The notes under the pieces: model-generated
The model's database searches: none
Seen by the model: only the letters and a program-made list of their open reading frames with translations
Told to the model about the DNA's origin: nothing
Shown: in pieces, positions 1 to 40,380 of the stretch
How the letters are laid out: the number at the start of each line of letters is the position of its first letter
How positions within the stretch are numbered: the first letter of the stretch is position 1
From: a virus
Taxonomy: Duplodnaviria > Heunggongvirae > Uroviricota > Caudoviricetes
Length of the DNA stretch: 40,380 nucleotides
Reading direction: 5' to 3' (one strand)
Virus record (IMG/VR): IMGVR_UViG_2744054872_000003
Span: 1-40,380 of that record
Program-made: the position numbers and the translations under genes

Positions 1-111
1 AAGTCGCTGTCGTTCTCAAAATCGGTGGAGCTGCATGACAAAGTCATCGGGCATTATCTGAACATAAAACACTATCAGTAAGTTGGAGTCATTACCTAAC
101 AAGGAATAGTG

Positions 112-627
112 ATGAAATTTAAAAAATGTCTTCTGCCTGTGGCAATGTTAGCGTCATTCACTCTGGCAGGATGCCAGTCAAATGCTGACGATCATGCCGC
201 CGATGTTTATCAAACCGATCAACTGAATACCAAACAAGAAACTAAAACCGTTAATATTATTTCCATTCTTCCCGCAAAAGTTGCCGTAGACAACTCCCAA
301 AATAAACGGAACGCACAAGCCTTCGGCGCGCTTATTGGCGCAGTCGCTGGCGGTGTTATCGGCCACAACGTCGGTTCTGGCAGCAATTCCGGAACGACGG
401 CAGGGGCAGTTAGCGGCGGAGCTGTAGGCGCGGCAGTGGGTTCTATGGTGAATGATAAAACCTTAGTGGAAGGTGTTTCTTTAACATATAAGGAAGGCAC
501 CAAAGTGTATACCTCTACCCAGGTGGGTAAAGAGTGCCAGTTTACGACAGGTTTAGCCGTTGTTATTACCACAACGTATAACGAAACGCGTATTCAGCCA
601 AATACTAAATGTCCTGAAAAGAGCTAA
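112..627 (+). CDS. Lipoprotein with Gly/Ala-rich glycine-zipper segment (SlyB/YcfJ-like outer membrane lipoprotein)
   Basis: Signal peptide ending in lipobox LAGC; GALIGAVAGGVIGHNVGSG glycine-zipper stretch; AAGGAA RBS 6-11 nt upstream of ATG at 112 (the ORF-track start at 109 is a GTG one codon earlier). Confidence 0.6.
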   Translation: MKFKKCLLPVAMLASFTLAGCQSNADDHAADVYQTDQLNTKQETKTVNIISILPAKVAVDNSQNKRNAQAFGALIGAVAGGVIGHNVGSGSNSGTTAGAVSGGAVGAAVGSMVNDKTLVEGVSLTYKEGTKVYTSTQVGKECQFTTGLAVVITTTYNETRIQPNTKCPEKS

Positions 628-642
628 TAATCAGGAGGAGTC

Positions 643-1182
643 ATGAAGAAAGTTTTTCTTTGCGCCATCTTGGCCTCCTTAAGCTATCCGGCTATCGCCT
701 CATCATTGCAGGATCAACTCTCTGCTGTAGCAGAAGCTGAACAGCAAGGTAAAAATGAAGAGCAAAGGCAGCATGACGAATGGGTCGCGGAGCGCAACAG
801 GGAAATCCAGCAAGAGAAGCAACGTCGCGCAAATGCCCAGGCCGCCGCTAACAAAAGAGCGGCAACGGCAGCGGCAAATAAGAAAGCTCGTCAGGATAAA
901 CTGGACGCCGAAGCCTCTGCGGACAAAAAACGCGATCAAAGTTATGAAGATGAGCTACGCAGCTTAGAGATTCAGAAACAAAAACTGGCGCTGGCAAAAG
1001 AAGAAGCCCGCGTTAAGCGAGAAAACGAATTTATCGATCAGGAACTGAAGCACAAAGCTGCGCAAACCGATGTGGTGCAATCTGAAGCTGACGCCAACAG
1101 AAATATGACTGAAGGCGGTCGCGATCTGATGAAAAGCGTGGGCAAAGCAGAAGAGAACAAATCGGAAAGCTGGTTTAATTAA
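643..1182 (+). CDS. Secreted, highly charged coiled-coil protein of unknown function
   Basis: N-terminal signal peptide (AIASS), then K/E/R/Q/A-rich low-complexity sequence; GGAGG RBS upstream; tightly linked to the lipoprotein gene. Confidence 0.5.
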   Translation: MKKVFLCAILASLSYPAIASSLQDQLSAVAEAEQQGKNEEQRQHDEWVAERNREIQQEKQRRANAQAAANKRAATAAANKKARQDKLDAEASADKKRDQSYEDELRSLEIQKQKLALAKEEARVKRENEFIDQELKHKAAQTDVVQSEADANRNMTEGGRDLMKSVGKAEENKSESWFN

Positions 1183-1220
1183 TCGATGTTAGTAACTTCA
1201 AGCCTATGATTCTTGAAGAT

Positions 1221-1251
1221 AAAAAACCCTCTGTAGTAACAGAGGGTTTTG
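1221..1251. terminator. Bidirectional intrinsic terminator between the plus-strand gene pair and the convergent lysis cassette
   Basis: Hairpin CCCTCTGT-AGTA-ACAGAGGG flanked by an A6 run upstream and a T-run downstream, so it gives a U-tract on either strand. Confidence 0.6.
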
Positions 1252-1399
1252 TTCATTCATAGTGCAGGGTCAAATCATTCCCACTCAATCATTTACGAAA
1301 ATCATAACCAATTGAGTGATAACACTTTTCCAAAGCTCAATTTTCCTCGTACCGTTTTATATACCGTCACAGGAAATCAGTACCATGAAAAATGCCATA

Positions 1400-1882
1400 C
1401 TATCTGGTCAGGGTGTCGTACTGTTTTTCGCAGACTCTTCCGGCTTCGGCTGCCCGGTCAGCATACTCTGCCAGTTGTCTGTTTCTCTCGAGAGATTTGC
1501 TGAGCACGTCGGCAAGCAAAACTCCGGTGTCTGCGGCTGACGTCCCAGCGCCGACAATGGCGTTATACTGCCTGAGCTGATCACGGATGGCAACGAGCTG
1601 TTGCTGCAACCGGCCAGCGCGAGCGGCAGCATCAAGAGCATCATTGCGCGCCTGGTCGATCCTCTGCTGAGCTTCACGTTCATTGGTCGTTTTCTCCTGT
1701 TCGTAGTGCTGACGAACTCTCTCATCTTCAGCTTTGCGGTCTTCCTTCGCCTGCGCATACCCGGCGTTGTACTGACGACTTCCGTGTACATTCCAGGCAA
1801 CAACTCCTGATATGACCAGAACAGCAAGCATCACCACGATAAGCAACTGTTTCCAGTATGCTTTTACGAATGCCCAGATCAT
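1400..1882 (-). CDS. i-spanin (Rz-like)
   Basis: N-terminal transmembrane helix followed by a charged coiled-coil periplasmic domain; overlaps the endolysin stop by ATGA; last gene of the lysis cassette. Confidence 0.6.
1408..1644 (-). CDS. o-spanin (Rz1-like lipoprotein) embedded in the +1 frame of the i-spanin gene
   Basis: Internal start [13 protein letters not shown] gives a lipobox signal; short Pro-rich mature region; fully nested in the i-spanin gene. Confidence 0.5.
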   Translation of the reverse strand: MMLLMLPLALAGCSNSSLPSVISSGSITPLSALGRQPQTPEFCLPTCSANLSRETDNWQSMLTGQPKPEESAKNSTTP

Positions 1883-2508
1883 ACCGCCAGCACCTTACTG
1901 GCAGTGACGTACCGCGCTCGCCTGTCGTCGATGCCGTTCCTGCCACCATTGATAATCAGAGTTACACGTGCAATATCGCCGGTATACTTCATGCAGCCTT
2001 TGCTGGAGAAAAACCACGCCGCGCTACGAGCCGCATATTCGTCCTGCGCCAGCAGTTCAGGATTCTCCAGCAGGTCCACTTTCAGGCCGTTTCCGCAGTC
2101 ACGATAGTTATTCAAACCGGTAATCTGAATAAGCCCGCGCCCACGGTAATTCCAGCCATCTCCGGGGGCATTGTTCCCCATGCGTTTGCTGTATACAAGA
2201 TTTGCGATCGCTCGCTGGCGCTCGAGTGGTAATGGCGGTTCACCAGCACGGCGACCCAGTGCATTAGCCTGTCCCTGAGTGAGGCGCCCAGCCCGAACGA
2301 AGTTAGCCAGTCCGGTGACGCTGTAGTTGAAATTCTCCTGCAACCGGGTGAAACCACCAGACTCATGCCCGACCTGAGCAATAAACATTGCCTGATCTTC
2401 GGGTTTGCTGATACCAAACTCTTTCATCGCAGAAGTTATATGCGAGAACCAGCGTGCGGCCAGCGCCTCGCTAATACCAGCAGCTCGCTGGAATTGTTTA
2501 ATCTCCAT
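1879..2508 (-). CDS. Endolysin, glycoside hydrolase family 19 (chitinase-like lysozyme)
   Basis: Motifs [17 protein letters not shown] and [13 protein letters not shown] typical of GH19 phage endolysins; start taken at internal ATG (MEIKQF) preceded by GAGGT RBS, because the upstream part of the ORF-track frame overlaps the holin. Confidence 0.75.
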
Positions 2509-2806
2509 GTTTAGACCTCGATATTTTGAAAATCTGAACAACGTTACCGCGTGTTTTAATAACCGCTGCAAGCATGACAGCGTTGATAATGACCTCAGAT
2601 AAATCCACAGCCATTGGTGTGCGTAACCAGATTGCATAGACGACACGAACAGGAATACTAGCCGCAGCAACAATCAGGAAATAAGCAAGCCACCCTCCCC
2701 ATCTTCGATGTTGAGCTCCGTTACGCCGGAATGTGACAACGCGAATTGCTATGCCAGCACAAATAACTGCATTGGTGATAAGCAAAAAAAACTCATGCGT
2801 TACCAT
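2498..2806 (-). CDS. Holin-like membrane protein
   Basis: About 100 aa with two or three hydrophobic helices, immediately upstream of the endolysin. Confidence 0.45.
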
Positions 2807-3209
2807 CGTCTTTTCTCCCCGGAATTAACTCGCGTGGATTATCAGAACGGTGGTAGAGCCAGATGCCAATTCGCACTGCGACAATTGCTGATACGAATGC
2901 GCCAGCAGAGAAAACAATCCCTTTCTCGAAAGAGTCCTTAGTTATAGTAGGGATCAGACTGGCGATACCGATAAGAATTGATGCTGTCGGTTTGTAGAAG
3001 AGAAGGCCGCAAAGGAAACTGAGCATCGACAGGAGAACCCTGCGATTAATGGGATACTCAATGGCAGAGGTAACAAAAATTACCGCACCAGACAAAGCTC
3101 CCAAAGCCACCTCAGGAGGAGCACCTGCTATCACTGCAACAAGAGAACTCATACTAAGCCACTGATTTAAAGATTCACTGGTTAGCTGGACTGACATAAA
3201 AACCACCAT
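2793..3209 (-). CDS. Holin-like membrane protein (first gene of the lysis cassette)
   Basis: Multiple transmembrane segments; GGTGG RBS; promoter-like TTGAAA-N18-TATGAT upstream on the minus strand. Confidence 0.45.
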   Translation of the reverse strand: MVVFMSVQLTSESLNQWLSMSSLVAVIAGAPPEVALGALSGAVIFVTSAIEYPINRRVLLSMLSFLCGLLFYKPTASILIGIASLIPTITKDSFEKGIVFSAGAFVSAIVAVRIGIWLYHRSDNPRELIPGRKDDGNA

Positions 3210-3289
3210 TTACTGTGCATGAATACAACTTTAGTTAGTGCATCCATCATACACAACAAACCATATATGTTTCAAAACCACCACCAAAA

Positions 3290-3304
3290 TTACCCTAAAG
3301 GTAA
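3290..3304. promoter_or_regulatory. Operator-like inverted repeat TTACC-CTAAA-GGTAA upstream of the lysis promoter
   Basis: Perfect match to the recurring TTACC-N5-GGTAA motif; lies just upstream of a -35/-10 pair reading toward the holin gene. Confidence 0.5.
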
Positions 3305-3661
3305 TAAATTAATGTTATGTATTTTAAGGATGTAAAATACTTAATTTATTCGACAGGTACACATCTCTATTATTTTTGATGTAGCGGGTACCCACACTGA
3401 GCATCATATAGTTTTTTTAATTCTGACATGAATATCTTCATGTTTGATTTAGTATGTATCTCCTTATAAGAATTCATGATACAAGACGTTTGCTAACCAG
3501 ACATTTGAAAAATTCATATTGCTTTGAAATATATATTCAAAAAAAGACACCAAAATATATAAATAAATTACACCAGCATACCATAACAATATTTATCTTC
3601 ACATATATTGTATTTCCTACAGTGTTTATGTCCTGGCATTTAATACATAAAATAATTTTAT

Positions 3662-3685
3662 ACGCCCTTCCATGGGCGTTTTTTA
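3662..3685. terminator. Hairpin terminator at the 3' end of the tailspike gene
   Basis: ACGCCC-TTCCAT-GGGCGT stem with a T6 run on the plus strand and an AU-rich tract on the minus strand. Confidence 0.4.
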
Positions 3686-5941
3686 GTTCAATGCAGTCCA
3701 ATCATTACTAGTGAGACCATGAGACTTCCACCATTTACTTGTCCCTGGAAGCCATACCTCTTGACCAATAAATCGAGGTGTCACGTTACCAACAGGAGTG
3801 CTCATTCCGGCACTTGTAACAACATATCCATATTTTGCTGGGCCTGTTCCATTATTAAGGATTGTATCCTTTGTTATGCCTGTTGCCCCATTGTACCATT
3901 CCAAATCACTACCGCTAGCACCGCTAATAAATTCAGGCATAAAGTGTGAAAATGAATTATTGGCATCCACTCTTGCACCATGGTAAGCCTTATAACCGCT
4001 GGCTTGAGTATTGCTCCACCTCCCTCCTTTTACACTACCAGCAGATGAAGAGAAAAATCTTGCCGCATATCTTGCAAAACCGGCTATATTTATATCATTC
4101 AATTCATAATCAGAAAGAGACGCAATTGACATACCATCATTATTAGGAATACCTGATGCTATTTGTGGGTTTGATGCATATCCTGTTAATGTTGCTCCGT
4201 TAATATATATCCCCGTGCTTGGCCCAGTCTCTGATGTGTATATTCCAACTCCAGAACAGTTAAAAACCTGAAGATCTGTTATTCTAACATTTCTGGCACA
4301 ATTAAAGCTCAAGCCACGCTCAGCTGGTGAATAGGTATCGCGCATAGGATATCCGACATCACGCAAGCGAACTCCGTTAATGCTAATGTTGCTAGGATTC
4401 ATACCTTGTGTTACTGACTCAAAACCTTCAAATGTAATGCCATTACCAACATTGACTCCCACTACATTACTGACATGAATATCTGAGACATACCTTTTAA
4501 ATCCGATAACTCCATGGGCACAATTACGACCAACAACGTTGGTGATAATGCAATTACGTGTACCTCCTGGCACCGCTGCAGAACAATAAATTCCCAAATC
4601 CCGACAATTATCTACGAGAAGGCCGTCAATGACGGAATCTATAGCGCTTGCATACATCAGGCATGAATCAGGAGCATTAACAAGTTCAACATTCTTTAGT
4701 GTGCAACGTGCTCCACCAAAGGTAAGGATATCAGCTACAGCATAAAGCTTGTTGTTTTCTTGATTACCATCAATGCGTAAATCACGTATATGAACATCAT
4801 TAGCCCCCATGTTGTGAACAAGGTAGTAGGCCTGTGTTTTATCAACACAAATATCATCCGCAAATTTAAGCCATCCCCCAGCACCGATAAGTATTGTTTT
4901 CTCCTTGATCTGTAATCCAGTAAATATCCATGGATCTCCATCTTTATTCTTTGGAGTAATCTTTATTGCACAATAACCAGGAACAGAACCAGAATAATCA
5001 AGTGCTGCCTGTAGCGTCTGCTGATCTGTCATGCTACCAAACATAAAAGAACGCACATCAATACAGTCATCAACCTGTAATTCCAATTGTAGGCCATCAA
5101 AACGGTCAACAATAACAATACCATCTGCAGTAATACCCGTATTTGGAGTTACTGAGTACTTATTATAACTACCGGCAGAGTTTTTAACCGCCACCAGGCG
5201 ACCTTCAACGGTAGTGTTTGTTGTCAGCTCAGCCTGAGTGTCGAGCTCCATCGCAATGCCACCAATAAGTGAAGCTCCGGTAGGCTTTGCGAGTTCAATC
5301 AGCACATCTGAAGCAGAACCTGAAGGAGGTAAAACAACAATAGGGTTACCGCCGTTGTCGAAAGCTGGAATTTTATTAGCACGGGTAGCGGCATCAGGAA
5401 GTTGCGGTATCTGCTCCTGAACGCGCAACGTATTTCCTAGATTAGTACTGAGCAGTGTATCAACATAATTTTTAGTAGCAGCATCTTGAGGCTTTGAAGG
5501 ATCGCGTAAATTACGGATGTAATTGTTTAGCGCATCATAATAGTTAGCCACGAATGATGGTTTACGCAGCGCCAGGCTAAACCAACTTCTAACCTGCTGA
5601 ATCAACATCGTTAACTTATCAAACGCATCCTCATGCACCTCAGCAAAAAACTTACCCTGATTGCGCAGATCAGTTTCCTGTGTAACCGGTAGCTCTCGTG
5701 ATATAGAAATCTGATAATCGTTAGCCAACGCCTTCGACAGAATTACATTGCCTCCGTTATACCCTCCCGCACCAGTGACTGTGTAATCAGTATCAAGAAC
5801 CAGCACAGTGATATTCTCGTCAAGGTCAATCACCTGCACAACCAGATCAGATTTCTGGAATATCCTGAAGGTATAAGGGAATGTCGTTGTAACACCGTTA
5901 CCGGTGTATTCGTTGTGGTCAACTTCGGTTGAGACCGTCAT
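3683..5941 (-). CDS. Tailspike protein with T7 gp17-like N-terminal attachment domain and beta-helix-type central domain
   Basis: N-terminus YTGNGVTTTFPYTFRIFQKSDLVVQV resembles the conserved podovirus tail-fibre/tailspike N-terminal domain; central region has Asn/Gly/Val-rich repeats typical of a parallel beta-helix depolymerase. Confidence 0.75.
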   Translation of the reverse strand: MTVSTEVDHNEYTGNGVTTTFPYTFRIFQKSDLVVQVIDLDENITVLVLDTDYTVTGAGGYNGGNVILSKALANDYQISISRELPVTQETDLRNQGKFFAEVHEDAFDKLTMLIQQVRSWFSLALRKPSFVANYYDALNNYIRNLRDPSKPQDAATKNYVDTLLSTNLGNTLRVQEQIPQLPDAATRANKIPAFDNGGNPIVVLPPSGSASDVLIELAKPTGASLIGGIAMELDTQAELTTNTTVEGRLVAVKNSAGSYNKYSVTPNTGITADGIVIVDRFDGLQLELQVDDCIDVRSFMFGSMTDQQTLQAALDYSGSVPGYCAIKITPKNKDGDPWIFTGLQIKEKTILIGAGGWLKFADDICVDKTQAYYLVHNMGANDVHIRDLRIDGNQENNKLYAVADILTFGGARCTLKNVELVNAPDSCLMYASAIDSVIDGLLVDNCRDLGIYCSAAVPGGTRNCIITNVVGRNCAHGVIGFKRYVSDIHVSNVVGVNVGNGITFEGFESVTQGMNPSNISINGVRLRDVGYPMRDTYSPAERGLSFNCARNVRITDLQVFNCSGVGIYTSETGPSTGIYINGATLTGYASNPQIASGIPNNDGMSIASLSDYELNDINIAGFARYAARFFSSSAGSVKGGRWSNTQASGYKAYHGARVDANNSFSHFMPEFISGASGSDLEWYNGATGITKDTILNNGTGPAKYGYVVTSAGMSTPVGNVTPRFIGQEVWLPGTSKWWKSHGLTSNDWTALN

Positions 5942-6045
5942 GTTAAATCTCCAGATAGTCGCAGCACCCGTTGCGCCGCATATCTGGTTATTCTATTACC
6001 TGAAAAACCACATATGGATAGAAAGACTGTGAATATGAATAGATA

Positions 6046-6060
6046 TTACCTTTCGGGTAA
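6046..6060. promoter_or_regulatory. Operator-like inverted repeat TTACC-TTTCG-GGTAA
   Basis: Perfect motif copy upstream of the 6137 gene. Confidence 0.5.
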
Positions 6061-6099
6061 TTTGCAAAACGTGCTGGATAGCAAACAAATTATTTGATA

Positions 6100-6115
6100 C
6101 TGTATAAATATACAG
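6100..6115. promoter_or_regulatory. LexA (SOS) box CTGTATAAATATACAG
   Basis: Matches CTGT-N8-ACAG with an AT-rich centre, one mismatch from the E. coli consensus CTGTATATATATACAG; 21 bp upstream of the 6137 start. Confidence 0.65.
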
Positions 6116-6136
6116 TTATTGCATGGAGAAGATAAG

Positions 6137-6394
6137 ATGCAGCAGTATCACTATCCACTGGAAGACGGATTTACCGAAAGGATTCACACGCCGGGAGGCG
6201 TCAGGTCACTGGTGGAGGGATCGCATTTGATGAAATTACTCCGGGATCTCGATAAGGATGGATTTAATGTCGATGGCCCACTTGCCGAACTGACTGCACT
6301 GATTAACTACGTCACCAGCTCACAGATGTCTATGCGGGATCTGCAAACACATCTCGACTATTGTGCCGAACAATTACGAAAACAAACCAGATAA
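6137..6394 (+). CDS. Small protein homologous to the C-terminal domain of the adjacent antirepressor
   Basis: Aligns over about 85 aa with residues about 145-228 of the 6708..7394 product (shared pattern PL-G-IH-P-GV-L-E-S-LM-LL-DG-V-G-AELT-Y-RD-QTH-Y); GGAGAAG RBS. Confidence 0.55.
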   Translation: MQQYHYPLEDGFTERIHTPGGVRSLVEGSHLMKLLRDLDKDGFNVDGPLAELTALINYVTSSQMSMRDLQTHLDYCAEQLRKQTR

Positions 6395-6425
6395 GGTTTG
6401 CAATTGCCAAGTGGAGTGCTTATAT

Positions 6426-6440
6426 TTACCTTTGCGGTAA
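6426..6440. promoter_or_regulatory. Operator-like inverted repeat TTACC-TTTGC-GGTAA upstream of the antirepressor leader
   Basis: Perfect motif copy. Confidence 0.5.
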
Positions 6441-6707
6441 ATTTACATCGCACTCCTCTTGTGCCATAGTAATCGGGCACTGGCAAAATCCAGTGCCGGG
6501 ATTGGCGTCCCGAGTTACTACAGAGGCACATATGCCGCATAAGCGGTTTTTTTTATGTGTAAAGCGCACCTATTCTATGGTGGGCTGTGTGGGGGCACCG
6601 AAAGGTGCGCCGGGTCCTTTGTAGCCGGTTACGCCAACCCTGCACAGTTCACCACCAACCGATTGGCGTCGGTAGTGGTGATTAACCTAACTACAAAGGT
6701 GATCACT

Positions 6708-7394
6708 ATGACTGCTAACGTAACCCCATCTGTTTTTCATTTTGAATCAGAAGCAACCATTCGAGCCATTGTTATTGATGGAAATCCTTGGTTTGTTGCC
6801 AAAGACGTTATTAAAGCTCTTCAACTGACAAACCCCACTATGTCAATAAAATCTCTTGATGATGATGAAAGGGCTAAATTTAACTTAGGCCGTCAAGGCG
6901 AAACCAATATTATCAACGAGTCAGGCCTCTACACACTGATCCTCCGCTGCCGCGATGCAGTAACACCAGGCACTATCCCCTACCGCTTTCGCAAATGGGT
7001 TACAGGTGAGGTACTTCCTCAGATCCGCCGCACCGGAAGTTACATTAAAAACTCGCTCCCGCAGGAAGAACGCATAAAGATGGTTGCCGACCAGGTAGCC
7101 AACGCCACGGCGTCAGCAGTGATGCAGGCAATGAAGATAGAGAACAAAACCTACAGTGCCCCACTGAAGCCCGGCTACCGTAGCCTGATTCATTCGCCGT
7201 CTGGTGTTCTCGGCCTGACGGAGAACTCACTGCTGATGAATCTGCTGAACAAGTTACAGGAAGACGGGCACGATGTATCGGGCGCGGCAGCGGAGCTGAC
7301 CACCATGTTCTGCTACATCGTCGGTGTGAGCAAATGCCTGCGTGATATCCAGACGCACGCGGAGTACATCAACGACAAAGCAGGGTTCTTCTGA
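6708..7394 (+). CDS. Antirepressor, Bro-N domain protein
   Basis: N-terminus FHFESEATIRAIVIDGNPWFVAKDV...NESGLYTLILR fits the Bro-N pattern; AAGGTGA RBS before ATG at 6708; the ORF-track extension to 6555 looks non-coding. Confidence 0.7.
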   Translation: MTANVTPSVFHFESEATIRAIVIDGNPWFVAKDVIKALQLTNPTMSIKSLDDDERAKFNLGRQGETNIINESGLYTLILRCRDAVTPGTIPYRFRKWVTGEVLPQIRRTGSYIKNSLPQEERIKMVADQVANATASAVMQAMKIENKTYSAPLKPGYRSLIHSPSGVLGLTENSLLMNLLNKLQEDGHDVSGAAAELTTMFCYIVGVSKCLRDIQTHAEYINDKAGFF

Positions 7395-7466
7395 CAAGCG
7401 GTGGCACAGGGATGTGCCTTTAAATAATTCTGTACAGATTGCAGACTGTGGGTGAATAGCGTACTA

Positions 7467-7481
7467 TTACCTTAAAGGTAA
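7467..7481. promoter_or_regulatory. Operator-like inverted repeat TTACC-TTAAA-GGTAA overlapping the RBS of the 7494 gene
   Basis: Perfect motif copy directly abutting the AAGGAGG Shine-Dalgarno. Confidence 0.5.
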
Positions 7482-7493
7482 AGGAGGCGCGAT

Positions 7494-7661
7494 ATGACAG
7501 CGTTGAAAAATCGTACTCAGCACAATGAACAAGCCAAGCAATGCTGGGATGTCATTGGAAAAGTTATGCTTGGCCGCGCAAGCAAAGAGCGCGACAAGGA
7601 TATGGTTTACCAGACAGGAACATCTTTCAGCGACTTCAAGGCGGCATTTCGCTCCAAATAG
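7494..7661 (+). CDS. Small hypothetical protein (55 aa)
   Basis: Strong AAGGAGG RBS; protein-like composition; not in the ORF track because it is under 60 aa. Confidence 0.4.
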   Translation: MTALKNRTQHNEQAKQCWDVIGKVMLGRASKERDKDMVYQTGTSFSDFKAAFRSK

Positions 7662-7681
7662 AAGCACATCAGGAGTTTTCC

Positions 7682-8122
7682 TTGAAGTTTAACATTAGAA
7701 TATCTAATAGTTTTCTACATGGGGAAAGCAACACCCCTTTCGCTGTAGACGGACCTTTCCTTACTGATGATGAAATAAAAATCATACAAAGTTTTTTAGA
7801 GGATGTTGCCAATGGAAGGGCGCTTGTTGGAAAAAACAAGCCCTCGTGGGTTGATGATAACCATGATAAAATTCCCGGCTCAGACAATTATGAGCAAGAG
7901 AATTATTGGCATTATCATTGTGGGCCAACATGGTATCCAAACACATTTAAGAATTATACCATTAACTTAAATTTCAACCCTGGCGGAAGGCATTCTAATG
8001 AATGCATTCATTATGCAAAAAATGATAATGAAATTGTCATTGTTGGATTTTCAAGAGAACACATACCTTTCCTTTCATCAGATGGAAACAACAATCCGCT
8101 TTTTAATGATGAAGAAGAATAG
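7682..8122 (+). CDS. AT-rich accessory gene of unknown function (147 aa), probable TTG start
   Basis: ORF with no in-frame ATG after 7541; AGGAG RBS 6 nt before TTG at 7682; markedly AT-rich; acidic C-terminus; ends at a strong terminator. Confidence 0.45.
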   Translation: MKFNIRISNSFLHGESNTPFAVDGPFLTDDEIKIIQSFLEDVANGRALVGKNKPSWVDDNHDKIPGSDNYEQENYWHYHCGPTWYPNTFKNYTINLNFNPGGRHSNECIHYAKNDNEIVIVGFSREHIPFLSSDGNNNPLFNDEEE

Positions 8123-8143
8123 CCCGCGCTGCGGGCTTTTTTT
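8121..8143 (+). terminator. Rho-independent terminator
   Basis: AGCCCGC-GCT-GCGGGCT hairpin followed by T6. Confidence 0.75.
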
Positions 8144-8215
8144 GTGGACGAAACAAAAGTCAGTGCTACACTCATTGACGCCACATTGAGGTGGCTTATA
8201 GATGGAAATTTCACA

Positions 8216-8377
8216 ATGAAAAAAGCATTTGCTGCACTGTTCGTTTTGTTGTCTCTGGTAGCTTCAACTCAGGCCTTTGCCGGTCGTTGTCAGCACGACA
8301 GCGACACTGCTGCTGACGGCTCACGCTGCGGTGGGCGTTCTGCGGATTCCCGCCCAGGCGGCGGTGGCATTCGTTAA
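8216..8377 (+). CDS. Small secreted Gly/Cys-containing peptide (53 aa precursor)
   Basis: Signal peptide MKKAFAALFVLLSLVASTQAFA then a 31-aa Gly/Ser/Asp-rich tail with two Cys; weak RBS. Confidence 0.3.
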   Translation: MKKAFAALFVLLSLVASTQAFAGRCQHDSDTAADGSRCGGRSADSRPGGGGIR

Positions 8378-8383
8378 AAACAA

Positions 8384-8400
8384 GGCCGCGAAAGCGGCCT
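8384..8400 (-). terminator. Intrinsic terminator after the 8409..8705 gene
   Basis: GGCCGC-GAAA-GCGGCC hairpin followed on the minus strand by TTGTTTTT. Confidence 0.55.
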
Positions 8401-8412
8401 GTGACATGTCAC
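8401..8412. repeat. 12-bp palindrome GTGACATGTCAC, copy 1
   Basis: Perfect palindrome overlapping the stop codon of the 8409..8705 gene and abutting a terminator hairpin; identical copies at 25932 and 28197. Confidence 0.6.
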
Positions 8413-8705
8413 GTCCCTTTTCTGAATGATAGCCATTCGAAAAATGATGACATTCCACCGCAGACAATAGCAAAGATGATCCCACCAAAGAAGAGAAGGC
8501 CAGCCTGCCACCACTCCCACCGCCATACATCCACAGCACCAACCATACCAACAATCGCTCCAACAAATGGAATATAGCTCACGATGAAAGCAATGGGGGC
8601 TGCAATTATCCAGTGCAATCCCCACCATGATTCAAGCCCAGCCATAATTGCTGCCAACTGAAAAAGACCAACGACGATATAAACAATGAATCCTATAGCT
8701 TGCAT
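8409..8705 (-). CDS. Small multi-pass membrane protein
   Basis: 98 aa, three or four hydrophobic helices, Trp-rich loops; downstream of the virion gene block. Confidence 0.45.
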   Translation of the reverse strand: MQAIGFIVYIVVGLFQLAAIMAGLESWWGLHWIIAAPIAFIVSYIPFVGAIVGMVGAVDVWRWEWWQAGLLFFGGIIFAIVCGGMSSFFEWLSFRKGT

Positions 8706-8900
8706 GTAGTCACCTATTTACCCAGTAAAAATCAGAGGCCTCCCCTCAATAAGGCTTGCAACAAGAACTATTCCCTGCACAACAAAGATAAACCAGCAAA
8801 TAGCTTGAGTCTGAGGGTTAAGAAAATATTTGTAGCGGTCAATAAATAACAACCCACCAGAAATTATCACACTCAAAACAATTAAAAACACAACACTTCC

Positions 8901-11375
8901 TTATTGCGGAGTGACATCCTGAGGTCTCCACCAGTATGTCTGGTTAAACTCTTTCTTCGAACGTTGCTCCATTTTACGCAAATAGCCTGGTGAAAAATAC
9001 TCCTGCATCTGGTTAAAGATCATGTGATCGAGAGCCGCCTTCAAGTACCAGAGATTCGCACCAGGCATCAAACCTTTCCCCAGCTTAACCAGATCACCAC
9101 CAGTCTGCTCATTCTTCCCTTCCACAGCATTTAACGGTATGCCCTGAGCAATCTTCACTACGTCATCAACCAGACCAGCTACCGGGCCAAGCATCGACGC
9201 CAGCGCGCCGCTTCCGTACCTGGTGTGATCTGACAATAAAAAGTCACCGTAAAGGCCAAGACCACCACCTTTCAGTAGAGCACCAAGCCAGAATTTTGCG
9301 GCATCTTCTCCTGTCATCTCTCGAGGATTACGACCAGACGCAAGGTCGTTAAGTTGCTGCGACAAAGCACCAAGAATGGTCGTACTGGCAATAAACGTCG
9401 CAATATATGCCGCACGCCCACCAGCAGACGGCATACCCATAGCGCGTGACCAGTGACGCATAACCACCGAGATAGGGAACGATTTAAACAGGAAAACACT
9501 TCTCGTTAATTCACCTTTCCATGTTCCACGCTGAATACCAGAACCGGTTATCAGTTGCTCACGTGCTCCCGGTGTAATAACAGCCATATCAACTTCTTCA
9601 GTTACGGCACCGAGCAGTTTACGCATTGCCTCAAATTTCACGCGTTCAGGCTCACCAAGATGTTTAACTGCTGAATCAGGGATACGCATAATGCTTTCCG
9701 GTGTCAGCATCGTATTATTGCCGTTCCCCCAGTCCTCCTGTTGCGCCAGCCTCCATACGCTCCAGTCTGTGTCAGTAATCCCTTTGCTTTTCAGGATACG
9801 ATAATCAGAATCATCGAGGCTATGAAGGTCTGGTGTCCGTGACACTACTTCTCCCAGGCTTCCCATCATGGTTACGCCATAGGCGCGCTTGTGCGCATCT
9901 GACCATGCTGTAAGCCCACTGGCACGCATTACCGCCGTTGCAGCCCAACGAGACACAGACGGCCCCATATTATCCATCGCCCAGCGGTTAACGCTGCCAA
10001 GTAGAGATTCCATCGCCAGACCAGCGCGGCGCGCCCGCGCAAGCTCAGTACGGTTCGTTGGGTCCATAGCTTCAAGCTGGTTGCGGAATAACTGGTTCAT
10101 TGGAAGGTTGGTCACCTTCGCAGACAGATACATGGTTCCAAGATCAGAGAACGATGACAGCAACGCGGATCCGAGTCTGCTGGCAACCAGCCAGTTGCGG
10201 ATATTGTCAGACCATCGCGCGATGTGCGGATTCGCTACAGGCTGTGTCTTTCCGGAAATAAAGTTGTACAGATTCTCTGTGTTGTTCGCCAGCCGCTCGA
10301 CTTTACCGGTTTTACTCGGGTTAGCTGTTGCCGTTTCTGCCTTAACCTGATCAAGAAGGGAGCGGAAAACATGATCGGGGTTTGGACCATATGTTTCCAC
10401 CAGAGCAATATCTTTACTGATACCTTCCAGGTGACCGACCATGATTTCCCATAGAGAGCGATCGCCATAAAGTTGTTGATATTGGAGATAGGAATCTGCA
10501 TCTTTGAAATGTATCTGTCGTGATGCATTACCACGGTTAGCACGTGCGCCGGAAATTCGCATTCCGGTATCAGTAAGCTTATTCAGCCCACCAGTAGCGA
10601 TCGTGTTATAAGCCTCTCCAAGAAATGCAGACAACTCGGCATCGTTCATCAGTTGTCCATCGGCTCGGATATAATATTTGCGATCCAGCTTACCTATAAC
10701 ATCGCTAACCCACTTATCCTTTGATACCGCCCCAACCTTTTCCATAGAATGATGTTGAGGGATCCCCCAGTTTTCGAGATAGCCAATGTCCCCACCAGCA
10801 TCATTAAACCGGCGGCGCAGTAGATCTGTCACTTCTCTCCACGCCTTAGCACCTTTTCTTGCTTTAGCATTGCCAGTATTTTGCCCTCGCATTTCATATA
10901 CCAGGTCACGCACGCCAGTTTCATCTTCAAACAGGCCAAAAAAGCGAGGATCAACTGCTTCAAATGCCTCTTGCAATTGACTCAATGCATAATCACGAGT
11001 GGCTTTTGTTCTGGACTCCACAGAGAGGAAATTCGATTTACCGTCTGCATTAAAAGCAATAGTACGGTTAAGAGCGCCAAGTTTCCCATCAGCCCCTTGA
11101 TAGCTATTGATAAATTTATCCAATCTCTGACGTGCGGCTATAGTGAGGGCCACACGACGTTTCTTTAATGCCGCTTCTCGCTGTAATTCTTCAGATGCCA
11201 ATTGTGCTGCACGATATAGCCGCTCTGATTCGGAAAGTTGTCTCCACGACATCGGGTCATCACGAGCAATGGAGCGCATATTTCGATAAATGCGGTCTTC
11301 AATGTTCTGTATTTCTCGCGCCGTTAACGTGCGCTGCGCCGCCTGCTGGACCGCTTGTATACATTCCTGTCTCAT
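8901..11375 (-). CDS. Internal virion / ejection protein (large)
   Basis: 824-aa protein in the position T7-like genomes use for internal core proteins; no recognised catalytic motif. Confidence 0.55.
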   Translation of the reverse strand: MRQECIQAVQQAAQRTLTAREIQNIEDRIYRNMRSIARDDPMSWRQLSESERLYRAAQLASEELQREAALKKRRVALTIAARQRLDKFINSYQGADGKLGALNRTIAFNADGKSNFLSVESRTKATRDYALSQLQEAFEAVDPRFFGLFEDETGVRDLVYEMRGQNTGNAKARKGAKAWREVTDLLRRRFNDAGGDIGYLENWGIPQHHSMEKVGAVSKDKWVSDVIGKLDRKYYIRADGQLMNDAELSAFLGEAYNTIATGGLNKLTDTGMRISGARANRGNASRQIHFKDADSYLQYQQLYGDRSLWEIMVGHLEGISKDIALVETYGPNPDHVFRSLLDQVKAETATANPSKTGKVERLANNTENLYNFISGKTQPVANPHIARWSDNIRNWLVASRLGSALLSSFSDLGTMYLSAKVTNLPMNQLFRNQLEAMDPTNRTELARARRAGLAMESLLGSVNRWAMDNMGPSVSRWAATAVMRASGLTAWSDAHKRAYGVTMMGSLGEVVSRTPDLHSLDDSDYRILKSKGITDTDWSVWRLAQQEDWGNGNNTMLTPESIMRIPDSAVKHLGEPERVKFEAMRKLLGAVTEEVDMAVITPGAREQLITGSGIQRGTWKGELTRSVFLFKSFPISVVMRHWSRAMGMPSAGGRAAYIATFIASTTILGALSQQLNDLASGRNPREMTGEDAAKFWLGALLKGGGLGLYGDFLLSDHTRYGSGALASMLGPVAGLVDDVVKIAQGIPLNAVEGKNEQTGGDLVKLGKGLMPGANLWYLKAALDHMIFNQMQEYFSPGYLRKMEQRSKKEFNQTYWWRPQDVTPQ

Positions 11376-11380
11376 TTAAT

Positions 11381-13183
11381 TTAACCTCTCAAGAAACACG
11401 CCACAGCGACATCAAACAGACTGGAATCCTGTATTGCCTGCTCACTTTCCCTGTTCGCTTCATCCAGTACTTCACGCGCGCTGCGCGATTGTGGATTACC
11501 ATCATCATCCAGCACGGTGATTATCATGTCAGGTGATTCAAGCAGCGAGTCTTCAGCTATGCGCAGATCAATATCTCCTGCCTGATCCGCCATCATTTTT
11601 TGTTCTGCCTGTTGCAATATTTTATCAGGCTCAAAAGGAGCTACTTCGTCTGGCGCCCTGACATCTGCTGTTTTATAGAATGAAACAGCCTGAGCATTAA
11701 GTTCACTTTCTACCTGCAGTCGCCGTGCCAGTTCTGCTCGAGCTTCAAAAAACTGACCGCCAGGCTCATGCGGTGCCAACGCGTTACGAGAAAATTCCAG
11801 GCGTTCTTGTGCCTGCCGGATTCGTTGGTCAATATCGCGAAGTCTGGCCTGTTTATCTGATCGAGCACGAGATAAAGCCTTACCGCTACCGGTTGGCTCT
11901 TCTGCAAGAATTTGTGCGCGCTGTTCAGTGAGATTTTCAATAATTCGTTGGCTATTAGCGATTTCAGACTGGTAAACCAGTCTATCGCCACGCGGCAAAA
12001 GCTGCGCGGCCTGTTCTTCAAGCAACCGATTTTCTATAGCGCGCGCCGTTACTCCATCATCTACAGATGACAGAGCCTCATTAACTGCCTGAGAAAGCAG
12101 ACTCTTGCGCCCAGGAATTTCACTGAAAGATGCAGACTCAACAATGCTGGCAACGTCTACAGGTCTCCCCTGGCTAACATCAGACATGGCTTTTCGCAGA
12201 GCCTGAATGTGCGAATTACGCGAAAGCACGTTGATCGGCACACCGGGAGCAATATCAATTTCAGCATGATGAGCGGCATTCGCCGCCAGTGCAGCATCGA
12301 CATCAACTGGTGAAAAATTTGGTGCGCTTGTAGACTCGCCGCGAGAGTTAATAAATCTGCCGACACCACCAAACGCCACTCCAAGAACAGCATCAATAGC
12401 AATTGCCTGTCGATCCAACACATCATACTGATTAGCCATTTCGCTATAGCCACCATCACGAAGCGTTTTTGCAGTAAGCCCACGCTGTGCCATACCGAAC
12501 GCAATATTTGTACCTGCGGTATAGGCAATATCTGGCGTTGCACGTACTGCTGTTGCTGCGGCGCGTCGCACTGAACTTTCACCAGTCCGCGCAAGCTGAG
12601 CCGCCACACCTTCCGCCAGCGCACCACCAGCACGTAACCCGAGGCTCATAGGGATCAGTGTTCCGGCACCAGCAGTAATACCCTGCACTAATCCCGCTTC
12701 CTGCGCCGTCCTGAAATCAACACCCTGTGCTGTCAGCCGTTCAAACTCAGAAAAACCCTGTAGCGAAGTTACCGCCGCAGCACCTCCGACCGGACCACCG
12801 AGCGTTGTACCGACAACAGCCTGCCCGCCCATATCGAACAACCCATAAAGGACCTGCCCGGCGGTTCCGGTTGTCGCGGCATCAGGCGTCAGCCGCTTAA
12901 CCTGCTGCTCTGCTAGTTTTCTCTGCTCAGCAATGTATGAAACTGAAGTGTCATTGAGCGAGGTGTTTTCGTTAACAAACTGAGCAATCGGGGATACGAT
13001 TTTATCCATCCCTGCCCATAGCAACTGATCTGGCTTTGCCACCAGCCCGGAGTACAAACCAGACAATGCCGCTCCTACAGCATTGTCGAAAAAACCAACA
13101 TCGCTGTTAAAGCCAACTGGATTTGATGCTGCTTCGTCAAGCTGCTGATTCTGGTTTACTGGATTAAGGCCAAAGTAACTCAT
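11381..13183 (-). CDS. Internal virion / ejection protein
   Basis: 600-aa Gly/Ala-rich protein within the core-protein block. Confidence 0.5.
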   Translation of the reverse strand: MSYFGLNPVNQNQQLDEAASNPVGFNSDVGFFDNAVGAALSGLYSGLVAKPDQLLWAGMDKIVSPIAQFVNENTSLNDTSVSYIAEQRKLAEQQVKRLTPDAATTGTAGQVLYGLFDMGGQAVVGTTLGGPVGGAAAVTSLQGFSEFERLTAQGVDFRTAQEAGLVQGITAGAGTLIPMSLGLRAGGALAEGVAAQLARTGESSVRRAAATAVRATPDIAYTAGTNIAFGMAQRGLTAKTLRDGGYSEMANQYDVLDRQAIAIDAVLGVAFGGVGRFINSRGESTSAPNFSPVDVDAALAANAAHHAEIDIAPGVPINVLSRNSHIQALRKAMSDVSQGRPVDVASIVESASFSEIPGRKSLLSQAVNEALSSVDDGVTARAIENRLLEEQAAQLLPRGDRLVYQSEIANSQRIIENLTEQRAQILAEEPTGSGKALSRARSDKQARLRDIDQRIRQAQERLEFSRNALAPHEPGGQFFEARAELARRLQVESELNAQAVSFYKTADVRAPDEVAPFEPDKILQQAEQKMMADQAGDIDLRIAEDSLLESPDMIITVLDDDGNPQSRSAREVLDEANRESEQAIQDSSLFDVAVACFLRG

Positions 13184-15693
13184 TGCGGAATATCTCCGGA
13201 GAATCTCTGACGCTTCTGTGTCAGATTAAGAACAACGGGAGAACCATCATCTTTCAGCAGATAACCAGTACCAAGTTTCACCAGGTACTGACTATCGCCG
13301 TAACTTTGCAAACCATACTGACCAGGCGGTGTTTTTATCCCTGAGCCGACAACTTGTTCATTCCAAGCCTGATTAACCTGCTTATCGAATTGCTCTGCAG
13401 ACATTCCCCACGGCAAAAGGACATTCCCCATTCCGTTATAGTCATGCACGCCACCTGTAGCTACGTTAACAGCCTGTTTCCAGATATCATTGTCAATTTC
13501 GCCTGATACCACGCCTTTTTTCGCCATCACACCAGCGTAATAGTCCTTTGCGATCTCGTATGCCATTGATGCCCCCTGAGCATCACCAGCAAATGCATCC
13601 TTCACCATGTCAGAAAACTCAAGGCGAAGATCAGCATCTTTAGGCATCGGAATACCTTTCGCATCATCAGTACCTTTACGAGCCGCCGCGCCAGCAAGAA
13701 TTGTCTGCGCAGCGGTTTCAGGTGACACGGAAACATCCGGATTAAACCAGTTTTTTTCTGCCAAAATACCACCAGGTTTATCCATCAGTATCCCGGCAAC
13801 GGCAGCAGATGGAGCGTTGGCACTGATCTGCTGTAGTGCTGACATATACACCTGCCCACCACCAGTGCTTTGCCTGATGGTATCGAGATATGCTGCCTGT
13901 TGGGAAACGGGCGCATCACGAAAGAAAACACCGATCTGATTGGCCTCGTCTTTGGAAAAGAACGTCAGTGGAGTGCCATATGACTTGGCAAGGTCACTGA
14001 CCTGAGCGGCACGCAAGGCAACGCTCTGTCCAAAGTTATCCTTATTGCTCATGTCGATAGGCTTTGCCTGTCCGGCGGCAAGAGAGAACTGCACAGGATC
14101 CGATTGCCGCTGCTTTATCACCTGATTTGCAGCCGAAACAACGTTGTCATAAAGAGCTGCGCGTGCCGCATACCCCTCCCCTGTCTCACCAGTATCCGGG
14201 CGTAATTGCTCAACATATGCTGTAATGCTGCTTGTCGGCATGTTGCGGAAAGAGCCTATATACTGTCCGGCGATCTGCGTATTTCTGAACTCGGTATATC
14301 GCAGGTTTCCTTCTCTGACGCCATAAGCTGCAATAAAATCAGCCTCACCAGGTGGATTAGGAAATTCAACGCCACGCATATACGCAGCCGTCGCATCGCG
14401 AACCTGGCTGTCAATCATCGTTTTATATTCAGCCTGCTGCTGCCGACGCAGTTGATCCGCCTGTCGCATAAAACTTGCCTGCGCCTCAGGAGAGGCCGCA
14501 TCGAATGCTGCATTACCGGTATAGCGTTTGATGTTGGTTGGAATTGTTGATAAACCAAGTGCTGCACTGACACCAGCAGTTAACTGCTGATCACTGTATG
14601 GCTGGCTACCGTTCTCATGATGGATAATTGCTGCACAAAGCGCCTTCAGGGTATCAGGATTTGATGCATCGAGAGGCTCATCAGCAGAAACGCCAAGTTG
14701 TTCGCACACTGCTTTGATATACGACATAGTGTCATTTTTATCAGTAGGCGGTGCCCAGCGATTAATTATCTCGCTGACGGTATCAATACCCTGCCTCTGA
14801 TACGACATCAGGTTCCGCCCTAATGCACGAATCCCGTGTTCAGGTGTTTCGAATTTAGCAAATCGACCATCATCACCGGTCTGGCCTACCCACGGATTAG
14901 TTTTGCTGTATTCGAGATTTCCTGGGTTATTGTTGCGTATGCCACGGGCACGCTCGGAAGAGTCACTATCTGCTACAGCACGGCGAGCTCCAGCAGCAGT
15001 ATCACTTAACTCGCCATTACTTTGGATGAATGCGGTCGCATTGTTTGCCGACCAGTGGGACAATGCGGCATCAGCAACCTTCTCTTTAAACTCGATTTTC
15101 TTGGCCTGGATTTGCTCGTCGCTCCAGCCATGCGCAATGCCGTAATCCTCAATTTGCTGGAAAGTTTGCTTATTAGCCAATACGTATGCGGCGTTGTCGC
15201 CATACAATGCTGCGGCATTTTTACCATTGTTCAGCAGCGTCGCCTGAAACTGGCCTTCTTCGTAGGCATTTATTTGCCCTATCTCGTGTCGCCCGGCCTG
15301 CGTAGTGAACTGAATGCGCTGCTGCTGCGCCTGCTGCATGAAAGCATTACGAGCCTGTTCATCAGGCAGCGACATAGCCAGTTTCTCGACCTGGGCATCA
15401 AACTGCTGCGTATACTCCTGACCTTTTCCAATAGCATTTTTCCCTTTCAGGTTAAGCAAACCTGTTTCAGGGTTATTCAGCAGATCGCTGCTTATCTGGC
15501 TTAAGCTAAGAGAAGCATCCTGAGCCATAGCAACATTCGCACGCTGTTTTGCCTGCGCAATAATACCTGCATATTGCTCTGCAACATCGCCAAGTACATC
15601 ACCGACATTTGGTGTCTGAAACGATGAGAATCCCTGCGTCGAAATCCCTCTGCTCTGAACCTGACGGCCCGATGTTGTTGGTACAACTGGCAT
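13180..15693 (-). CDS. Internal virion / ejection protein with a possible enzymatic central domain
   Basis: 837 aa; central block GIRNNNPGNLEY...WVGQTGDDGRFAKFETPEHGIRAL looks like a conserved globular domain, possibly cell-wall-directed; translationally coupled to the next gene. Confidence 0.5.
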   Translation of the reverse strand: MPVVPTTSGRQVQSRGISTQGFSSFQTPNVGDVLGDVAEQYAGIIAQAKQRANVAMAQDASLSLSQISSDLLNNPETGLLNLKGKNAIGKGQEYTQQFDAQVEKLAMSLPDEQARNAFMQQAQQQRIQFTTQAGRHEIGQINAYEEGQFQATLLNNGKNAAALYGDNAAYVLANKQTFQQIEDYGIAHGWSDEQIQAKKIEFKEKVADAALSHWSANNATAFIQSNGELSDTAAGARRAVADSDSSERARGIRNNNPGNLEYSKTNPWVGQTGDDGRFAKFETPEHGIRALGRNLMSYQRQGIDTVSEIINRWAPPTDKNDTMSYIKAVCEQLGVSADEPLDASNPDTLKALCAAIIHHENGSQPYSDQQLTAGVSAALGLSTIPTNIKRYTGNAAFDAASPEAQASFMRQADQLRRQQQAEYKTMIDSQVRDATAAYMRGVEFPNPPGEADFIAAYGVREGNLRYTEFRNTQIAGQYIGSFRNMPTSSITAYVEQLRPDTGETGEGYAARAALYDNVVSAANQVIKQRQSDPVQFSLAAGQAKPIDMSNKDNFGQSVALRAAQVSDLAKSYGTPLTFFSKDEANQIGVFFRDAPVSQQAAYLDTIRQSTGGGQVYMSALQQISANAPSAAVAGILMDKPGGILAEKNWFNPDVSVSPETAAQTILAGAAARKGTDDAKGIPMPKDADLRLEFSDMVKDAFAGDAQGASMAYEIAKDYYAGVMAKKGVVSGEIDNDIWKQAVNVATGGVHDYNGMGNVLLPWGMSAEQFDKQVNQAWNEQVVGSGIKTPPGQYGLQSYGDSQYLVKLGTGYLLKDDGSPVVLNLTQKRQRFSGDIPQ

Positions 15694-15705
15694 CTTATTA
15701 TCCCC

Positions 15706-16245
15706 TTATCGACCGGTTGGAGTGCCAACAGCAGCAGAAATCGGCGCAGCCTTCTGAGAGAACGGGCTCCACGTTCCTCCGCCCATCTGGTATGCACCGT
15801 ATGCTTTTAGTGGTGCCGTTAACAAAGTGCTGGTCATCGATGATTTAGCAGCCGACTGAGCAGCAGCCCCCTGTGCCTGAGCATTCATTCCCTGAACCTG
15901 ATACCCATATGCCTCACGCTGAGCATTATTCACTGTCGTTAACGCATCAAGAGTGCCGAACTGAGCATTATCCGCAAAAACGTCAAGAGCTGTTCCGCTA
16001 CTTAATTCCGCACCGGTAGCCCCCATAGTAGCCGCCGCAGTGCCTGAGCGTTGACGCATTTCACGACGACGCTGATCCGCTTCAATATTCCCACGATTGA
16101 TTGAATCCTGTGCCTGAGCTTCAGCAATTTCAGCATTCCGATCAGCTACGGCTGACTGGTATTTTGCCTGCTTGCTCTGGCTGTACATTGATGCGGCTGT
16201 GGATGCCACTGTGACTGCAACCAAAGCGATGGCTGGGTTACACAT
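15706..16245 (-). CDS. Internal virion protein (T7 gp14-like position)
   Basis: N-terminal hydrophobic helix then Ala/Gln-rich sequence; sits between the putative nozzle protein and the core proteins. Confidence 0.45.
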   Translation of the reverse strand: MCNPAIALVAVTVASTAASMYSQSKQAKYQSAVADRNAEIAEAQAQDSINRGNIEADQRRREMRQRSGTAAATMGATGAELSSGTALDVFADNAQFGTLDALTTVNNAQREAYGYQVQGMNAQAQGAAAQSAAKSSMTSTLLTAPLKAYGAYQMGGGTWSPFSQKAAPISAAVGTPTGR

Positions 16246-16709
16246 TATTTTCTCTCCATGTGAAATCTGTGGAAATTAAGACCAAGAGCACCATAAGGCG
16301 CGGATTCTTCAAGCCTGAATCCAAGCCAGTGCAGCCATGCTTTGGCAACATGGTTTCGCTCGTCGACGTAGTTTTCCAGGCGCGGATAAACTGCCAGCAT
16401 CTGCTGCAATACAGGGCGGCAGTGGCGAAGAAATGTCTTCTGATATTTTTCAATACGGCTGGTTCCGACCAGCCATGGCGTACCATTGCCACCGATCATT
16501 GACGCCGGAGATACGCCAAACATGGTTACCAGTTCTCCGTTCGCAAATCCTGACCAGGCCATAGTCGCAGTGCGAAGACCAACACGCAGCGCATCTTCGG
16601 TAGTCATCAGCGATACCGCATACAGTTCGTCAATATCAGCCTGACGAACATCCGGCAAAATCATCTGAAGATGATCTTCGGTAGCGGGAATAATTCGAAT
16701 ATCGATCAT
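16245..16709 (-). CDS. Hypothetical virion assembly protein
   Basis: 154 aa; ATGA overlaps with both neighbours. Confidence 0.4.
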   Translation of the reverse strand: MIDIRIIPATEDHLQMILPDVRQADIDELYAVSLMTTEDALRVGLRTATMAWSGFANGELVTMFGVSPASMIGGNGTPWLVGTSRIEKYQKTFLRHCRPVLQQMLAVYPRLENYVDERNHVAKAWLHWLGFRLEESAPYGALGLNFHRFHMERK

Positions 16710-19180
16710 CAGAATCCCCCAACAGTAAGGCGAGGAATAACGGCAAGAACAGACAGCGGCAACGGGTCAAGCTGACGGATTCTTACACGTCCGTTTTTGC
16801 CCCAGTTACTGTCCAGTTTCACCTCAACTTTTCCGGTAGCGTCATCAACAGGATCATCGTAGAACTCGAATTCACGCTGTGGATATTCGTACCATTTACC
16901 GCCTGGCGTAGTCGCCCAGATGCCGCGACTGGCATTCACAACCAGAGTAACGGACGGAATCACCTGTTTTTTGTCCAGCAGCGTTTCCTGTCCGTTAATG
17001 TTGATATCCAGTGTTTCGAATTCAGCAGTTATTGGCAGGCCGATGTGCACTACAGCCCCCGGAGATTCCAGAGTGACGGCACCTCCGGAAACAACTTTCT
17101 GTGGTTCCACGTTCGCATCAGAGAGAATGTTTACGGTCTGGCCTTCAAGATGAGACAGGCCTCCAAATGTCCGGCGCGCCATCTGCCAGTTCGTGGTGGC
17201 CACATTCCTGAGGGATGGCGGGACGTTCCTGTTAGCACGAACCACTACAGCGGTATTGCTGGTTACAGAAATAATGTCGCAACGTAATTCTTTTGACACT
17301 TCATCGCCAGTATCAGGATCAGTTCCGGTATAAGGGAACTGTAGTTGAGCACCGACATCACTACTGGTGAAGTACGCACCACCAGAAACACTGATTGTAT
17401 ATTCCGCGCGGTAATTCCATTCGCCAGAACCACCAGTGATGATCATCGTTCTGTCAGACGTATTTCTTCCATCATAGCTAAGGCCAGAATCAACAAAGAA
17501 AGCATCTTCATCGCTGGTAAATAAACGGCTGGACAGTCGCTCGATGTATCTCACTGTTTGCCCGTTAACAGTTCGGTTAACGACGAAATACACCGCATCT
17601 TCATTGCCTTCGCTGATACTGCATGTACTTTCATATTTTCCGGTACTGGACTGTGGTGCCCATGCAAAAACCTGTTGATCACGCAGATAGGTCATCACCA
17701 GTAATTTGCCGTCATCACGAATGCAGAAGGCGCTGGAGTAAGGGACAATAGAGAAGCACCAGTCAACAATGCTGTGCTTCTGAAAAAGATGATTGGCAAG
17801 GATGGTCAGGTCGTTCCCCTGATAGCCGTCAACATCGAATGAATAGGCCAGATCACGGACAACACTGCCTTTCTCCTGGACGAACAGAGCAATATTCGCT
17901 ACGGCAATTGGTGGGACATTGCTCGAGCCATTTGATCCCTGAGAGCTGAATGCAAATGATGATGGGGTAAGCACTTTGTTCTGGTCGCCAGTGATGACGT
18001 ACTCACCTCCGGAAGTCAGCGCCACCAGCGAACCAACATCAATCAGGTGACGGATCTCATTAACCTGACGCCCGGCATAGGTGTAGATAATTCTGTCGTC
18101 ATCCTGCGTAGGATTGCTTTTGCCAAAATCCTTATAATCCCCAGTACGGCTGGCCCAGATAGTCTGAGGGAACGCAGTCGATGCAGCGAAGTAAAGACGT
18201 TGTTGATAATAAACAACAGCGCCAGGATAACCATTAACACTGTTCCAGGCATATTTAGCCCATTTATAGCTGGCATTATCCTCGCCAACTACCTGCGAAG
18301 GGATATAGGAAATCACCTCGGCAGTTGCAGTAGTTCCATTTGCAGCAGTGATACGGGCAATGCCAAAACCACTGTGCAGATATTCCCACTCAATGCCGGT
18401 ATCATCATCTCCGGATCCGCCCCAGCCATCCCATGATGTGCCTTCTGTATGCGAAGGGCGCAAAGTGCCTGTTTTACCTGCTGTAACAGCGCGATAGTAG
18501 TTACTGTCTGCACGGCGAACATCGTCAATCGACGTACTCTTACTGGTTTCCCATACCGGCACTGAATCCACTGCAGGCTGTTCCAGATAGAACAATTTGC
18601 CTACCTGCTCCGCGCCAAAAATAGAGGCGCTTGCCGTTAACGTAATTGTCCCGGTGCTGGCGCTGGCATAAACCGTCACTGACTCGTCAATATTGATATC
18701 TTCAAATGGCCCGTTCTTCGTTACCACATCAACCAGTTGCCAGTTGTCATGCGCATAGCGGCGCAACTCTTTCGGCGGGTATGCCGGGTGAACCAGCGTA
18801 AGCACGTCGGCGCTTTGCGTGAATTTAATTCGGAACAGATCGGCTTCAGTATATGGCGTGGCAATTTCATAAATAACATTGCTGCTGTTCAGCACCAACG
18901 CACCATCTTTGATAACGCGCATGTACTGGTGTCCGAACTCCAGAGCATAGGTCTGAACCGTCGAGAACTGGAACGGGATCAGACGGCATTTCCGATTTGG
19001 GTATTTTGCGGCACCGACAAAACGCGTACCAGGTCGATTCTCAACGCCGCCATACTGCCGCACGATAAAATTATCGCACTTGCGCAATGCCACCTGGTAC
19101 TTCGCCATGTCGATACGTCCGTACAACGACGGTCCAATCTCACCACCAGCAAAGCTGGGCTGGATCCAACTGATAGCCAT
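16709..19180 (-). CDS. Tail tubular protein B-like (nozzle)
   Basis: 823 aa; N-terminus MAISWIQPSFAGGEIGPSLYGRID resembles the start of T7 gp12-like proteins; follows a gp11-like gene. Confidence 0.55.
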   Translation of the reverse strand: MAISWIQPSFAGGEIGPSLYGRIDMAKYQVALRKCDNFIVRQYGGVENRPGTRFVGAAKYPNRKCRLIPFQFSTVQTYALEFGHQYMRVIKDGALVLNSSNVIYEIATPYTEADLFRIKFTQSADVLTLVHPAYPPKELRRYAHDNWQLVDVVTKNGPFEDINIDESVTVYASASTGTITLTASASIFGAEQVGKLFYLEQPAVDSVPVWETSKSTSIDDVRRADSNYYRAVTAGKTGTLRPSHTEGTSWDGWGGSGDDDTGIEWEYLHSGFGIARITAANGTTATAEVISYIPSQVVGEDNASYKWAKYAWNSVNGYPGAVVYYQQRLYFAASTAFPQTIWASRTGDYKDFGKSNPTQDDDRIIYTYAGRQVNEIRHLIDVGSLVALTSGGEYVITGDQNKVLTPSSFAFSSQGSNGSSNVPPIAVANIALFVQEKGSVVRDLAYSFDVDGYQGNDLTILANHLFQKHSIVDWCFSIVPYSSAFCIRDDGKLLVMTYLRDQQVFAWAPQSSTGKYESTCSISEGNEDAVYFVVNRTVNGQTVRYIERLSSRLFTSDEDAFFVDSGLSYDGRNTSDRTMIITGGSGEWNYRAEYTISVSGGAYFTSSDVGAQLQFPYTGTDPDTGDEVSKELRCDIISVTSNTAVVVRANRNVPPSLRNVATTNWQMARRTFGGLSHLEGQTVNILSDANVEPQKVVSGGAVTLESPGAVVHIGLPITAEFETLDININGQETLLDKKQVIPSVTLVVNASRGIWATTPGGKWYEYPQREFEFYDDPVDDATGKVEVKLDSNWGKNGRVRIRQLDPLPLSVLAVIPRLTVGGF

Positions 19181-19785
19181 CAGGACAACCTCGCAATGGT
19201 AAACTCATCAACCGGTGGCTGTGGTTCCTGTGATTCATTCTGGCTATGCGAGCCAGCACTAAGAATCACGCGATTGTACATATTGAGGGCAAACGTACCG
19301 AGGTCTGCATTCCCAGTCAGCGCCATGTTAATAGCTGCCGCAAGACGCCAGGCCAACGCCTCCATAAAAATGGCATCAAACATGTTCACATCTGTAACGC
19401 GAGAGACATACTTGAGCCATGCCTGAGGCTGGTCTGTGTAGATCAATTTTCCTGTTCCGTTGGTGTCTGCACCAACTTCGTACTGAACGCGCATTGCTGC
19501 TGTTGGATTGCGTACACCAGGAAGCATAATTTCAGTAATGCGCAGACAATCTGACGGGTACTGGTACGCATATTCCCAGTCAGGCGGTGAATTGCTCGTA
19601 TCTGCAAGCGCCACGCGTTTGGTAGCAAAGTTCCAGTCAAAATCAGAAAGCACAGCATCACGGCAGGCCTCAAAGTGCAGCGAACATTCTCCCGCTTCCT
19701 TGCTGGCTTCCGTCAGGCTGTTAATGCTGCGGCTATTGCCAATATTGGACAGCGCACGATTGCAGATCTCTACTACAGAGGCCAT
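19180..19785 (-). CDS. Tail tubular protein A / adaptor-like
   Basis: 201 aa; N-terminal pattern VEICNRALSNIGNSRSINSLTE resembles T7 gp11-like proteins. Confidence 0.5.
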   Translation of the reverse strand: MASVVEICNRALSNIGNSRSINSLTEASKEAGECSLHFEACRDAVLSDFDWNFATKRVALADTSNSPPDWEYAYQYPSDCLRITEIMLPGVRNPTAAMRVQYEVGADTNGTGKLIYTDQPQAWLKYVSRVTDVNMFDAIFMEALAWRLAAAINMALTGNADLGTFALNMYNRVILSAGSHSQNESQEPQPPVDEFTIARLS

Positions 19786-20108
19786 TACTCACCCCCATTG
19801 CCGTACAGAGTTTCAGCCGCTGATTTTTCTACATCCCCGGAAACAGGAGCGATCGCCATATCAGTGATCTGCAGATCGGCGCTGCGATTAACACCATCGT
19901 CAGTTTCTCTGGCAGACAGGCCTCGAATAACAGCCTTTGCAGTTATCATCACTTCTGTTCCAACGCCCTGAGGTTGAGCCTTCAGCTTATTCAATGTGTC
20001 GTTATTCAGCGTGATGCACAGCCCCCACGGGTATTCATCGCGAGTTCTGGTTTCTCCGCTCTCATCCTGGTAGCTGTCAGTGCCGGTTTTGAGGTTTACG
20101 AGTTCCAT
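19785..20108 (-). CDS. Hypothetical head or neck protein
   Basis: AGGAG RBS before ATG at 20108 (the ORF-track start is a GTG two codons earlier). Confidence 0.4.
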   Translation of the reverse strand: MELVNLKTGTDSYQDESGETRTRDEYPWGLCITLNNDTLNKLKAQPQGVGTEVMITAKAVIRGLSARETDDGVNRSADLQITDMAIAPVSGDVEKSAAETLYGNGGE

Positions 20109-20124
20109 ATACACTCCTGCAATA

Positions 20125-20140
20125 AAGGGGCCGAAGCCCC
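20125..20140 (-). terminator. UUCG-tetraloop hairpin inside the structural operon
   Basis: GGGGC-TTCG-GCCCC followed on the minus strand by TTTATT; partial terminator or RNA-stability element. Confidence 0.4.
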
Positions 20141-20158
20141 TTGTCTGATTCGCGAGGC

Positions 20159-20494
20159 TTACACGCCCAGTTCTTTACGCTTATCTGCGATCTTCTCGCG
20201 GAGCGTTTCGGCTTTGGCGTTATGGTGTGGCTTCTCGTTAAAGAGCAATTCGTACTCTTCACGGAGCTTATCCAGTTCACCATCATCTGACACATCGTTG
20301 ATGATTTTGGTGCTGGTTGCTGCCATTGACACCTTTCCTGCAACTTTTGCTTTTGCCTGTCTGGCTGCATCGTTAACAGGTTCCAGTGCGCTACCAGGCT
20401 CACCTTCGTATTCGATTTCTGCCCCCTCCGGCCACAGTGTGTTATGGATATGAGAGAGGCGCAGAACGCGGTATCTTGGTTTCTCACCTGACAT
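20159..20494 (-). CDS. Hypothetical head protein
   Basis: AAGGTGA RBS before ATG at 20494. Confidence 0.4.
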   Translation of the reverse strand: MSGEKPRYRVLRLSHIHNTLWPEGAEIEYEGEPGSALEPVNDAARQAKAKVAGKVSMAATSTKIINDVSDDGELDKLREEYELLFNEKPHHNAKAETLREKIADKRKELGV

Positions 20495-20504
20495 CGATAT
20501 CACC

Positions 20505-20942
20505 TTAACCAGTTACTTTTGAGCGGATCGGATACGGCGTATTGGCATCAACATCAAGACTGATACCAGCAGTGAATTCGCCAGCCGTTAGTGGGCCAGT
20601 TGCGACGGAGTAGTTAACACGCAGATATCGCTGAACACCGGCAGGCACCTTTGCAGAAACAACTCGTTTACCTGCTGTCAGGGCGGTCTTTGCCAGTGCG
20701 CCACTATCATAAATAGTGGTCCATGAGCTGTTATTCTCACTCGTCTGCAACTGGATGTTTACAGTTGCATCACCGCTTGCCGCGGCGGCTGTGTTAACCA
20801 GCGCCCAAAACTCAAGCGGGTAACCCACGCCGATATCACGACGTTTTCCGTCAATTGGACCGAGATCGATTACGTCAGTAGAAGCCGCGGTATTCGTAAC
20901 CGCCTGAGCTTCGGAGAACATCAACAGTTTGTCGGTGATCAT
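20505..20942 (-). CDS. Capsid decoration / cement-like protein
   Basis: About 145 aa, immediately after the major capsid gene; N-terminus MITDKLLMFSEAQAV resembles small capsid accessory proteins. Confidence 0.45.
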   Translation of the reverse strand: MITDKLLMFSEAQAVTNTAASTDVIDLGPIDGKRRDIGVGYPLEFWALVNTAAAASGDATVNIQLQTSENNSSWTTIYDSGALAKTALTAGKRVVSAKVPAGVQRYLRVNYSVATGPLTAGEFTAGISLDVDANTPYPIRSKVTG

Positions 20943-20958
20943 CTTCTTTCTCCATTAG

Positions 20959-20978
20959 TGGGTCTGTTACGACCCACA
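20959..20978 (-). terminator. Hairpin immediately after the major capsid gene
   Basis: GTGGGTC-GTAACA-GACCCAC in the 51-bp gap after the capsid stop; no clear U-tract. Confidence 0.35.
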
Positions 20979-20993
20979 GGTTAATAACAGGCG

Positions 20994-21986
20994 TTACACC
21001 ACGCGGGCTTCTGTTTCCAGAAGCGCATCAGTTTCACGGATTGGTACACCACGGAATGACGTCCACCACTCGCCTTCTGTCTCTTTTACGCTGATCGCCA
21101 GAGATGTTTTCTCCAGAGATTGCAGATCAAGAGCCTGGCCTACAGTGCGGTTCATGTAGAACACCGGGCGACCCATGCCACGGTTTGGAATGCGATGCAG
21201 TGCTTTAACCATCAACTTCGCAATATTTGCGGCAGAGGAAGGTTCTGAAAGATTGCTGACATCGATGTTTGCAATGCGAACAACATAACGCCAGTCACGC
21301 AGAGCAAGTCCGTTATCCCATTTGTAATGGGTGCGATAGCCTTCGTACTTGCCGCCATTAGCATCTTCCAGTGTCACCTGGCCTTTATCTTCCATCTGGA
21401 TGCCAGCCTTCTGCCCTTTCGGGAAGATGCCATGCACGGTGTTTTCGCCCCACACCACTAACCAGATTGAGGTGTTATCTGTACCCGTGCCACCAGCATC
21501 AATGATGTTCTGAGCATTACCCGCAGACAGGCTGGAATAGCGGGAGGACAGTCCCATAAACTGCTGAGGGTTAACGCTGGAATCACCATAAAACAGCGTC
21601 TGCGCCATCTGCTGATTCATCGCTTCAATAAATGCGCGGTCTTCAGACAGGCGGAATTCGGCGGTATTGCCGTTCAGATCAGCCAGTGACTTATCGACTT
21701 CAGCATAGGTTTCCAGCATGCCAACGGAATCGGTTACCTGCACTGTGGTTGATTTGCTTGGCTGTACGCCATAGTTCAGCAAACGCCAGGTAGCTGAAGG
21801 TAAACCAGAACGAATGGTGGTTCGGTGTCCGGTAGGAAGGTTCCCTTCGACAAAAGGCATATCCTGAAGGATCGGGTTAGTTTGACCGAGAAGCTCGATA
21901 ATCTTATCGACTTTCCCGTTTGGATCGACGCGCTTACCCCAGTCAGCCAGCGTTAGCGCAGTTAAGCCTTTAACAGCCATTGTCAT
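20994..21986 (-). CDS. Major capsid protein
   Basis: 330 aa, between scaffold and decoration genes; size and position match podovirus major capsid proteins. Confidence 0.7.
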   Translation of the reverse strand: MTMAVKGLTALTLADWGKRVDPNGKVDKIIELLGQTNPILQDMPFVEGNLPTGHRTTIRSGLPSATWRLLNYGVQPSKSTTVQVTDSVGMLETYAEVDKSLADLNGNTAEFRLSEDRAFIEAMNQQMAQTLFYGDSSVNPQQFMGLSSRYSSLSAGNAQNIIDAGGTGTDNTSIWLVVWGENTVHGIFPKGQKAGIQMEDKGQVTLEDANGGKYEGYRTHYKWDNGLALRDWRYVVRIANIDVSNLSEPSSAANIAKLMVKALHRIPNRGMGRPVFYMNRTVGQALDLQSLEKTSLAISVKETEGEWWTSFRGVPIRETDALLETEARVV

Positions 21987-21994
21987 TTCCTCTC

Positions 21995-22696
21995 TTATTT
22001 GCCATAGAGCACTTCGGCCGCACTACGCTGGCCTTCATTACCACCGGTGACCATGCCATCTTCAGACATCGCCTTTCCGATTTTCACGAACGTTTTGACC
22101 AGATCAGGGTGATTACCCAGCCCGGTGGTGTTCAGATATTCTTTGAGTTCAGGTGTCCCGAACTGGTCAAGCGCACGCTGTGCGACGCTAAGGTTAGAAA
22201 TCAACTTGTCGCCACCGATTTCTTTGTCAGCTTTTACATCCGCAGCCCACTGCTCGGTTGTTTTCTGCCAGGCTTCTGCCTGGCGCTGCTGAACACCTGC
22301 CAGAATCTTCGGATAAGCATCAACCAGCTTTTGCGCTTGCTCGTTGGTCAGGTTAAGTTCTCGCGCCACCGGCTCGAATTCCTTCAACGCTTCTGTATCC
22401 AGATCTACGCCTTCGGCAGCCTGAAACTCGTACTTCTCAGGCGCACCCTCTGGTTTATCGCCGCCCTTTTTTTCATCCTGCTTATCGTTTTCAGGCTTTT
22501 TGTCATCAGCAGGTTTATCGCCATCAGCAACAGGTTGTGGCTTATCACCTTCCTGTTGTGATGGATCACCAACTGGAGCAGGGGTATCACCTGCAGGCGC
22601 TGACGGTTCTGACGCAGCCGGAGCTGCTCCGCCATCAACTGGTTGCTCATTGCAAAGACGGCGATACAGCAAACGCTCAAATAAATTCATGATCAC
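21995..22696 (-). CDS. Scaffolding protein
   Basis: Highly acidic, Pro/Ala/Asp/Lys-rich low-complexity N-terminal half, helical C-terminal half; directly upstream of the capsid gene. Confidence 0.6.
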   Translation of the reverse strand: MIMNLFERLLYRRLCNEQPVDGGAAPAASEPSAPAGDTPAPVGDPSQQEGDKPQPVADGDKPADDKKPENDKQDEKKGGDKPEGAPEKYEFQAAEGVDLDTEALKEFEPVARELNLTNEQAQKLVDAYPKILAGVQQRQAEAWQKTTEQWAADVKADKEIGGDKLISNLSVAQRALDQFGTPELKEYLNTTGLGNHPDLVKTFVKIGKAMSEDGMVTGGNEGQRSAAEVLYGK

Positions 22697-22989
22697 TCCT
22701 GTTCACTGGCCTCTTTGGCCATCTTCAAATACTGTTCAGGGCAATGCGCCATAACGCGCTGAAACAGTTCAAGCGCCAGATTGCGTTGCCCCTCATTAAA
22801 TGCCATTGCCATAGCGTCCATCGGTGAGATAGCGGAAAACACACGGCCTTTCTCCAGCACAGACCAGACAACGCGACGCCCCTGTTCACTGCTCATGACA
22901 AAGCGAATGTCATCAATTTCACGCTGCTCCATGTCACGTTGCTTACGGGCGTTTTCTTCTTTCAGTTGATCGTCTTCGTAATCTGTCAT
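22693..22989 (-). CDS. Hypothetical small acidic protein between portal and scaffold
   Basis: 98 aa; ATGA coupled to both neighbours. Confidence 0.45.
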   Translation of the reverse strand: MTDYEDDQLKEENARKQRDMEQREIDDIRFVMSSEQGRRVVWSVLEKGRVFSAISPMDAMAMAFNEGQRNLALELFQRVMAHCPEQYLKMAKEASEQE

Positions 22990-24665
22990 TGTGATTGCCC
23001 ACCCTGACCACTAACTGCATTCGCCATAGCTGACAAAACACTCGGATCCGAAGTTTTAGCTTCGCTTAGCGTCTTGGCGCCCTGTGCCGCCGCCATCCCC
23101 ATCGCCATCATTTGTTGCTGCTGTTGCTGCTGTGCCCGTTGCTGGCGAGCCTGCTCAACCTGTTCCTGCGGAACAATGACGGTTGGAGACACTCCGGACA
23201 TATCAGCGAATGCATCGATCGCCTGATCAACGTTGAGTTTGTCGAGAGCTTCTGGTTTCGCTTGCGCAAGTTGACCAATGAAGTTGACCGTAGACGCCAG
23301 ACTGGACAGGCCGATAGACTTCTGCGCCTGAGCCATGACGGAAATGTATTCGACCTTCAGGGGCATACCTTCCATCGCGTCAGGCGGTGGCGGCAGCATG
23401 TTTTTACGCACCATCATCGAGAAAGCGCGGTCAATGAGAGGATTAAGACATTCGTCGTTCAGACGCTCCAGAACCGGCCCCAACATCAGAAGTTTTTCTT
23501 CTTTCATTTCGATCACCGCTTCAACAGGCATCGAGCGGGTATTGATGTTCTGCAACATCATGAACAGATCGACAAAGTAGGCGCTGTTAATGATTTGACG
23601 AGTGTCCTGAATGTCTGCCACCAAATCTGCTGTACTGGGGTTAACCAGATAAGCAGGCCTGAAGCCATCCTGACCAGTAATCTGATCGATATACGTGATG
23701 TCGCCAGGAAGAAGGGAGGCGCGCTGATTCTTGAGGGAAGTCGGAGCAACCATCGGCGGATTGGTGGCTTTATCAATCAACTGCGACTTGCGCTTCTGGA
23801 GAAGCTGCAATGCCTTAACAGGTCCAAGCGCCAGCATACCCGGGCATGATGATCCATAAACATCTTCGCCGTTAACTTCCCAGCGCGGAGCCATAATTGG
23901 AAACTCATCGAATCCGGACTCACGCAACAACTTGTCGTTATCGCCACCAACCTCGTAATAAACCGATTTGAATGGCTTGTTCTTGCTATCCAGCTTCGAT
24001 GTATCGCGGTCAATGTTCGGGTAAACCGAATGCATCACTTCAATCCACTTCTCGTAGGTGCCGCTTTCCCACATGCTTTTTACGGATTCGCTGACGTTAT
24101 TTAGCCCGAACTCCTGAACAAGCTGACGAACAGTCATAGAGAACTTGCGAAAACAGGTGTCCACACTGCCACGAGGTGAGTTAGCCAGGTAGTAACTGCC
24201 TATCGGGAATGGCATTGTGCGAATGATGTCCTCGTCATCCTCCAGCACCGCCATTGCACCAGTGCTGTATGTGCCGAGGCTTCCGTATAACTGCGGAAGA
24301 GACTGGTAGAGATTCGACTTATTGAACATATCGTTCATGCGGTTCTGCACCGCCTCAAGCCACAACTTAACAGGGCCATAATCCATCATTTCAGGATCTG
24401 TCGTAGCCAGGCGAAACCACGGACGCGCGGGGCTTGTGATGCCTGACATCATGCCGCTGGCGAGAGTGCGCGCCGCCATAGTCCCGGTCGAATCAATAAT
24501 GCGTGTATTGCGTCGATCGTTACGGTTGACCTCAGAAGTCAGAAAGCGGGAACCACGCGGGTTGATGTAATCACTCAACTCGCGCCAGTGCGGCTCGAAC
24601 GACTGACGCTCGCTTTCAAGTTGTGCGAACTGTTTGTTCAATCGCTCTTTAGTTGTTTCCGCCAT
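22986..24665 (-). CDS. Portal (head-to-tail connector) protein
   Basis: 559 aa with poly-Gln acidic C-terminal tail; position between terminase and scaffold; size matches T7-type portals. Confidence 0.75.
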   Translation of the reverse strand: MAETTKERLNKQFAQLESERQSFEPHWRELSDYINPRGSRFLTSEVNRNDRRNTRIIDSTGTMAARTLASGMMSGITSPARPWFRLATTDPEMMDYGPVKLWLEAVQNRMNDMFNKSNLYQSLPQLYGSLGTYSTGAMAVLEDDEDIIRTMPFPIGSYYLANSPRGSVDTCFRKFSMTVRQLVQEFGLNNVSESVKSMWESGTYEKWIEVMHSVYPNIDRDTSKLDSKNKPFKSVYYEVGGDNDKLLRESGFDEFPIMAPRWEVNGEDVYGSSCPGMLALGPVKALQLLQKRKSQLIDKATNPPMVAPTSLKNQRASLLPGDITYIDQITGQDGFRPAYLVNPSTADLVADIQDTRQIINSAYFVDLFMMLQNINTRSMPVEAVIEMKEEKLLMLGPVLERLNDECLNPLIDRAFSMMVRKNMLPPPPDAMEGMPLKVEYISVMAQAQKSIGLSSLASTVNFIGQLAQAKPEALDKLNVDQAIDAFADMSGVSPTVIVPQEQVEQARQQRAQQQQQQQMMAMGMAAAQGAKTLSEAKTSDPSVLSAMANAVSGQGGQSQ

Positions 24666-24679
24666 TTCAATGACTCCGG

Positions 24680-24886
24680 TTACTGACCAAGCAGCGTTTT
24701 ACCGCTGGTATTAGCGGTTGATGTGTCGCCCTGAGAACCGGTAAGCAGCGTAGAACTACGACCAGCAGCAGCGCGACGGCGACGGGTTTCTTCGTCGCGG
24801 GCATCAACAACGGCGGCATCCTGCTCCTGTGGTGCTGCCTGAACTTCTGGTGTTGCAGGCACTGATGGTGAGCTACCCATGCACAT
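24680..24886 (-). CDS. Small hypothetical protein upstream of the portal gene
   Basis: 68-aa charged protein; GGAG RBS; chosen over the overlapping 24667..24906 frame, which has implausible composition. Confidence 0.3.
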   Translation of the reverse strand: MCMGSSPSVPATPEVQAAPQEQDAAVVDARDEETRRRRAAAGRSSTLLTGSQGDTSTANTSGKTLLGQ

Positions 24887-24954
24887 ATCAATGACTCCGT
24901 ACGCAATTAAATTATTACCAATTTAACCACATGTGATTTATTTATCGTAGATAC

Positions 24955-24991
24955 TTGACATTTAACGCACTAATTATTACCTTTCAGGTAA
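24955..24991 (+). promoter_or_regulatory. Candidate promoter (TTGACA-N17-TACCTT) with overlapping operator TTACC-TTTCA-GGTAA at 24977..24991
   Basis: Consensus -35; -10 lies inside the operator half-site; reads toward the tRNA gene. Confidence 0.45.
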
Positions 24992-25313
24992 GCAAAGAGT
25001 TCATTCCGGTTATTAACCTGACTGGCTTGTCGTTAAATTGAACAGGTGGGGTGAGCTTTTATTTTGAGCAGTACGGTGTATGGCACATGCGCCGATAGCG
25101 GTCTGGATACGTTTAAGGGGCACCCTCCCTTGCTCGGGCAAACGAACCAGGTAGCCGGAATGTGCAAGTCGAGCGGTTTTATTCCGCGCACGGGGATTCA
25201 CCATCCCGGCGATTCGGTGTGACACCTCGGAAGAGACGAGGGTGCAACGATGAGAGCATTTATGGAGCCGCGACAAAGTGTGGTGCCTTAACAGGCTAAG
25301 TGCTCTCAGCGTT

Positions 25314-25390
25314 GTGGCATTAGCTCAGTTGGACAGAGCAACCGCCTTCTAAGCGGTTGGTCGCAGGTTCGAATCCTGCATGCCGCGCCA
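25314..25390 (+). tRNA. tRNA-Arg, anticodon TCT (reads AGA)
   Basis: Hand-folded cloverleaf: 7-bp acceptor stem GTGGCAT/ATGCCGC (one G-U), D-arm GCTC...GAGC, anticodon stem ACCGC/GCGGT with loop CTTCTAA, T-arm GCAGG-TTCGAAT-CCTGC, discriminator G, encoded CCA. Confidence 0.85.
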
Positions 25391-25553
25391 GAATCACGCC
25401 TAAGGACCGTGATGCCAGAAGTTCCAGGGGCTTGGCGGTGATGGTTTCCCTTGAAGGACTATCACAGCCCTTTTTACAGCAGGACGCCATTGCGATGACT
25501 TCATGCTGTAAACCCGTACAGCCACGGAAGGCATAACTCATTGCTTCCAGTTC

Positions 25554-25577
25554 GCCCGGTTCGCCGGGCATTTTTTT
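25554..25577 (+). terminator. Rho-independent terminator after the tRNA region
   Basis: GCCCGG-TTCG-CCGGGC tetraloop hairpin followed by T7. Confidence 0.7.
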
Positions 25578-25588
25578 AAGGTGAGATT

Positions 25589-25927
25589 ATGAACGACCAG
25601 CAAATCGAAAAAGAAATCGTTGAGAAAGGCAAAACCGCCCCGCGCGTTACGCCAGACCATATCGAAAGCATTATTCTTGCGGAAACGTACTTCACTGCTG
25701 CTGATGGAGCTATTGCAACTGGCGATGACTATCACGACAGTTTGGCTCTGCTGACATTTTGTGTATTGACTCTACAAAATGGCTTCACCGTCACCGGAGA
25801 GAGCGCCTGTGCAAGCCCGGAAAACTTTGATGCAGAAATTGGTCGGAAGATTGCCAGGCAGAATGCTGTAAACAAAATATGGATGCTTGAAGGTTACTTG
25901 CTGAAGCAGAAGTTAAGCGAGCAATAA
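25589..25927 (+). CDS. Gp49/Sf6 gp66-like small phage protein
   Basis: 112 aa; AAGGTGA RBS; overall sequence resembles the small Gp49-like family often found next to terminase genes. Confidence 0.5.
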   Translation: MNDQQIEKEIVEKGKTAPRVTPDHIESIILAETYFTAADGAIATGDDYHDSLALLTFCVLTLQNGFTVTGESACASPENFDAEIGRKIARQNAVNKIWMLEGYLLKQKLSEQ

Positions 25928-25931
25928 CACC

Positions 25932-25943
25932 GTGACATGTCAC
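25932..25943. repeat. 12-bp palindrome GTGACATGTCAC, copy 2
   Basis: Five bp after the Gp49-like stop and just before the 25948..25975 terminator. Confidence 0.6.
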
Positions 25944-25947
25944 AAAC

Positions 25948-25975
25948 AGCCAGCCTATGAGCTGGCTTTGTTTTA
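25948..25975 (+). terminator. Intrinsic terminator between the Gp49-like gene and the convergent terminase gene
   Basis: CCAGC-CTATGA-GCTGG hairpin followed by CTTTGTTTTA. Confidence 0.5.
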
Positions 25976-26017
25976 TCCTCACCAGAGGATATCAACGACA
26001 TTATCCCCACCAGCGGA

Positions 26018-27493
26018 TTAAGCATAGGGATCGTAATCTGTAATGGCCTTGCCTTGCTGGTTCTGCTGACCTGGAATTCGCAGACGCTTCGACACAGGGA
26101 AAGCAAACGTCAGCAATAGCGCATCGCCTTTACCCGGCGAACGCCCAAGACGCTCTTTGATATCTTCCTTCGGTTCGATAACGATTTTACCGTCCACACG
26201 AACTTTGTACTCTGCCGCCGACAGGTCGTCTGCAGTTTCCTGGTCATCCAGCATGCCGCCCAGCCTCAGCCATGTCTTACATGAGTTGAACATCTCCCCA
26301 CGCTTGTTAAGCATCTGCGGGTCAGTGGACGCACCGCCGAACGGAACAAGTTGCCATGTACGTCCCCAGCCATCACCGATTGACTTCAAACCGGTTCCGT
26401 AACCGAAGTCGATGAACACCGCGTCAGCCTGGTACTGGTCTTCAAAGTCAGCGATACGCTTCGCCATAATCAGATCGTCGGTGGTCTTGTTGCCGGTCCA
26501 CAGCACCTTACTGTGCAGCCCCTGCCGCAGGTATATCGCCGCGTCATCAACACCGGAGTATGCAGGGTCAACGCCGATTATCACCGGAGCATGTGCCACC
26601 TGCGCAGCAGTTACCACCCGTTTCATTGCCTCGTCAGTAAGACCGGTAGGGATAAACTGCAATTCAGATGCATCAGGGAATATGCCGCGCACACGGATTT
26701 TAACGAAGTCGCTGTCTTCCCCGTAGTCATCAACCCATTTCTGCAACTGCTGTTTGTTGGTGCCTTCCACCGTCCGGCTGTCAATCTGCGCAGTTTTCCA
26801 GCGGTGTTTATATTTGCGGAAACATTCGCGGAAACGTCCGGTATTACGCGTCGGGTTTCCGAACGCCACCCAGATAATCTCAGTGTCTTCGTCCGTCAGC
26901 GCACCCTCTGCTACCTCCCACACCAGATCGGCAATGTTGGATGCTTCGTCGAAAACCACGATGATGCGTTTGCGCTCGTTGTGTAGTCCGGCGAATGCCT
27001 CAGTGTTGTGCTCAGACCAGGGGATTGCGTCAGCTCGCCACCGCTTGTCGTGCCCAGGATCATTGCTGTACATCGCGGTAGCGGTACAGGTAAACCAGTC
27101 TTTCGTGATGGCAAGGTTCGACCACTTGATAATTTCCGGCCAGGTCTTCGTTCGTAGCTGGTTGTCGGTGTTGGCGGTCACCACGACCTTACAATCCTCG
27201 CAAGTGGACATGCCCCAGTTGATCAGCATTGAGATGAATGCGGATTTACCAATACCGTGACCAGAAGCGCGTGCCAGCATAAGCGGCTGATATCGCGTCT
27301 CTGGATTCTGCAGGTGATCACGTATCTCTCGGAACGCATCAGCCTGCCACTGACGTGGACCTGTGGCATGTGCTAATTCAGTCCCCTCTTCCCCCCACGG
27401 GAACGCATAGAGGGCATAGCCAAGCGGATCGTGAGTGAACCCTGCAATATCTTCGATTAACTGCTCTTCAGGAGATAACGCTGCATCTGTCAC
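26018..27493 (-). CDS. Terminase large subunit
   Basis: Walker A-like ASGHGIGKS near the N-terminus, acidic nuclease-type C-terminal half, 491 aa; overlaps the small-subunit gene by ATGA. Confidence 0.85.
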   Translation of the reverse strand: MTDAALSPEEQLIEDIAGFTHDPLGYALYAFPWGEEGTELAHATGPRQWQADAFREIRDHLQNPETRYQPLMLARASGHGIGKSAFISMLINWGMSTCEDCKVVVTANTDNQLRTKTWPEIIKWSNLAITKDWFTCTATAMYSNDPGHDKRWRADAIPWSEHNTEAFAGLHNERKRIIVVFDEASNIADLVWEVAEGALTDEDTEIIWVAFGNPTRNTGRFRECFRKYKHRWKTAQIDSRTVEGTNKQQLQKWVDDYGEDSDFVKIRVRGIFPDASELQFIPTGLTDEAMKRVVTAAQVAHAPVIIGVDPAYSGVDDAAIYLRQGLHSKVLWTGNKTTDDLIMAKRIADFEDQYQADAVFIDFGYGTGLKSIGDGWGRTWQLVPFGGASTDPQMLNKRGEMFNSCKTWLRLGGMLDDQETADDLSAAEYKVRVDGKIVIEPKEDIKERLGRSPGKGDALLLTFAFPVSKRLRIPGQQNQQGKAITDYDPYA

Positions 27494-28083
27494 TGATTAC
27501 CATCCTGACGTTCTTTGAGTCGCTTCCTGGCTGCCGCTATGCGATCAGCAATTGTCACATTCACATTAACATCCAGGCGTTCTTTGAATGCGTTGACGTC
27601 GACGTGCTTACCAATCAGTTCTAGGTTCTTCACCTTGTCAGGCCATTTAATTTTTTTGAGGATTGTCTCTATCGAATCCTCGTTCATGTTCATGATGGTC
27701 GATGACAGATCAAAGCCACTAAGCGTAGTGCGCCAGATTTTCGGCCACTCACGGATTGGTTTAAGGCTCCCATCGTCGTTGAGGATGTCGATCACGTCCA
27801 TCTGGTCGATCTCCACCAGGCGCATGAGAACGTAATCAGCACTGACGCGCATTCGTTTGTTGCGCTCCTCCATCAACTCGGCAATCCGTTTTTGAATGCG
27901 TTCATCGCGCATCATGACACTGGCTTTAACTGCCGCTGTATTTGGTGAGAATCCTGCGTTAATCGCTGCCTGAGTCTGGTTTTCAGGCGTTTTGATGTAT
28001 GACTGGCAATAAGCCTCCTGCATTGCTGTTAGTGGCTTAAATTGCGTTGATTTGCGTTTATAGGTTTTAGGTTCAGCAGGCAT
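27490..28083 (-). CDS. Terminase small subunit
   Basis: TAMQEAYCQSYIKTPENQTQAAINAGFS fits the terminase small-subunit HTH pattern; start taken at ATG 28083 with GGTGG RBS, because the ORF-track N-terminal extension translates a repeat region. Confidence 0.7.
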   Translation of the reverse strand: MPAEPKTYKRKSTQFKPLTAMQEAYCQSYIKTPENQTQAAINAGFSPNTAAVKASVMMRDERIQKRIAELMEERNKRMRVSADYVLMRLVEIDQMDVIDILNDDGSLKPIREWPKIWRTTLSGFDLSSTIMNMNEDSIETILKKIKWPDKVKNLELIGKHVDVNAFKERLDVNVNVTIADRIAAARKRLKERQDGNQ

Positions 28084-28085
28084 AA

Positions 28086-28118
28086 TAACCACCGTGGTAA
28101 TAGTTACCGTTGTGGTAA
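28086..28118. promoter_or_regulatory. Two tandem operator-like sites upstream of the terminase operon
   Basis: TAACC-ACCGT-GGTAA at 28086..28100 (one mismatch) and TTACC-GTTGT-GGTAA at 28104..28118 (perfect), giving the appearance of a GTGGTAATAGT direct repeat. Confidence 0.5.
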
Positions 28119-28136
28119 TAGTACCATGCAAAATAA

Positions 28137-28155
28137 AGCCGCCATAGTTGGCGGC
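28137..28155 (-). terminator. Intrinsic terminator between the nin-like region and the terminase genes
   Basis: GCCGCCA-ACTAT-GGCGGC hairpin followed on the minus strand by TTTATTTT. Confidence 0.55.
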
Positions 28156-28196
28156 AGTATTCAAAACCCATCAAATTCATCATGCATAATCTACTC

Positions 28197-28208
28197 GTGA
28201 CATGTCAC
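28197..28208. repeat. 12-bp palindrome GTGACATGTCAC, copy 3
   Basis: Overlaps the stop codon of the 28205..28546 gene, upstream of the 28137..28155 terminator. Confidence 0.6.
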
Positions 28209-28546
28209 ACTATTAATTTCGTTTCATGCCAGCCTTTAGTCACCCAGCATTGTGAGTCACCATTACACGGACATGAATTAACTGGAACTCTCTCGCCGCA
28301 CTTACCGCAACGTTTTCTGCTGATCGATTTTATACGCCCGCGCACCCTGGCATCATCCTGGCGGATCAGCAGCGCGATGTACTCGGCCATTTCATAGGGA
28401 TCTCGACCAGGGCGCCGGGCGGCGCAGTTCCGCTCCAGCATTTCAATTTCCTGAGCATCAAGCACAATCTCCAGCTTACGTACACCGGATTCAGCTTGTC
28501 TGGCTCTCTGAGCGGCTTTGCGCTCTGCTGCTGATTTAGCCATCAA
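28205..28546 (-). CDS. Small basic protein with C-terminal Cys cluster (possible zinc ribbon)
   Basis: 113 aa; Arg/Ala-rich helical N-terminus and C-terminal CGKCG...CPC motif; last gene before the terminase module, so a late-regulator role is possible but unproven. Confidence 0.45.
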   Translation of the reverse strand: MMAKSAAERKAAQRARQAESGVRKLEIVLDAQEIEMLERNCAARRPGRDPYEMAEYIALLIRQDDARVRGRIKSISRKRCGKCGERVPVNSCPCNGDSQCWVTKGWHETKLIV

Positions 28547-28817
28547 TATTCACCTTTATCGCGAACACCTTTACCGGTTTATCGCCGAAGTGCGGATGTG
28601 TGATTGTCTTGATCTCATATCCGTCATACGGAACATCAATTCTACGGCTGGAATCGTCGCGCTTCGGATATCCCCTTGTGATAATCAGGCGGTCATACTC
28701 CCGGAACATAATTCGCTTATTCCAGTAGTCATTACACAGGCGATACTCTTCCGTTTTCTCTCCGCGAATCATGGCATCGAAGTATTCACCTTTGACAGCA
28801 AGTTGCAGGTTAGCCAT
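28536..28817 (-). CDS. ASCH/DUF3850-like small protein
   Basis: N-terminus MANLQLAVKGEYFDAMIRGEKTEEYR matches the pattern seen in small ASCH-like phage proteins; GGAGGT RBS. Confidence 0.45.
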   Translation of the reverse strand: MANLQLAVKGEYFDAMIRGEKTEEYRLCNDYWNKRIMFREYDRLIITRGYPKRDDSSRRIDVPYDGYEIKTITHPHFGDKPVKVFAIKVNIDG

Positions 28818-29077
28818 TACCGCACCTCCAGTCTCCATACCGCCTGACCAATCCGGCTGGCATAGGTATCTTTGGATACTGTTCCGTCTTTAGCCATCTC
28901 CATAAGAATTTTGCGCAAATCTGCCGAACGCCATTCTTCATCAGGAAATTCCTTCTCCATTGCCAACCGCAGATTCCAGGTTGCCATCCTGAATGGATAT
29001 TCCCCGCCGAGAGCTTTATCTTGCAGGGCAGCCCGGGAACGCATCACCTGCAAAACCTTCTCTTTTACATCCATCAT
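28817..29077 (-). CDS. Hypothetical protein
   Basis: 86 aa, translationally coupled within the nin-like operon. Confidence 0.4.
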   Translation of the reverse strand: MMDVKEKVLQVMRSRAALQDKALGGEYPFRMATWNLRLAMEKEFPDEEWRSADLRKILMEMAKDGTVSKDTYASRIGQAVWRLEVR

Positions 29078-29886
29078 TTCACCTCCTGCGGCGGTTCTGG
29101 TAGCGGCATCCAGTGTGTGACATTGCTAATCAGGTCATATTCATTAGTTTGAGGATGGTTGCCGCTATCATCTCCATATTTAAGACTCTCCATAAAACCA
29201 TAATGCTTATTCCCATTAACTCTCACAAAGCCGTAATAAGCAGGTATAACGCCGATCTCACACGTAACCAGTAAAGGAAAACTAGTTCTCCAATTTAGCT
29301 CGCCAATTACAGGCATTCGCTCACTACAGCTTATCCAGCCATCCGGAGTTACCGGATAGTTGCCAGCGGCCTCGGGCATATCCGGACCTTTGCGAATAGC
29401 CTTTGCAAGCTCAACAGGGTCATCGTAAAGCCAGTCGCCAGTTTGTGGGTGATTTGCTTCTGCAAGCTGCGCAGCCCATTCAAGACCATCTTTTTGACCT
29501 TGGAGATAATCAAGCGGCAACTCTTCATGATTACTTGCAGGTTCGGCACCATAGAGCATGGCAGCGCGGCAGGCGTTCCAGCCTTCATCAAAACCGACTA
29601 TGCCATTATTTAAAGACGGACGAGCATCTGGCACCACCGGCACTGGCTTGGCTATATATAGCGGCTGAACATACCAGCCCTTTGATAACCAACTGTCAGC
29701 AATGTTTTTACTCCTGGTTATTGCCGGAATACCTAAGCCATTGTCTGAATGTAGCCATGCCACCGGCTCTGCTTCCAGCGATGCCAGTGCAATCCGTGCC
29801 AGTTCCATTTGTTCGCCACGGGTAAGCCCGTTATCAAGCGGATTTTTAATGAATAATTCGATACGTTCTTTGGTAATAGTGGTCAT
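29074..29886 (-). CDS. DUF551-like phage protein
   Basis: C-terminal THWMPLPEPP is the characteristic end of DUF551 proteins. Confidence 0.5.
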   Translation of the reverse strand: MTTITKERIELFIKNPLDNGLTRGEQMELARIALASLEAEPVAWLHSDNGLGIPAITRSKNIADSWLSKGWYVQPLYIAKPVPVVPDARPSLNNGIVGFDEGWNACRAAMLYGAEPASNHEELPLDYLQGQKDGLEWAAQLAEANHPQTGDWLYDDPVELAKAIRKGPDMPEAAGNYPVTPDGWISCSERMPVIGELNWRTSFPLLVTCEIGVIPAYYGFVRVNGNKHYGFMESLKYGDDSGNHPQTNEYDLISNVTHWMPLPEPPQEVK

Positions 29887-29888
29887 AG

Positions 29889-30080
29889 CTATTTCACCTT
29901 AATCTCAACATTTCGCAGCTTTAGCTCTACTGGCAGGTCTGACTTTCCTGTTAACGCTAATGCGAGATTTTCTGGAGTAATGAGAGCTGTTATTGTTTTC
30001 CCCATCGCCAGACGAATAATCAGTCGTATCTCGCGATCGTCACATGCTCCCGGTCGAACAATTGATATTTGCCCGTTCAT
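29889..30080 (-). CDS. Small hypothetical protein (63 aa)
   Basis: GGAGAGTGAG RBS before internal ATG at 30080; upstream part of the ORF-track frame overlaps the preceding gene. Confidence 0.35.
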   Translation of the reverse strand: MNGQISIVRPGACDDREIRLIIRLAMGKTITALITPENLALALTGKSDLPVELKLRNVEIKVK

Positions 30081-30081
30081 C

Positions 30082-30693
30082 TCACTCTCCTTTGATGCGA
30101 ATGCCAGCGGCGCGTGGCACATTAACTTCCACGATGCGCACAGTTGGTTTGTACATCTCAATCGCAGTCAGCCAGTCAGCGCCAGTCATGCGCTTTTCTG
30201 CATCGCCATTAGTCCACTTAACCGGTACACCAATAGCCTTCATCGCGATTTCTATTTCCCCGGCAATGGCGCTTTTTCCGCAACCAGTAAAACCAGATAC
30301 AACGACCAGAACTTCACCTTTGGCTGGTTTTATTCCCCGCGCTTCCAGTTCTGCTATGCGCTTACTTCCATCCGAGATAACACCTTCGTAATACTCACGC
30401 TGCTCGTTGAGTTTTGATTTTGCCAACTCCAGTTGTTTTGTTAGTTCCGCAATACGGCAAACATCGTTGATACGCGTTTCCTCTAATGCGTTGATCTCAT
30501 CCAGTAGTGCCAGCACGGTTTCTGGTCCGGCCAGAAATTTGAAGGCGTTGAGGGCATCAATATCAACACCGCTATCTTTAAGTTCCTGTTCGCTTATCAG
30601 ATCATCATCAACTGGCAACATTAACAGGCGTTCCATTGCCGGAATTGCACGTTCCGCCGCCTCACGCAGTGCCTGGTAATTAATTTCGCTCAC
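30082..30693 (-). CDS. Ead/Ea22-like protein
   Basis: N-terminus MSEINYQALREAAERA and an internal coiled coil (AKSKLNEQREYYEGVISDGSKRIAELEA) resemble lambdoid Ea22-like proteins. Confidence 0.45.
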   Translation of the reverse strand: MSEINYQALREAAERAIPAMERLLMLPVDDDLISEQELKDSGVDIDALNAFKFLAGPETVLALLDEINALEETRINDVCRIAELTKQLELAKSKLNEQREYYEGVISDGSKRIAELEARGIKPAKGEVLVVVSGFTGCGKSAIAGEIEIAMKAIGVPVKWTNGDAEKRMTGADWLTAIEMYKPTVRIVEVNVPRAAGIRIKGE

Positions 30694-31121
30694 TGGTTGC
30701 CTCCTTTGCGAAGCTGGGCAGCAAAGTCACGGATAGTGCCATCAAGGTCTGGACACAACAGATTGTCAGCAAACATCTCAACCCCCTGTGCACGAATTTC
30801 AGCCAGGAAAGTATCGGTGGCTGGGGTGTCTGATTGCAGAGACTTTGCGCGATAGTCATTCCACCCTCTTGCATACATGGGATTAACTTGCACTCCATCT
30901 TTTACGCAATATGCCTGCCCTCCACGGTTGATAACCTTGATTTCGTCCATATCGCCAGACTTCAGCCCCGCATTCTCCGCTGCCAGTGCCGCGCACTTGG
31001 CCTCTGATTCAGCAAATTTACGCACCAGATATTCAGCGTTTGTTTCGTTAACCTTTAAATCTCGTGGGATGCATTTACCTTTCAGAAAACCATCCATCTC
31101 AATTAGTGACATTTGTTTCAT
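30690..31121 (-). CDS. Hypothetical nin-region protein
   Basis: Start taken at ATG 31121, which is ATGA-coupled to the upstream small ORF; the ORF-track start is an upstream GTG. Confidence 0.45.
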   Translation of the reverse strand: MKQMSLIEMDGFLKGKCIPRDLKVNETNAEYLVRKFAESEAKCAALAAENAGLKSGDMDEIKVINRGGQAYCVKDGVQVNPMYARGWNDYRAKSLQSDTPATDTFLAEIRAQGVEMFADNLLCPDLDGTIRDFAAQLRKGGNQ

Positions 31122-31294
31122 TTCTTCCCACTCCGCCACATCGCATTAGCACGCACCAGTTGCACTTCCAGTTGCGTTGCCAAATCGCTGATCAGCTTTG
31201 CCACGCTGCGCATATCAACGGCACCACATTCTGCTTTCAGTTCCGAAGCCATCTCATGCCCGGCGGCAACTAACCCTTTGATATTACTTTCCAT
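31118..31294 (-). CDS. Small hypothetical protein (58 aa)
   Basis: GAGGG RBS; translationally coupled to the next gene; under the 60-aa track cutoff. Confidence 0.3.
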   Translation of the reverse strand: MESNIKGLVAAGHEMASELKAECGAVDMRSVAKLISDLATQLEVQLVRANAMWRSGKK

Positions 31295-31355
31295 CTTTAC
31301 CCTCGCTTATCCACATAACTTATTGATTACATTGATAACTAAAAAGATCGTCGAT

Positions 31356-31700
31356 TCAGAACTCTTCGATGTTCCAGCCACCACCTGCTTTCTTTGGTTT
31401 AACCGTTACCCCGATGATTCGGAACGGATACTGATCTGCGGCGACTTTGGTTTTCACCCTGGCGTCGTCGGTCCAGAGACCTTTCACTTCGTGCAGTCCC
31501 ATCTCGCCGGTGGCGAGCATCACAGCAAAATCGGGCGTATAGAACGTGTTGTCAGCTAACCGCAGCTTGATACCCTCAAATCGATACCAGACGATTTCTC
31601 CTGCACGTTTACGCAGCTCAAGGTGCTGGCAATACGCAGATTCTGTTTTGTTCATCTGGCCTGTTTTGAGTCGACCAAGAGCCTGTATCTGTTTTCTCAT
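31356..31700 (-). CDS. DUF1064-like phage protein
   Basis: ESAYCQHLELRKRAGEI...YTPDFAV...HEVKG pattern resembles DUF1064; AAGAGG RBS overlapped by an operator site. Confidence 0.55.
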   Translation of the reverse strand: MRKQIQALGRLKTGQMNKTESAYCQHLELRKRAGEIVWYRFEGIKLRLADNTFYTPDFAVMLATGEMGLHEVKGLWTDDARVKTKVAADQYPFRIIGVTVKPKKAGGGWNIEEF

Positions 31701-31703
31701 GAT

Positions 31704-31718
31704 TTACCTCTTAGGTAA
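31704..31718. promoter_or_regulatory. Operator-like inverted repeat TTACC-TCTTA-GGTAA overlapping the DUF1064 RBS
   Basis: Perfect motif copy. Confidence 0.5.
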
Positions 31719-31765
31719 TTAAGAACCACATAAGACACGAAATCAATAGAGTTTAGAATATTTTG

Positions 31766-31780
31766 TTACCTGATAGGTAA
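31766..31780. promoter_or_regulatory. Operator-like inverted repeat TTACC-TGATA-GGTAA
   Basis: Perfect motif copy, 48 bp upstream of the previous one. Confidence 0.5.
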
Positions 31781-31817
31781 TCATTGAGGCGTAAAAAAAT
31801 GCGCTATCGCGCTGGTA

Positions 31818-32603
31818 TTACTTGATAAATCCTGCCGCCTTTCCCCGCCTGTATTCCTCCATCAGCCACTGCGCCGGTGTTATTCCCCCAAGGGTGGCGG
31901 CGTTAGGCATGCACCCGAAACTTCGCCCTGGTGGATGGTAAACGTCTCTCCCTGTGTCCGGAGGTGTACTCATGGGCTCTCGCTTTGCCTGTATGCTGAT
32001 CACCGGATCGGGTATCTGCTGTCCGGAAGCTACCTTTTTCGCCCAATCATCGAGCAGCCTGCGCGCGTGTTTCTCAACCTCAATCTCGCTAAGCTGGCGC
32101 TGATACATTGCACGGCGGGTATCACATACGACCCAGTACATAACCGGATGTCGCCACGGGAATCTTTCGGGACCACCAGGATATAAACTTTTTTCCTTGC
32201 TGTACCGGTGAAACTCCGCCATCACATCGTCAATGGTGACGCCAAGAACCATCTTGCTGTCTTTACACCACTTGATGAATTGCCCTGGCGACGGCCAGAA
32301 CGGAGACTCACTGGCGCGGGCGTGGCGCATACCAGCAGAAACCTGTTCACGGGTTCGGATCCCCCCTTCGGCAAACGCAGCAATCCACTGCTGTTTTGCA
32401 GCAACTTCCTGCTCTGGCGTCTTCAGGTTGGTTACCACTGCCGCCGGAAACAGTTGTTTCAGCTGTTTGAAAAGGGCATCAACAAGCCTCTCTGCTGACA
32501 TGTTCACCACGTTGTCATTGTTGGTGTACTGATGCTCATAACCTGACATGCGAGAAAGGGCTTCTCCGTCACGGTTTTGTATCGCGGTAAAAACGTTGTT
32601 CAC
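31818..32603 (-). CDS. Replication protein P-like (helicase loader)
   Basis: Central block LFPAAVVTNLKTPEQEVAAKQQWIAAFAEGGIRTREQVSAGMRHARASESPFWPSPGQFIKWCKD closely parallels the equivalent block of lambda P as recalled; start taken at GTG 32603 with GGAGGA RBS, overlapping the O stop. Confidence 0.7.
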   Translation of the reverse strand: MNNVFTAIQNRDGEALSRMSGYEHQYTNNDNVVNMSAERLVDALFKQLKQLFPAAVVTNLKTPEQEVAAKQQWIAAFAEGGIRTREQVSAGMRHARASESPFWPSPGQFIKWCKDSKMVLGVTIDDVMAEFHRYSKEKSLYPGGPERFPWRHPVMYWVVCDTRRAMYQRQLSEIEVEKHARRLLDDWAKKVASGQQIPDPVISIQAKREPMSTPPDTGRDVYHPPGRSFGCMPNAATLGGITPAQWLMEEYRRGKAAGFIK

Positions 32604-33415
32604 AAGAAATCCTCCCATGCTTCAGGGCTGTTCCAGTGCGGAACGTTGTTATCAGGTAATGTTAATTGCTTCTGTCTGCTAATCTGCAGCCTCCTTGCCA
32701 GCTTCTGCTCCCACTGTGCCTGATGGTATGCCTTACCCTCAGCCATCCAGTAAATTCTGAACTCTGCAAGTTCCTGTGCCGTTGGCAGACTGTCCAGGTA
32801 GATCCCCTGCAATGAGCTTTTCCGAAGAAAGTCATCTGATGGTTGCCATTGTTCATGCATGACAAATTTGCCTAATTGCCCTGGCCCACCAGGAGGAACA
32901 AAGTTATTCATCACGGCGTTGTTTGCGCCGGGGTCATGAGACACAGAATCCCCGTTTTTTGTCCTGCTCTCCCTCTCTTGGTTAAATGACTGGTTATATG
33001 ACTGGTTCTGGATCCCGTTTTTGGGATCATTCAACATCCCGTTTTTGGGATCATTCAACATCCCGTTTTTGGGTATATTCCCGTTTTCGGTAAAATTACC
33101 GTTTTCGGGTTCATTACCCCCTTCCCGGTTGCCTTTAATGTTCCCGTTTTTGGTTATATTAAGAGAGAAAACCCGCACTCTTTTTGTCGCTCCCTTTCTC
33201 TCTCCGGTATCTGAAATAAGCCCCATTTTCATGAGCGATATAAGCCCGGCCTGTACGGTTTTTTTATTCAGGCAAGTGTCTTTAACGAGGCGTTCTATGC
33301 TGGGGTAGCAGAGGTTATATTCATCGGCTCTGTCAGCCATCGAGAGCAGTATGAGCTTTAATGATGAGCTACCTGGATCTGTCTCCCAGGCCCAATCTGT
33401 TGCATGTCTGCTCAT
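32600..33415 (-). CDS. Replication initiator (O-like) with origin iterons inside the gene
   Basis: N-terminal HTH-like domain, internal Asn/Gly/Pro repeat region encoded by the iterons, helical C-terminal domain; immediately upstream of the P-like gene. Confidence 0.6.
   Translation of the reverse strand: MSRHATDWAWETDPGSSSLKLILLSMADRADEYNLCYPSIERLVKDTCLNKKTVQAGLISLMKMGLISDTGERKGATKRVRVFSLNITKNGNIKGNREGGNEPENGNFTENGNIPKNGMLNDPKNGMLNDPKNGIQNQSYNQSFNQERESRTKNGDSVSHDPGANNAVMNNFVPPGGPGQLGKFVMHEQWQPSDDFLRKSSLQGIYLDSLPTAQELAEFRIYWMAEGKAYHQAQWEQKLARRLQISRQKQLTLPDNNVPHWNSPEAWEDFL
33012..33160. repeat. Iteron array (putative replication origin)
   Basis: Two perfect 24-bp tandem copies of TCCCGTTTTTGGGATCATTCAACA at 33012..33059, then at least four degenerate copies with core CCCGTTTT(T)GG. 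Confidence 0.7.
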
Positions 33416-33430
33416 GATTAATCTCCGCTA

Positions 33431-33631
33431 TCAGCTTGAATGTTGTGGGGAGGAATTAATCATGATCTGCTTAATCTCTGCCCTGATGCGACGGTTTGAT
33501 TCCATGGTGCACTCAACACAGTGTCCGTTGTAAACCCAGCGTTCACTGTCATGTCCGTGCTTACATGGTTTTCCGGTGTAGTAGCGTTTAAGTCCGCGCT
33601 TTGCGGCATCAATACGTGTAATGATTTCCAT
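33431..33631 (-). CDS. Small Cys/His-rich protein (possible zinc finger) in the cII-equivalent position
   Basis: CKHGH...CVEC motif; start uncertain, chosen at MEIITR with AGGG RBS; alternative upstream starts at 33667 (ATG) and 33694 (TTG). Confidence 0.4.
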   Translation of the reverse strand: MEIITRIDAAKRGLKRYYTGKPCKHGHDSERWVYNGHCVECTMESNRRIRAEIKQIMINSSPQHSS

Positions 33632-33711
33632 GGTAAGCCCTGTTATTAGTATTGGGATTACGGTCATTTTGTGCTGACACAAAAAAAAGATCAACCAGAT
33701 TTGGTTATTTA

Positions 33712-33726
33712 TTACCTTTGAGGTAC
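33712..33726. promoter_or_regulatory. Operator-like site TTACC-TTTGA-GGTAC (one mismatch)
   Basis: Lies between the tR1-like hairpin and the 33431 gene. Confidence 0.4.
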
Positions 33727-33740
33727 GAATAGATATGAAA

Positions 33741-33760
33741 AGACCGCCGGGTAGCGGTCT
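33741..33760 (-). terminator. tR1-like terminator after the cro-like gene
   Basis: AGACCGC-TACCCG-GCGGTCT hairpin followed on the minus strand by TTTTCAT. Confidence 0.55.
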
Positions 33761-33781
33761 ACAGAGGGTTGTAGCTGGATA

Positions 33782-34012
33782 TCATGAGTAGAAGAAGTAT
33801 GCCAGTTCTGCTTTTGAGCGCAGCCATTGTCTTGTTTTACAGGCTTTAAAAAGCCCATTCATCAATACTTTACCTGGCATTTTTCGCTTGCCTGTTAAGT
33901 GAGTCTGGATATAGTGACTCGTCGTTCCGGCTTCCTGTGCGAAGGCTTCACGCTCATCCGGAGTAAGTGCAAGCCAGTGCTTTTTGAAATCGAAATGTCC
34001 GTTATCGCTCAT
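33782..34012 (-). CDS. Cro-like small DNA-binding regulator
   Basis: 76 aa, transcribed divergently from the repressor gene across the tripartite operator region; HTH-like segment around AQEAGTTSHYIQTHLTGKRKMPG. Confidence 0.5.
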   Translation of the reverse strand: MSDNGHFDFKKHWLALTPDEREAFAQEAGTTSHYIQTHLTGKRKMPGKVLMNGLFKACKTRQWLRSKAELAYFFYS

Positions 34013-34048
34013 AGCTATTGCCTGATATTTATTTCAGATAATAAATAT

Positions 34049-34111
34049 TCACCCATAAGGTAACAAAAATCAAGGATAGTTACCTATGAGGTGCATTTAC
34101 CTGTTGGGTAA
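34049..34111. promoter_or_regulatory. Tripartite operator region with divergent promoters (OR-like)
   Basis: Three motif copies: TCACC-CATAA-GGTAA (34049..34063), TTACC-TATGA-GGTGC (34080..34094), TTACC-TGTTG-GGTAA (34097..34111); the minus-strand TTGTTA-N17-TATTAT promoter for the cro-like gene overlaps the first. Confidence 0.65.
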
Positions 34112-34166
34112 TATTGCTTTAAATTGAATCATCTACTGATTCATATATGAGACGATTTTCCAGAAA

Positions 34167-34751
34167 ATGAAAAGTATCCAGGACGTCCGCAGGCAAAATC
34201 TCAACGACTTGATCGACCGTGAATTCAATGGTGTTCAGACGCGGATGGCAGAAAAACTTGGAACTCAGGCAAATCTGGTAAACCGCTGGGCTCTTGGCAA
34301 GAAGGTTATCGGCGACCAGGTTGCGCGAAAAATTGAAGCTGCCGCCAATAAACCCCGTAACTGGCTTGATATCGATCGCTCGCTTTCTCAGGAAGGTTTT
34401 CAGCCTGTCGGCCCAAGCGACATTGGTCAGCTGGCGGCTCACAACCTGGAACGCTGGATGAGCGAAAGCCGCGACCTTTCAACACAGGGAAAACTTCACC
34501 GCGCATCCGGCGTCGCCCAGGTGACAATCAGCCGCCTGTTAAACAATGAGGTCAGCGTTTCCATTTCCACCCTGGAGAATGTTGCATCTGCATTCGGGCG
34601 TCACGGATATGAACTACTGATTCATCCGCATGACCCTGCAACTATCAACTATGACCGCTCGCGCTACGCATTGTTACCTGAAACAGAGAAGGCAAAGATC
34701 GAAAGTTACATTGAATTTGTCATCAACCAGAACGAAAAAAGCAAACAATAA
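34167..34751 (+). CDS. Prophage repressor (cI-like) with HTH domains and no S24 peptidase domain
   Basis: N-terminal XRE-type HTH (MAEKLGTQANLVNRWALGKKVIGDQVARKIE) and a second HTH-like segment; no Ala-Gly/Ser/Lys autocleavage module; sits upstream of the early-left promoter in cI-like orientation. Confidence 0.65.
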   Translation: MKSIQDVRRQNLNDLIDREFNGVQTRMAEKLGTQANLVNRWALGKKVIGDQVARKIEAAANKPRNWLDIDRSLSQEGFQPVGPSDIGQLAAHNLERWMSESRDLSTQGKLHRASGVAQVTISRLLNNEVSVSISTLENVASAFGRHGYELLIHPHDPATINYDRSRYALLPETEKAKIESYIEFVINQNEKSKQ

Positions 34752-34772
34752 AACTATAGTTTTCAGCAAGTA

Positions 34773-34798
34773 AGCCGCCTCATGGCGGCTTTTTTATT
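34773..34798 (+). terminator. Rho-independent terminator after the repressor gene
   Basis: AGCCGCC-TCAT-GGCGGCT hairpin followed by TTTTTATT. Confidence 0.75.
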
Positions 34799-34808
34799 GC
34801 CCTTGCAA

Positions 34809-34885
34809 TTACCTTACGGGTAATTTTTTTAACTCATATCTATTGACACCAAACCAAATACGCATAATCATTACCTCAACGGTAA
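34809..34885 (+). promoter_or_regulatory. Early-left promoter with two flanking operators (pL/OL-like)
   Basis: TTACC-TTACG-GGTAA (34809..34823), -35 TTGACA (34843..34848), -10-like CATAAT/TAATCA, then TTACC-TCAAC-GGTAA (34871..34885). Confidence 0.6.
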
Positions 34886-34904
34886 CAAGCCGAGGTAACA
34901 AGTT

Positions 34905-35057
34905 ATGCAGTGGAAAATCATCAACGGTTGGTACTGCGTTACTGCATGCGGATTCATGAGCTGGAAGTTCCGCACCTTACAGGAAGGCATTAAGTGGGCT
35001 TTCGTCAGCAAAGAAGCTCGCGATGTGGCCAACGATAACGAGATATGGGAGGGCTGA
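34905..35057 (+). CDS. Small Trp-rich hypothetical protein (50 aa), first gene of the early-left operon
   Basis: GAGGT RBS 8 nt upstream; translationally coupled to the next gene. Confidence 0.35.
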   Translation: MQWKIINGWYCVTACGFMSWKFRTLQEGIKWAFVSKEARDVANDNEIWEG

Positions 35058-35059
35058 TA

Positions 35060-35359
35060 ATGAACGTTAATCAGCAGAAAAATCTTCAAAAAATCATGCT
35101 GGCATTCGACAAGGACTACCGCCTGTCAGAACAGCTATATGACCGACAAGTCGAACTGATTGAGAGTATCCGGCTTCATCAACTGGCCTCAACTTTTGAC
35201 GTTGTAACAGGCAAAGGCGTTCGTCAGGAAGTACTGGAGGCTGCTAAAGACAGCCCTGAGTTCGAAGAACTGATGGATGCCTATCGGCGAGAGGCAATGG
35301 CAATTATCGCCCGCTGGGATCTGGCGGATCAGCTTGATGGACAGAGGGACGCGGCATGA
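35060..35359 (+). CDS. Hypothetical early protein upstream of the recombination genes
   Basis: 99 aa; ATGA overlap with the exonuclease gene; a nuclease-inhibitor role is only a positional guess. Confidence 0.45.
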   Translation: MNVNQQKNLQKIMLAFDKDYRLSEQLYDRQVELIESIRLHQLASTFDVVTGKGVRQEVLEAAKDSPEFEELMDAYRREAMAIIARWDLADQLDGQRDAA

Positions 35360-36177
35360 AACCGGGAATTTATTTCGACATCAGCAACGAAGACTACCAC
35401 GCCGGTGACGGCGTGAGTAAGTCGCAACTGGACATGGTTGCCAAGAATCCGGCGCTTCTTAAATGGGTCCAGGCAGCACCAGAAGACGAAGAGAAAAAGT
35501 CTGCACTGGATATTGGAACCGCATTGCACTGTCTGCTTCTGGAGCCTGGAGAATTCGACAAACGCTTCATTGTTTCACCGAAGTTCGATCGTCGGACGAA
35601 ACAAGGTAAAGCTGACGAAGAAGCATTTCTTCGTGATGTAGCGGATATGGGGATTACGGTACTTGATGCCGAGCAGTGGCGGAAACTGGAGCTGATGCGT
35701 GATAGCGCAATGGCTCACCCGGCGGCACGCTGGATGCTGGAAGCACCTGGTTACTGCGAAGCATCAATGTACTGGAATGATGAAGAGACTGGTGAGTTGT
35801 GCCGCATTCGTCCAGACAAATGGCTGAACGAGCACAACGTGATCGTCGACGTGAAAAAGGTTGCAGATATGGACCGTTTTGCACGCCACATCGAGGAATT
35901 CCGCTACCACGTGCAGGACGCAATGTACCGCGAAGGCGCAATGAGGGTTACTGGTCAGCCGCATGGTTTTTTCTTTCTTGCCGTGAGCGAAAGCATTGAT
36001 TGTGGTCGGTATCCGGTACGCGTGTTCGAGCTGGATGCGCCGGATGTCGATGCCGGGCACGCTCTGTTCCGCCGGGATCTGAATACCTATCACGAATGCC
36101 GCATAAATGATGAATGGGGCGGTGTGGAAATCATTAAACGCCCTGAGTGGGCACGCAAACAGGATATGTACATATGA
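35356..36177 (+). CDS. PD-(D/E)XK-family exonuclease (RecE/YqaJ-like partner of the annealase)
   Basis: RIRPD...VIVDVKKV matches the D-x(n)-(D/E)-x-K core; translationally coupled to the RecT-like gene. Confidence 0.6.
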   Translation: MKPGIYFDISNEDYHAGDGVSKSQLDMVAKNPALLKWVQAAPEDEEKKSALDIGTALHCLLLEPGEFDKRFIVSPKFDRRTKQGKADEEAFLRDVADMGITVLDAEQWRKLELMRDSAMAHPAARWMLEAPGYCEASMYWNDEETGELCRIRPDKWLNEHNVIVDVKKVADMDRFARHIEEFRYHVQDAMYREGAMRVTGQPHGFFFLAVSESIDCGRYPVRVFELDAPDVDAGHALFRRDLNTYHECRINDEWGGVEIIKRPEWARKQDMYI

Positions 36178-37115
36178 GCAACGACATCGCAAACATCAAC
36201 GCACCAGTAGACACAGCAATCGCTGGAACTGCTGCAACTATTTTCAGCCCAGACGGCTTGAACCAACTGATGAAATTCGCCGAGGTAATGGCGCAAAGCC
36301 GCGTAACGGTACCGGCGCACCTCGCCGGGAAACCAGCTGATTGCATGGCCGTGGCAATGCAGGCTGCGCAGTGGGGAATGAACCCGTTTGCCGTGGCTCA
36401 GAAAACCCATGTTGTGAACGGCACGCTAGGTTATGAAGCCCAATTAGTAAACGCAGTTATCTCAACGATGTCGCCAACAAAAGATCGCATCAACTACGAG
36501 TGGTTCGGGCCGTGGGAACGCGTGATCGGTAAGTTTGTTGAGAAAACATCCAAAAACGGCAATCCATATATCGCACCAGGCTGGACTCTAAAAGACGAAG
36601 AAGGCTGCGGTGTTCGCGTATGGGCAACCATGAAGGGCGAGGATCAACCTCGAGTGCTTGAGTTAATGCTGTCTCAAGCACAGGTAAGAAACTCCACACT
36701 TTGGGCCAGTGATCCGAAACAACAACTCGCATACCTTGCGACAAAACGCTGGTCTCGCTTGCACTGTCCTGACGTAATCATGGGCGTCTACACACCAGAC
36801 GAATTACAGGAAACGGCACCGCGCGTTGAGCGAGACATTACTCCGCAAACGACCACTGCTGCGGGAATGAACAGTCTGATCAACGCTAAACCAGTGAAAA
36901 AGCCTGATGAGCAAACTCGTAAAGCGGATAGCCGTGATCCAGAAGAAATGCTGATGGCCTTTACCAGCGCAGCGATGAATTACAGCACTGTCTCCGAACT
37001 GGATAAGGCTTACAAATACATTGCACAAAAACTTTCAGATGATGACGAACTGCTGGCAAAAGCCACCGACGTTTACAGCGTTCGTCGGGAAGAATTAAAC
37101 GAAACATCTATGTAA
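36174..37115 (+). CDS. RecT/Bet-family single-strand annealing protein
   Basis: Central block ...LWASDPKQQLAYLATKRWSRL... resembles the conserved RecT/Bet core; start at ATG 36174 overlapping the exonuclease stop. Confidence 0.6.
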   Translation: MSNDIANINAPVDTAIAGTAATIFSPDGLNQLMKFAEVMAQSRVTVPAHLAGKPADCMAVAMQAAQWGMNPFAVAQKTHVVNGTLGYEAQLVNAVISTMSPTKDRINYEWFGPWERVIGKFVEKTSKNGNPYIAPGWTLKDEEGCGVRVWATMKGEDQPRVLELMLSQAQVRNSTLWASDPKQQLAYLATKRWSRLHCPDVIMGVYTPDELQETAPRVERDITPQTTTAAGMNSLINAKPVKKPDEQTRKADSRDPEEMLMAFTSAAMNYSTVSELDKAYKYIAQKLSDDDELLAKATDVYSVRREELNETSM

Positions 37116-37164
37116 CCACCACCGCGGCGCCACACGCGCCGCACTGCAACCAAGAGAGGTATTT

Positions 37165-37413
37165 ATGAAAGGTGCATTAGGTAAGAAGGAACTCCTGGCG
37201 GTGGTGCCACTGTCATGGAGCACTATCGACCGTATGGAGCGCGCAGGGGAATTTCCTAAACGCTGGTATATCACTGACAAACGCTGCGCATGGAACCGTG
37301 ACGAAGTTGAGCGTTGGCTTGATGAACGTCAGGCAGCAAGCCCGGCAGAGTTCCAGGGTAAAAAACCTCCTGTTCAGCAACGTGTATATCGTCCCGTGAG
37401 CAACGCTGCATGA
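37165..37413 (+). CDS. AlpA-family phage regulatory protein / excisionase-like
   Basis: LSWSTIDRMERAGEFPKRWYITDKRCAWNRDEVERWLDER fits the AlpA/Xis winged-helix pattern. Confidence 0.55.
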   Translation: MKGALGKKELLAVVPLSWSTIDRMERAGEFPKRWYITDKRCAWNRDEVERWLDERQAASPAEFQGKKPPVQQRVYRPVSNAA

Positions 37414-37522
37414 GTGCGCTGCTAAGGCACTGGAGCAAATGGTCAGGATGGTACTTATTCCTGGCCTCTGTTTCAGCATGGCTTTATCTGCTGGCATTAA
37501 TTTTCAGAGAGGGTTGGATTAA

Positions 37523-37822
37523 GTGAGAAAGTTAAGCCGACTTGAAAAATATCACATGAATAAGGTTTCAATGCGCAGTCCGTCAAAGATTGTCGCCGTT
37601 ACTCCTGCGGCGATAGAGATCGAAAAACGCGCGATTGAAAGAGAGAAAAAAGGGCAGTTCCGCATTGCCGCTCACCTTTGGCTTCAGTGTATGGATGTTG
37701 CTTCTGGTGATGTTGAACGTGCAAGGATCGCGGTTCGCAGGGACCAATGTATCACAAAAGGTAACGGCCTTCGCCGTGGCGACTATAGCGGCATAGGATG
37801 TTGTGGGGTGGTTTATGACTAA
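37523..37822 (+). CDS. Small basic regulator-like protein (possibly PerC-like)
   Basis: FRIAAHLWLQCMDV resembles the PerC family only weakly; GTG start with GAGGG RBS assumed, alternative ATG at 37556. Confidence 0.35.
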   Translation: MRKLSRLEKYHMNKVSMRSPSKIVAVTPAAIEIEKRAIEREKKGQFRIAAHLWLQCMDVASGDVERARIAVRRDQCITKGNGLRRGDYSGIGCCGVVYD

Positions 37823-38465
37823 GAAATACACACTAATCTATGCAGATCCACCCTGGGTATACCGGGACAAAGCCGCAGATGGTAATCGCGGTGCCGGTTT
37901 TAAATATCCGGTTATGAGTGTGCTGGATATCTGCCGCCTTCCTGTGTGGGATTTGGCCGATGAAAACTGTCTGTTGGCCATGTGGTGGGTGCCAACACAA
38001 CCACTCGAAGCACTAAAAGTTGTTGAAGCCTGGGGATTCCGTCTGATGACGATGAAGGGCTTCACGTGGATAAAATGTGGTAGTCGACAACCAGATAAAC
38101 TTGTTATGGGTATGGGACACATGACTCGCGCCAATAGTGAAGATTGCCTGTTTGCGGTAAAGGGAAAACTACCTACGCGCATTAATGCAGGGATCGTTCA
38201 GTCATTTACCGCACCGCGGCTTGAGCATTCAAGAAAGCCAGATATCGTTCGTGAAAAACTTGTGCAATTATTAGGCGATGTTTCTCGCATTGAACTGTTC
38301 GCCCGCCAGACGTCTCATGGCTTCGATGTTTGGGGTAATCAGTGCGAAGACCCGGCAGTGCAACTACACCCTGGATACGCGTTGGATATTGGCGGATTAA
38401 CAAATGCATTCAGCAATGCTCCGCTGTCACCAACAGACAACCAGGGACGGGAGCGTGCTGCATGA
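37815..38465 (+). CDS. MT-A70-family DNA N6-adenine methyltransferase
   Basis: Catalytic DPPW motif in [12 protein letters not shown] near the N-terminus; about 216 aa. Confidence 0.8.
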
Positions 38466-39121
38466 ACCTATATCAACGCATCAATGGCGCTGACTGGTGC
38501 AATATCTTCGTCGTCGGCGATCTGCATGGGTGCTACACGCTGCTGATGAACGAACTCGACAAAGTTTCATTCGACCCGGCGCGCGATTTACTTATTTCCG
38601 TTGGTGACCTTGTTGACCGCGGCGCTGAAAACGTCGAATGCCTGGATTTGATTACTATGCCGTGGTTCCGAGCTGTTCGTGGCAACCATGAGCAGATGAT
38701 GCTGGATGCACTGGTCAACGGCGGAAGTTTCGGACATTGGATGTCAAACGGCGGTGGATGGTGGCACCAACTTGATTCTGAGCAGGATGTGCAACTCAAA
38801 TACCTTCTGCCAAAGATTACCAACCTCCCGATGATTATCGAACTAGTTACCGGCAATAAGAAGGTCGTCATCTGTCACGCAGACTACCCGCACAACGAAT
38901 ACGCATTCGATAAGCCAGTACCAGAAGAAATGGTGATATGGAATCGTGAGCGGGTTAGCGACGCGCAGGACGGTATTGTCTCGGAGATAACCGGTGCCGA
39001 TTTGTTCATCTTCGGTCATACGCCAGCACATCACCCACTGGTGTATGCAAACCAGATGTACATCGACACCGGCGCAGTGTTCTGCGGAAATCTGACGCTT
39101 ACCAAAGTCCAGGAAGGATAG
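38462..39121 (+). CDS. Ser/Thr protein phosphatase (PPP-family metallophosphatase, lambda-PPase-like)
   Basis: Motifs GDLHG, GDLVDRG and RGNHE; start at ATG 38462 overlapping the methylase stop. Confidence 0.85.
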
Positions 39122-39123
39122 AA

Positions 39124-40380
39124 TTATTTATTACTGTCTTCCATCCACCTCTCAAACTTCGACGGGGAGAACGGAATCAGATCCGTATGCTCCCCGTTAA
39201 TCCAGGAATCAATCATATCGGCCCACTGCTGCAACATGTAGGCGCGCTGTCTGGCGTATTCCGCTTTGTTATATACGGCGCGCACACCTTTCTGCTCATG
39301 TGCCAGAGCCTTTTCAATCCAGTCTGAAGGATAACCAGCCTCATGCAACAACGTACTTGCTGTACGGCGCATATCGTGTACGGTGAAGTCCTGAATATGC
39401 TCACCATCTTCATTTATTATTTTCACCGTTCTGTCGATCAGAGAGTTCAGCGCGGCATTAGATAATGGCTTCCGGAAATTGTAACGACCAGGAACCAGAT
39501 ATTCACTTCCACCAGCGCACATCTGCAACCCAACCAATATATCCTGTGCCTGTTTAGGCAGGTAAATAACGTGCGCCCGGCTTCCCTTCATGCGGTCTGA
39601 AGGAATTGTCCATGTCCATTTTTTAAAATCTATTTCATCCCACGTTGCATTGGTGAATTCGCCTTTACGAACCATAGTGATAAGCACCAGCTTTAAAGCC
39701 ATTTTCATAGTGCCCATAGCACCAATGGCATCCAGCGTGCGGAAGAACAGGCCAATTTCTTCTGGTGTCAGTGTTCGCTCTCGTGGTTTAAATATGGCGA
39801 TAGACGAAGGTTTAATGTCAGCCGCAGGATTAAACAAACCATGACCACGGTCATTGGCGTGACGGTATACGCTGCTGATGATCTCCCTGGCCTGTACTGC
39901 TGTTGCCCGACCACCGCGTTCGACAATCCGGTCACACAAATCACGAACCATCGATGTGGTAATTTCAGCCATCATTTTGTTGCCAAGAACCGGAAGTATG
40001 TCACGGTCGATCACCGCCTGCTTCATTGCGCGGGTACTGTCAGCCAGGATGACGTGTTTCATATAACTGTCGGTATGTACCGCAAACGTCTCGGCACCAC
40101 GAATCTTTTTGATACCGTCACGTTTAGCCGCAGCCGGTGACTGTCCTGCTTTAAGCAGCTTCTTTGCAGCAATCAGTTCTTCCCGCGCTTCTGCCAGGCT
40201 GATACCGTCACGCCCATACTGCCCGATTACCAGTGTTTCGCGGCGACCGTTGATACGGTAGTCATAGCGAAACGAGACCGTACCTGACGTAAGCACAGCT
40301 ACATACAGCCCGTCACGATCGGAGACTTTGTACAGTTTGTCCTGCGGCTTGAGGTTTTTTAATTTTGTATCGGTAAGCAC
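39124..40380 (-). CDS. Tyrosine integrase, P4-like, 5' end at or beyond the window edge
   Basis: N-terminal arm-binding domain LTDTKLKNLKPQDKLYKVSDRDGLYVAVLTSG; catalytic HDMRRT (HxxR) and C-terminal Tyr in VRAVYNKAEY; the first codon in the window is GTG at the very last bases, so the true start may lie outside. Confidence 0.85.
   Translation of the reverse strand: MLTDTKLKNLKPQDKLYKVSDRDGLYVAVLTSGTVSFRYDYRINGRRETLVIGQYGRDGISLAEAREELIAAKKLLKAGQSPAAAKRDGIKKIRGAETFAVHTDSYMKHVILADSTRAMKQAVIDRDILPVLGNKMMAEITTSMVRDLCDRIVERGGRATAVQAREIISSVYRHANDRGHGLFNPAADIKPSSIAIFKPRERTLTPEEIGLFFRTLDAIGAMGTMKMALKLVLITMVRKGEFTNATWDEIDFKKWTWTIPSDRMKGSRAHVIYLPKQAQDILVGLQMCAGGSEYLVPGRYNFRKPLSNAALNSLIDRTVKIINEDGEHIQDFTVHDMRRTASTLLHEAGYPSDWIEKALAHEQKGVRAVYNKAEYARQRAYMLQQWADMIDSWINGEHTDLIPFSPSKFERWMEDSNK

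Follow-up and report, generated by a model that had tools for sequence, protein, structure and literature searches.

The window, by which we mean the whole stretch of 40,380 nucleotides analysed here, is a complete, intact phiV10/epsilon15-type Uetakevirus prophage of E. coli in which the head of each transcription unit carries one or two copies of an operator motif. The best explanation of the whole, to which we give a probability of roughly 0.55, combines a repressor acting at every unit, induction through antirepressors, and late promoters that depend on a further factor. As to the late switch, three conserved DNA signals point to where to look. The prophage type has already been described, and its architecture is the standard one published for the genus Uetakevirus, not peculiar to the window.

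Nucleotide identity to phiV10, PAS61, and phiv142-3 is 96 to 98% over 80 to 85% of the window, with full synteny, and the same segment is found in about 9% of complete E. coli genomes. The insertion site is guaA-yfgI, with the prophage adjoining guaA, and the att core is identical to that reported for Uetakevirus ZX5 (PMC9782041).

109-627, yfgH, host gene left of the att core; the flank matches E. coli genomes
643-1182, yfgI, host gene left of the att core; the flank likewise matches E. coli genomes
1273-1289 (strand not applicable), att core ATTGAGTGGGAATGATT, prophage/host junction
39124-40380, minus, tyrosine integrase

The prophage starts at the att core and not at position 1400, where the sequence-only reading had placed its beginning; bases 1-1182 are host yfgH and yfgI. 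The second att site falls outside the window, because the window's last base belongs to the integrase start codon. Whole-genome comparison with phiV10- and epsilon15-like phages, as proposed in that reading, bore out a mosaic and left no novelty specific to the window, which matches phiV10 at 96-98% identity. The window shares its gene order, operators, terminators, tRNA-Arg, and integration site with phiV10, PAS61, phiv142-3, ZX5, and HEMP4, Uetakeviruses whose type relative is Salmonella phage epsilon15. It differs from this group in the receptor-binding part of the tailspike, in the accessory genes on the antirepressor side (6555-8122), and in part of the nin genes (86-aa ORF, DUF551 protein), and no gene for an O-antigen acetylase or polymerase stands between its tailspike and its lysis genes.

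The sequence-only reading had correctly recognised a polymerase-free virion module in T7-type order joined to lambdoid early modules, and the modules lie where it had placed them. The virion and lysis (late) genes are on the minus strand.

1400-3209, minus, lysis cassette, collinear with phiV10 p27-p30 and PAS61 at 96-98% identity
1400-1882, minus, Rz-like spanin of the cassette
about 1879-2508, minus, endolysin of the cassette
2498-2806, minus, holin of the cassette
2793-3209, minus, membrane protein of the cassette
3683-5941, minus, tailspike, 752 aa; PHROG tail fibre/tailspike families match residues 1-230
8718-24886, minus, head-tail-core operon (Pfam and PHROGs assignments), holding the genes down to 24886
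8901-15693, minus, core proteins
8901-11375, minus, 824-aa protein
11381-13183, minus, 600-aa protein
13180-15693, minus, 837-aa protein with a lytic transglycosylase region
15706-16245, minus, gp14-family protein (T7_gp14 PF24072, 33.7 bits)
16709-19180, minus, nozzle (matches PDB 8ck1, E 7e-216)
19180-19785, minus, tubular-A-like gene
20994-21986, minus, capsid (PF20911)
21995-22696, minus, protease-or-scaffold gene
22986-24665, minus, portal, T7 gp8 family (PF12236, E 7.5e-188)
24680-24886, minus, small leader gene
25314-25967, plus, opposite-strand insert between TerL and the portal unit
25314-25390, plus, tRNA-Arg(UCU) of the insert
25589-25927, plus, N4 Gp49/Sf6 gene 66 family gene of the insert
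25948-25967, plus, terminator at the end of the insert

The operator, ATTACC-N5-GGTAAT, has 14 copies in the whole window against 0.64 expected, all of them intergenic, and recurs at matching places in phiV10, PAS61, epsilon15, Tyrion, SPN1S, and BUCT711. The two copies upstream of terminase that the sequence-only reading had singled out (28086-28100 and 28104-28118) are real, belong to this set of 14, and stand far above chance; they were a good lead, though not a new one, as the epsilon15 GenBank record already annotates these operators as repressor sites. The N-terminal HTH of the repressor is nearly invariant, the remainder falls to as little as 43% identity, and a domain scan found no S24 peptidase domain. 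A single two-HTH repressor would bind the 15-bp palindrome TTACC-N5-GGTAA via its conserved N-terminal domain, and the 14 sites together would guard the head of every unit, late units included. With operators at every unit head, the prophage would be silenced unit by unit and not by a cascade.

28536-31700, minus, nin-like genes (ASCH-like, 86-aa ORF, DUF551, Ead/Ea22, DUF1064/resolvase-like)
31704-31780, minus, nin-region promoter TTGATT-17-CTTAAT, flanked by operators 31766-31780 and 31704-31718
31818-33631, minus, replication genes
31818-32618, minus, lambda P family gene
32600-33415, minus, DnaT/O-like gene with internal 24-nt iterons at 33012-33119
33431-33631, minus, small zinc protein in the replication region
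33693-33760, minus, post-cro control region with terminator 33760-33741 and operator 33712-33726
33693-33706, minus, palindrome AACCAGATTTGGTT, downstream of cro and beside operator 33712-33726
33782-34885, both strands, immunity switch
33782-34012, minus, cro-like gene of the switch
34049-34063 and 34097-34111, OR operators, with PR TTGTTA-17-TATTAT
34167-34751, plus, repressor of the switch
34772-34791, terminator after the repressor
34809-34823 and 34871-34885, OL operators, with PL TTGACA-17-AATCAT
34905-39121, plus, early-left operon (two small ORFs, RecE-like, RecT, MT-A70 methylase, NinI-type phosphatase)
37165-37413, plus, AlpA/excisionase-like gene of this operon
37523-37822, plus, PerC-like gene of this operon

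After derepression, ordinary sigma-70 promoters would fire at PL, PR, nin, both antirepressor units, and terminase. At five of these six, namely PL, nin, TerS, and both antirepressor promoters but not PR, the last base of the -10 hexamer is also the first base of an operator; the geometry of the nin promoter is identical to that of PL. No promoter for the replication unit was found downstream of the cro terminator, so some read-through or antitermination may still be needed there.

The terminase genes follow the same plan. Alignment with epsilon15 and Tyrion places the true TerS start at the ATG at 28074, and all elements of the control region are kept in five genomes, from which we infer that an extended -10 promoter of their own serves TerS and TerL and is controlled by two operators. 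The second of these overlaps a ribosome-binding site, as does nin O2.

26018-27493, minus, TerL
27490-28074, minus, TerS (PF03592, E 9.7e-30)
28086-28155, minus, TerS control region
28155-28138, minus, terminator before TerS
28126-28118, minus, extended -10 TGgTACTAT of the TerS promoter
28104-28118, minus, operator O1
28086-28100, minus, operator O2, overlapping the TerS ribosome-binding site

Induction is predicted to begin with DNA damage, upon which LexA would leave its box ahead of a small antirepressor gene; another antirepressor, of Bro-N type, lies behind isrK- and c4-type RNAs. The LexA box is kept in all five Uetakevirus genomes examined. The 85-aa ORF behind it is conserved across the genus, and its C-terminal half resembles the C terminus of Bro-N antirepressors. 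The accessory ORFs at the far end of this region had no family match and are missing from the relatives examined.

6100-6115, plus, LexA box CTGTATAAATATACAG, directly before the 85-aa ORF
6137-6394, plus, 85-aa ORF, putative small antirepressor
6398-7394, plus, second antirepressor unit, with promoter TTGCAA-17-TATATT (6398-6426) and operator 6426-6440
6477-6553, plus, isrK-like RNA (Rfam isrK, 74.2 bits, above the gathering score)
6573-6659, plus, c4-type antisense RNA (Rfam C4, 79.5 bits, above the gathering score)
about 6708-7394, plus, Bro-N antirepressor (Pfam E 7.7e-20)
7467-7481, plus, operator; -10 TACTAT ends on its first base
7494-7661 and/or 7541-8122, plus, accessory ORFs downstream of that operator

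How the late genes are switched on is harder to read. Scans with Pfam, PHROGs, and NCBIfam, together with a motif check, upheld the earlier observation: none of the ORFs scanned matched RNA polymerase, Q, or N families. The nin-like genes had no match to a Q family. A canonical antiterminator or late activator, which would have overturned the sequence-only reading, was found neither among the nin-region nor among the early-left ORFs, and neither an arginine-rich protein next to PL nor a boxA near PL or PR was detected. In the literature on the genus we found no transcript or binding data and nothing on late transcription. We propose that late transcription would need no phage polymerase and no antitermination of the Q or N type. 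A rival reading is that a highly divergent RNA polymerase reads the late genes, on the model of N4-like or crAss-like phages, and is to be sought among the large ejected virion proteins (of 837, 824, or 600 aa). The 600-aa and 824-aa proteins indeed have no Pfam match and no relative of solved structure. However, none of the three matches an RNA polymerase family or contains the DxDxD catalytic motif, the 837-aa protein has its lytic transglycosylase region, the neighbours are T7 gp14-like internal proteins, and both host-type -10 hexamers and repressor operators are present in the late leaders, which makes such a polymerase highly improbable.

A second candidate is the zinc-ribbon protein, which looks like a ribbon-helix-helix-like domain joined to a TraR-like zinc finger, and with it a 12-bp palindrome, GTGAC-NN-GTCAC.

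28205-28543, minus, zinc-ribbon protein, 112 aa, last gene of the early-right operon
28197-28208, minus, palindrome GTGACATGTCAC site 1, containing the stop codon of the zinc-protein gene
25932-25943, plus, palindrome GTGACATGTCAC in the opposite-strand insert, before terminator 25948-25967
8401-8412, minus, palindrome GTGACATGTCAC, abutting intrinsic terminator 8400-8383 at the end of the head-tail-core operon

The protein might replace Q functionally by binding GTGACATGTCAC where its own gene ends and at two further operon ends, its TraR-like finger touching RNA polymerase so that the intrinsic terminators behind each site are passed or an adjacent promoter is activated. Its gene, one of the two best leads of the sequence-only reading, lies directly upstream of terminase, in the classical position of Q. 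The three exact copies of the palindrome occupy the same three places, perfectly conserved, in seven Uetakevirus genomes, with an intrinsic terminator following each copy at a distance of 0-40 nt, and a promoter-like GTGACA-18-CATGAT overlaps site 1 and is followed by a terminator, resembling a miniature lambda pR'-tR'. The palindrome also accompanies the zinc-protein gene in most homologue subfamilies tested; outside the Uetakeviruses, however, it is not beside terminators. Homologues coexist with Q in N15 and in lambda-like Chlobot, where the gene lies in the left arm near xis and int, and with Ogr and Ogr-type late promoters in the P2-like Yersinia phage vB_YenM_31.17, so the family is not a generic late regulator and the suggested activator role is weakened. 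Moreover, the conserved promoter and operators of TerS itself lie beyond the terminator, which makes read-through unnecessary at this point, and the palindrome is missing from the portal, tailspike, and lysis leaders. We therefore regard this late switch as doubtful. A likeness of the pair to host MatP/matS was considered and rejected (hhalign probability to MatP 0.7%): the spacer is one base shorter here, and the phage protein has a zinc finger where MatP has a helical bundle and coiled coil.

The preferred reading, factor-dependent late promoters, draws on a 20-nt element found in the leaders of the remaining late units.

3247-3304, minus, lysis-unit leader, with operator 3290-3304 and late element ATATGGTTTGTTGTGTATGA at 3247-3266
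3275-3246, minus, promoter-like TTGAAA-18-TATGAT in the lysis-unit leader
5994-6060, minus, tailspike-unit leader, with operator 6046-6060 and late element ATGTGGTTTTTCAGGTAATA at 5994-6013
24913-24991, minus, portal-unit leader, with operator 24977-24991 and late element ATGTGGTTAAATTGGTAATA at 24913-24932

The pattern ATRTGGTT-N5-KGTAWDA has exactly three copies against 0.05 expected, a count to be read with the pattern's derivation from these very sequences; all three precede the portal, tailspike, and lysis units and lie on the late strand. Among 59 loci the element was found only in Uetakevirus genomes, and it is conserved while its flanks diverge, the distant Klebsiella member included. 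It fills the spacer and -10 position, with the operator upstream. A conserved -35 was not found, which implies a helper factor: host polymerase together with a genus-conserved early protein would read the portal-to-core, tailspike, and lysis units. Identity, gene content, and the motifs with their counts, positions, and conservation are observed in the sequence; the transcript starts, the pairing of proteins with motifs, and the element's role as a promoter are deduced from it. The -10 hexamers suggested for the portal and tailspike units, TAATAA and TAATAG, do not end in the customary T, and the element may therefore be something other than a promoter; the late-unit operators, 25-45 bp upstream of the putative promoter, are oddly placed for simple repression.

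Another reading is a scheme without a dedicated late activator, in which host polymerase, once the repressor has gone, reads all units via weak constitutive promoters and terminator leakage, timing follows from promoter strength and gene dosage after replication only, and the late element acts on RNA (processing, stability, or translation). Every unit has its own operator, an activator family was recognised nowhere in the prophage, the lysis leader of the window scores 10/12 as a sigma-70 promoter, and the hairpin that follows TerL terminates poorly when read in the late direction. The epsilon15 annotators, for their part, read portions of these leaders, the lysis leader included, as predicted RNase III sites. 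However, the element is conserved at the DNA level: in three unrelated leaders it keeps a constant spacing to -10-like hexamers, and it shows neither a compensatory-change signature nor a shared stable fold. The portal and tailspike leaders lack a -35 in any genome, and strong terminators close the early-right and core operons. We consider transcription without an activator unlikely.

With the T7-like podoviruses (Autographiviridae) the prophage shares the order portal, (scaffold/protease), capsid, tubular A, nozzle, internal proteins, and tail fibre. Homology is detectable for the portal, gp14-family protein, and nozzle, and the T7 likeness read from the letters did not extend to the capsid, the "scaffold", and the tailspike head. 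The capsid is a member of the epsilon15 GP7 family rather than of a T7 one. The supposed scaffold is filed by PHROGs as a protease and had no Pfam match, and the tailspike, whose conserved N-terminal adaptor (about 230 aa) precedes a variable receptor-binding part, is "gp17-like" by position only, having no Pfam match, T7 tail fibre included. Unlike T7-like phages, the prophage is temperate, lacks a phage RNA polymerase and phage-specific promoters, and has terminase upstream of portal rather than at the module end.

Lambda- and P22-type phages likewise have a divergent repressor and cro with OL and OR, early-left and early-right operons, replication genes of the O/P type whose O-like member contains iterons, nin-like genes, and RecE/RecT. 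The lambdoid modules thus stand, but "lambda-like core" overstated the case: N/nut and Q/qut are lacking, the two-HTH repressor carries no RecA-cleavable domain, every unit and not OL/OR alone has operators, and induction would run through antirepressors. Mycobacteriophage L5, with gp71 and its stoperators, similarly has one immunity repressor and many genome-wide sites, some inside 5' leaders, and by analogy multi-site repression would silence every prophage unit. For L5, PMC9283540 describes about 30 sites, asymmetric and orientation-dependent, to which a monomer binds, whereas here each unit has one or two symmetric 15-bp palindromes placed at promoters. The c4-type antisense RNA and isrK-type RNA in an antirepressor leader, together with the LexA box before a small antirepressor, recall P1/P7 immI and the SOS antirepressor circuits of Gifsy/N15 type; in the window the two circuits occur together with main-repressor operators.

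Megablast of both halves of the window against a phage collection places this prophage in the genus Uetakevirus, the phiV10/epsilon15-like temperate podoviruses. Escherichia phages phiV10, PAS61, phiv142-3, and HEMP4 matched it at 96 to 98% identity over 80 to 85% of the query, and Salmonella phage epsilon15 at about 77%; these phages are all Uetakeviruses, and the window shares whole-genome similarity, synteny, and gene order with the type members. The late genes lie on the minus strand. Bases 1 to 1182 carry the host genes yfgH and yfgI. Uetakevirus ZX5 integrates at the guaA 3' end and has a described 17-bp att core (PMC9782041), which was found in the window at 1273-1289; since the window ends on the integrase start codon, the second junction falls outside it. 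Among 5,426 complete E. coli genomes, 501 (about 1 in 11) cover at least 80% of a 4-kb segment that starts with the regulator and ends with the portal leader. The prophage type is common and already published. As a description, the mosaic proposed from the sequence-only reading, with T7-like virion genes and a lambda-like regulatory core, was correct, but it belongs to a known genus rather than a new one and therefore teaches nothing new in itself. Identity and gene content of the window are settled. The question of interest is late-gene timing in a temperate podovirus with a T7-type virion module and without polymerase, Q, or N. In the literature searched, no paper addressed this timing in any Uetakevirus, and neither late transcription nor operators were treated in the articles on ZX5, on how phiV10 infection proceeds over time, or on the packaging apparatus of epsilon15. 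Since phiV10 derivatives serve as reporter phages for O157 detection, knowledge of the real late promoters would also be of practical use.

The T7-type order of the virion genes was confirmed by gene positions, whereas homology to T7 holds for part of the module only. It extends to the portal (T7 gp8 family; PF12236, E = 7.5e-188), to a 179-aa protein scoring above the T7_gp14 threshold (33.7 bits, cut-off 27), to the 823-aa nozzle, similar to the solved "Tail Nozzle" 8ck1 in the PDB (E = 7e-216), and to the tubular-A-like 201-aa protein, which matches a PHROG tail tubular family and whose orthologue in the epsilon15 record carries an HHpred match to T7 tubular protein A. It does not extend to the capsid, the scaffold, or the head of the tail fibre: the major capsid protein is of the epsilon15 GP7 family (PF20911, E = 2.1e-149), the "scaffold" is filed as a protease in PHROGs and has no Pfam match, and Pfam and PHROGs scans of the tailspike found no T7 fibre domain. 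Between tailspike and lysis cassette, phiV10, PAS61, Tyrion, epsilon15, and SPN1S carry an O-antigen-modifying gene that the window does not; its stretch 3210-3682 has only an 85-aa ORF (3454-3711, plus strand). Between terminase and portal, on the strand opposite to the late genes, lies a tRNA-Arg(UCU) gene (25314-25390, plus strand). It is present yet unannotated in phiV10 (fetched locus L001, 2853-2929), where it overlaps the CDS called p04, and in PAS61 (L002, 15212-15288), and is absent from epsilon15 and Tyrion.

Family scans and a motif check upheld the earlier statement that no phage RNA polymerase, Q, or N could be recognized. None of the scanned ORFs of at least 490 aa, and none of the early ORFs, matched an RNA polymerase family, and the large virion proteins lack the DxDxD motif, so that transcription of the late genes by a cryptic polymerase is very improbable. 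For the 600-aa and 824-aa proteins, no relative with a solved structure was found. When the nin-region ORFs were checked for a canonical antiterminator or late activator, none matched a Q family in Pfam, PHROGs, or NCBIfam. N-type antiterminators gave no family match either, the two PL-proximal ORFs are not rich in arginine, and the surroundings of PL and PR contain no boxA. An 82-aa PF05930 protein (37165-37413), considered as an antiterminator of the Pseudomonas AlpA/21Q type, was ruled out by size and architecture. [quoted passage not shown] Because that fold extends to at least residue 142, the 82-aa protein is too small; it matches only the 51-residue Phage_AlpA/excisionase domain and is more likely an excisionase than an antiterminator. 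The PerC-like protein, with only weak PerC/ANR similarity, is kept as an unsupported late-factor candidate. A small zinc protein in the cII position was set aside as uninformative, its relatives being scattered in lytic phages and often fused to, or annotated as, nucleases.

The early region encodes an HTH repressor and a cro-like protein, DnaT/O-like and lambda P family proteins, Ead/Ea22, DUF551, and DUF1064 proteins, RecE-like and RecT proteins, an MT-A70 methylase, and a NinI-type phosphatase. Only HTH domains, two of them, were found in the 194-aa repressor, which shows no S24 peptidase (self-cleavage) domain. The repressor and cro genes are divergent and have multiple operators, two to three of which overlap each of PR and PL. 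These operators are 15-bp palindromes, TTACC-N5-GGTAA; allowing at most one mismatch, 14 copies were found in the window, all intergenic, against 0.64 expected.

Operator copies in the window
34049 and 34097, OR
34809 and 34871, OL
33712, 3' of the cro terminator
31704 and 31766, before the nin genes
28086 and 28104, before TerS
24977, portal unit
6046, tailspike
3290, lysis genes
6426 and 7467, the two rightmost plus-strand units

The same motif occupies the same places in phiV10, PAS61, epsilon15, Tyrion, SPN1S, and Klebsiella phage BUCT711, and its half-sites are identical in every Uetakevirus examined. The copies upstream of terminase, singled out earlier as a lead to late-gene activation, are real members of this 14-copy family. 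The lead was correct, but not new, because the epsilon15 RefSeq record already annotates repressor sites, labelling seven copies "protein_bind: repressor", including those before terminase, portal, and tailspike. Uetakevirus repressors (34167-34751 in the window; alignment A2) fall to 43% identity overall, with divergence in the C-terminal HTH half, while residues 1-70, comprising the N-terminal HTH with an invariant NLVNRW, are nearly unchanged from Escherichia to Klebsiella and Salmonella phages, which fits the invariant operator. Together, the identical operators and the near-invariant repressor HTH suggest cross-immunity across host genera. Three further observations concern this region and the operator at 7467. 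Inside the DnaT/O-like gene, four to seven tandem 24-nt repeats (ATCCCGTTTTTGGGATCATTCAAC and variants, 33012-33161) look like lambda-style origin iterons. The genus-conserved elements 3' of the cro terminator (33693-33741) are an operator, the AACCAGATTTGGTT palindrome, one GATC, and eight consecutive T; no promoter was recognizable for the replication genes downstream. Under the operator at 7467, ORFs of 55 and 193 aa in overlapping frames (7494-8122, plus strand) matched no family and had no counterpart in six related genomes; this stretch is strain-specific cargo.

Five units share one promoter layout, in which a -35 hexamer is followed after 17 nt by a -10 whose last T is the first base of the operator; TerS lacks the -35.

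Operator-linked promoters (-35 / -10)
PL: TTGACA / AATCAT
nin promoter: TTGATT / CTTAAT
antirepressor promoter, 6398-6426: TTGCAA / TATATT
promoter at 7467: TTGCAG / TACTAT
TerS promoter: extended -10 TGgTACTAT, no -35

Both PL and the nin promoter have another operator 62 bp upstream. A strong intrinsic terminator (28155-28138) immediately precedes the TerS promoter, whose second operator covers part of the ribosome-binding site. Five genomes keep the terminator, the extended -10, and the two operators, while the stretch from the regulator gene to the terminator contains an 18-nt indel. From this arrangement we infer that TerS-TerL forms a separate unit under direct repressor control, which the terminator would insulate from the early-right operon.

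The portal, tailspike, and lysis leaders are built differently. Each has an operator upstream, then 25 to 45 bp, then a constant block between diverging flanks, which reads CATATGTGGTT-N5-GGTAATA in the portal and tailspike leaders and CATATATGGTT-N5-TGTATGA in the lysis leader. Exactly three matches to the pattern ATRTGGTT-N5-KGTAWDA were obtained in the window against 0.05 expected, a count that is partly circular because the pattern was built from the same sequences, whereas its strand, positions, and absence elsewhere are not circular. All copies are on the late strand.

Copies of the late element
24913-24932, minus strand, portal leader
5994-6013, minus strand, tailspike leader
3247-3266, minus strand, lysis leader

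Among 59 fetched loci, the late element was found only in the six Uetakevirus genomes, at equivalent places. The block ends in a -10-like hexamer (TAATAA, TAATAG, TATGAT), and the late leaders show no conserved -35 position. Among them, only the lysis leader of the window scores as a full sigma-70 promoter; this score favors the view that no late activator exists at all, which on the sequences we hold to be unlikely. In a comparison by eye, the element fits none of the sigma-54, sigma-28, sigma-32, MerR-type, or DnaA-box consensus sequences, and Rfam, searched with permissive cut-offs, returned no known RNA for the late or immunity leaders. The left part of the block falls within a looser palindrome, AACCA-N4-TGGTT, with 7 matches against 1.1 expected, which recurs at 33693, 3' of the cro terminator, and at 6385, close to the antirepressor promoter.

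We read the three leaders carrying the late element as promoters that may depend on a phage factor. Candidates for this factor are the early proteins conserved in all seven genomes: the zinc protein encoded upstream of TerS, the PerC-like and AlpA-like proteins, the cro-like protein, the repressor, the products of the two small PL-proximal ORFs, the small zinc protein, the methylase, and the small antirepressor. Our preferred model, to which we assign a probability of roughly 0.55, is that late expression would combine unit-by-unit repression through the 14 operators, direct derepression of the terminase promoter, and three late promoters requiring a phage factor. The parts obtained toward the question of late timing are a predicted 14-site repressor regulon that reaches the late units and a genus-specific late element in three copies.

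A third part is a conserved regulator with its palindrome, which recurs in phages of enterobacteria, Vibrio, and Aeromonas, among them podo-, myo-, and siphoviruses. The regulator is the zinc-ribbon protein that had been proposed as the second lead to late activation. Its coordinates were correct (28205-28543, minus strand, with the ATG at 28543; 112 aa). It is assigned to PHROG 536 ("transcriptional regulator"), and neither Pfam nor NCBIfam has a family for it; its own family is small, with 159 clusters at 50% identity among 1.8 billion proteins. The features that emerge from aligning 59 members are a basic helix at the N-terminus, a core of strand-helix-helix type, and an invariant CxxC, after which come P, G, and one more conserved Cys. 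The core may be a ribbon-helix-helix domain, the beta-alpha-alpha fold of DNA-binding proteins that pair as dimers. TraR and YbiI are DksA-type zinc fingers binding RNA polymerase, and the family profile matched them at E = 0.019 and E = 0.026, respectively. Against TraR, hhalign gave a probability of 68%, with a TraR sequence that agrees with the stretch shown in the profile match. In comparison with the C4 finger CxxC-N17-CxxC of DksA/TraR proteins, which follows a long helix and whose bearers bind in the secondary channel of the polymerase, the CxxC is invariant and the second cysteine pair is arranged differently; Pfam zf-dskA_traR gave no match. Neither a sequence search of the PDB nor Foldseek against the PDB and viral models returned anything useful. 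On the alignment features, profile matches, and hhalign result, the protein is best described as a putative site-specific DNA-binding domain with a possible polymerase-contacting zinc finger; it is not a relative of Q, N, or Ogr.

The presumed target is the palindrome GTGACATGTCAC (GTGAC-NN-GTCAC), of which the window holds three exact copies and, with two mismatches allowed, no additional site. Seven Uetakevirus genomes carry all three, unchanged and in the same positions.

Copies of GTGACATGTCAC in the window
28197-28208, on the zinc-protein stop codon, 20-40 nt before the terminator preceding TerS
25932-25943, four bases from a hairpin between TerL and an opposite-strand gene
8401-8412, abutting the terminator that closes the head-tail-core operon

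Extra Uetakevirus copies lie at the 3' ends of rightward operons, just before intrinsic terminators, and in epsilon15 and SPN1S the Rz stop codon bears a fourth, degenerate copy. The palindrome GTGAC-NN-GTCAC was found in loci L001-L005, L009-L013, L053-L056, L058, and L059 of the fetched set. For the majority of the other subfamilies tested, namely those of ZF40, Yersinia, N15, Chlobot, and six metagenomic loci on viral contigs, GTGAC-NN-GTCAC lies on the stop codon of the zinc-protein homologue or at most 7 nt from it, often with TGA in the first half-site. Exceptions are one P2-like group, with a pair of sites 33 bp apart located 0.5 to 4.5 kb downstream of the homologue, and Vibrio K233, where sites occur 226 nt downstream and 19 nt ahead of the start codon of TerS. 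From this placement we infer that the palindrome is the zinc protein's own site. The AACCA-N4-TGGTT palindrome was rejected for this role, since ZF40, Chlobot, and the Yersinia phage all have the protein but not this palindrome. The P2-like loci from IMG/VR (L014-L050) share a conserved block of some 120 non-coding nt with a GC-rich end (in L014, 6727-6892), which lies beside the portal 3' end and precedes two GTGACATG(G/T)CAC sites 33 bp apart; this block may be a cos region or a small RNA gene.

Homologues of the zinc protein were found in Uetakeviruses, Pectobacterium myovirus ZF40, P2-like Yersinia phages, N15, phiKO2, Vibrio siphoviruses, Aeromonas phages, and Chlobot, which is lambda-like. 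Often their gene comes last in the early operon, a position that would suit a Q substitute acting at its palindromes. However, N15 has a Q-like gene alongside the homologue, Chlobot has both N and Q, with the homologue in the left arm near xis and int, and Yersinia phage vB_YenM_31.17 (L010) encodes an Ogr-type zinc finger (MMHCPRCKF..., about 32430-32660, plus strand, after gpD), where its public record annotates a 92-aa ORF on the opposite strand instead. Late promoters of this phage carry TGT-N12-ACA elements, a hallmark of Ogr-dependent promoters in the P2 literature. Given this coexistence, the family is not a generic late activator; we regard a Q-substitute role in the window as improbable.

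The half-sites of GTGACATGTCAC are those of the host matS site, GTGAC[AG]N[TC]GTCAC (PMC3603311), whereas the phage spacer is one base shorter (12 bp against the 13-bp matS). Homology of the zinc protein to MatP was dismissed at an hhalign probability of 0.7%. The palindrome did not occur in the literature searched. It is tempting to speculate, though doubtful, that protein and palindrome form an undescribed portable module, whose Uetakevirus copies could control termination or read-through in the manner of a Q stand-in or could organize or insulate the phage chromosome in a MatP-like way.

With no self-cleavage domain, the repressor appears unable to cleave itself. A near-consensus LexA box (CTGTATAAATATACAG, 6100-6115) is kept in five of five genomes examined. 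Directly 3' of it lies a genus-conserved 85-aa ORF (box and ORF together, 6100-6394), which over its C-terminal half is similar to the Bro-N antirepressor C-terminus; box and ORF probably provide the SOS-induction route. Downstream follow an operator-controlled promoter, an isrK-like RNA (6477-6553, plus strand; Rfam, 74.2 bits), a c4-type antisense RNA (6573-6659, plus strand; RF01695, 79.5 bits against a gathering score of 45), both significant in Rfam, and then the Bro-N gene. With both RNAs in its leader, the ORF called at 6555-7394 probably starts near 6708.

T7-like podoviruses (Autographiviridae) encode a single-subunit RNA polymerase, which the window lacks. The lambdoid circuit includes a RecA-stimulated self-cleaving (S24) repressor, N with its nut sites, and Q upstream of the late operon, and none of these was found here. 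As with L5-type stoperators, many predicted repressor sites lie outside the immunity region, 10 of the 14 operators being outside OL and OR; however, L5 stoperators are asymmetric, act in an orientation-dependent manner, and stop elongating polymerase, whereas the sites in the window are symmetric palindromes. In P1 immI, a c4-type antisense RNA is located in the antirepressor leader, and the window has the same layout upstream of its Bro-N gene. Thus, of the proposed lambda-like regulatory core, the lambdoid early gene content and the divergent repressor and cro genes stand, but with P1 immI-like induction wiring and a non-cleavable repressor the core is only partly lambda-like.

Follow-up and report, generated by a model that had tools for sequence, protein, structure and literature searches.

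A short palindrome, TTACC-N5-GGTAA, is distributed over nearly every promoter region of a phiV10-type prophage, and it is most likely the binding site of the master repressor of this prophage. The window, which is the whole stretch of 40,380 nucleotides that was analysed, starts with host DNA (yfgH-yfgI, 1-1272), and after that it holds a phiV10/epsilon15-like Uetakevirus integrated at guaA; gene order and the guaA integration site are common to the prophage and the epsilon15/SPC32H-type Uetakeviruses. In the sister phage epsilon15 these sites already carry an annotation, and the observation is therefore sound and not new. The RefSeq record of epsilon15 has ATTACC-N5-GGTAAT at orthologous positions, seven of them labelled 'protein_bind: repressor' (before terS, before gp3, in the gp19/tail fibre gap, at OL and before the nin-like genes), and the phiV10 record itself carries no annotation of operator sites.

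Eleven perfect copies and four with one or two mismatches, all intergenic, had been reported by the sequence-only reading, and the exact and mismatch scan of the window gave the same 15. The perfect sites start at 3290, 6046, 6426, 7467, 24977, 28104, 31704, 31766, 34097, 34809 and 34871, the three one-mismatch sites at 28086, 33712 and 34049, and the single two-mismatch site at 34080, where it is flanked on both sides by OR sites. By chance 0.03 perfect copies are expected, and none of 100 shuffled sequences reached eleven. An unbiased palindrome scan was done with every 5-mer arm and gaps of 3-8 bases; TTACC with gap 5 was its top palindrome (11 copies) and the next independent palindromes had 2 copies. 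TACCT at gap 3, with 5 copies, and ATTAC at gap 7, with 3, are not independent, because they are contained in these sites or contain them. One more conserved site, the sixteenth, is found outside the window, just past its right end and 57 nt upstream of int.

Not a single base of the 15 sites overlaps coding DNA on the gene map, and non-coding DNA makes up 7.5% of the window (chance about 1e-17). This count assumes that terS starts at ATG 28083, the start given in the epsilon15 and Tyrion annotations; with the TTG start 28164 of phiV10/PGAP, two sites would be inside the ORF. The remaining two-mismatch matches numbered 20 against 16 expected from shuffles, and 19 of them are in coding DNA, the exception (92-106) being host DNA upstream of yfgH. 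No perfect copy was present in 50 kb of host chromosome adjoining the prophage. Every one of the 15 sites has ACC and GGT unchanged, mismatches are confined to the outer TT/AA, and at the central base 28 of 30 symmetrised positions have A or T. The motif was unchanged in all 11 genomes examined, across which the identity of the repressor, Rep, ranges from 41 to 100%.

The repressor and the immunity region comprise the following features.

34167..34751, + strand: Rep, prophage master repressor (PDB 5D50 match; Pfam HTH_3)
33782..34012, - strand: Cro-like small regulator, divergent from rep, 100% identical to phiV10 p41
34049..34111, no strand: OR-like cluster of three sites between the divergent cro-like gene and rep
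33712..33726, no strand: one-mismatch site past the terminator of the cro-like gene, 81 nt upstream of p42

Rep is a full-length homologue of the SPC32H Rep (PDB 5D50; E=3.5e-42, residues 1-190), whose entries are its only matches among solved structures; it is 99.5% identical to phiV10 p40 and 43% identical to the epsilon15/SPC32H Rep. The Pfam search assigned HTH_3/XRE-type domains and found no peptidase S24 domain, and by its sequence Rep is a member of the Rep/Ant family and not a self-cleaving repressor of cI/LexA type. The helix NLVNRW belongs to the N-terminal HTH domain; as NLVNRW/NLVSRW it is conserved in the whole family, and wherever the motif occurs the recognition helix is conserved too. 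The other two domains, middle and C-terminal, serve oligomerisation. The SPC32H Rep is reported to be a tetramer when it binds palindromic sites, and about 100 A separate its DNA-binding pairs (PMC9638917; PMC9986798). In the near-identical phage ZX5, overexpression of the repressor reduced the RNA of holin and endolysin by over 99.9%, and this repressor is reported to be identical to that of phiV10, i.e. 99.5% to Rep of the window (PMC9782041); the effect on lysis RNA could be indirect. A cI-like HTH repressor had been suggested earlier as the binding protein. The homology of Rep, the epsilon15 annotation, the promoter positions and ZX5 favour a repressor at early, late and accessory promoters, and what does not stand is the self-cleaving cI/LexA type, as the S24 domain is missing.

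The OR-like sites are at 34049-34063 (1 mismatch), 34080-34094 (2 mismatches) and 34097-34111 (perfect), with starts 31 and 17 bp apart, and epsilon15 and SPC32H have a mirror-image 17/30 bp arrangement. A predicted PR-like promoter (TTGTTA-17-TATTAT, 34066-34038, - strand) holds site 34049-63 in its spacer. The Cro-like protein matches phrog_35 'transcriptional repressor' (E=5.6e-13). No promoter is recognisable at site 33712, and one-mismatch orthologues of it are found at 33112 in phiV10 and 35365 in Tyrion.

Five of the 15 sites begin exactly on the last T of a putative -10 hexamer (PL, nin, terS, the immI-like operon and the 7494 gene), and this register is conserved in relatives even where the hexamer sequence changes. 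Their promoter regions, as assigned from sequence, are given below.

34809..34885, + strand: PL module, operators 34809-34823 and 34871-34885, -35 TTGACA 34843-34848, -10 AATCAT 34866-34871
31704..31780, - strand: nin-region promoter module, operators 31780-31766 and 31718-31704, -35 TTGATT 31746-31741, -10 CTTAAT 31723-31718
28086..28126, - strand: terS promoter region, extended -10 TGgTACTAT 28126-28118, O1 28118-28104, O2 28100-28086 (1 mismatch), ATG 28083-28081
6398..6440, + strand: immI-like operon promoter/operator, -35 TTGCAA 6398-6403, -10 TATATT 6421-6426, operator 6426-6440
7439..7481, + strand: 7494-gene promoter/operator, -35 TTGCAG 7439-7444, -10 TACTAT 7462-7467, operator 7467-7481

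The PL operators are 62 bp apart, and in 9 genomes the arms, the -35 and the spacing are invariant while operator centres and promoter spacer vary. The nin module has the same layout and aligns base for base with PL; its 62-bp operator pair is kept in 7 genomes, and the ATG of the DUF1064 gene (31700) follows after operator 31718-31704. At terS, TGnTAnnAT abutting O1 is kept in 9 genomes with a varying hexamer (TACTAT, TAGTAT, TAGAAT). Downstream of the immI-like operator are isrK-like and C4 antisense RNAs (Rfam C4 match 6573-6659), followed by the BroN antirepressor.

Three single sites are placed differently, 21-44 nt upstream of a conserved late-promoter motif that is without a -35.

3290..3304, no strand: single operator upstream of the lysis cassette (first gene from 3197, - strand)
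6046..6060, no strand: single operator in the divergent tailspike/small-Ant intergenic region; the orthologue is the annotated epsilon15 repressor site 19895-19911
24977..24991, no strand: single operator between the p06-portal late operon (-) and tRNA-Arg-p03 (+); the orthologue is the annotated epsilon15 repressor site 2931-2947

Site 3290 is followed on the - strand by TTGAAA-18-TATGAT (3275-3246) and the late motif at 3269-3259, and orthologues are present in phiV10, epsilon15, SPC32H and Tyrion. The late motif CATATGTGGTT (6016-6006) is 30 nt downstream of site 6046, and a LexA box comes 40 nt after the site on its other side. Site 24977 is conserved in 8 genomes; it had been assigned to the tRNA, from which it is 323 nt away, and the late operon is therefore at least as likely a target. 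With this addition of p06-portal, the placements proposed earlier were all correct.

We consider it very probable that the 15 palindromes and the sixteenth before int are Rep operators which act mainly by promoter occlusion, with induction through antirepressors. Rep, as a homologue of the SPC32H Rep, would act at all 16 sites as a tetrameric HTH repressor with one pair of its N-terminal HTH domains per 5-N5-5 site; a tetramer has two such pairs and would therefore hold two operators at once, with looping of the DNA between them. At the five -10-abutting promoters the operator would cover the transcription start as well as the last base of the -10, and Rep bound there would thus keep RNA polymerase out. 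At PL and nin the upstream operator, exactly 62 bp off (about six helical turns), may be held by the same tetramer for stronger binding; the second operator of terS is placed 18 bp downstream of O1. The three OR sites would control the divergent cro-like and rep promoters, and the Cro-like protein probably also uses this cluster. Sites 3290, 6046 and 24977 are upstream of their presumed core promoters, a position from which simple occlusion fails, and silencing of the lysis, tailspike and p06-portal genes may be less direct, through pairing with other operators or blocking of an activator.

Induction would proceed via antirepressors instead of repressor cleavage, because Rep is without an S24 self-cleavage domain. 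The relevant features are the following.

6100..6115, + strand: perfect LexA box CTGTATAAATATACAG, with the small antirepressor gene 21 nt downstream
6137..6394, + strand: small antirepressor (Ant), 98.8% identical to phiV10 p24, at the same position as the annotated SPC32H ant
6708..7394, + strand: second antirepressor, Bro-N with an Ant-like C-terminal domain (Pfam Bro-N E=5e-20)

The small Ant, which would be LexA-controlled, matches phrog_450 and an anti-repressor family, and residues 145-226 of the second antirepressor match the same phrog_450. Control of this BroN-Ant would in turn come from a Rep operator and from an antisense RNA of C4 type.

It is also conceivable, if improbable, that the dispersed sites are elongation roadblocks (true stoperators), at which bound Rep stops read-through from upstream promoters and not initiation. 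Such a mode is established for the repressors of cluster A mycobacteriophages (PMC9283540), terS O2 (28086-28100) and site 33712 lie just past intrinsic terminators with too little room for a full promoter, and three sites are 2-12 nt away from a start codon. However, five sites including terS O1 are in the exact -10 register described above, a palindrome cannot carry the orientation dependence that defines stoperators, and none of the sites lies in the short gaps of the long structural operon. The term stoperator, as used in the sequence-only reading, is loosely apt for dispersed sites, and it does not fit sites that are symmetric and mostly tied to a -10 in place of oriented, asymmetric and intra-operon.

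Equally doubtful is the view that sites beyond OR/OL serve mainly another regulator, the Cro-like protein or p55, for lytic timing and not for lysogenic silencing. The motif is constant while Rep diverges, so no co-variation singles out Rep over, for example, the Cro-like protein; genomes with the motif also conserve the Cro-like protein and p55, and the three late sites are at usual activator positions upstream of the -35-less promoters. Lambda Cro shares the operators of cI, but such sharing would complement and not replace binding by Rep. OR/OL and dispersed sites have, moreover, an identical motif with no subclass by flanks or centre, the annotators of epsilon15 attributed the sites to the repressor, and the recognition helix of Rep accompanies the motif throughout.

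That the palindrome is an RNA hairpin near ribosome-binding sites, or a methyltransferase or restriction target, is very hard to uphold: copies 7467, 28086 and 31704 overlap Shine-Dalgarno regions, 19-mers around the sites can fold (-1 to -5.4 kcal/mol) and the phage encodes an MT-A70-type methyltransferase, but the arms are invariant and never co-vary over 15 sites and 11 genomes while the centre varies, for which recognition by a protein is expected and not an RNA stem, the hairpins are weak with no T-tract after them, many copies are upstream of promoters and hence untranscribed (PL O1, nin O1), and a modification or restriction target would not be restricted to the small non-coding fraction.

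The reading of the sites as Rep operators was also compared with known systems, and by analogy the dispersed sites appear closer to the C1 operators of phage P1 than to the stoperators of mycobacteriophages. The P1 network has 22 genome-dispersed operators, including Op51 at the immI c4-icd-ant operon, and one repressor serves many operators at separate early, accessory and late-control promoters (PMC8546580). Both phages have an antirepressor operon with C4 antisense RNA which is itself under a repressor operator (6426-6440 in the prophage), and in both the repressor is inactivated by protein partners and not by cleavage. The P1 operators, in contrast, are 17-bp and asymmetric (ATTGCTCTAATAAATTT) (PMC8546580), Rep has no visible sequence relationship to C1, and P1 is a plasmid prophage. 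Cluster A mycobacteriophages (L5 gp71 type) likewise have more than 12 repressor sites genome-wide in short non-coding gaps, and silencing extends beyond early promoters; their stoperators are asymmetric 13-mers bound by a monomer, they block elongation, and their orientation follows that of transcription and is needed for them to work (PMC9283540), whereas the prophage sites are palindromic, as suits two paired HTH domains, and in most cases overlap the -10/+1 of recognisable promoters.

Lambda shares with the prophage a tripartite OR between divergent repressor and cro-like genes, an OL at the early-left promoter with TTGACA as -35, and likely cooperative site pairs. It differs in the self-cleavage domain that Rep lacks, in the ten further prophage sites beyond the immunity region, and in operator specificity, which in the genus of the prophage stays the same while the repressor diverges. 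The closest likeness is to epsilon15 and SPC32H, with a homologous Rep and a small Ant at the SPC32H ant position, preceded in the prophage by the LexA box. OL has two sites in the prophage and three in epsilon15, and the prophage has in addition the BroN-Ant and the isrK/C4 RNAs, with an operator of their own, and the operator before the 7494 gene.

An exact scan of the window gave 11 perfect copies of the 15-bp palindrome TTACC-N5-GGTAA against 0.03 expected, and none of 100 shuffles reached 11. Allowing one mismatch added three more sites (28086, 33712 and 34049; sites are named by their start coordinate), and 34080 is a two-mismatch copy flanked by two sites of OR, the cluster between the cro-like gene (33782-34012) and rep, the putative master repressor gene (34167-34751). 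The total of 15 sites, which had been claimed from the sequence alone, was thus reproduced as 11 perfect and four near-perfect copies. An arm-agnostic scan was done for every 5-mer arm with gaps of 3-8, and TTACC with gap 5 came out on top (11 copies), whereas no other independent palindrome had more than 2 copies; TACCT/gap 3 and ATTAC/gap 7 were not counted as independent because they are sub- or super-strings of the TTACC sites. The gene map was built from phiV10 homologues and ORFs in the gaps, which leaves 7.5% of the window non-coding, and 15/15 sites lie wholly in this fraction as the sequence-only reading had held (chance probability about 1e-17), a placement which assumes that the terminase gene terS starts at ATG 28083, as a start at TTG 28164 would put two sites inside the ORF. 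The remaining two-mismatch matches (20 against 16 expected) are taken as noise because they are near expectation and in coding DNA, except for one at 92-106 in host DNA upstream of yfgH, which is probably due to chance. No perfect site was found in 50 kb of host flank, and the top palindromes of these 50 kb reach up to 3 copies, none of them TTACC; a host-wide motif is ruled out on this 50 kb of flank only. An equal frequency in coding DNA or in these 50 kb of host flank, which the earlier reading had allowed could tell against it, was not seen.

The ACC and GGT triplets are invariant in all 15 copies and the mismatches are confined to the outer TT/AA, with A/T for the centre base at 28 of 30 symmetrised positions and an extended consensus of a-TTACC-t-n-W-n-a-GGTAA-t. 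The palindrome itself has no orientation, the site flanks have no consistent asymmetry, and the copies at OR and at OL (the early-left promoter region, 34809-34885) are indistinguishable from the copies elsewhere.

Bases 97 to 1272 of the window match yfgH and yfgI of the E. coli chromosome, and 1-1272 is host chromosome at the left end (yfgH 109-627, yfgI 643-1182). The remainder is prophage DNA with about 97% identity to Escherichia phage phiV10 of the genus Uetakevirus (epsilon15-like podoviruses), in reverse orientation relative to the phiV10 record. The integrase start codon is the window end, and a closely related lysogen has guaA just past this point; the prophage insertion lies between yfgI and guaA. 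The gene order is lysis cassette, tailspike, antirepressor region, structural genes, terminase, nin-like genes, replication genes, cro-like gene, rep, recET and int. A tRNA-Arg(TCT) gene (25314-25390, + strand) overlaps the phiV10-style ORF p04 (25320-25571, - strand), which is probably not a real gene, since PGAP calls the tRNA and not p04 in a related lysogen.

Each region was read toward its downstream gene and six site classes were obtained.

Sites of the motif and their proposed promoter context
PL (early-left promoter), TTGACA-17-AATCAT: operator 34871 starts on the last T of the -10 hexamer
nin promoter, TTGATT-17-CTTAAT: operator 31704 starts on the last T of the -10 hexamer
terS promoter, extended -10 TGgTACTAT: operator 28104 starts on the last T of the -10 hexamer
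immI-like operon, TTGCAA-17-TATATT: operator 6426 starts on the last T of the -10 hexamer
7494 gene, TTGCAG-17-TACTAT: operator 7467 starts on the last T of the -10 hexamer
terS O2 (second operator), 28086: 18 bp downstream of the first terS operator, ends 2 nt before the ATG
OR site 34049: within the PR-like promoter TTGTTA-17-TATTAT, in its spacer
OR sites 34080 and 34097: on the rep side of the cluster
Single operators 3290, 6046 and 24977: 21, 30 and 42 nt upstream of a conserved CATATRTGGTT
Site 33712: past the cro-like gene terminator, lacks its own promoter

PL and the nin promoter each have a second operator exactly 62 bp upstream (34809 and 31766, respectively), and these two modules align base for base as operator, 19 nt, -35, 17 nt, -10 and operator. 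The pair is kept in 9 genomes at PL and in 7 at nin, and operator centres and spacer vary around fixed arms and a fixed -35, which is a clear phylogenetic footprint. At terS the position of TGnTAnnAT relative to O1, the first operator, is kept in nine genomes with differing hexamers (TACTAT, TAGTAT, TAGAAT). A degenerate second operator (a GGTAAT half-site) 62 bp from 24977 at the p06 late promoter was rejected as coincidence, because neither the tailspike nor the lysis promoter has kept this spacing. A divergent promoter toward the tRNA was also sought at 24977, where the + strand TTGACA is only 16 nt from the operator and no usable -10 was found. Just past the window end (40380) a sixteenth site, TTACCTTAAAGGTAT (L007:2351-2365), lies 57 nt upstream of int; its single mismatch is identical in phiV10, epsilon15, SPC32H and Tyrion, and this conserved site suggests Rep control of int as well.

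The element CATATRTGGTT has no -35 and is followed 7 nt on by TATGAT, TAATAG or TAATAA.

Copies of CATATRTGGTT
3269-3246, - strand: element and -10-like hexamer upstream of the lysis operon
6016-5993, - strand: element and -10-like hexamer upstream of the tailspike operon
24935-24912, - strand: element and -10-like hexamer upstream of the p06-portal operon
31734-31724: further copy

It has 6 matches at one mismatch or fewer against 1.18 expected, and in 5-8 diverged relatives it stays unchanged between variable flanks. It looks like an activator-dependent late promoter without a -35, for which p55 (28205-28546) is a candidate activator.

Along its whole length the product of rep aligns with Rep, the repressor of SPC32H (PDB 5D50, E=3.5e-42), and it fits that family's build of an N-terminal HTH followed by oligomerisation domains, with no autocleavage domain. 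A Pfam search gave HTH_3 matches only and found no S24 peptidase domain of LexA-like self-cleavage, so the cI-like type proposed in the sequence-only reading has to be replaced by an antirepressor-controlled repressor of the SPC32H Rep family. One secondary source describes SPC32H Rep as binding palindromic DNA as a tetramer, with the DNA-binding pairs formed from different dimers, and the tetrameric antirepressor Ant as taking it off the DNA (PMC9638917); another puts the paired domains at a distance of about 100 A and says of the mechanism of repression that it "has not been extensively characterized" (PMC9986798). The repressor of phage ZX5 is reported to be identical to that of phiV10, and its overexpression abolished free phage and lowered holin and endolysin RNA by 99.97-99.99% (PMC9782041). 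The motif, its positions and the Rep homology together support the view that the sites are operators of Rep, dispersed over early, late and accessory promoters. Rep would bind them and repress the adjacent promoters, for which the ZX5 overexpression result is the one piece of indirect support; the Cro-like protein would be expected to share the sites.

In the first four classes (the -10-abutting sites, the 62-bp pairs, terS O2 and OR) Rep most likely acts by classic promoter occlusion, and the 62-bp pairs suit a single Rep tetramer that would hold two operators on the same helix face, about six turns apart. Simple occlusion would be impossible at the single sites 3290, 6046 and 24977, where pairing with other operators or interference with a late activator may be involved. 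Induction most likely takes place via the antirepressors. A perfect LexA box (6100-6115) precedes the small Ant-family gene (6137-6394), and LexA control of Ant in SPC32H was reportedly described by Kim and Ryu in 2013. The second antirepressor joins a Bro-N domain to an Ant-like C-terminal domain, and its last 80 residues fall in phrog_450, which is also the family of the LexA-controlled small Ant. It ends the immI-like module (6398-7394), in which a promoter-abutting Rep operator is followed by these elements:

6477-6553: isrK-like sRNA (Rfam)
6534-6547: terminator
6573-6659: C4 antisense RNA (Rfam)
then the BroN antirepressor gene

The closest known system is that of epsilon15 and SPC32H, to which the prophage would belong judged by its motif, the site positions, the Rep homology and the Ant/LexA context. 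In the epsilon15 RefSeq record seven features are labelled 'protein_bind, repressor, lysogeny', with sequences ATTACC-N5-GGTAAT; they stand ahead of terS and of gp3, between gp19 and the tail fibre, at OL (three) and ahead of the nin-like genes (one). The sites were compared position by position with those of phiV10, epsilon15, SPC32H, Tyrion, BUCT554 and three further relatives (metagenomic or genomic), and orthologous positions were matched at terS, gp3/p06, ant-tailspike, lysis, OL, OR, nin and int, and the motif is at the same relative positions in the five named phages. The same repeats are said to have been proposed as repressor sites of epsilon15 by Kropinski in 2007; a text search of the literature for the motif as a phage repressor site returned nothing relevant. 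The phenomenon is already known and its novelty is low, because the epsilon15 annotation marks the sites and structural work exists on the Rep/Ant switch of SPC32H. Four modest additions are made here: the exact -10/operator register at five promoters, the duplicated two-operator module with 62-bp spacing, a P1-like C4/ant module under a Rep operator, and a lack of operator divergence across very divergent Reps.

The likeness to stoperators, which had been suggested from the spread of the sites, is weakened. Mycobacteriophage stoperators are asymmetric 13-mers bound by a monomeric repressor, and their orientation tracks transcription and is needed for function (PMC9283540), whereas the sites here are 15-bp perfect palindromes without orientation. 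Stoperators sit within transcription units, away from promoters, and block elongation; of the sites here most are in register with a -10, and terS O2 and 33712 may be placed in the stoperator manner. That Rep stops elongation as a roadblock at the sites in general is improbable, as it fits only terS O2 and 33712, which have no promoter of their own, and not the symmetry or the conserved -10 register of the others. By analogy the operation seems to resemble the P1 C1 network more than stoperators, and is sequence-related to neither. P1 C1 has 22 dispersed operators, one of them at the c4-ant operon (PMC8546580), and the P1 immI operon has the same layout as the Rep operator/isrK-like/C4/BroN-Ant module here. 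Both networks would have one repressor at many promoters, here 15 sites by position in about 11 promoter regions over 31.6 kb; but C1 is a C1-family repressor with a 17-bp asymmetric operator and Rep an HTH_3 SPC32H-type repressor with a symmetric one, which makes the prophage an analogue and not a member. Lambda has the OR/OL core in common, but its self-cleaving repressor (S24) is not in this prophage.

Relatives of Rep were searched in three ways: a viral-contig scan gave only 99-100% identical proteins, an N-terminal-domain search gave fragments only, and an alignment search gave 41-80% identical relatives, of which 5/5 contigs examined carry the same motif. Motif and positions are unchanged in 11 genomes with Reps 41-100% identical, and about 16 TTACC-N5-GGTAA places are shared by prophages of Escherichia, Salmonella, Enterobacter, Cronobacter and Klebsiella. 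No co-variation of Rep and operator was found among these relatives, and because the motif is identical in all contigs examined this test is uninformative on which protein binds. Such constancy would also be in keeping with a protein other than Rep at the sites, to which we give a slim chance, as the OR and OL sites do not differ from those elsewhere and the Rep recognition helix is conserved along with the motif. A role as RNA hairpin or modification target is unlikely, since several copies are found upstream of promoters and none falls outside the non-coding DNA, and the hairpin or terminator form is ruled out by weak stems (-1 to -5.4 kcal/mol) and absent compensatory changes.

With Rep as the binding protein, the lack of operator divergence among very divergent Reps suggests that many operators freeze the DNA code and push immunity diversification elsewhere; in lambdoid phages, in contrast, repressor and operator diverge together. 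DNA specificity may be locked, because a change would need many simultaneous compensating mutations, and diversification would move to the interface of the Rep C-terminus with Ant and to O-antigen modification. If true, these phages would cross-repress one another at the level of DNA, and single operators might pair over kilobases via Rep tetramers so that the prophage is folded into loops. This whole picture of a genus-wide frozen code, immunity diversifying elsewhere, cross-repression and looped prophages is tentative, and we hold it at somewhat below an even chance. The sites also provide, for a prophage family that is common in E. coli and Salmonella, a near-complete map of likely Rep targets (packaging, tailspike, lysis and nin genes, the second antirepressor operon and int). 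Phages of this family alter O-antigens and have been put to use as reporter phages for O157 and Salmonella, and these control points can thus be useful for engineering and for prediction of induction.

The terS start is annotated as TTG 28164 in phiV10 and by PGAP, which would translate through both operators, and after the sites in epsilon15 and Tyrion. ATG 28083 is 2 nt past the second site, is preceded by GGTGG and opens the conserved MPAEPK N-terminus, and on this sequence context it appears more likely than TTG 28164. Upstream of terS (28212-28130, - strand) the palindrome GTGTGACATGTCAC was observed within a promoter-like GTGACA-18-CATGAT and is followed by a strong terminator (28157-28130). 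This unit resembles PR'-tR' of lambda and would need antitermination; relatives conserve the whole of it, and near ant in SPC32H this palindrome is found again together with a terminator.

Follow-up and report, generated by a model that had tools for sequence, protein, structure and literature searches.

The analysed DNA (hereafter the window; 40,380 nt) is an epsilon15/phiV10-like (Uetakevirus) prophage of E. coli, and in all likelihood it carries the SOS-sensing arm of a lysis-lysogeny switch of the type described for Salmonella phage SPC32H, together with a separate, optional unit that encodes a second antirepressor, Ant2. Judging from homology and promoter layout, the SOS-controlled antirepressor is the product of the small gene at 6137 (ant), and not primarily that of the Bro-N gene at 6708 (ant2). 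The proposal of SOS induction by antirepression in the initial annotation is supported; the mechanism has already been published (Kim & Ryu 2013), and all of its parts are of known kinds. The genes ant, rep and ant2, as well as the promoters of ant and of the second unit and the RNA elements described below, lie on the plus strand.

A LexA box, TACTGTATAAATATACAGTT, is located at 6098–6117 (core CTGT-N8-ACAG, CTGTATAAATATACAG, at 6100–6115), on the promoter of the small antirepressor gene. The distance from the box to the ATG of the 6137 gene is 21 nt and that to the Bro-N ATG (6708), further downstream, is 593 nt, matching the 21 bp and about 600 bp given initially. The 20-mer has two mismatches to the consensus TACTGTATATATATACAGTA and is the sole match in the window at up to three mismatches, with none found in 100 dinucleotide shuffles. 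Scored with a symmetrised weight matrix of 24 E. coli LexA sites, it reached 27.6 bits, above every training site (13.0–26.7 bits), while the next-best site in the window scored 12.3 bits and the best of 500 shuffles 21.0 bits. The description of the box as near-consensus was borne out by this scoring. Three other sites were considered and attributed to chance: the CTGT-N8-ACAG matches at 20964 and 25506, which are GC-rich at their centres, do not reach 10 bits, and the 12.3-bit site at 3211, before a holin-like gene, is no better than shuffled sequences.

The box was also found in related loci. CTGTAT-N4-ATACAG is present exactly in 84 of 96 fetched loci, once per locus and, in the loci where this was checked, ∼21–22 nt before the ant ATG. 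Ten of the remaining 12 loci carry variant LexA-like boxes (13–25 bits) or, in SPC32N, a mutated box. The AT-rich intergenic setting of the palindrome and its overlap with −10-like sequences would be compatible with a chance inverted repeat or a promoter element. However, the site outscores the LexA training sites and has no counterpart in the 100 dinucleotide shuffles, none of the 500 shuffles comes within 6 bits of it, between genera the centre and flanks vary but both arms (CTGT and ACAG) are kept, and the SPC32N mutation falls in the ACAG arm. We consider an origin by chance extremely improbable. The LexA box is real, and its sequence predicts binding by LexA.

The gene following the box, ant (6137–6394; Shine-Dalgarno sequence GGAGAAG at 6125–6131), encodes an 85-aa antirepressor, Ant1. 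This protein shows 86.7% identity over 83 residues to the product annotated as 'ant' in SPC32H, and matches chain E, 'Anti-repressor protein', of PDB entry 5D50 (E 1.4e-46). In Pfam, no family was found for Ant1; its sole match there, to DUF724, was sub-threshold and was dismissed. The presumed target of both Ant1 and Ant2 is the 194-aa repressor encoded by rep (34167–34751), a gene flanked by the operator pairs 34049/34097 and 34809/34871. Rep is 99.5% identical to the repressors of ZX5 and phiV10 and 43% identical, over its full length, to SPC32H Rep; it also matches chain A of 5D50 (E 3.5e-42). Only HTH families, in two regions, were matched by Rep in Pfam, with no Peptidase_S24 domain, which fits the SPC32H-type arrangement of an N-terminal DNA-binding domain, an HTH-containing C-terminal domain for oligomerisation and no autocleavage domain, and agrees with the earlier statement that the cI-like repressor has no LexA/cI-type autocleavage domain.

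The SPC32H switch is the subject of Kim & Ryu 2013 (J Virol 87:11775) and Kim et al. 2016 (PNAS 113:E2480), and of PDB entries 5D50 and 5D4Z. In 5D50, SPC32H Ant was crystallised bound to the repressor. A review citing Kim & Ryu 2013 states that, in this system, self-cleavage of LexA is followed by synthesis of Ant, which inhibits the repressor through an interaction between the two proteins (PMC7380047). The Rep tetramer is disassembled by the Ant tetramer (PMC9638917). Inactivation of a non-cleavable repressor by a LexA-controlled antirepressor, which was first suggested by analogy with Gifsy-type prophages, is supported for the window phage through these orthologues; this reading is stronger than the Gifsy analogy, because the 6137 product and the repressor are orthologues of SPC32H Ant and Rep. 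As Rep is just 43% identical to its SPC32H counterpart, the window phage would be of a different immunity type, and the binding of Ant1 to Rep is extrapolated here.

The resemblance to SPC32H extends to the whole locus. Both phages belong to the same genus and share the gene order tailspike, divergent ant, virion protein gene, with ant placed at the end of the virion operon. Their Ant proteins are 87% identical, and their Rep proteins are homologous, each containing two HTH regions but lacking an S24 domain. The spacing of the operator, −35, 17-nt spacer, −10 over the LexA box and Shine-Dalgarno sequence is also the same, with the box in an equal register. The window phage differs in its host, E. 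coli, and in two extra units, one of 1.0 kb (IsrK/C4 RNAs and Bro-N-Ant2) and a cargo unit of 0.7 kb. These units lie between ant and the membrane-protein gene, an interval that contains only a terminator in SPC32H. PADLOC gave no match for the ORFs at 7494 and 7682 in the cargo unit. A match to AgvB at 8082–8143 (21 bits, E 0.55) was rejected, since it merely represents a terminator hairpin.

Direct comparison of the SPC32H and SPC32N sequences revealed two base differences, one of which converts ACAG to AAAG in the LexA box and reduces the box score from 24.7 bits in SPC32H to 18.0 bits in SPC32N. The changed base is homologous to C6113, which is intact in the window. SPC32N is reportedly an always-lytic, non-lysogenic variant of SPC32H. 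Since a one-base change in the box accompanies the loss of lysogeny, Rep alone apparently fails to silence the ant promoter.

The probable ant promoter (6075–6103), found by eye, is composed of TGGATA (6075–6080), a 17-nt spacer and TACTGT (6098–6103), the latter overlapping the left arm of the LexA box. These hexamers match the consensus at 4/6 and 3/6 positions, and a sigma-70 consensus scan upstream of ant detected no promoter scoring at least 9/12; they are proposed from their conservation in 13 diverse loci, where they read TGGAWA and TACTGT or TATATG. The arrangement of operator, TGGAWA, 17 nt, TACTGT on the box and Shine-Dalgarno sequence is kept in phages of E. coli, Citrobacter, Erwinia, Enterobacter and Klebsiella, and is retained down to Ant proteins that are just 60% identical. 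An alternative −35, TTGCAA at 6062–6067, is less conserved.

The Rep operator motif, TTACC-N5-GGTAA, occurs at 14 sites in the window at up to one mismatch, compared to 0.64 expected, and operator sites at 6046, 6426 and 7467 precede the three rightward transcription units of the region. The tailspike and ant genes diverge from an intergenic region that contains the operator ATTACCTTTCGGGTAAT (6045–6061), located upstream of the likely −35 of ant. The position of this operator is conserved in the 13 diverse loci, and the same 17-mer is annotated as 'protein_bind repressor' in the epsilon15 RefSeq record. Dual control of the promoters by LexA and the phage operator, as initially suggested, was upheld in part: the operator is indeed conserved beside the ant promoter, but it lies upstream of the likely −35, and the reported loss of lysogeny in SPC32N argues against silencing by Rep alone. 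Repression of ant by Rep as well, which the conserved operator could indicate, would make the trigger more complex than one based on LexA alone. It is very unlikely, in our view, that Rep acting through 6045–6061 is the dominant repressor of the ant promoter, with LexA as a minor modulator and the conserved box providing a weak input. The strong enrichment of the motif and the presence of the operator next to the promoter in 13/13 diverse loci would fit such an arrangement. However, promoters clearly controlled by Rep have a second operator over the −10 and start site (31704/31766, 34809/34871, 6426, 7467), and at the ant promoter this place is occupied by the LexA box. The operator upstream of the conserved −35-like hexamer may instead serve the divergent tailspike promoter, and a single box change separates lysogenic SPC32H from non-lysogenic SPC32N.

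Downstream of ant, the second unit has its own promoter region (6398–6470), in which two promoters, TTGCAA-N17-TATATT (6398–6426) and TTTACA-N17-CATAGT (6442–6470), flank the Rep operator TTTACCTTTGCGGTAAA (6425–6441). Comparison of loci showed this operator and the second promoter to be conserved, whereas unrelated sequence takes the place of the part upstream of them. An IsrK-like RNA follows at 6477–6553 (Rfam isrK RF01394, 74.2 bits; gathering threshold 50), with an intrinsic terminator identified by a terminator scan (stem 6534–6547, then a T-run). By complementarity, this RNA contains the decoy elements b1 (GATTGGCGT, 6500–6508) and a1 (CTACAGAGG, 6518–6526); the Rfam c4-a1b1 model scored 44.3 bits at 6464–6516, below its gathering threshold of 46.7. 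A C4-type antisense RNA was identified at 6573–6659 (Rfam C4 RF01695, 79.5 bits; gathering threshold 45; model positions 1–87 of 87). It folds into the expected structure, with the loop element a' (CCTTTGTAG, 6616–6624) and the single-stranded element b' (ACGCCAA, 6631–6637). The C4 targets are found in the Bro-N leader (6661–6703), b2 (GATTGGCGT) at 6661–6669 and a2 (CTACAAAGG) at 6691–6699, with a2 overlapping the Bro-N Shine-Dalgarno sequence AAGGTGAT (6696–6703). In the window, a' and b' form 9 and 7 contiguous pairs, respectively.

The pairing is retained in every one of 66 distinct sequences. Each a' is complementary to the a2 of its own locus over 7–9 contiguous Watson-Crick pairs, each b' to the b1 and b2 of its own locus over 7–8 pairs, and matched three-way covariation is seen for a1/a'/a2 and b1/b'/b2. 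Four a alleles and four b alleles were distinguished, in 8 of the 16 possible combinations. The a' alleles include CCTTTGTAG and CCACTTAG. These analyses used segment-wise complementarity and covariation, as whole-length RNA duplex predictions ignore intramolecular structure. A 279-aa reading frame starting at 6555 was rejected because 6555–6707 corresponds to the C4 RNA and the spacer shows non-triplet indels between loci. No conserved reading frame was found between C4 and the ATG at 6708.

The ant2 gene (6708–7394) encodes a 228-aa protein with a Bro-N domain, as originally assigned (residues 18–104, nt 6759–7019; Pfam PF02498, E 5e-20), and an Ant-like C-terminal domain (residues 147–224, nt 7146–7379), which shows 41% identity to Ant1 (E 2e-20) and also matches chain E of 5D50 (E 1.5e-13). 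Relatives carry other N-terminal domains in front of a constant C-terminal domain; the C-terminal domain of the ZX5 ORF4 'anti-repressor' is 98.9% identical to that of Ant2. The closest experimental support for the switch comes from ZX5, which can be induced with mitomycin; lytic growth is blocked by its Rep, and lysogeny drops ∼1000-fold when its Bro-N antirepressor is overexpressed (PMC9782041).

The placing of an antirepressor module under the LexA box proved correct for the 6137 gene, the orthologue of SPC32H ant, but the Bro-N gene is not simply downstream of the box. Could the LexA promoter nevertheless drive the whole module, with ant and the Bro-N gene forming one SOS operon and the Bro-N protein acting as the main inducer? 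The two genes have the same orientation, no intrinsic terminator was found between the ant stop (6394) and the one at 6534–6547, the IsrK terminator is leaky in Gifsy-1 (PMC4825925), and the Bro-N protein contains an Ant-like domain, its overexpressed ZX5 counterpart promoting lytic growth (PMC9782041). However, this terminator, an independent promoter with a Rep operator and a C4 RNA masking the ribosome-binding site all intervene, and a weight-matrix scan of 6395–6707 revealed no second LexA-like site. Moreover, the Bro-N gene is optional: it is absent from PAS61 and YDC107_2, which share the same repressor (Rep 99.5%), and from SPC32H and epsilon15, which share the same switch and have a terminator directly after ant, and the phiV10 copy is frameshifted. 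A single SOS operon of this kind is improbable, and the preferred reading remains a LexA-controlled ant followed by a separate Ant2 unit.

Both parts of the locus resemble known systems. The immI region of P1/P7 is reported to comprise the c4 antisense RNA, icd (a translationally coupled gene through which ant is controlled) and ant (Citron & Schuster 1990). As in immI, a C4-family RNA in the window would share a transcript with its target, it is preceded by a1 and b1 and followed by a2 and b2, a2 covers the ribosome-binding site, the operon promoter carries an operator of the primary repressor, and there are allelic a/b specificities, as between P1 and P7. In contrast to immI, the window has no icd-like coupled upstream gene; masking affects the antirepressor gene's own Shine-Dalgarno sequence, the encoded protein is a Bro-N and Ant-like fusion, and the module lies directly downstream of a LexA-controlled antirepressor gene.

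The isrK-orf45-anrP region of Gifsy-1 is similar to the second unit, in which an RNA scores above the gathering threshold of the IsrK model. As in Gifsy-1, a short RNA that ends at a leaky terminator precedes an antirepressor gene, and RNA structure would lock translation of that gene; an alignment with the Gifsy-1 record spans both the isrK and the C4 segments (71% over query positions 20–223). In Gifsy-1, the short form of IsrK acts in trans to switch on translation of the antirepressor gene downstream (Hershko-Shalev et al. 2016, PMC4825925), and the stop codon of orf45 overlaps the start codon of that gene. No orf45-type coupled frame was found upstream of ant2, the sole uORF starting with the ATG at 6577 and stopping at 6624, 84 nt before 6708. 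Unlike in Gifsy-1, the promoter in the window carries a Rep operator, and the downstream protein is different.

With the LexA-controlled antirepressors GfoA and GfhA of Gifsy-1/-3 and Fels-2 (Lemire et al. 2011, PMC3121763), and with Tum of phage 186, the window shares the logic alone: a non-cleavable repressor, a LexA-repressed small antirepressor and possible cross-talk between prophages. The window gene differs from these in its location, as it is found in the virion-gene region beside the tailspike gene and not in the immunity region. Kim & Ryu reportedly consider Ant to be structurally distinct from antirepressors of the Gifsy/186 type. The immI region of P22 consists of mnt-arc-ant with the sar antisense RNA, and its c2 repressor is RecA-cleavable; P22 is not known to carry a LexA box. 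The window and P22 both have an antirepressor unit beside the tailspike gene of a temperate podophage and control by an antisense RNA, but the regulators in P22 are the Mnt and Arc proteins and sar RNA. Repressors of the lambda cI/LexA type differ from the window Rep, which lacks the C-terminal Peptidase_S24 domain and is homologous to 5D50 chain A.

In the mechanism that we propose, host LexA would bind 6100–6115 in the lysogen, over the −10 and start of the ant promoter, and keep Ant1 silent. Upon DNA damage, activated RecA would lead to LexA self-cleavage and Ant1 would be made. Ant1 would then bind the non-cleavable Rep (34167–34751) and free the TTACC-N5-GGTAA operators; the early, late and lysis promoters all carry such operators and would be derepressed once Rep is released. 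The optional second unit would be transcribed from its Rep-operator promoter through the IsrK-like RNA with its leaky terminator, the C4-type RNA and Ant2. Pairing of C4 with two short leader elements, one of them covering the ribosome-binding site, is predicted to lock Ant2 translation. Ant2 would thus be restrained by Rep and by C4 RNA, and not directly by LexA, and may be switched on only after Rep removal or upon entry into a Rep-free cell, where it would serve as reinforcement or anti-immunity.

A further, rather unlikely reading joins the two units: the antirepressors would act in series via RNA, the a/b alleles would provide an independent RNA immunity, and Ant1 might cross-induce relatives. 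As there is no terminator between ant and IsrK, SOS-induced ant transcripts should end at the IsrK terminator. If this is true, the 3' UTR of the ant mRNA would carry the a1 and b1 decoys and titrate C4 RNA, acting as a sponge for this antisense RNA, and Ant2 translation would be unlocked once Ant1 clears Rep from 6425–6441, which would constitute a feed-forward commitment step. The four a and four b alleles would also add a further immunity specificity, based on RNA and assorting separately from Rep. Since Ant1 is far more conserved between the E. coli and Salmonella groups (83–87% identity) than Rep (43%), it might cross-induce relatives that are heteroimmune.

Among 5426 complete E. coli genomes, 281 carry the module (at least 80% of 6040–6720). 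In a set of 50,697 phage records, Rep, Ant1 and the Ant-like domain were each found in 35–37, and these are essentially the same records for all three. A scan of genome contigs by exact peptide patterns recovered 6 loci only, owing to the requirement for exact patterns. phiV10 is an O157-specific phage, and these prophages are its relatives.

The practical value of these findings lies in annotation and prediction. The small Ant is a 'hypothetical protein' in RefSeq and of 'unknown function' in PHROGs (PHROG 450), an annotation gap that persists despite the crystal structure of a homologue bound to its repressor. Through its combinatorial C4 alleles, the ant2 gene offers a neat model of naturally occurring specificity based on RNA, assembled from known parts. 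The proposed switch predicts that SOS-inducing antibiotics would induce these phiV10-related prophages via LexA and Ant, and not through repressor cleavage, and that a one-base change in the box, or a box insertion such as that in locus L070, would alter their inducibility.

The 85-aa product of ant1 (6137-6394, plus strand) is 86.7% identical to 'ant: anti-repressor protein' of Salmonella phages SPC32H and SPC32N, and matched chain E ('Anti-repressor protein') of PDB structure 5D50 (E 1.4e-46). The repressor Rep, encoded at 34167-34751 (plus strand), matched chain A ('Repressor') of this structure (E 3.5e-42) and is 43% identical over its full length to Rep of SPC32H, a phage with a characterised Rep/Ant/LexA switch. 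Only HTH regions were found in Rep and the S24 domain was absent, in line with the initial annotation, which had described a repressor without a LexA/cI-type autocleavage domain. A review citing Kim & Ryu (2013) describes Ant synthesis as following LexA self-cleavage, and the repressor as being inhibited through protein-protein interaction (PMC7380047). According to Kim et al. (2016), as summarized in PMC9638917, Rep is a tetramer on DNA, and this is broken when tetrameric Ant binds two Rep dimers. Comparison of the E. coli with the Salmonella group (SPC32H and epsilon15) gives 83-87% identity for Ant and only ~43% for Rep. This greater sequence conservation of Ant1 than of its target is a hint that the contact surfaces are conserved and that heteroimmune relatives could be cross-induced. 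The small Ant is annotated as 'hypothetical protein' in E. coli RefSeq genomes, and PHROG 450 bears the label 'unknown function', despite the homologue structure 5D50.

The region 5900-7700 is 93-97% identical to E. coli podophages of the epsilon15 group (genus Uetakevirus), among them phiV10, TL-2011b, phiv142-3, ZX5 and HEMP4, and matches Enterobacter phage Tyrion at 78%. The tailspike gene (3683-5941, minus strand) is followed by three rightward units (6137-6394, 6708-7394 and 7494-8122, plus strand), beyond which lies the virion operon on the minus strand. The segment 6040-6720 was present (at least 80% of its length) in 281 of 5426 complete E. coli genomes.

A near-consensus LexA box, CTGTATAAATATACAG (6100-6115), is separated by 21 nt from the ATG at 6137, the Shine-Dalgarno sequence of the gene being GGAGAAG (6125-6131, plus strand). 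The 20-mer TACTGTATAAATATACAGTT has two mismatches to the E. coli LexA consensus and is the only match in the window at three or fewer mismatches, with none in 100 dinucleotide shuffles. Scoring by a LexA weight matrix, the check proposed in the initial annotation, was performed with a symmetrised matrix of 24 E. coli LexA sites. The box scored 27.6 bits with this matrix, above every training site (13.0-26.7 bits), compared to 12.3 bits for the runner-up in the window and 21.0 for the best of 500 shuffles. Two further CTGT-N8-ACAG matches in the window, both below 10 bits, were attributed to chance. Such an origin is unlikely for the palindrome before ant, with its score and its recurrence in related loci.

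Upstream of ant in SPC32H are an operator (ATTACCTTACAGGTAAT), TTGCAT and, 38 nt on, CTGTATGTTTATACAG, in the same layout and spacing as in the window. Thirteen diverse loci (E. coli, Salmonella, Citrobacter, Erwinia, Superficieibacter, Pseudocitrobacter, Scandinavium, Enterobacter and Klebsiella, with Ant as little as 60% identical) share the operator and TGGAWA, followed after 17 nt by TACTGT (or TATATG), which extends into the left arm of the box; the centre and flanks of the box differ among them. The exact pattern CTGTAT-N4-ATACAG was found in 84 of 96 fetched loci, in a single copy per locus and, where checked, ~21-22 nt from the ant ATG. The other 12 loci comprised nine with variant boxes (13-25 bits), one truncated locus, one with an insertion inside the box, and SPC32N, the always-lytic variant of SPC32H, with its mutated box. 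Two bases distinguish these phages, and one of the differences changes ACAG to AAAG in the right arm of the box, lowering its score from 24.7 to 18.0 bits. This agrees with the constitutive Ant production of SPC32N, which is reportedly caused by a single LexA-box mutation. The homologous base of the window, C6113, is intact.

A sigma-70 consensus scan found no strong promoter before ant. From sequence conservation, we infer that the best candidate is TGGATA (6075-6080), 17 nt, TACTGT (6098-6103), in which case the LexA box would cover the -10 and the transcription start. The phage operator motif TTACC-N5-GGTAA reported in the initial annotation proved genuine, with 14 sites in the window compared to 0.64 expected. 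One conserved site (6045-6061), annotated as a repressor site in the epsilon15 RefSeq record, lies before ant, 5' of the probable -35. Where control of a promoter by Rep is clear (31704/31766 and 34809/34871; also 6425, 7466 and 3290), an operator covers the -10 and start site, and a second often lies 62 bp upstream. By this layout, the ant promoter resembles one with the LexA box replacing the proximal operator. Dominant control of ant by Rep is unlikely: the conserved operator would suit it, but its position 5' of the -35 does not, and the SPC32N genotype argues that Rep by itself does not silence ant. The previously suggested dual control by LexA and Rep is plausible but unproven. Rep may modulate ant, giving a double-negative loop, or the operator at 6045-6061 may serve the divergent tailspike promoter.

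Rep operators (3290, 24977, 28086/28104, 31704/31766, 33712, 34049/34097 and 34809/34871) precede lysis, late, replication and early units and are not confined to the immunity region. Pair spacings are 62, 62, 48 and 18 bp, and at early promoters the -35 and -10 are flanked by the 62-bp pairs. Rep seems to act directly as repressor of most promoters in the genome.

Between ant1 and the Bro-N gene ant2 (6708-7394, plus strand), a Rep operator (6425-6441) lies between two flanking promoter-like sites, and Rfam identified an IsrK RNA (6477-6553; 74.2 bits, gathering threshold 50) and a full-length C4 antisense RNA (6573-6659; 79.5 bits, threshold 45). The a1b1 target model, overlapping IsrK (6464-6516), scored 44.3 bits against a threshold of 46.7. 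An intrinsic terminator (stem 6534-6547, then a T-run) is located at the IsrK end. The sequence CTACAAAGG (6691-6699), overlapping the Bro-N Shine-Dalgarno sequence, is complementary to the C4 loop CCTTTGTAG (6616-6624), and this loop pairs also with IsrK CTACAGAGG (6518-6526), including one G-U pair. TTGGCGT, the complement of C4 ACGCCAA (6631-6637), occurs once in IsrK (6502-6508) and again in the leader (6663-6669).

No terminator was found between ant1 and the IsrK terminator, as a single SOS operon taking in the Bro-N gene might have it; such an operon is unlikely, since this gene has its own Rep-operator promoter, the IsrK terminator and C4. The initial annotation had implied LexA control of the whole antirepressor module, which would apply to the 6137 gene, the SPC32H ant homologue, and not directly to the Bro-N gene, a separate second antirepressor unit. 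With no earlier terminator, ant1 transcripts would carry the IsrK decoys a1 and b1 as a 3' UTR. It is a rather doubtful possibility that they titrate C4 and thereby couple Ant2 translation to the SOS response, with the a/b alleles as a second specificity layer.

Among 66 distinct sequences from related loci, four a and four b alleles occurred in 8 of 16 possible combinations. In all 66, the C4 segment a' fits its own leader target a2, and b' fits its own b1 and b2, by 7-9 contiguous Watson-Crick pairs, compared to a mean of ~4.7-4.9 between different alleles. Pairing of a' with its own a1 involves 8-9 pairs (9 in the window's allele, one of them G-U).

The unit in the window has the architecture of the P1/P7 immI region and of the Gifsy-1 isrK locus. 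P1 has icd and Gifsy-1 has orf45, whereas the window phage lacks a coupled upstream reading frame, and its predicted C4 target is the antirepressor gene's own ribosome-binding site. The RNA module was found in 235 phage records, e.g. Stx phages, Gifsy-1, SfV and APSE-3, the last annotated with C4, isrK and the a' and b' regions. The short IsrK RNA of Gifsy-1 acts in trans to switch on translation of the antirepressor encoded downstream (PMC4825925). Many Stx1- and Stx2-converting phages carry a segment with 85% identity to the C4 segment alone (6574-6682). Judging by sequence, the antisense-RNA cassette has evidently been swapped between unrelated phage groups.

Residues 147-224 of Ant2, the Bro-N product, are 41% identical to Ant1 (E 2e-20), and its C-terminal domain matched 5D50 chain E (E 1.5e-13). 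In all but one of 77 related loci, the gene after C4 begins 46-51 nt beyond the C4 end. Its N-terminal part is one of at least four Bro-N variants or of one other type (MNAQLIPVFNG...), and the Ant-like C-terminal domain is nearly constant. Three products are without this domain: two are truncated copies, among them that of the frameshifted phiV10 gene, and the third is an unrelated protein of 168 aa. In phiV10 (NC_007804.2, 3808-4487) the frameshift lies inside the Ant-like domain and the gene is annotated as p23 and p22; a functional Ant2 is probably absent from this type phage of the E. coli group. The phage records with Ant1, those with the Ant-like domain and those with Rep form essentially one set (35-37 of 50,697), which fits an Ant-like domain dedicated to this repressor family. 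In ZX5, Rep is 99.5% and the antirepressor C-terminal domain 98.9% identical to those of the window; overexpression of the ZX5 antirepressor reduced prophage titres from 10^9 to 10^6, Rep overexpression abolished free phage, and the lysogen was inducible by mitomycin C (PMC9782041). The Bro-N unit is optional: it is missing from SPC32H and epsilon15, and from E. coli phages PAS61 and YDC107_2, which have the same Rep.

The third rightward unit (7437-8137, plus strand) has a promoter, TTGCAG-N17-TACTAT, with a Rep operator (7466-7482) over the -10, ORFs of 55 aa (7494-7661, plus strand, PHROG 8607) and 146 aa (7682-8122, plus strand, PHROG 5954), for which Pfam and PADLOC gave no matches, and a bidirectional terminator (8121-8137). 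Found in only ~10 of 95 related loci, it is variable cargo, predicted to be silent in the lysogen. Between this unit and the virion operon are a small ORF with a signal-peptide-like start (MKKAFAALFVLLSLVASTQAFAG...; 8144-8377, plus strand) and a 98-aa membrane protein gene (8409-8705, minus strand, PHROG 3075).

The SOS induction by antirepression originally proposed is upheld by the 87% identical Ant, the Rep homologue without S24 and the conserved LexA box. From the observed sequence features, homologies, conservation and covariation, we infer all binding and expression behaviour in the window phage as follows. DNA damage would lead to LexA cleavage and open the ant promoter; Ant1 would then be made and release Rep from its operators, and the early, late and lysis promoters would fire. 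Ant2 would be restrained twice, in transcription by Rep and in translation by C4, and would probably be active after Rep removal or in a Rep-free infected cell, in reinforcement or anti-immunity. The LexA/antirepressor mechanism is correct but already known from the literature for a phage of this genus whose Ant is 87% identical, and the RNA-controlled second antirepressor is a combination of known kinds. In one related prophage (IMGVR_UViG_2563366870_000004, 2900-2990), foreign sequence stands in place of the ant promoter and the left half of the LexA box, as if a mobile element had inserted with one end inside the box. Such an insertion would disconnect ant from its promoter, and the prophage might be locked.

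Follow-up and report, generated by a model that had tools for sequence, protein, structure and literature searches.

The window, that is, the whole stretch of 40,380 nt of DNA analysed here, is the genome of an epsilon15/phiV10-like (Uetakevirus) temperate phage and carries two genes whose products share an Ant-like domain, once as a stand-alone protein (ant-S) and once behind a Bro-N head (ant-F). Two regulatory RNAs, which were absent from a preliminary description of the locus, lie between them. The features to which we refer are the following:

6046-6060, no strand: palindrome TTACCTTTCGGGTAA, probable operator of the repressor Rep, by its TTACC-N5-GGTAA motif count and conserved position
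6098-6117, no strand: LexA (SOS) box TACTGTATAAATATACAGTT, with the core CTGT-N8-ACAG at 6100-6115
6137-6394, plus strand: ant-S, stand-alone 85-aa antirepressor gene, judged an orthologue of SPC32H Ant from PDB 5D50_E, tblastn, phrog_450 and dN/dS
6426-6440, no strand: second palindrome TTACCTTTGCGGTAA, ending 2 bp before the -35 hexamer of the isrK promoter
6442-6470, plus strand: promoter-like site PisrK from a consensus scan (TTTACA, 17-nt spacer with TG, CATAGT)
6477-6553, plus strand: IsrK-type sRNA with an intrinsic terminator at 6534-6553 (Rfam RF01394 at 74.2 bits, above its gathering score of 50)
6573-6659, plus strand: C4-type antisense RNA (Rfam RF01695 at 79.5 bits, above its gathering score of 45)
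6663-6699, plus strand: sites in the ant-F leader targeted by C4, matching its loops as perfect complements of 7 and 9 nt
6708-7394, plus strand: ant-F, whose 228-aa product joins a Bro-N head to an Ant-like domain at the C terminus
34049-34111, no strand: cluster of TTACC-N5-GGTAA-type palindromes between the cro-like gene and rep (34049-34063, 34097-34111 and a degenerate copy)
34167-34751, plus strand: rep, encoding a 194-aa SPC32H-type repressor (PDB 5D50_A), the presumed target of both Ant-domain proteins

The reading frame of ant-S runs from an ATG at 6137, preceded at 8 nt by a GGAG Shine-Dalgarno sequence, to a stop ending at 6394, and lies, like its SPC32H counterpart, with the tailspike gene on one side and virion genes on the other. 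Its product matches PDB chain 5D50_E at E 1.4e-46 (residues 2-84 against 3-85) and the stand-alone PHROG family phrog_450 at E 7e-48, while tblastn gives 86.7% identity to SPC32H ant. Compared with the Tyrion and SPC32H orthologues, dN/dS is 0.05-0.07 (dS >1.3), a sign of strong purifying selection; the coding status of the small frame and the significance of its alignment with the Bro-N protein (E 2e-20), both marked for checking in the preliminary description, are thus borne out. Judged by this similarity, ant-S is the orthologue of an already characterised LexA-controlled antirepressor of epsilon15-like phages, SPC32H Ant, and its role as the SOS antirepressor of the window phage rests on that close orthology: since it shares 87% identity with SPC32H Ant, whose complex with Rep has been crystallised (PDB 5D50), Ant-S would be the Rep-binding antirepressor. 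This agrees with the earlier proposal that the separate domain is the true repressor-binding antirepressor, as do the presence of a Rep homologue in the window and the fact that SPC32H and epsilon15 possess only the small gene, both being devoid of a Bro-N partner. Furthermore, the small gene is core and universal, occurring in 35 of 35 Rep-carrying phage records. RefSeq, phiV10-type phage records and one paper on a near-identical phage label it "hypothetical protein". PADLOC and NCBIfam gave no match for any of the four local proteins, and a search for a third Ant-domain copy within the window found none.

Upstream of ant-S, the core of the LexA box (CTGTATAAATATACAG, 6100-6115) is perfect, is one of only three CTGT-N8-ACAG matches in 40 kb and aligns column for column with the SPC32H box, from which SPC32N differs by a C-to-A change (ACAG to AAAG). 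In the SPC32H work, the phenotype of SPC32N is reported to mean that Rep fails to silence ant-S once LexA binding is lost, a point against the main reading proposed below. The palindrome at 6046-6060 lies within the divergent tailspike/ant intergenic region and ends 1 bp before TTGCAA, a -35-like hexamer of the small ant promoter; the consensus scan lists no -10/-35 elements there, and this promoter is not placed with confidence. The position of the palindrome is conserved in phiV10, Tyrion, SPC32H and a Klebsiella phage, the last of which also has a palindrome before isrK in the same arrangement. Both the LexA box and the palindrome are kept upstream of the small gene in 78 of the 80 related IMG/VR loci surveyed, roughly 370 further loci lying outside this survey. 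The motif TTACC-N5-GGTAA occurs 14 times in the window against 0.64 expected, with copies concentrated between rep and cro in the window and in SPC32H alike: here, a degenerate palindrome read by eye (TTACCTATGAGGTGC, about 34080-34094) stands between those at 34049-34063 and 34097-34111, and SPC32H possesses an equivalent triple palindrome at 34390/34407/34437. This dispersed palindrome is probably the Rep operator, to which Rep would bind. Of the control elements previously ascribed to the small gene, the SOS box is hence found in perfect form, and the operator-like palindrome is real, being one of the 14 copies.

For the second gene, the ORF list gives 6555..7394; we place the start of ant-F at ATG 6708, because the Bro-N homology and a Shine-Dalgarno sequence position it there. 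Its head (residues 18-104, 6759-7019) matches the BRO family N-terminal domain PF02498 with 72.3 bits (Pfam cut-off 25.6), and its Ant-like domain covers residues 147-224 (7146-7379). The product has phrog_450 (E 9e-36) and PDB chain 5D50_E (E 1.5e-13) in common with that of ant-S, and BLASTP aligns residues 2-79 of the small protein with residues 147-224 of the Bro-N protein without gaps (32/78 identities, 41%, E 2e-20), confirming the paralogy that had been proposed between the 85-aa product and the C-terminal part of the antirepressor. Sixteen residues are invariant across the stand-alone (S) and fused (F) copies (Y4, I16, H17, G21, L25, S29, M32, L35, D41, G42, V45, A50, E51, Y58, T71 and H72). 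A recent tandem duplication was rejected, since S and F have reached saturation at their synonymous sites (pS 0.85) and group into two separate old clades. As far as such divergence can tell, the S and F copies separated long ago and both evolve under purifying selection, with dN/dS of 0.19-0.23 for ant-F across E. coli, Enterobacter and Klebsiella copies. Instead of the local duplication implied in the preliminary description, the Bro-N copy arrived together with the IsrK/C4 RNA cassette. The Ant-domain family is small, with 65 representatives among 1.84 billion sequences in an exhaustive profile search, by which the domain architectures were seen; word-indexed protein searches return close relatives only.

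Within the cassette, the transcription start predicted for PisrK (near 6477) falls at the first position of the match to the IsrK model. The IsrK-type RNA contains two decoy sites, a1 (TTGGCGT, 6502-6508), complementary to C4 a', and b1 (CTACAGAGG, 6518-6526), which, as read by eye, pairs with C4 including one G-U. The C4 loops b' (CCTTTGTAG, 6616-6624) and a' (ACGCCAA, 6631-6637) find their complements in the ant-F leader: a2 (TTGGCGT, 6663-6669) pairs with a' over 7 nt, and b2 (CTACAAAGG, 6691-6699) pairs with b' over 9 nt and covers the Shine-Dalgarno sequence of the Bro-N gene. The ATGs at 6555 and 6576 open a stop-free frame running into the Bro-N gene, and no separate icd- or orf45-like ORF is found upstream of ant-F in the window. 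The terminator scan found none between 6394 and 6534. IsrK and C4 stand upstream of the fusion gene in phiV10, TL-2011b, Tyrion and a Klebsiella phage, precede 76 of 84 IMG/VR fusion genes and are absent from SPC32H.

The Bro-N fusion is an accessory gene, present in 19 of the 35 Rep-carrying records, absent from the other 16 and frameshifted in phiV10 and two O157 typing phages. ant-F is dispensable by this measure, which counts against the main reading proposed below. Database proteins of 95-97 aa that had been considered as stand-alone F were rejected as such, one of them being the 5'-truncated remnant of a fusion and another an F fragment relocated and joined to the end of the early-left operon. 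Absence, frameshift and such truncated and relocated fragments would suit a cassette that is a decaying passenger, an immI-type remnant with no current role, in which the similarity to Ant-S is a historical leftover. We consider this very improbable in view of the purifying selection across E. coli, Enterobacter and Klebsiella copies, of the intact RNA elements and complementarities, and of the intact locus in 236 of 5,426 complete E. coli genomes (about 4%). In addition, phage vB_EcoP_ZX5, whose Rep and F domain are 99.5% and 98.9% identical to those of the window, carries a homologue with an over-expression phenotype: over-expression of the Bro-N protein lowered the lysogen titre about 1000-fold and the rep transcript by 75% (PMC9782041).

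Among near-identical phages, the C-domain remains 94-100% identical while the heads swap among Bro-N, AntA, ORF6N and P22_AR_N, and Bro-N alleles of the head share 59-100% identity; altogether, the Ant-like domain is joined to five "antirepressor head" families (Bro-N, AntA, ORF6N, P22_AR_N and Rha). The Rep of the window matches PDB 5D50_A over residues 1-190 (E 3.5e-42) and is only about 43% identical to SPC32H Rep. In the phage collection, the Ant domain is confined to Rep-carrying records (35 of 35, among 50,697), a co-occurrence that is confounded by common descent, as all 35 records represent one phage group.

The reading we favour, and hold to be reasonably probable, is that of two antirepressors with one Rep-targeting domain and different inputs, namely SOS and an RNA immunity switch. 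Rep of the SPC32H type would hold lysogeny, and LexA would occupy the box at 6100-6115; upon DNA damage LexA would be cleaved and Ant-S made, whose tetramer, by homology with SPC32H Ant, would bind Rep and take it off its operators. ant-F would serve as a second, accessory antirepressor with its own promoter, PisrK: a C4-type RNA cut from its own leader would mask the ribosome-binding site and prevent translation, and an IsrK-type sRNA with decoy C4 target sites could relieve this block. One effector domain would thereby be wired both to the SOS response and to an RNA-based immunity switch. Ant-F most likely targets Rep as well, by way of its C-terminal 80 residues; the over-expression phenotype of the ZX5 homologue, the confinement of the domain to Rep-carrying records and its retention while heads change speak for this indirectly. 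That Ant-S or Ant-F binds Rep in this phage is what we infer. The probable Rep operator flanks both the ant-S and the isrK promoter, so that removal of Rep may act on both genes in a feed-forward manner, and transcripts made in the SOS response would be expected to include the IsrK decoy as well, there being no terminator from ant-S to isrK. We likewise infer the direction of regulation at the palindromes and this feed-forward coupling; the palindromes are centred about 44-45 bp upstream of the presumed transcription starts, where a bound protein could activate as well as repress, which counts against the main reading.

The residues common to S and F could also serve tetramerisation only, and this point, too, counts against it. 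The shared domain would then be an oligomerisation module and nothing else: Ant-S binds Rep, the Bro-N protein tetramerises by the same fold, and the head acts on another target (DNA, a host factor or the repressor of another prophage). In the SPC32H crystallography paper, Ant is said to be a tetramer. A tetramer is also described for SPC32H Ant in PMC9638917, and it favours this alternative together with the helical core of the F domain, which is its most conserved region and the one modelled best in a monomer model, the presence of the domain on five head families, as expected for a generic assembly module, and the faster divergence of F (dN/dS 0.2 versus 0.05 for S). However, the N-terminal extended segment (Y4, P7, L8, I16, H17, P19 and G21) is conserved in both clades, and in the F-domain model it has low confidence and little regular structure, as is typical of a partner-binding segment. 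Furthermore, the family is tiny for such a module, one would expect a generic tetramerisation domain to range beyond Rep-carrying phages, and F is retained while heads swap in phages with identical Rep. On balance we regard an oligomerisation-only domain as unlikely.

If they share a core for oligomerisation, the two forms may assemble into mixed tetramers, in which Ant-F and Ant-S tune or poison one another. This elaborates on the "decoy" idea of the preliminary description, in which the small copy tunes the full-length protein, and we find it improbable. The 16 invariant core residues speak for it, as does the adjacency of the two genes, which are probably co-transcribed in part; on the other hand, SPC32H and epsilon15, which lack the fusion, manage with the small protein alone, and at 41% identity S and F have diverged to synonymous saturation. 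The decoy idea itself is at odds with a small gene that is core (35/35) beside a fusion that is accessory (19/35) and frameshifted in phiV10.

Returning to two antirepressors that share a Rep-targeting domain, a more speculative extension, doubtful at present, would make the SPC32H-Ant fold a portable "repressor-addressing" module. In its stand-alone form it would act in SOS induction, and on interchangeable heads (Bro-N, AntA, ORF6N, P22_AR_N, Rha) it would deliver a second function either to Rep itself or to the DNA that Rep occupies; through mixed tetramers, the fusion under RNA control may even determine at what threshold SOS induction occurs or whether it is irreversible. If this were true, the C-terminal domains of many uncharacterised Bro-N/KilA-type "antirepressors" would be sequence-readable specificity determinants, and the heads would do something else.

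Apparently, the locus unites known modules in a combination that we did not find described in the literature, and its novelty is modest. The earlier remark that it is "not a standard feature" holds for the pairing of the two genes and fails for the small gene, which belongs to a characterised family. Current understanding is not overturned by it. The locus nevertheless offers a natural case of one repressor-targeting domain that answers to two unrelated regulators, LexA and an antisense-RNA immunity switch, with the partner head shuffled among otherwise identical phages. It is tractable for asking in which half of the widespread Bro-N, AntA, Rha and P22_AR "antirepressors" target specificity resides, and how a single prophage combines induction that depends on SOS with induction that does not. 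There is also a gain in annotation, as a small gene labelled hypothetical would become an SOS antirepressor in a locus found in about 4% of complete E. coli genomes.

Several known systems invite comparison. The Rep/Ant/LexA switch of SPC32H, reportedly the subject of Kim & Ryu, J Virol 2013, and Kim et al., PNAS 2016, with structures PDB 5D50 and 5D4Z, resembles the window in its small gene (same length, 87% identity, position adjoining the tailspike, LexA box and upstream palindrome) and in having a Rep homologue. In contrast, SPC32H has the small gene only, followed by a terminator, in whose place the window has the isrK-C4-Bro-N cassette and the second Ant domain, and the two Rep proteins are only about 43% identical.

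The prophage Gifsy-1 likewise unites an SOS-controlled small antirepressor, GfoA, which is LexA-controlled (Lemire et al. 2011, PMC3121763), and an IsrK-controlled larger one at the isrK-orf45-anrP locus, for which the C4/IsrK mechanism of antirepressor control was shown (Hershko-Shalev et al. 2016, PMC4825925); the order IsrK, C4-like processed RNA, antirepressor gene is also the same. Its two antirepressor genes, however, lie about 3 kb apart in different operons, and a separate orf45 is translationally coupled to anrP, whereas in the window the upstream frame runs straight into the Bro-N gene. We took the small antirepressor of Gifsy-1 to be STM2621.1n, adjoining the dinI homologue, an assignment made in this analysis. 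STM2621.1n and AnrP are unrelated to each other and to the window proteins: BLASTP found no significant similarity between the Bro-N protein and Gifsy-1 STM2616/AnrP, and no alignment with E up to 100 between the small antirepressor and the Gifsy-1 ORF next to the dinI homologue. A stand-alone plus a fused copy as a general rule for prophages with SOS and IsrK antirepressors was rejected, as the Gifsy-1 pair is unrelated. By its predicted role, the ant-S product works like the Tum/GfoA-type LexA-controlled antirepressors and shows no homology to the ORF taken here as the Gifsy-1 member.

The immI region of P1/P7, said to comprise the c4 antisense RNA, icd and ant1/ant2 (Citron & Schuster 1990), shares with the window the Rfam C4 match and a two-site (a', b') antisense RNA cut from the transcript of its own target, with decoy sites upstream and target sites downstream over a ribosome-binding site; in addition, the operators of the main repressor, probable ones in the window, are dispersed over the genome, with one at this promoter. 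The window differs in having no separate icd-like ORF and in a target site that covers the Shine-Dalgarno sequence of the antirepressor itself, and while P1 makes a long and a short Ant from one gene, the short form of the window is a separate, SOS-controlled gene. In P22, immI (mnt, arc, ant and the sar RNA) lies next to the tailspike gene 9, and the main repressor is RecA-cleavable. Here, too, a short-tailed temperate phage carries a second immunity region with an antirepressor beside the tailspike gene, and some relatives of the window bear a P22_AR_N head on the Ant-like domain; control, however, lies with the Mnt and Arc proteins in P22 and would lie with LexA and the IsrK/C4 RNAs in the window. 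Finally, modular "antirepressors" with Bro-N, KilA-N, AntA, Rha, ORF6N and P22_AR_N heads and varied C-terminal domains are reportedly described by Iyer, Koonin & Aravind 2002. The window protein conforms to that scheme, with a Bro-N head on a C-terminal module and relatives that swap the head, and departs from it in that its C-terminal module is tied to a structurally characterised repressor-binding protein (5D50_E) and is also a separate gene in the same locus.

The preliminary description took the small protein to be a paralogue of the C-terminal domain of the adjacent Bro-N antirepressor, and this was borne out: Ant-S, the product of ant-S, aligns ungapped with Ant-F, the Bro-N protein (BLASTP, 32/78 identities, residues 2-79 against 147-224), the similarity is significant (E 2e-20), and both proteins match the stand-alone family phrog_450 as well as the crystal-structure chain 5D50_E. 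Furthermore, ant-S is clearly coding, since its dN/dS is 0.05 against Enterobacter phage Tyrion and 0.07 against Salmonella phage SPC32H with dS >1.3. The relevant features are:

3683..5941, minus strand: tailspike gene
6137..6394, plus strand: ant-S, ATG 6137 to stop 6394, 85 aa, GGAG 8 nt upstream of the ATG
6442-6470: isrK promoter-like site (TTTACA, 17 nt, TG-CATAGT), predicted start at the first IsrK base
6477-6553: IsrK sRNA (Rfam, 74 bits against a gathering score of 50)
6534-6553: IsrK intrinsic terminator
6573-6659: C4 antisense RNA (Rfam, 79.5 bits against a gathering score of 45)
6708..7394, plus strand: ant-F
34167..34751, plus strand: rep, encoding the SPC32H-type repressor Rep
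3290, 6046, 6426, 7467, 24977, 28086, 28104, 31704, 31766, 33712, 34049, 34097, 34809, 34871: palindrome copies, 15 bp each

The window is an epsilon15/phiV10-like temperate podophage of the genus Uetakevirus. Its stretch 5900-7700 is 93-97% identical to Escherichia phages HEMP4, TL-2011b, phiv142-3, vB_EcoP_ZX5, and phiV10, and 78% identical to Tyrion, and its gene order is as in these relatives (lysis, tailspike, ant locus, virion, terminase, replication, rep, early-left operon, integrase). A tRNA-Arg gene (anticodon TCT, 25314-25390) lies between the terminase and virion genes, likewise in relatives.

The Ant domain is rare, as only 65 of 1.84 billion representatives, searched exhaustively by profile (E up to 1e-3), contain it, either stand-alone (82-95 aa) or at the extreme C-terminus of Bro-N, AntA, Phage_pRha, or ORF6N proteins, with P22_AR_N as one further head type. 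Its alignment splits into a stand-alone clade (S) and a fusion clade (F), in which together 16 residues are invariant. Between the S and F copies of the window 85% of synonymous sites differ, and the split is therefore old; purifying selection acts on the F domain (dN/dS 0.23 against Tyrion, 0.19 against Klebsiella).

At the level of sequence, the identity of the small gene as an SPC32H-type ant is settled by orthology. PDB 5D50 chain E ("Anti-repressor protein") is the Ant of SPC32H, and Ant-S matches it over its full length (E 1.4e-46), is 86.7% identical to the protein of the annotated ant gene in SPC32H and SPC32N, and displays every testable defining feature of this family. The cognate repressor is also encoded in the window, as Rep matches 5D50_A over residues 1-190 (E 3.5e-42). 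In SPC32H, Rep is reportedly left uncleaved upon induction; instead, the small Ant inactivates it, and LexA is said to repress the ant promoter. One substitution in the LexA box reportedly rendered SPC32N constitutively lytic, and an Ant tetramer is said to bind two Rep dimers and take apart the DNA-binding tetramer. The secondary literature is consistent with this account. Moreover, "numerous Ant homologues" were reportedly mentioned when the SPC32H system was described; in the complete E. coli genomes that carry the locus, the RefSeq label of the small gene is "hypothetical protein".

The SOS box ascribed to ant-S is indeed present (CTGTATAAATATACAG, 6100-6115), and the window has two further CTGT-N8-ACAG matches, at 20964 and 25506, which are probably due to chance. 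When the regions 5' of ant were aligned for the window, phiV10, Tyrion, SPC32H, SPC32N, and one Klebsiella phage, this box fell in exact register with that of SPC32H, and within the aligned region SPC32H and SPC32N differed only by ACAG to AAAG in the right half of the box. As to the operator also attributed to the gene, the palindrome TTACCTTTCGGGTAA exists (6046-6060), its operator role being putative. The form ATTACC-N5-GGTAAT is kept in all aligned regions. Relatives from E. coli, Enterobacter, and Salmonella share a conserved block (TGCTGGATAG, 6072-6081) between palindrome and LexA box; hexamers of the small ant promoter could not be placed with confidence.

Allowing one mismatch, TTACC-N5-GGTAA occurs 14 times in the window against 0.64 expected, and 18 times in SPC32H against 0.74 expected. 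In either genome the gap separating rep from the divergent cro-like gene holds a cluster of copies, and copies head the same units in both, namely lysis, tailspike/ant, virion, terminase, replication, and early-left. The copies at 6046-6060 and 6426-6440 stop 1-2 bp 5' of -35-like hexamers (small ant and isrK, respectively), and that at 7467-7481 overlaps a promoter-like site that precedes the following ORF. Thus, we regard the palindrome as a putative Rep operator that could repress or activate. As palindromes head most transcription units at positions conserved in SPC32H, a P1-like dispersed-operator organisation is suggested for epsilon15-like phages. The palindrome is tripled in the rep/cro-like gap, and positions are conserved although the SPC32H Rep is only ~43% identical.

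The Bro-N gene as a local duplicate of the small gene is ruled out; it belongs to a separate inserted immI-type cassette, since IsrK and C4 also lie 5' of the fusion gene in phiV10, TL-2011b, Tyrion, and Klebsiella phage ST512-KPC3phi13.3 and are absent from SPC32H, where ant is directly followed by a terminator and virion genes. Bro-N homology, the Shine-Dalgarno sequence AAAGGTGA, and the annotations of relatives place the start of ant-F at ATG 6708 (228 aa), the ORF listing giving 6555..7394. From in-frame ATGs at 6555 and 6576, the frame passes through the C4 RNA into the Bro-N gene without a stop, and gene callers extend relatives alike (e.g. the N-termini of the related proteins P0148 and P0142); this frame (6555-6707) may be a counterpart of Gifsy-1 orf45, or incidental. 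The C4 loop CCUUUGUAG (6616-6624) is exactly complementary to CTACAAAGG (6691-6699), which spans the Shine-Dalgarno sequence of the Bro-N gene, and by eye can also pair with CTACAGAGG (6518-6526) in IsrK, one G-U pair included. A second C4 segment, ACGCCAA (6631-6637), is complementary to TTGGCGT at 6663-6669 and in the IsrK loop (6502-6508). At the RNA level, the cassette belongs to the C4/IsrK class.

The Ant domain is present in 35 of 50,697 phage records, each of which also has a Rep homologue; Rep itself occurs in 36 (leaving aside a partial match of 65 residues in a Pseudomonas phage). The S copy is present in 35/35 and F additionally in 19 (E. coli phiV10-like phages, Tyrion, three Klebsiella phages), while 16 have S only, namely every Salmonella phage of the epsilon15/SPC32H type plus a few more. 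Two O157 typing phages and phiV10 have a frameshift in the F domain; in phiV10 (locus L001, 3071-3750) it lies within the Ant-like domain and the annotation splits the Bro-N gene into ORFs p23 and p22, and O157 typing phages 9 and 10 give the same two-piece match. Of 80 IMG/VR loci whose S copies share 98% identity or more, 78 keep the LexA box and 78 the palindrome, and in 71 one or more F genes lie within 10 kb. The 84 F ORFs in these loci bear Bro-N (60, with 59-100% identity to the window head), AntA (17), P22_AR_N (4), or ORF6N (2) heads, one being cut by a contig end; they match the window in the F domain at 94-100% identity, and IsrK and C4 lie upstream of 76. The whole locus (at least 80% coverage) occurs in 236/5,426 complete E. 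coli genomes.

Directly 3' of the antirepressor locus, or inside it, is a variable cargo slot (7494-8122 in the window; compare related loci L006, 274-973, and L003, 3346-3800), and every such slot has a promoter-like site of its own that a palindrome overlaps. The window slot contains two ORFs of unassigned function (phrog_8607, phrog_5954) without Pfam, NCBIfam, or PADLOC matches; TL-2011b has a YafO-family toxin gene there, to which the window ORF is unrelated, and in a Klebsiella phage a putative HicAB-like pair (by eye) lies between the small ant gene and isrK. Stray domain copies were also seen. In an E. coli prophage adjoining guaA (L012, 4001-4294), a 97-aa stand-alone F-clade copy, 91% identical to that of the window, overlaps an MT-A70 methylase gene (ATGA) at the early-left operon end, beside the integrase; TL-2011b and HEMP4, which carry a third Ant-domain copy, may have one of this sort. 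A Raoultella/Klebsiella metagenome contig (L010, 3900-4288) bears a 5'-truncated Bro-N fusion remnant, linker and Ant-like domain only, without IsrK or C4, 3' of a small putative AlpA-like ORF (by eye) in an island beside host genes; it could reflect decay, or capture by a satellite-like element.

What does the Bro-N fusion act on? In the main rival reading, the shared residues are there for tetramer formation alone and the Bro-N protein has another target. The only experiment on the fusion that we found in the literature concerns phage vB_EcoP_ZX5, whose Rep and F domain are 99.5% and 98.9% identical to those of the window: when its Bro-N "ORF4 anti-repressor" was over-expressed, the lysogen titre fell from 1e9 to 1e6 and the rep transcript dropped by 75%, the small gene, the RNAs, and the shared domain not being recognised in that study (PMC9782041).

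We favour a model in which both proteins act on Rep, and infer every step beyond the first. In the lysogen, Rep would occupy the operators, LexA the small ant promoter, and C4 would mask the Bro-N ribosome-binding site. Upon DNA damage, loss of LexA would allow Ant-S to be made and to strip Rep from DNA, as reportedly shown for its 87%-identical orthologue. Ant-F would be made once the C4 block is lifted, possibly by excess IsrK; SOS transcripts may also help, as they should enter isrK, with no terminator between 6394 and 6534, and carry decoy sites. Alternatively, heterologous superinfection, the trigger of P1/P7 immI, might by analogy lift this block. Ant-F would then hit the same Rep via its Ant-like domain and, if the palindromes repress, Rep loss would open both promoters further.

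In the P1/P7 c4 system the RNA sites are laid out as a1/b1 - a'/b' - a2/b2, and those of the window follow the same layout; the putative Rep operators are dispersed likewise to the C1 operators of P1. The cassette also matches the isrK-STnc1160/orf45-anrP layout of Gifsy-1, where read-through of the IsrK terminator yields an untranslatable mRNA activated in trans by short IsrK, which in Salmonella is up in stationary phase and low Mg2+ (PMC4825925); the Bro-N protein is unrelated to AnrP and the window cassette has no separate coupling ORF. Gifsy-1 likewise pairs an SOS-controlled small antirepressor, by assignment the ORF adjoining the dinI homologue, with an IsrK-controlled one, but these two are mutually unrelated, whereas those of the window share the Ant domain. 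We found no description of such a pairing in the searchable literature, a scope outside which the SPC32H paper of 2013 lies. Thus, the parts of the locus are already known and their pairing is modestly new antirepressor circuitry, distinctive in that one effector domain is common to both modules, stays constant while heads shuffle, and can be linked to a solved repressor complex (5D50).

Follow-up and report, generated by a model that had tools for sequence, protein, structure and literature searches.

By its sequence, the 270-base leader ahead of the antirepressor gene ant consists of two described phage regulatory RNAs in tandem, an IsrK-type sRNA followed by a C4 antisense RNA, and we put at roughly 80% the probability that it is an RNA immunity module of the P1 immI type built from these two known RNAs. 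The leader is carried by a phiV10/epsilon15-like E. coli prophage (the whole stretch of DNA analysed, 40,380 nucleotides, is called the window here). It is an ordinary, widespread copy of an immunity circuit of a kind already known from phage P1 and from Salmonella Gifsy-1, and nothing in its analysis is conceptually new. It is present in 941 of 5426 complete E. coli genomes (about one in six) and is without annotation both in the RefSeq E. coli genomes and in the phiV10 GenBank record, where only a "terminator" is marked. C4 would be the main regulator of ant, acting as its repressor. The vague "structured leader / attenuator" of the original prediction can now be replaced by a precise annotation comprising IsrK, C4, a1, b1, a', b', a2, b2, promoter and operator (Table 1).

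Table 1. Positions of the features of the ant leader and its surroundings in the window (site names follow P1: a, the UUGNNNN site; b, the RBS-proximal site).
Feature	Position	Strand	Details
Upstream promoter-like site	6398..6426	+	TTGCAA 6398-6403, 17-nt spacer, TATATT 6421-6426; from a consensus scan; putative promoter
Operator palindrome TTACCTTTGCGGTAA	6426..6440		One of 14 TTACC-N5-GGTAA sites of the prophage
Predicted IsrK promoter	6442..6470	+	-35 TTTACA 6442-6447, 17-nt spacer, extended -10 TGcCATAGT (hexamer 6465-6470); predicted start G6477
IsrK-type sRNA	6477..6554	+	Hairpin 1 6477-6496; hairpin 2 6497-6512; terminator 6534-6547 and T8 6547-6554
a1 site UUGGCGU	6502..6508	+	Loop of IsrK hairpin 2; exact reverse complement of a'
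b1 site CUACAGAGG	6518..6526	+	Pairs with b' over 9 positions, including one G-U
Terminator-enclosing helix	6526..6560	+	6526-6531 with 6555-6560 in the MFE fold; encloses terminator and U tract; forms only in read-through RNA
C4 antisense RNA	6573..6659	+	Closing stem 6578-6594 with 6638-6654; hairpin 1 6595-6608; hairpin 2 6609-6629
b' CCUUUGUAG	6616..6624	+	Loop of C4 hairpin 2; exact reverse complement of 6691-6699 (9/9)
a' ACGCCAA	6631..6637	+	Single-stranded C4 junction; exact reverse complement of 6502-6508 and of 6663-6669 (7/7 each)
Alternative hairpin	6649..6681	+	UCACCAC 6649-6655 (C4 3' strand) with GUGGUGA 6675-6681; a2 in the loop
a2 target UUGGCGU	6663..6669	+	ant 5' UTR
b2 target CUACAAAGG	6691..6699	+	Overlaps the ant Shine-Dalgarno AAGGUGA 6696-6702
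ant (gene under control)	6708..7394	+	Bro-N antirepressor, 228 aa; Pfam PF02498 E = 5e-20; PHROG 130 'anti-repressor Ant' E = 2e-56

Rfam covariance models match both RNAs at full length on the + strand, one after the other with 19 nt between them and immediately 5' of ant, with E-values of about 1e-14 to 1e-16 for the two halves of the leader. The isrK model (RF01394) covers 6477-6553 with 74.2 bits (GA 50; model positions 1-77 of 77) and the C4 model (RF01695) covers 6573-6659 with 79.5 bits (GA 45; model positions 1-87 of 87). RF01394 is titled "isrK Hfq-binding sRNA" in Rfam, and membership here refers to the covariance-model score. The architecture is that of isrK, in which two 5' hairpins (the arms of the first being GGCACTGG, 6476-6483, and CCAGTGCC, 6490-6497) are followed by a Rho-independent terminator with a U tract. 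The terminator stem pairs CCGC (6535-6538) with GCGG (6543-6546) around an ATAA loop, and together with its T8 run it is the sole terminator-like site on the + strand between 5900 and 7700. The Rfam isrK and c4-a1b1 entries describe the same hairpins: the c4-a1b1 motif (RF03163) spans both of them at 6464-6516 and matches at full length with 44.3 bits, just under its GA of 46.7 (E = 3.7e-10), while VT2-Sakai, phi315, an Actinobacillus phage and P1 reach this threshold.

Folding of the RNA from 6477 to 6730 gives an MFE of -103.6 kcal/mol, against -80.4 +/- 4.8 kcal/mol for 200 shuffles, none of which was as good (z = -4.8). The hairpins, the T8 stem, the operator and the ant start named in the original prediction are all in place, and the small RNA gene that it suggested as ending ahead of ant is there: the first hairpin, the second (6497-6512) and the T8 terminator make up a full-length RF01394. 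The second half of the leader, which includes the hairpin at 6594-6611 (GGCACCGAAAGGTGCGCC), is a separate C4 gene that had been missed.

The MFE fold also reproduces the C4 structure, with its long closing stem and two inner hairpins. In an alignment to the annotated C4 of P1, whose mature ends (G3344...ACC3420) fall on 6579...6656, the mature RNA is predicted to span about 6579-6656 and to carry an ACC(A) 3' overhang. The closing stem ends with the pair U6578-A6654 and is followed by CCA (6655-6657), a sequence compatible with a tRNA-like acceptor stem and with predicted processing by RNase P, the enzyme that processes C4 in P1.

Two exposed segments of C4, a' and b', are complementary to the downstream sites a2 and b2, which cover the ant ribosome-binding site (RBS), and upstream copies of both targets, a1 and b1, are present in IsrK. 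The post-initiation control of ant that had been proposed is also right. C4 loops are complementary to the ant RBS, where AAGGTGA precedes the ATG. Around a1, the identity extends to a 10-nt block, GATTGGCGTC, found at 6500-6509 and again at 6661-6670. Predicted duplexes of a' and b' reach -15.6 and -14.5 kcal/mol with IsrK and -10.3 and -12.6 kcal/mol with the ant UTR; as modelled, pairing with IsrK appears at least as stable as pairing with the UTR. At the single locus these energies are modestly better than those of shuffles (62 and 128 of 1000 shuffles were as good for the UTR sites), and because this margin is slight, the case for C4:target pairing rests on exact complementarity and on covariation.

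The three copies of each site co-vary across about 100 distinct phage leaders. Without filtering, the a1 core recurs exactly downstream and is matched by its exact reverse complement within C4 in 99 of 103 distinct leaders, with 11 specificities in all. In an alignment pre-filtered for exact a-site matches, a1:a' pairing is found in 329 of 329 cells, with 47 double-change cells, and a':a2 pairing in 98.8% of cells, with 44 double-change cells; in both cases none of 500 shuffles was as good. The leader set numbered 123, and a site-based search was used in place of a strict C4 regular expression, which missed 36 of the 123, most of them with a C4. Column-based covariation is inapplicable to the b sites and to the terminator-enclosing helix, since loop-length variation shifts the alignment register, and these were assessed locus by locus with purpose-built tests, using cross-locus pairs as controls. 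Exact b':b2 complementarity over 7 nt or more is present in 86 of 100 leaders, as against 8.5% of cross-locus pairs, and 62 distinct b cores co-vary between the C4 loop, the RBS region and IsrK. Compensatory changes are seen in IsrK hairpin 1 and in the terminator stem (RNAalifold consensus), and covariation in the C4 closing stem and hairpin 1. Ten phage loci were examined, among them those of Stx phages, APSE-2, Tyrion and Klebsiella, Yersinia and Actinobacillus phages, and in most of them the same RNA tandem stands 5' of a gene for an antirepressor, a Bro-N protein or Rha.

Upstream of IsrK, the promoter consensus drawn from 98 distinct regions reads TTGAC...gCTATAnT and keeps a fixed distance from the IsrK +1 (A-11 in 98%, T-7 in 99%); its counterpart in P1 is P1c4 (P51b). 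The original prediction invoked an operator-proximal promoter, and a candidate is indeed found at 6398-6426, but it is probably not alone, the conserved sigma-70 promoter lying downstream of the operator. The -10 of the upstream promoter-like site abuts the operator, a layout shared with phiV10, Tyrion and a Klebsiella phage, and the operator sits exactly between the two sites, overlapping the -10 and +1 of the upstream promoter-like site and adjoining the IsrK promoter at its -35. There are 14 TTACC-N5-GGTAA sites in the window, 11 of them perfect, against an expectation of 0.64 and with 0 of 100 shuffles reaching that number; among relatives, variation is confined to the centre and the half-sites are conserved. 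A candidate to bind the operator is the HTH protein encoded at 34167-34751. A spacing of N6 was rejected, as TTACC-N6-GGTAA gives only 2 one-mismatch matches, none of them at the operator. A link to DNA damage, also proposed, does not concern the leader itself: the LexA box (6100-6115) lies 5' of it, before a different small gene. No terminator separates the SOS-controlled gene immediately 5' of the module from IsrK.

How might these elements act together? Transcription would start at about G6477 from the conserved sigma-70 promoter and possibly also from the upstream promoter, which the prophage repressor would block at the operator. Most transcripts would end at the T8 terminator, giving an IsrK-type sRNA of about 78 nt, and read-through RNA would run across C4 into ant. 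C4 would adopt its fold of a long, tRNA-like stem enclosing two hairpins and then be excised (by RNase P in P1). Pairing of b' with b2 on the ant Shine-Dalgarno, and of a' with a2, would block ant translation, and the untranslated message would probably then be terminated, by analogy with P1. IsrK would mimic both targets through a1 and b1. These would pair with a' and b', in cis on read-through RNA or in trans when the sRNA is free, and draw C4 away from a2 and b2, lifting repression. Whether the antirepressor is made would depend on the proportions of terminated IsrK, read-through RNA and processed C4. The leaky terminator, the trans-activation by IsrK and the a1:a' pairing in this scheme are taken by analogy from Gifsy-1, and the antisense repression of the RBS likewise from P1. 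In ZX5, a close relative of this phage, lysogeny drops about 1000-fold when the antirepressor annotated at the equivalent position is over-expressed (PMC9782041).

Two further helices are conserved among the leaders. The terminator-enclosing helix has a duplex energy of -7.65 kcal/mol within loci versus -5.15 kcal/mol across loci (p = 3e-23, 96 leaders), with several compensatory variants. The alternative hairpin at 6649-6681, which is mutually exclusive with the C4 closing stem, is paired in 95.5% of cells, shows a compensatory change in 6 of its 8 pairs and was matched by none of 500 shuffles. It is conceivable, though we find it rather doubtful, that with these helices IsrK is a dedicated anti-antisense sponge and that the epsilon15/phiV10-like module forms a three-RNA decision circuit undescribed as such, in which repressor occupancy and LexA cleavage shift the ratio of a1/b1 decoy RNA to C4. 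If true, such a circuit would respond to transcriptional input by releasing antirepressor translation in an all-or-none manner.

In its plan the module closely resembles immI of P1 and P7. A repressor operator (Oc4), tandem promoters (P51a/P51b), upstream target copies (a1 b1), c4, downstream targets on the RBS (a2 b2), in P1/P7 also icd, and the antirepressor (ant1/2) follow in the same order. The C4 RNAs belong to the same Rfam family (68.8 bits for P1, 79.5 bits for the window), specificity is set by two short complementary segments, and many repressor operators are scattered over the genome in both. Differences from P1 are nevertheless several. Among the ORFs of the window there is apparently no icd-like one between C4 and ant, and b2 lies on the ant Shine-Dalgarno itself; the intermediary ORF is a feature of the P1 operon and not of the C4 RNA family. 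The upstream target copies are located within an sRNA with its own intrinsic terminator, whereas P1 scores for c4-a1b1 and not for isrK. Neither the operator sequence nor the repressor is related to its P1 counterpart, the antirepressor belongs to the Bro-N proteins, and the phage is an integrating epsilon15-like podovirus rather than a plasmid prophage. In P1, the role of a1/b1 is annotated only as 'putative'.

Another close relative is the isrK–orf45 (STnc1160)–anrP region of Gifsy-1, with an IsrK of the same Rfam family, a terminator that is leaky in Gifsy-1, a C4-like processed RNA downstream and then the antirepressor gene. There, the leaky IsrK terminator yields a short sRNA and a read-through mRNA, the processed RNA STnc1160 arises 3' of IsrK, and anrP translation rises 139-fold when IsrK is supplied in trans (Hershko-Shalev et al., 2016, PMC4825925). 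Both IsrK and STnc1160 are highly expressed in Gifsy-1 lysogens. Experiments with compensatory changes demonstrated the pairs G28-C162 and G31-C159 of IsrK (PMC4825925), which correspond, by their position in conserved sequence, to pairs within a1:a'. The IsrK pairing mapped in Gifsy-1 is thus equivalent to the a1:a' pairing of the P1 scheme, so that the P1 and Gifsy-1 literatures describe one system. Co-expressed STnc1160 failed to counteract IsrK toxicity (PMC4825925), which a simple decoy model does not predict. The module studied here differs from Gifsy-1 in adjoining the tail-spike gene and not antQ, and in having a presumed extra operator-controlled promoter upstream. IsrK activation in Gifsy-1 works via translation of the upstream orf45 (PMC4825925); here ATG 6577 opens only 15 codons, ending at 6624, so this step is not transferable and translational coupling is unlikely.

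Does C4 act at the ant RBS, or upstream at the IsrK terminator? The CI RNA of P4 is likewise a processed antisense RNA with target copies (seqA/seqC) on both sides (likened without sequence comparison), but it causes premature transcription termination of replication genes and masks no antirepressor RBS. By a similar mode, C4 would pair with a1/b1 on the nascent leader and raise termination at the IsrK terminator, placing control at read-through. Such a mode would fit the position of b1, which directly adjoins the terminator hairpin (6534-6547), as well as the conservation of a1/b1 and their covariation with C4, and the possibility was raised by the Gifsy-1 authors, who call IsrK a structural homologue of P4 SeqA (PMC4825925). 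The location of b2, on the ant Shine-Dalgarno here and adjoining the start codon in most relatives, points instead to translational control, and constitutive STnc1160 did not lower the effect of IsrK in Gifsy-1. We regard the P4-like mode as improbable; it and RBS masking are not mutually exclusive.

The attenuator of the original prediction fares worse. In its classical form the T8 terminator would be switched in cis by an antiterminator fold, under a leader-peptide ribosome, a ligand or a protein and with no trans-acting RNA. The intrinsic terminator within the 5' leader is real, and partial read-through is known for the Gifsy-1 homologue, yet leader peptide, aptamer and conserved antiterminator are all missing: there is no ORF with a ribosome-binding site 5' of the terminator, Rfam gives no match to a riboswitch, leader or cis-regulatory family even at E <= 1, and the 5' arm of the terminator takes part in no conserved alternative helix. 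The sole competing hairpin seen by eye (GGCA/UGCC, 6525-6536) has 4 bp and is missing in relatives. The terminator-enclosing helix uses sequence transcribed after the U tract and so cannot decide termination. Moreover, the element matches an sRNA family and has a predicted promoter to itself. A classical attenuator is accordingly very unlikely.

Hardly credible at all is the full Gifsy-1 mode, in which the leader would be translated, as an orf45-like peptide over C4 or as an Ant N-terminally extended from ATG 6555, and the coupling unlocked by IsrK: orf45 translation is required in Gifsy-1, the ORF from ATG 6555 runs in frame into ant and some relatives have an annotated small ORF across C4 (VT2-Sakai orf34, phi315), but ATG 6555 follows directly on T8 without a Shine-Dalgarno, its frame meets a stop in phiV10 because the C4 loop is 1 nt shorter there, reading from the ATG that is conserved in the C4 5' strand gives ORFs of 3 to 267 codons across the family (15 here), of the 78 leaders for which a downstream gene was detected only 13 have the coupling geometry, and the substitution pattern is RNA-like, with compensatory pairs. 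A coding leader from ATG 6555 or ATG 6577 was rejected, since frame and length are not conserved.

In immI of P22 (mnt-arc-ant), a small RNA, sar, also blocks the ant RBS, and the antirepressor cassette presumably adjoins the tail-spike gene of a temperate podovirus, as it does here. However, transcription of sar crosses the ant RBS on the opposite strand, whereas the regulator of the present module is encoded upstream on the same strand. An antisense RNA of the sar type was rejected, as it would need opposite-strand transcription over the ant RBS and a consensus scan of limited power found no promoter-like site on the - strand in 5900-7700.

For the IsrK-C4 module, the variable cores of 4 nt and of 7-10 nt (11 and 62 variants, respectively) are candidate determinants of heteroimmunity, and the a/b cores could predict which co-resident prophages cross-regulate each other's antirepressors. 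The b core differs between the window and phiV10, and the a core between the window and Tyrion. All APSE genomes (phages of Hamiltonella) are reported to encode a single c4 and a single isrK RNA, whose a'/b' match sequence 5' of the neighbouring Bro-N gene. This arrangement is confirmed here for APSE-2, whose specificity sequences differ from those of the window (a = UUGACCU, b = UAACAAGG).

The stretch of about 270 nt between the operator and the antirepressor gene belongs to an immunity module of the standard IsrK/c4-a1b1–C4–ant type. When the whole window was scanned against Rfam at curated thresholds, three matches were obtained: one tRNA elsewhere and two, isrK and C4 antisense RNA, that together fill the leader (see the table). 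A permissive threshold added only c4-a1b1, whose match spans both 5' hairpins of isrK. The individual elements of the original prediction were all recovered, and the leader feature is real. The first hairpin corresponds to IsrK hairpin 1, the second to the first inner hairpin of C4, and the stem with eight T residues to the IsrK terminator, the sole + strand intrinsic-terminator-like site that a consensus scan found in 5900-7700. The RNA is strongly structured (6477-6730, -103.6 kcal/mol vs -80.4 +/- 4.8 in shuffles, z = -4.8). The ant start and its Shine-Dalgarno were located in sequence 6380-6760, and the gene encodes a Bro-N antirepressor (Pfam PF02498, E = 5e-20; PHROG 130 "anti-repressor Ant", E = 2e-56).

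Positions of the RNA elements, regulatory sites and tRNA gene in the window
Feature	Position	Strand	Detail
TTACC-N5-GGTAA sites, 15 nt each	3290, 6046, 6426, 7467, 24977, 28086, 28104, 31704, 31766, 33712, 34049, 34097, 34809, 34871
Second promoter-like site	6398-6426		TTGCAA-17-TATATT
Operator palindrome	6426-6440		TTACCTTTGCGGTAA
IsrK promoter	-35 6442-6447; -10 6465-6470		TTTACA, 17-nt spacer, TGcCATAGT; predicted start ~G6477
c4-a1b1 (RF03163, "a1, b1 targets of C4 antisense RNA")	6464-6516		44.3 bits, below threshold of 46.7
IsrK hairpin 1 arms	6476-6483/6490-6497		GGCACTGG/CCAGTGCC
isrK (RF01394)	6477-6553	+	74.2 bits, threshold 50, model positions 1-77/77
10-nt block, identical copies	6500-6509; 6661-6670		GATTGGCGTC
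a1	6502-6508		UUGGCGU; loop of IsrK hairpin 2
b1	6518-6526		CUACAGAGG; in IsrK, pairs with b' over nine positions, one of them G-U
IsrK terminator	stem 6535-6546; eight T 6547-6554	+	CCGC-ATAA-GCGG
C4 antisense RNA (RF01695)	6573-6659	+	79.5 bits, threshold 45, model positions 1-87/87
C4 first inner hairpin	6594-6611		GGCACCGAAAGGTGCGCC
b'	6616-6624		CCUUUGUAG; C4 hairpin-2 loop, exact reverse complement of b2
a'	6631-6637		ACGCCAA; C4 single-stranded junction, exact reverse complement of a2
a2	6663-6669		UUGGCGU; target of a'
b2	6691-6699		CUACAAAGG; overlaps ant Shine-Dalgarno
ant Shine-Dalgarno	6696-6702		AAGGTGA
ant start	6708		ATG
tRNA gene	25314-25387	+	69.4 bits; may be a prophage end marker or a phage-borne tRNA

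The isrK and c4-a1b1 families overlap and model the same two hairpins, in the window as in four other loci (L007, L009, L010, L011); isrK stands outside the C4 clan (CL00128), and both families are therefore reported side by side. The module is already known: Rfam has a curated family for each of the two RNAs, P1/P7 and the Salmonella prophage Gifsy-1 have served to dissect the circuit, and the co-occurrence of c4 and isrK beside a Bro-N gene has been published for APSE phages.

The leader had been proposed to be either an attenuator or a small RNA gene terminating before ant. The small RNA is borne out by the isrK match, which ends at the terminator, whereas a classical attenuator is not supported, since a leader ORF, an aptamer and a conserved antiterminator were all looked for in the leader and not found. 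Most transcripts starting at ~6477 would instead stop at 6554 to give IsrK, while read-through RNA would supply both C4 and the ant mRNA. C4 would mask the ant ribosome-binding site through b':b2 and a':a2, and a1/b1 of IsrK, or of the IsrK segment in long RNAs, would compete for a'/b' and relieve repression. A P4-like action, in which C4 affects termination at the IsrK terminator, is possible and could coexist with masking of the ribosome-binding site; the authors of the Gifsy-1 study point to an analogy with P4 SeqA/CI (PMC4825925).

The complementarities behind masking and competition, named after the annotated P1 record, are maintained across the family. Among 103 distinct leaders with the IsrK signature and T-run, 99 contain all three sites, namely an a1 core, an a' downstream that is exactly its reverse complement, and an a2 that repeats the core exactly; 11 different cores occur (among them UUGGCGU, UUGGUCU, UUGGAAC, UUGACCU and UUGAGAC). 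In a 47-sequence leader alignment (A1), a1:a' is paired in 329/329 cells (47 double-change) and a':a2 in 98.8% (44 double-change), percentages that are partly by construction, as A1 was drawn from leaders already having exact a-site matches; the unbiased figure is 99/103. For both pairings 0/500 shuffles were as good, and sliding the register lowered pairing to 16-49%. When the C4 hairpin-2 region was compared with the 75 nt after a2 (b':b2), the longest exact complement reached at least 7 nt in 86/100 leaders vs 8.5% of cross-locus pairs; 62 distinct cores were seen. The same comparison with the IsrK b1 region gave complements of at least 7 nt in 59/100 vs 4.3% cross-locus. The RNAalifold consensus contains IsrK hairpins 1 and 2, the terminator, the C4 closing stem and C4 hairpin 1, with compensatory changes at 22/39 pairs. 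The a'/b' duplexes are predicted to be at least as stable with IsrK (-15.6 / -14.5 kcal/mol) as with the ant UTR (-10.3 / -12.6).

In P1, ant silencing requires C4 besides C1, and C4 acts at the ribosome-binding site. The arrangement in the window matches the annotated order of the P1 immI operon (Oc4, P2c4, P1c4, a1, b1, c4, a2, b2, icd, ant). P1 C4 is processed by RNase P. Alignment of the mature C4 ends in the P1 record predicts a mature RNA of ~6579-6656 in the window, with an ACC(A) 3' overhang.

For Gifsy-1, the same study reports that isrK-promoter transcripts partly pass the IsrK terminator into orf45-anrP, that the long RNA is translationally silent and that IsrK in trans raises anrP translation 139-fold (PMC4825925). 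It also describes STnc1160, a stable processed RNA from downstream of IsrK, and the compensatory pairs G28-C162 and G31-C159 (PMC4825925), which would map within a1:a' as judged by the conserved IsrK CGGGAUUGGCGU and the C4 segment ACGCCAA. Gifsy-1 lysogens transcribe both IsrK and STnc1160 at high levels in every condition tested. Differently to the window, Gifsy-1 requires orf45 translation; this requirement cannot apply here because the frame from the conserved ATG 6577 closes after 15 codons. With a length of 3 to 267 codons across the family, the corresponding ORF was rejected as coding; coupling geometry was found in 13/78 leaders with a detected downstream gene. A coding leader from ATG 6555, in frame with ant, was likewise rejected: it has no Shine-Dalgarno, and the phiV10 frame reaches a stop.

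Two further helices are conserved and are not accounted for by the published models as described in the text of the papers. The first, between 6526-6531 and 6555-6560, closes around the IsrK terminator hairpin and U tract, can form only after read-through and co-varies (duplex energy self -7.65 vs cross-locus -5.15 kcal/mol, p = 3e-23). What might it do? Processing or stabilising of the long form are possibilities. The second is an alternative hairpin in which residues 6649-6655, otherwise the 3' side of the C4 closing stem, pair with GUGGUGA (6675-6681), so that a2 comes to lie in the loop. This hairpin and the C4 fold exclude each other; its pairs form in 95.5% of cells, and 6/8 of them show compensatory changes.

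Transcription of the module would be driven by a conserved sigma-70 promoter before the IsrK start (TTGAC then gCTATAnT; A-11 98%, T-7 99% in 98 distinct upstream regions). The operator lies directly upstream of the IsrK -35 and overlaps the -10/+1 of the second promoter-like site, a pair resembling P51a/P51b of P1. The window contains 14 TTACC-N5-GGTAA sites (11 perfect) vs 0.64 expected, usually adjoining a -10-like hexamer, a scattered set that recalls the P1 C1 regulon. Several are grouped around the divergent ORFs 33782-34012 (-) and 34167-34751 (+), probably the immunity region; the latter encodes an HTH_3 protein that is likely the repressor. Downstream of ant, a 55-aa ORF (7494-7661, PHROG 8607) has a third operator copy, 7467-7481, right over its ribosome-binding region. 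A perfect LexA-box core, CTGTATAAATATACAG, is present at 6100-6115, upstream of an 85-aa ORF (6137-6394, PHROG 450). The ORF encodes a stand-alone version of the Ant C-terminal domain (Ant aa 145-226 match the same PHROG) and is a candidate for a small, SOS-induced antirepressor. Since no + strand terminator was found from this ORF to the IsrK terminator, SOS-induced transcripts may extend into the IsrK/C4 leader.

The window is an E. coli prophage of phiV10/epsilon15-like (Uetakevirus) type, with 92-97% identity to Phi05_1387 B, TL-2011b, ZX5 and phiV10 over 6000-7500. In the close relative ZX5, over-expression of the antirepressor annotated at the equivalent position brought prophage titres down from 1e9 to 1e6 (PMC9782041). 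The phiV10 record has a single annotation in the leader, a "putative rho-independent terminator", and the eight best E. coli matches listed have no annotated feature under it; the leader is present in 941/5426 complete E. coli genomes. Remoter matches include Stx phages, APSE, Tyrion and phages of Klebsiella, Yersinia, Salmonella and Actinobacillus. Rfam found isrK followed by C4 in 10/10 loci fetched, with an antirepressor, Bro-N or Rha gene annotated next in most of the ten, and a pattern scan of viral contigs added 120 loci. Yersinia phage vB_YpM_41 (L006) carries a full-length ryfA RNA (RF00126, 134.6 bits) at 163-461, ~1 kb upstream of its isrK-C4 module. One viral contig (L050) has two IsrK-C4 modules (3965-3986 and 7227-7248) that have the a core UUGGCGU in both and differ in their b cores, GUACGGA vs UCGAAAC.

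Follow-up and report, generated by a model that had tools for sequence, protein, structure and literature searches.

In toxins of the RelBE, YoeB, and YafQ type, catalytic residues lie on the second and third strands and close to the C terminus, ParE2 acts on gyrase, and YafN, the partner of YafO, is a Phd/YefM-type antitoxin. YafO cleaves ribosome-bound mRNA (PMC7781912), and the concept of cargo hotspots in phage genomes has been described (PMC9122126). Here, we compare with these systems a locus of a window of 40,380 nucleotides (i.e., the whole stretch of DNA analyzed), which is an Escherichia coli prophage of the Uetakevirus (epsilon15/phiV10-like) type with 99.6% identity to phage phiv142-3. 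Positions 7467 to 8144 are best explained as a putative mobile unit of two genes that resembles a type II toxin-antitoxin system. Its genes, ORF55 and ORF147, are labeled "hypothetical" or "unknown function" across the RefSeq, GenBank, and PHROGs records examined. Our main reading, to which we assign a probability of roughly 60%, is that ORF55-ORF147 is exchangeable cargo of the prophage and represents a candidate new type II toxin-antitoxin module of RelE/YafO-like character.

Gene content of the cassette

The cassette belongs to a plus-strand block between the minus-strand tailspike gene (3683 to 5941) and the minus-strand virion genes (8901 onward), as the original prediction, made from the letters of the window, had described. 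ORF55 (7494 to 7661, plus strand, ATG to TAG; PHROG 8607; RefSeq WP_000125783, "hypothetical"), the candidate antitoxin or partner gene, follows an AGGAGG Shine-Dalgarno (SD) sequence (7482 to 7487). After a gap of 20 nt comes ORF147 (7682 to 8122, plus strand, TTG to TAG; PHROG 5954; RefSeq WP_000671198, "hypothetical"), which encodes a candidate mRNA-endonuclease toxin with a predicted RelE/ParE fold; its translation initiation region (7671 to 7684, plus strand) consists of an AGGAG SD sequence (7671 to 7675), a 6-nt spacer, and the TTG codon (7682 to 7684). Substitutions relative to orthologues at codon positions 1/2/3 numbered 3/3/16, 14/12/37, and 22/16/37 for ORF55 and 19/13/61, 44/27/91, and 44/27/84 for ORF147, and this clustering at third positions indicates that both are real genes.

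The TTG start of ORF147 is supported by the starts of orthologues at the same residue (TTG in Enterobacter, Serratia, and Pectobacterium and GTG in Erwinia), by the PHROG 5954 alignment, which begins at residue 1, by the RefSeq CDS, which is called from TTG, and by the stored gene calls of most other E. coli contigs, which are 147 aa long. Homologues in Pasteurellaceae and Kingella have ATG at this residue. The statement that ORF147 has no in-frame ATG holds for the gene itself, which has no internal Met codon, and fails upstream, where an in-frame ATG at position 7541 opens a 193-aa ORF. This longer reading is disfavored by the conserved N terminus of the homologues and by its out-of-frame overlap with ORF55. 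The AT-richness of ORF147 was borne out (35.6% G+C versus 48.9% for the window; lowest 1.2% of 441-nt windows).

An intrinsic terminator (8121 to 8144, plus strand; AGCCCGCGCTGCGGGCT then TTTTTTGTGG) closes the cassette and starts the conserved right flank. Its stem-loop (8121 to 8137) has 7 pairs, 6 of them G-C, with a T-run next, and an Rfam scan returned only a sub-threshold AgvB-like match. At GAATAGCCCGC, in the final bases of ORF147, the sequence becomes identical to that of phage TL-2011b again. Beyond the terminator lies the gene for a 53-aa secreted Cys peptide precursor (8216 to 8377, plus strand; WP_000708858; PHROG 14503, "membrane associated protein," E value of 2e-40) with a typical Sec signal peptide (MKKAFAALFVLLSLVASTQAFA/G) and no match in Pfam, NCBIfam, or PADLOC. 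ORF55, the TTG-started ORF147, the terminator, and this gene are all real and conserved at the positions originally given. The 53-aa peptide had been counted as part of a self-contained unit with ORF55 and ORF147, an assignment that is not supported: its gene belongs to the conserved right flank, accompanies any filling of the cassette slot, and occurs in 498 of 5,426 complete E. coli genomes versus 77 with the cassette, and there is no operator copy between the terminator and its start. It is a separate neighboring moron, outside the evolutionary and transcriptional unit of the cassette.

Predicted fold and conserved residues of ORF147

At the sequence level, ORF147 had no match at an E value of ≤1 in Pfam, NCBIfam, or PADLOC, and in PHROGs it fell only in a family of "unknown function." The 45 distant relatives tested gave no RelE-type or YafO Pfam match at an E value of 0.01, its profile hit no toxin and nothing relevant among PDB sequences, and no sequence-profile link to any RelE-clan family was found. 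A Foldseek search against BFVD viral models had no significant match.

The AlphaFold2 (AF2) model has a pLDDT of 91.6, with all five models between 87 and 92, and shows the compact alpha/beta layout of the RelE/ParE fold, in which an N-terminal strand and two helices are followed by an antiparallel sheet. In full, the order is a strand, two helices, a strand, a short inserted helix, the HxH strand, a long insertion, two strands, and a conserved His. An alignment of 93 sequences reaching down to ~22% identity shows invariant residues at H77, H79, and H127 and near-invariant ones at K53, N52, Y78, H110, and Y111; by model and alignment, the conserved residues are located on strands 2 to 4 and just after strand 5. 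On the basis of this model, ORF147 is placed in the RelE/ParE superfamily, with an architecture that may be YafO-like. The observation that the 147-aa product could be placed in no family thus remains correct for named families, and the model now permits its placement in the RelE/ParE toxin fold.

The candidate active site would comprise Lys/Asn-Lys in GKNKPSW on strand 2, His-x-His in WHYHCG on strand 3, His-Tyr on strand 4, and the C-terminal His127/Phe130. The most likely role of ORF147 would be that of a ribosome-associated mRNA endoribonuclease, with predicted RNase activity and toxicity. If this is confirmed, the ORF147 family enlarges the sequence space of RelE-type toxins and ORF55 adds a new antitoxin domain.

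ORF55 as the conserved partner of ORF147

ORF55 had no match in Pfam, NCBIfam, PADLOC, or the PDB. Twelve homologues were found, several of them encoded beside an ORF147 homologue. At most of ~25 loci, spread over five bacterial families, the gene immediately preceding the ORF147 homologue encodes the C-terminal motif of ~35 aa seen in ORF55. The motif (residues ~22 to 52) is shared with the C terminus of the upstream gene product in Erwinia (E value of 1e-11), Haemophilus (E value of ~1e-3), Klebsiella, and others. Scans of the partner domains with Pfam and by profile search against PDB sequences gave no relevant match.

We surveyed the pairing at 18 genome loci confirmed to encode ORF147 relatives. 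A codirectional upstream ORF ends 1 to 8 nt before the toxin start in 11 of the 18 loci and overlaps it by 1 to 4 nt in 2; in 4 others, it ends 20 to 31 nt before the start or overlaps it by 35 nt. The ORF55 motif is present in the C terminus of the upstream ORF at every surveyed locus save one or two, and tight upstream partners also occur in Klebsiella, Serratia, Pectobacterium, and Enterobacter prophages. The arrangement is that of a type II pair, with a small codirectional partner gene adjacent to the toxin gene at close spacing and the two kept as a pair. Identity matrices of partner and toxin are correlated (Mantel r = 0.72, P = 5e-4). Conservation of the pair, for which the original prediction had proposed a check across related prophages, thus extends far outside them.

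At two loci (L008 and L019), a fragmented toxin gene lies beside an intact partner gene. A short metagenomic contig from a single sequencing run has a 1-nt deletion (frameshift) in ORF55 beside an intact ORF147, for which a sequencing error is possible; another short contig, likewise from a single run, has homopolymer indels throughout both ORFs. The partners in Pasteurellaceae and Neisseriaceae are 160 to 215 aa long and begin with a signal-peptide-like hydrophobic segment, which fits poorly with a cytoplasmic antitoxin.

Putative promoter and operator

A putative sigma-70 promoter for the cassette can be read at 7439 to 7467 (plus strand), with a -35 element TTGCAG (7439 to 7444), a 17-nt spacer, and a -10 element TACTAT (7462 to 7467). 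It matches 7 of 12 consensus positions, which is why a generic scan missed it, and falls in the flank shared with TL-2011b. The palindrome TTACCTTAAAGGTAA (TTACC-N5-GGTAA; 7467 to 7481, strandless) overlaps the -10 element and the presumptive +1 position and abuts the ribosome-binding site (RBS). The same layout is seen at other operator sites (e.g., the clear TTGACA promoters at 24977 and 34871), where the last base of a -10-like hexamer is also the first T of the palindrome.

The operator proposed over the RBS of the island is real as a palindrome, and its status as a private operator of the cassette is rejected, since the window contains 14 copies of it (11 of them perfect) versus 0.64 expected, and none of 100 shuffles gave as many as 14. 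Most copies are intergenic and adjoin -10-like hexamers; besides that of the cassette, the sites include ones that precede the antirepressor gene, fall among the replication genes, flank the putative repressor gene, or precede the lysis block. Operator pairs flank the gene (34167 to 34751) for a 194-aa HTH (Cro/C1-type) repressor-like protein, and a copy also precedes the YafO cassette of TL-2011b. This distribution over promoter-proximal sites suggests that a phage-wide regulator, rather than the antitoxin, probably controls transcription of the cassette. ORF55 and its relatives matched no DNA-binding family, and the DNA-binding and autoregulatory properties of an antitoxin were not found in them; with an operator that is not cassette specific, classical antitoxin autoregulation is unsupported.

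In the stretches examined from prophages of Klebsiella, Enterobacter, Serratia, and Pectobacterium, the module is preceded by a single perfect operator copy. In Klebsiella lambdoid prophages, it is present at the module only and absent from the cI/cro region, which argues against the resident repressor as a general means of control. A literature search for epsilon15/phiV10 operator or protein accessions found only the phiv142-3 paper.

A polymorphic cargo slot

The cassette occupies a slot between the Bro-N antirepressor gene and the conserved 53-aa peptide gene. In TL-2011b, the same flanks enclose a small ORF and a YafO-family toxin gene (gp45-gp44), and E. coli prophages have at least five different fillings of the slot. 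The YafO cassette was found in 61 of the complete E. coli genomes, and most related prophages lack ORF55-ORF147; the slot is dispensable and polymorphic. These data substantiate the suggestion of horizontally acquired cargo, in that an AT-rich two-gene block is swapped as a cassette between conserved flanks. The module is hosted by Uetakevirus, lambdoid (nin region), and P2-like (beside gpV) prophages, and outside phages it lies next to a relaxase gene and in two-gene islands between accA/mtnA and nuoK/nuoL. About 1.4% of complete E. coli genomes carry the pair, and relatives occur in Enterobacterales, Pasteurellaceae, Aeromonas, and Neisseriaceae; the present reading offers a hypothesis on the structure and function of these "hypothetical" proteins.

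PADLOC (PADLOC-DB v2) had no match for ORF55, ORF147, the 53-aa ORF, or their neighbors, and the alternative slot fillings matched neither PADLOC nor Pfam. The original guess of a defense, anti-defense, immunity, or superinfection exclusion function can be narrowed, by the RelE/ParE fold of ORF147, to a toxin-antitoxin-type module; its defense and exclusion parts found no support among PADLOC models. The biological role may be prophage addiction, abortive-infection defense, or stress modulation. The slot is newly described for epsilon15-like prophages, in which it alternates at least three RelE/YafO-type pairs with unknown genes, and offers a compact place to seek new defense or addiction modules.

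Reinterpretation of the phiv142-3 orf10 data

GenBank entry MN187550 of phiv142-3 annotates a 52-aa CDS, "orf10" (QGF19616; 7812 to 7970 in the window, plus strand), within ORF147 and contains no 147-aa CDS. The orf10 frame has stop codons in all orthologues, and codon-position bias favors the ORF147 frame; orf10, published as an avian pathogenic E. coli (APEC) virulence gene, is thus a wrong-frame call. The published lambda-Red arms map to 7752 to 7811 and 7971 to 8030, and the deletion removes ORF147 codons ~44 to 97 (i.e., the conserved core of the RelE-fold gene). The mutant was viable, with normal growth in LB (PMC7724020), as expected for the loss of a toxin. In chicken serum, it grew and survived less well; its loads in blood and heart were lower, and its kps (capsule) transcripts fell ~2-fold (PMC7724020). 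Given the damage to the ORF147 core, the published serum-resistance and colonization phenotypes need to be reinterpreted; a serum-resistance and capsule phenotype is not a classical toxin-antitoxin phenotype. In serum, the orf10 region was upregulated 2^4.12-fold (~17-fold) by quantitative reverse transcription-PCR (qRT-PCR) and in the transcript table, and antirepressor, replication, recombination, and other prophage genes rose with it (PMC7724020). Of the complementing fragment, the paper says only that it contained the "coding sequence and putative promoter" of the misannotated 52-aa ORF (PMC7724020), so the link between genotype and phenotype is weak.

Proposed mechanism and alternatives

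As a toxin-antitoxin module, the pair would be transcribed from the operator-overlapped promoter, and its transcription would rise on prophage derepression. ORF55, translated first from a strong RBS, would be the neutralizing partner, and its conserved C-terminal ~35 residues may bind the toxin; it has no recognizable DNA-binding domain. The conserved TTG/GTG start could keep toxin output below antitoxin output. The serum phenotype suggests another role, in which a nontoxic RelE-fold ORF147 tunes host expression (K1 capsule and serum resistance) as a lysogenic-conversion or virulence modulator, with ORF55 as its regulator or chaperone. The orf10 deletion provides the sole experimental data on ORF147, and its serum, kps, and load effects with normal LB growth, together with the serum induction of the transcript, are what such a modulator would produce. 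We nevertheless regard this role as unlikely: the effects in the published work are of small size, the His/Lys/Tyr residues that stay invariant on a RelE scaffold speak for conservation of a catalytic activity, and tight upstream pairing, a distribution like that of selfish elements, and toxin-only decay at two loci are hallmarks of toxin-antitoxin systems. An mRNA interferase could also shift expression in this way, so the two accounts partly overlap.

The sharing of the operator with 13 other sites in the window, the operator pairs around the HTH repressor-like gene, and the joint rise of the cassette transcript with early genes in serum would also suit a pair that is switched on at derepression and serves the lytic program or counter-defense rather than the resting lysogen (e.g., by blocking host translation at a set time or by hindering coinfecting phages). 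Such a phage-benefit function appears improbable for a cassette that most related prophages lack, in a dispensable slot, and that also resides outside phages, in chromosomal islands and beside a relaxase gene; the module-only operator of the Klebsiella lambdoid prophages likewise speaks against it. The pair could also be pictured as an exported toxin and its immunity protein, in which a RelE-like RNase is delivered to other cells as in bacteriocin or contact-dependent inhibition systems. This is very improbable, since ORF147 and its homologues, at ~145 aa, consist of a single domain and lack both a signal peptide and a delivery or receptor-binding domain, no secretion or lysis genes adjoin them, and the immunity-like gene lies upstream, as in toxin-antitoxin operons. 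The toxin-antitoxin reading may be extended to a new RelE-superfamily family with a new antitoxin fold, which is not under the control of its antitoxin and is wired through the operator into a prophage-wide or host repressor regulon, and whose derepression-triggered interferase is the real basis of the orf10 phenotype; we consider this combination possible and hold it with considerable doubt. If it were true, the TTACC-N5-GGTAA operator would travel with the module between phage types, and the toxin pair would be made only on prophage derepression (e.g., in serum) and would reshape host expression.

Comparison with known toxin-antitoxin systems

As in RelBE, YefM-YoeB, and DinJ-YafQ, the putative antitoxin gene comes first, and the conserved basic and His/Tyr residues that ORF147 has on strands 2 and 3 and toward its C terminus may correspond to RelE-superfamily catalytic positions. 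Unlike these toxins, ORF147 is ~55 residues longer, has two insertions, and shows no Pfam-level similarity to them, and ORF55 lacks an RHH, Phd, or HTH DNA-binding domain. With an operator common to the whole phage, the ORF55-ORF147 operon is probably not autoregulated, unlike RelBE-type systems. The PaaR2-PaaA2-ParE2 systems of E. coli O157 prophages differ in having no sequence similarity to the pair and in their dedicated regulator gene, none of which adjoins the cassette in the window; while the target of ParE2 is gyrase, the His-rich conserved set of ORF147 looks RNase-like. As a site, the slot differs from known hotspots in that none of its sampled fillings matches a known defense model, and it resembles the P2/P4 hotspots, the lambdoid nin region, and the P22 immI/sie loci in its fixed position, conserved flanks, and alternative accessory genes.

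YafN-YafO and the YafO_toxin family (PF13957) resemble the pair in predicted layout. Neither ORF147 nor any of the 45 distant relatives tested is hit by the PF13957 model, whereas gp44 of TL-2011b passes its gathering cutoff (26.3 bits versus 25). BLASTP between ORF147 and gp44 was not significant, and hhalign of the 93-sequence ORF147 family gave E values of 0.19 against the gp44/YafO-like family and 0.42 against a second YafO-family slot-mate. The extra C-terminal helices of gp44 are absent from ORF147, and neither BLAST nor profiles link ORF55, which has no Pfam family, to gp45. In common with the YafO systems, the pair has a small upstream gene and a downstream toxin gene (~130 to 180 aa), the same predicted order of secondary structures, with a short helix ahead of the H-x-H strand and a long insertion ahead of the final two strands, and, in the same linear order, the motifs G-K, H-x-H, TS..h-h-h-Y, and a His that follows the last strand. 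YafO pairs also share its slot and flanks, in TL-2011b (gp45-gp44) and in 61 E. coli genomes.

Organization of the ORF55-ORF147 cassette

The window is a Uetakevirus (epsilon15/phiV10-like) genome, and the region shares 99.6% identity with Escherichia phage phiv142-3 and 97.7% with phage HEMP4. As had been predicted, a plus-strand block is flanked here by genes on the opposite strand, namely, the tailspike gene (3683-5941) and the virion/injection genes (8901 onward). The block opens with an ORF of 85 to 91 aa and a Bro-N antirepressor gene ending at 7394. These are followed by ORF55 (7494-7661; Shine-Dalgarno sequence AGGAGG), ORF147 (TTG at 7682 to 8122; AGGAG 6 nt upstream), and a strong terminator (stem at 8121-8137 plus a T-run); the predicted elements of the unit were thereby confirmed. 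A putative promoter (TTGCAG-17-TACTAT; 7439-7467, plus strand) is weak by consensus and is absent from the list of the promoter scan.

The strong AT richness attributed to the 147-aa gene was borne out (35.6% G+C versus 48.9% for the window; lowest 1.2% of same-size windows). Both ORFs evolve as proteins, with orthologue differences clustering at third codon positions. The proposed TTG start is well supported by sequence comparison: orthologues share the start residue, encoded by TTG, GTG, or ATG (Pasteurellaceae and Kingella), the PHROG profile alignment begins at residue 1, and the RefSeq CDS is identical.

Two small hydrophobic proteins encoded on the minus strand converge on the island, i.e., a 98-aa protein (8409-8705; PHROG 3075; weak holin-like Pfam match, E = 0.027) and a 57-aa protein (8718-8891), and a hairpin at 8383-8400 serves as the minus-strand terminator for both genes. 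The Rfam model AgvB (anti-GcvB prophage sRNA) gave a subthreshold match at 8082-8143 (plus strand; 21.2 bits versus a gathering score of 56; E = 0.46) covering the ORF147 3' end and the terminator, which is probably due to chance. Some related E. coli prophages (L023, L025, and L029; 4825-5109) carry a 94-aa TacA1-domain (antitoxin-like) gene directly 5' of, and overlapping, the Bro-N antirepressor gene, with no adjacent TacT-like toxin gene called.

ORF147 has a predicted mRNA-interferase toxin fold

ORF147 matched nothing in Pfam, NCBIfam, or PADLOC, and its PHROG (5954) is labeled "unknown function." The family is small (34 clusters among 5.8 billion proteins; 121 representatives at E ≤ 1e-3 among 1.84 billion proteins), and its named members, from Enterobacterales and one Pasteurellaceae, are all labeled "hypothetical" or "uncharacterized." In an alignment of 93 members with identities down to about 22%, H77, H79, and H127 are invariant, and G50, N52, K53, S55, Y78, H110, Y111, and F130 are nearly so; these residues sit in the motifs GKNKPSW, WHYHCG, IHY, and S..H.PF. 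A Foldseek search of the ORF147 model against viral models found nothing. The original prediction that the product could not be placed thus holds for the family libraries but not for structure, as the predicted model gives an mRNA-interferase toxin fold at moderate Z, which is the best-supported placement. A profile comparison with the YafO-type family (hhalign) was not significant (E = 0.19), although the alignment picked was colinear in its motifs; ORF147 is therefore described as YafO-like in architecture, outside PF13957.

ORF55 as a candidate antitoxin

Close homologs of ORF55 exist, several of them adjoining an ORF147 homolog. Relatives of ORF147 were confirmed at 18 genome loci from Erwinia, Pasteurellaceae (at least 10), Aeromonas, Kingella, and Neisseria. 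A codirectional ORF ends 1 to 8 nt before the toxin start in 11 of these loci, overlaps it by 1 to 4 nt in two, and ends 20 to 31 nt before it or overlaps it by 35 nt in another four. This partner varies at its N-terminal part, which comprises 0 to about 150 residues. Except in one or two loci, its final ~35 to 45 residues resemble ORF55 residues ~10 to 55 with no large gaps, and both follow a pattern in which an aromatic or W-D element is succeeded by V/I-L-x-R, Y/F, and S-F-D-D-F-K-x-A, in that order. Translated ORFs upstream of the toxin genes were recovered by hmmsearch in Erwinia (E = 1e-11) and Haemophilus (E of about 1e-3), and the Klebsiella (102 aa) and Serratia (57 aa) partners fit the C-terminal motif by eye. 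No match to the partner domain was found in Pfam or PDB.

In the suggested check of gene-pair conservation, the pairing is kept in most of the 18 loci, and a correlation links the pairwise identities of partners to those of toxins (Mantel r = 0.72; P = 5e-4). Two loci have a fragmented toxin ORF beside an intact partner. At the level of sequence, such conserved pairing is characteristic of an antitoxin-toxin pair, and we infer that the partner C terminus binds and holds the toxin. A weak point is a single short contig in which ORF55 is frameshifted beside an intact toxin, although a sequencing error is possible there. The Pasteurellaceae/Neisseriaceae partners (loci L004 to L019) are 160 to 215 aa by predicted starts, carry the ORF55-like motif at their end, and open with a conserved hydrophobic, signal-peptide-like segment. 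A cytoplasmic antitoxin should not need such a segment, and its presence is difficult to explain on that reading.

Cassette exchange and distribution

The original prediction of horizontally acquired cargo is upheld by exchange of the cassette between near-identical flanks and by its settings elsewhere. When the window was aligned with phage TL-2011b, the left common flank took in the promoter and palindrome, the right one began at the last bases of ORF147 and included the terminator, and the interior was unrelated. In TL-2011b, the slot holds a 59-aa ORF overlapping a gene for a 181-aa protein that scores above the Pfam YafO_toxin threshold. Other E. coli Uetakevirus prophages carry a second YafO-family pair (108 and 170 aa; L040, 1672-2497), a single 210-aa protein (WP_001260052; L039/L042, 1854-2486), or a pair of 69 and 251 aa (L041, 1422-2497). 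Apart from a subthreshold YafO_toxin match of the 170-aa protein (E = 9.5e-4), these sampled fillings received no assignment from Pfam or PADLOC. Among 5,426 complete E. coli genomes, the ORF55-ORF147 cassette was found in 77, always chromosomal (annotated "hypothetical protein" in 12 of the 12 matches listed), and the TL-2011b cassette was found in 61.

Of these 5,426 genomes, 498 have the right flank, which includes the 53-aa gene (8216-8377, plus strand). Its product, which the PHROG label calls a "membrane associated protein," does have the predicted Sec-type signal peptide, and the precursor gives a mature Gly/Arg/Asp/Ser-rich peptide of ~31 aa with two Cys residues. The gene is kept whatever fills the slot, however, and is a separate, widespread moron rather than a part of the cassette.

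Outside Uetakeviruses, Klebsiella lambdoid prophages have the module in their nin region, together with a third gene upstream, and an Enterobacter prophage has it adjacent to DinI and tail-fiber genes. It also adjoins gpV in P2-like prophages and, elsewhere, a relaxase, and it forms an isolated two-gene island in the accA-mtnA and nuoK-nuoL intervals. Judged from genomic context, the module is distributed as a selfish, mobile element would be.

A phage-wide palindrome precedes the cassette

The predicted operator is present as the palindrome TTACCTTAAAGGTAA (7467-7481; TTACC-N5-GGTAA), but it is not the cassette's own. The window holds 14 copies of 15 nt each (11 perfect; 0.64 expected), beginning at 3290, 6046, 6426, 7467, 24977, 28086, 28104, 31704, 31766, 33712, 34049, 34097, 34809, and 34871, and the palindrome also stands ahead of the YafO cassette of TL-2011b, which is unrelated; it is therefore a phage-wide regulatory site. 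Most copies are intergenic relative to the listed ORFs, and several lie directly 3' of a -10-like hexamer. Pairs flank both sides of a 194-aa Cro/C1-type HTH gene (34167-34751), whose product is probably the repressor, and further copies precede the antirepressor gene and the lysis block or lie in the replication-gene region. The set looks like the operators of a global prophage regulator. The copy at 3290 falls within the most AT-rich stretch of the window (3121-3760; 27 to 31% G+C), which takes in the beginning of the lysis block and a gap of ~470 nt, lacking any ORF of ≥90 aa, that precedes the tailspike gene 3' end.

One perfect copy lies over the module promoter in two Klebsiella lambdoid prophages (L046/L047, 9391-9405), whose cI/cro regions contain none, and one precedes the module in the Enterobacter prophage (L036, 4782-4796), suggesting that the putative operator travels with the module. 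Each half-site is like the host MqsA box (AACCT-N3-AGGTT [PMC4894380]) at 4 of 5 positions, a resemblance that is only a lead.

Reassignment of the published "orf10" phenotypes

The record of the reference phage, GenBank MN187550, leaves the 147-aa gene unannotated and places a 52-aa "Orf10" (QGF19616) at 7812-7970 (plus strand), in another frame inside ORF147. The gene orf10 was reported as the second most serum-induced prophage gene (log2 of 4.12), induced alongside the antirepressor, replication, and recET genes (PMC7724020, 2020). Its deletion slowed growth in chicken serum, lowered serum survival to about 60% and kps transcripts about 2-fold, and reduced blood and heart loads in chickens, with normal growth in LB; the complementing fragment was not specified (PMC7724020). 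As a real gene, the orf10 frame was rejected: stop codons interrupt it in all orthologues, and codon-position statistics favor the ORF147 frame. The published recombineering arms map to 7752-7811 and 7971-8030, and the deletion therefore comprises 7812-7970, i.e., ORF147 codons ~44 to 97, including GKNKPSW and WHYHCG. Thus, the knockout removed the conserved core of the predicted RelE-fold gene, and the phenotypes belong to its truncation with the partner intact. Normal growth in LB is compatible with loss of a toxin, and the coinduced genes would fit derepression of the operator regulon.

Proposed function and relation to known systems

The most likely reading, to which we assign a probability of about 0.6, is that ORF55-ORF147 is a type II toxin-antitoxin (TA)-like module. 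ORF147 would cleave mRNA as a ribosome-associated endonuclease like RelE and YafO (for the YafO mechanism, see PMC7781912), with ORF55 as its neutralizing partner. Toxin synthesis would be held down by the TTG/GTG start, and control of transcription would lie outside the module. Further weak points of this reading are that the fold is a predicted one at moderate Z and that the partner is without a DNA-binding domain. Candidate roles include addiction, abortive-infection defense, modulation of stress or virulence, and an early phage function; PADLOC found no antiphage defense model match for the cassette, its neighbors, or the other slot fillings. The practical value of these results is the correction of a published gene assignment. 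The toxin family, partner domain, shared operator, and slot are undescribed in the libraries (Pfam, NCBIfam, PHROGs, and PADLOC) and literature searched; a prophage-borne TA pair of the RelE superfamily is itself of a known kind.
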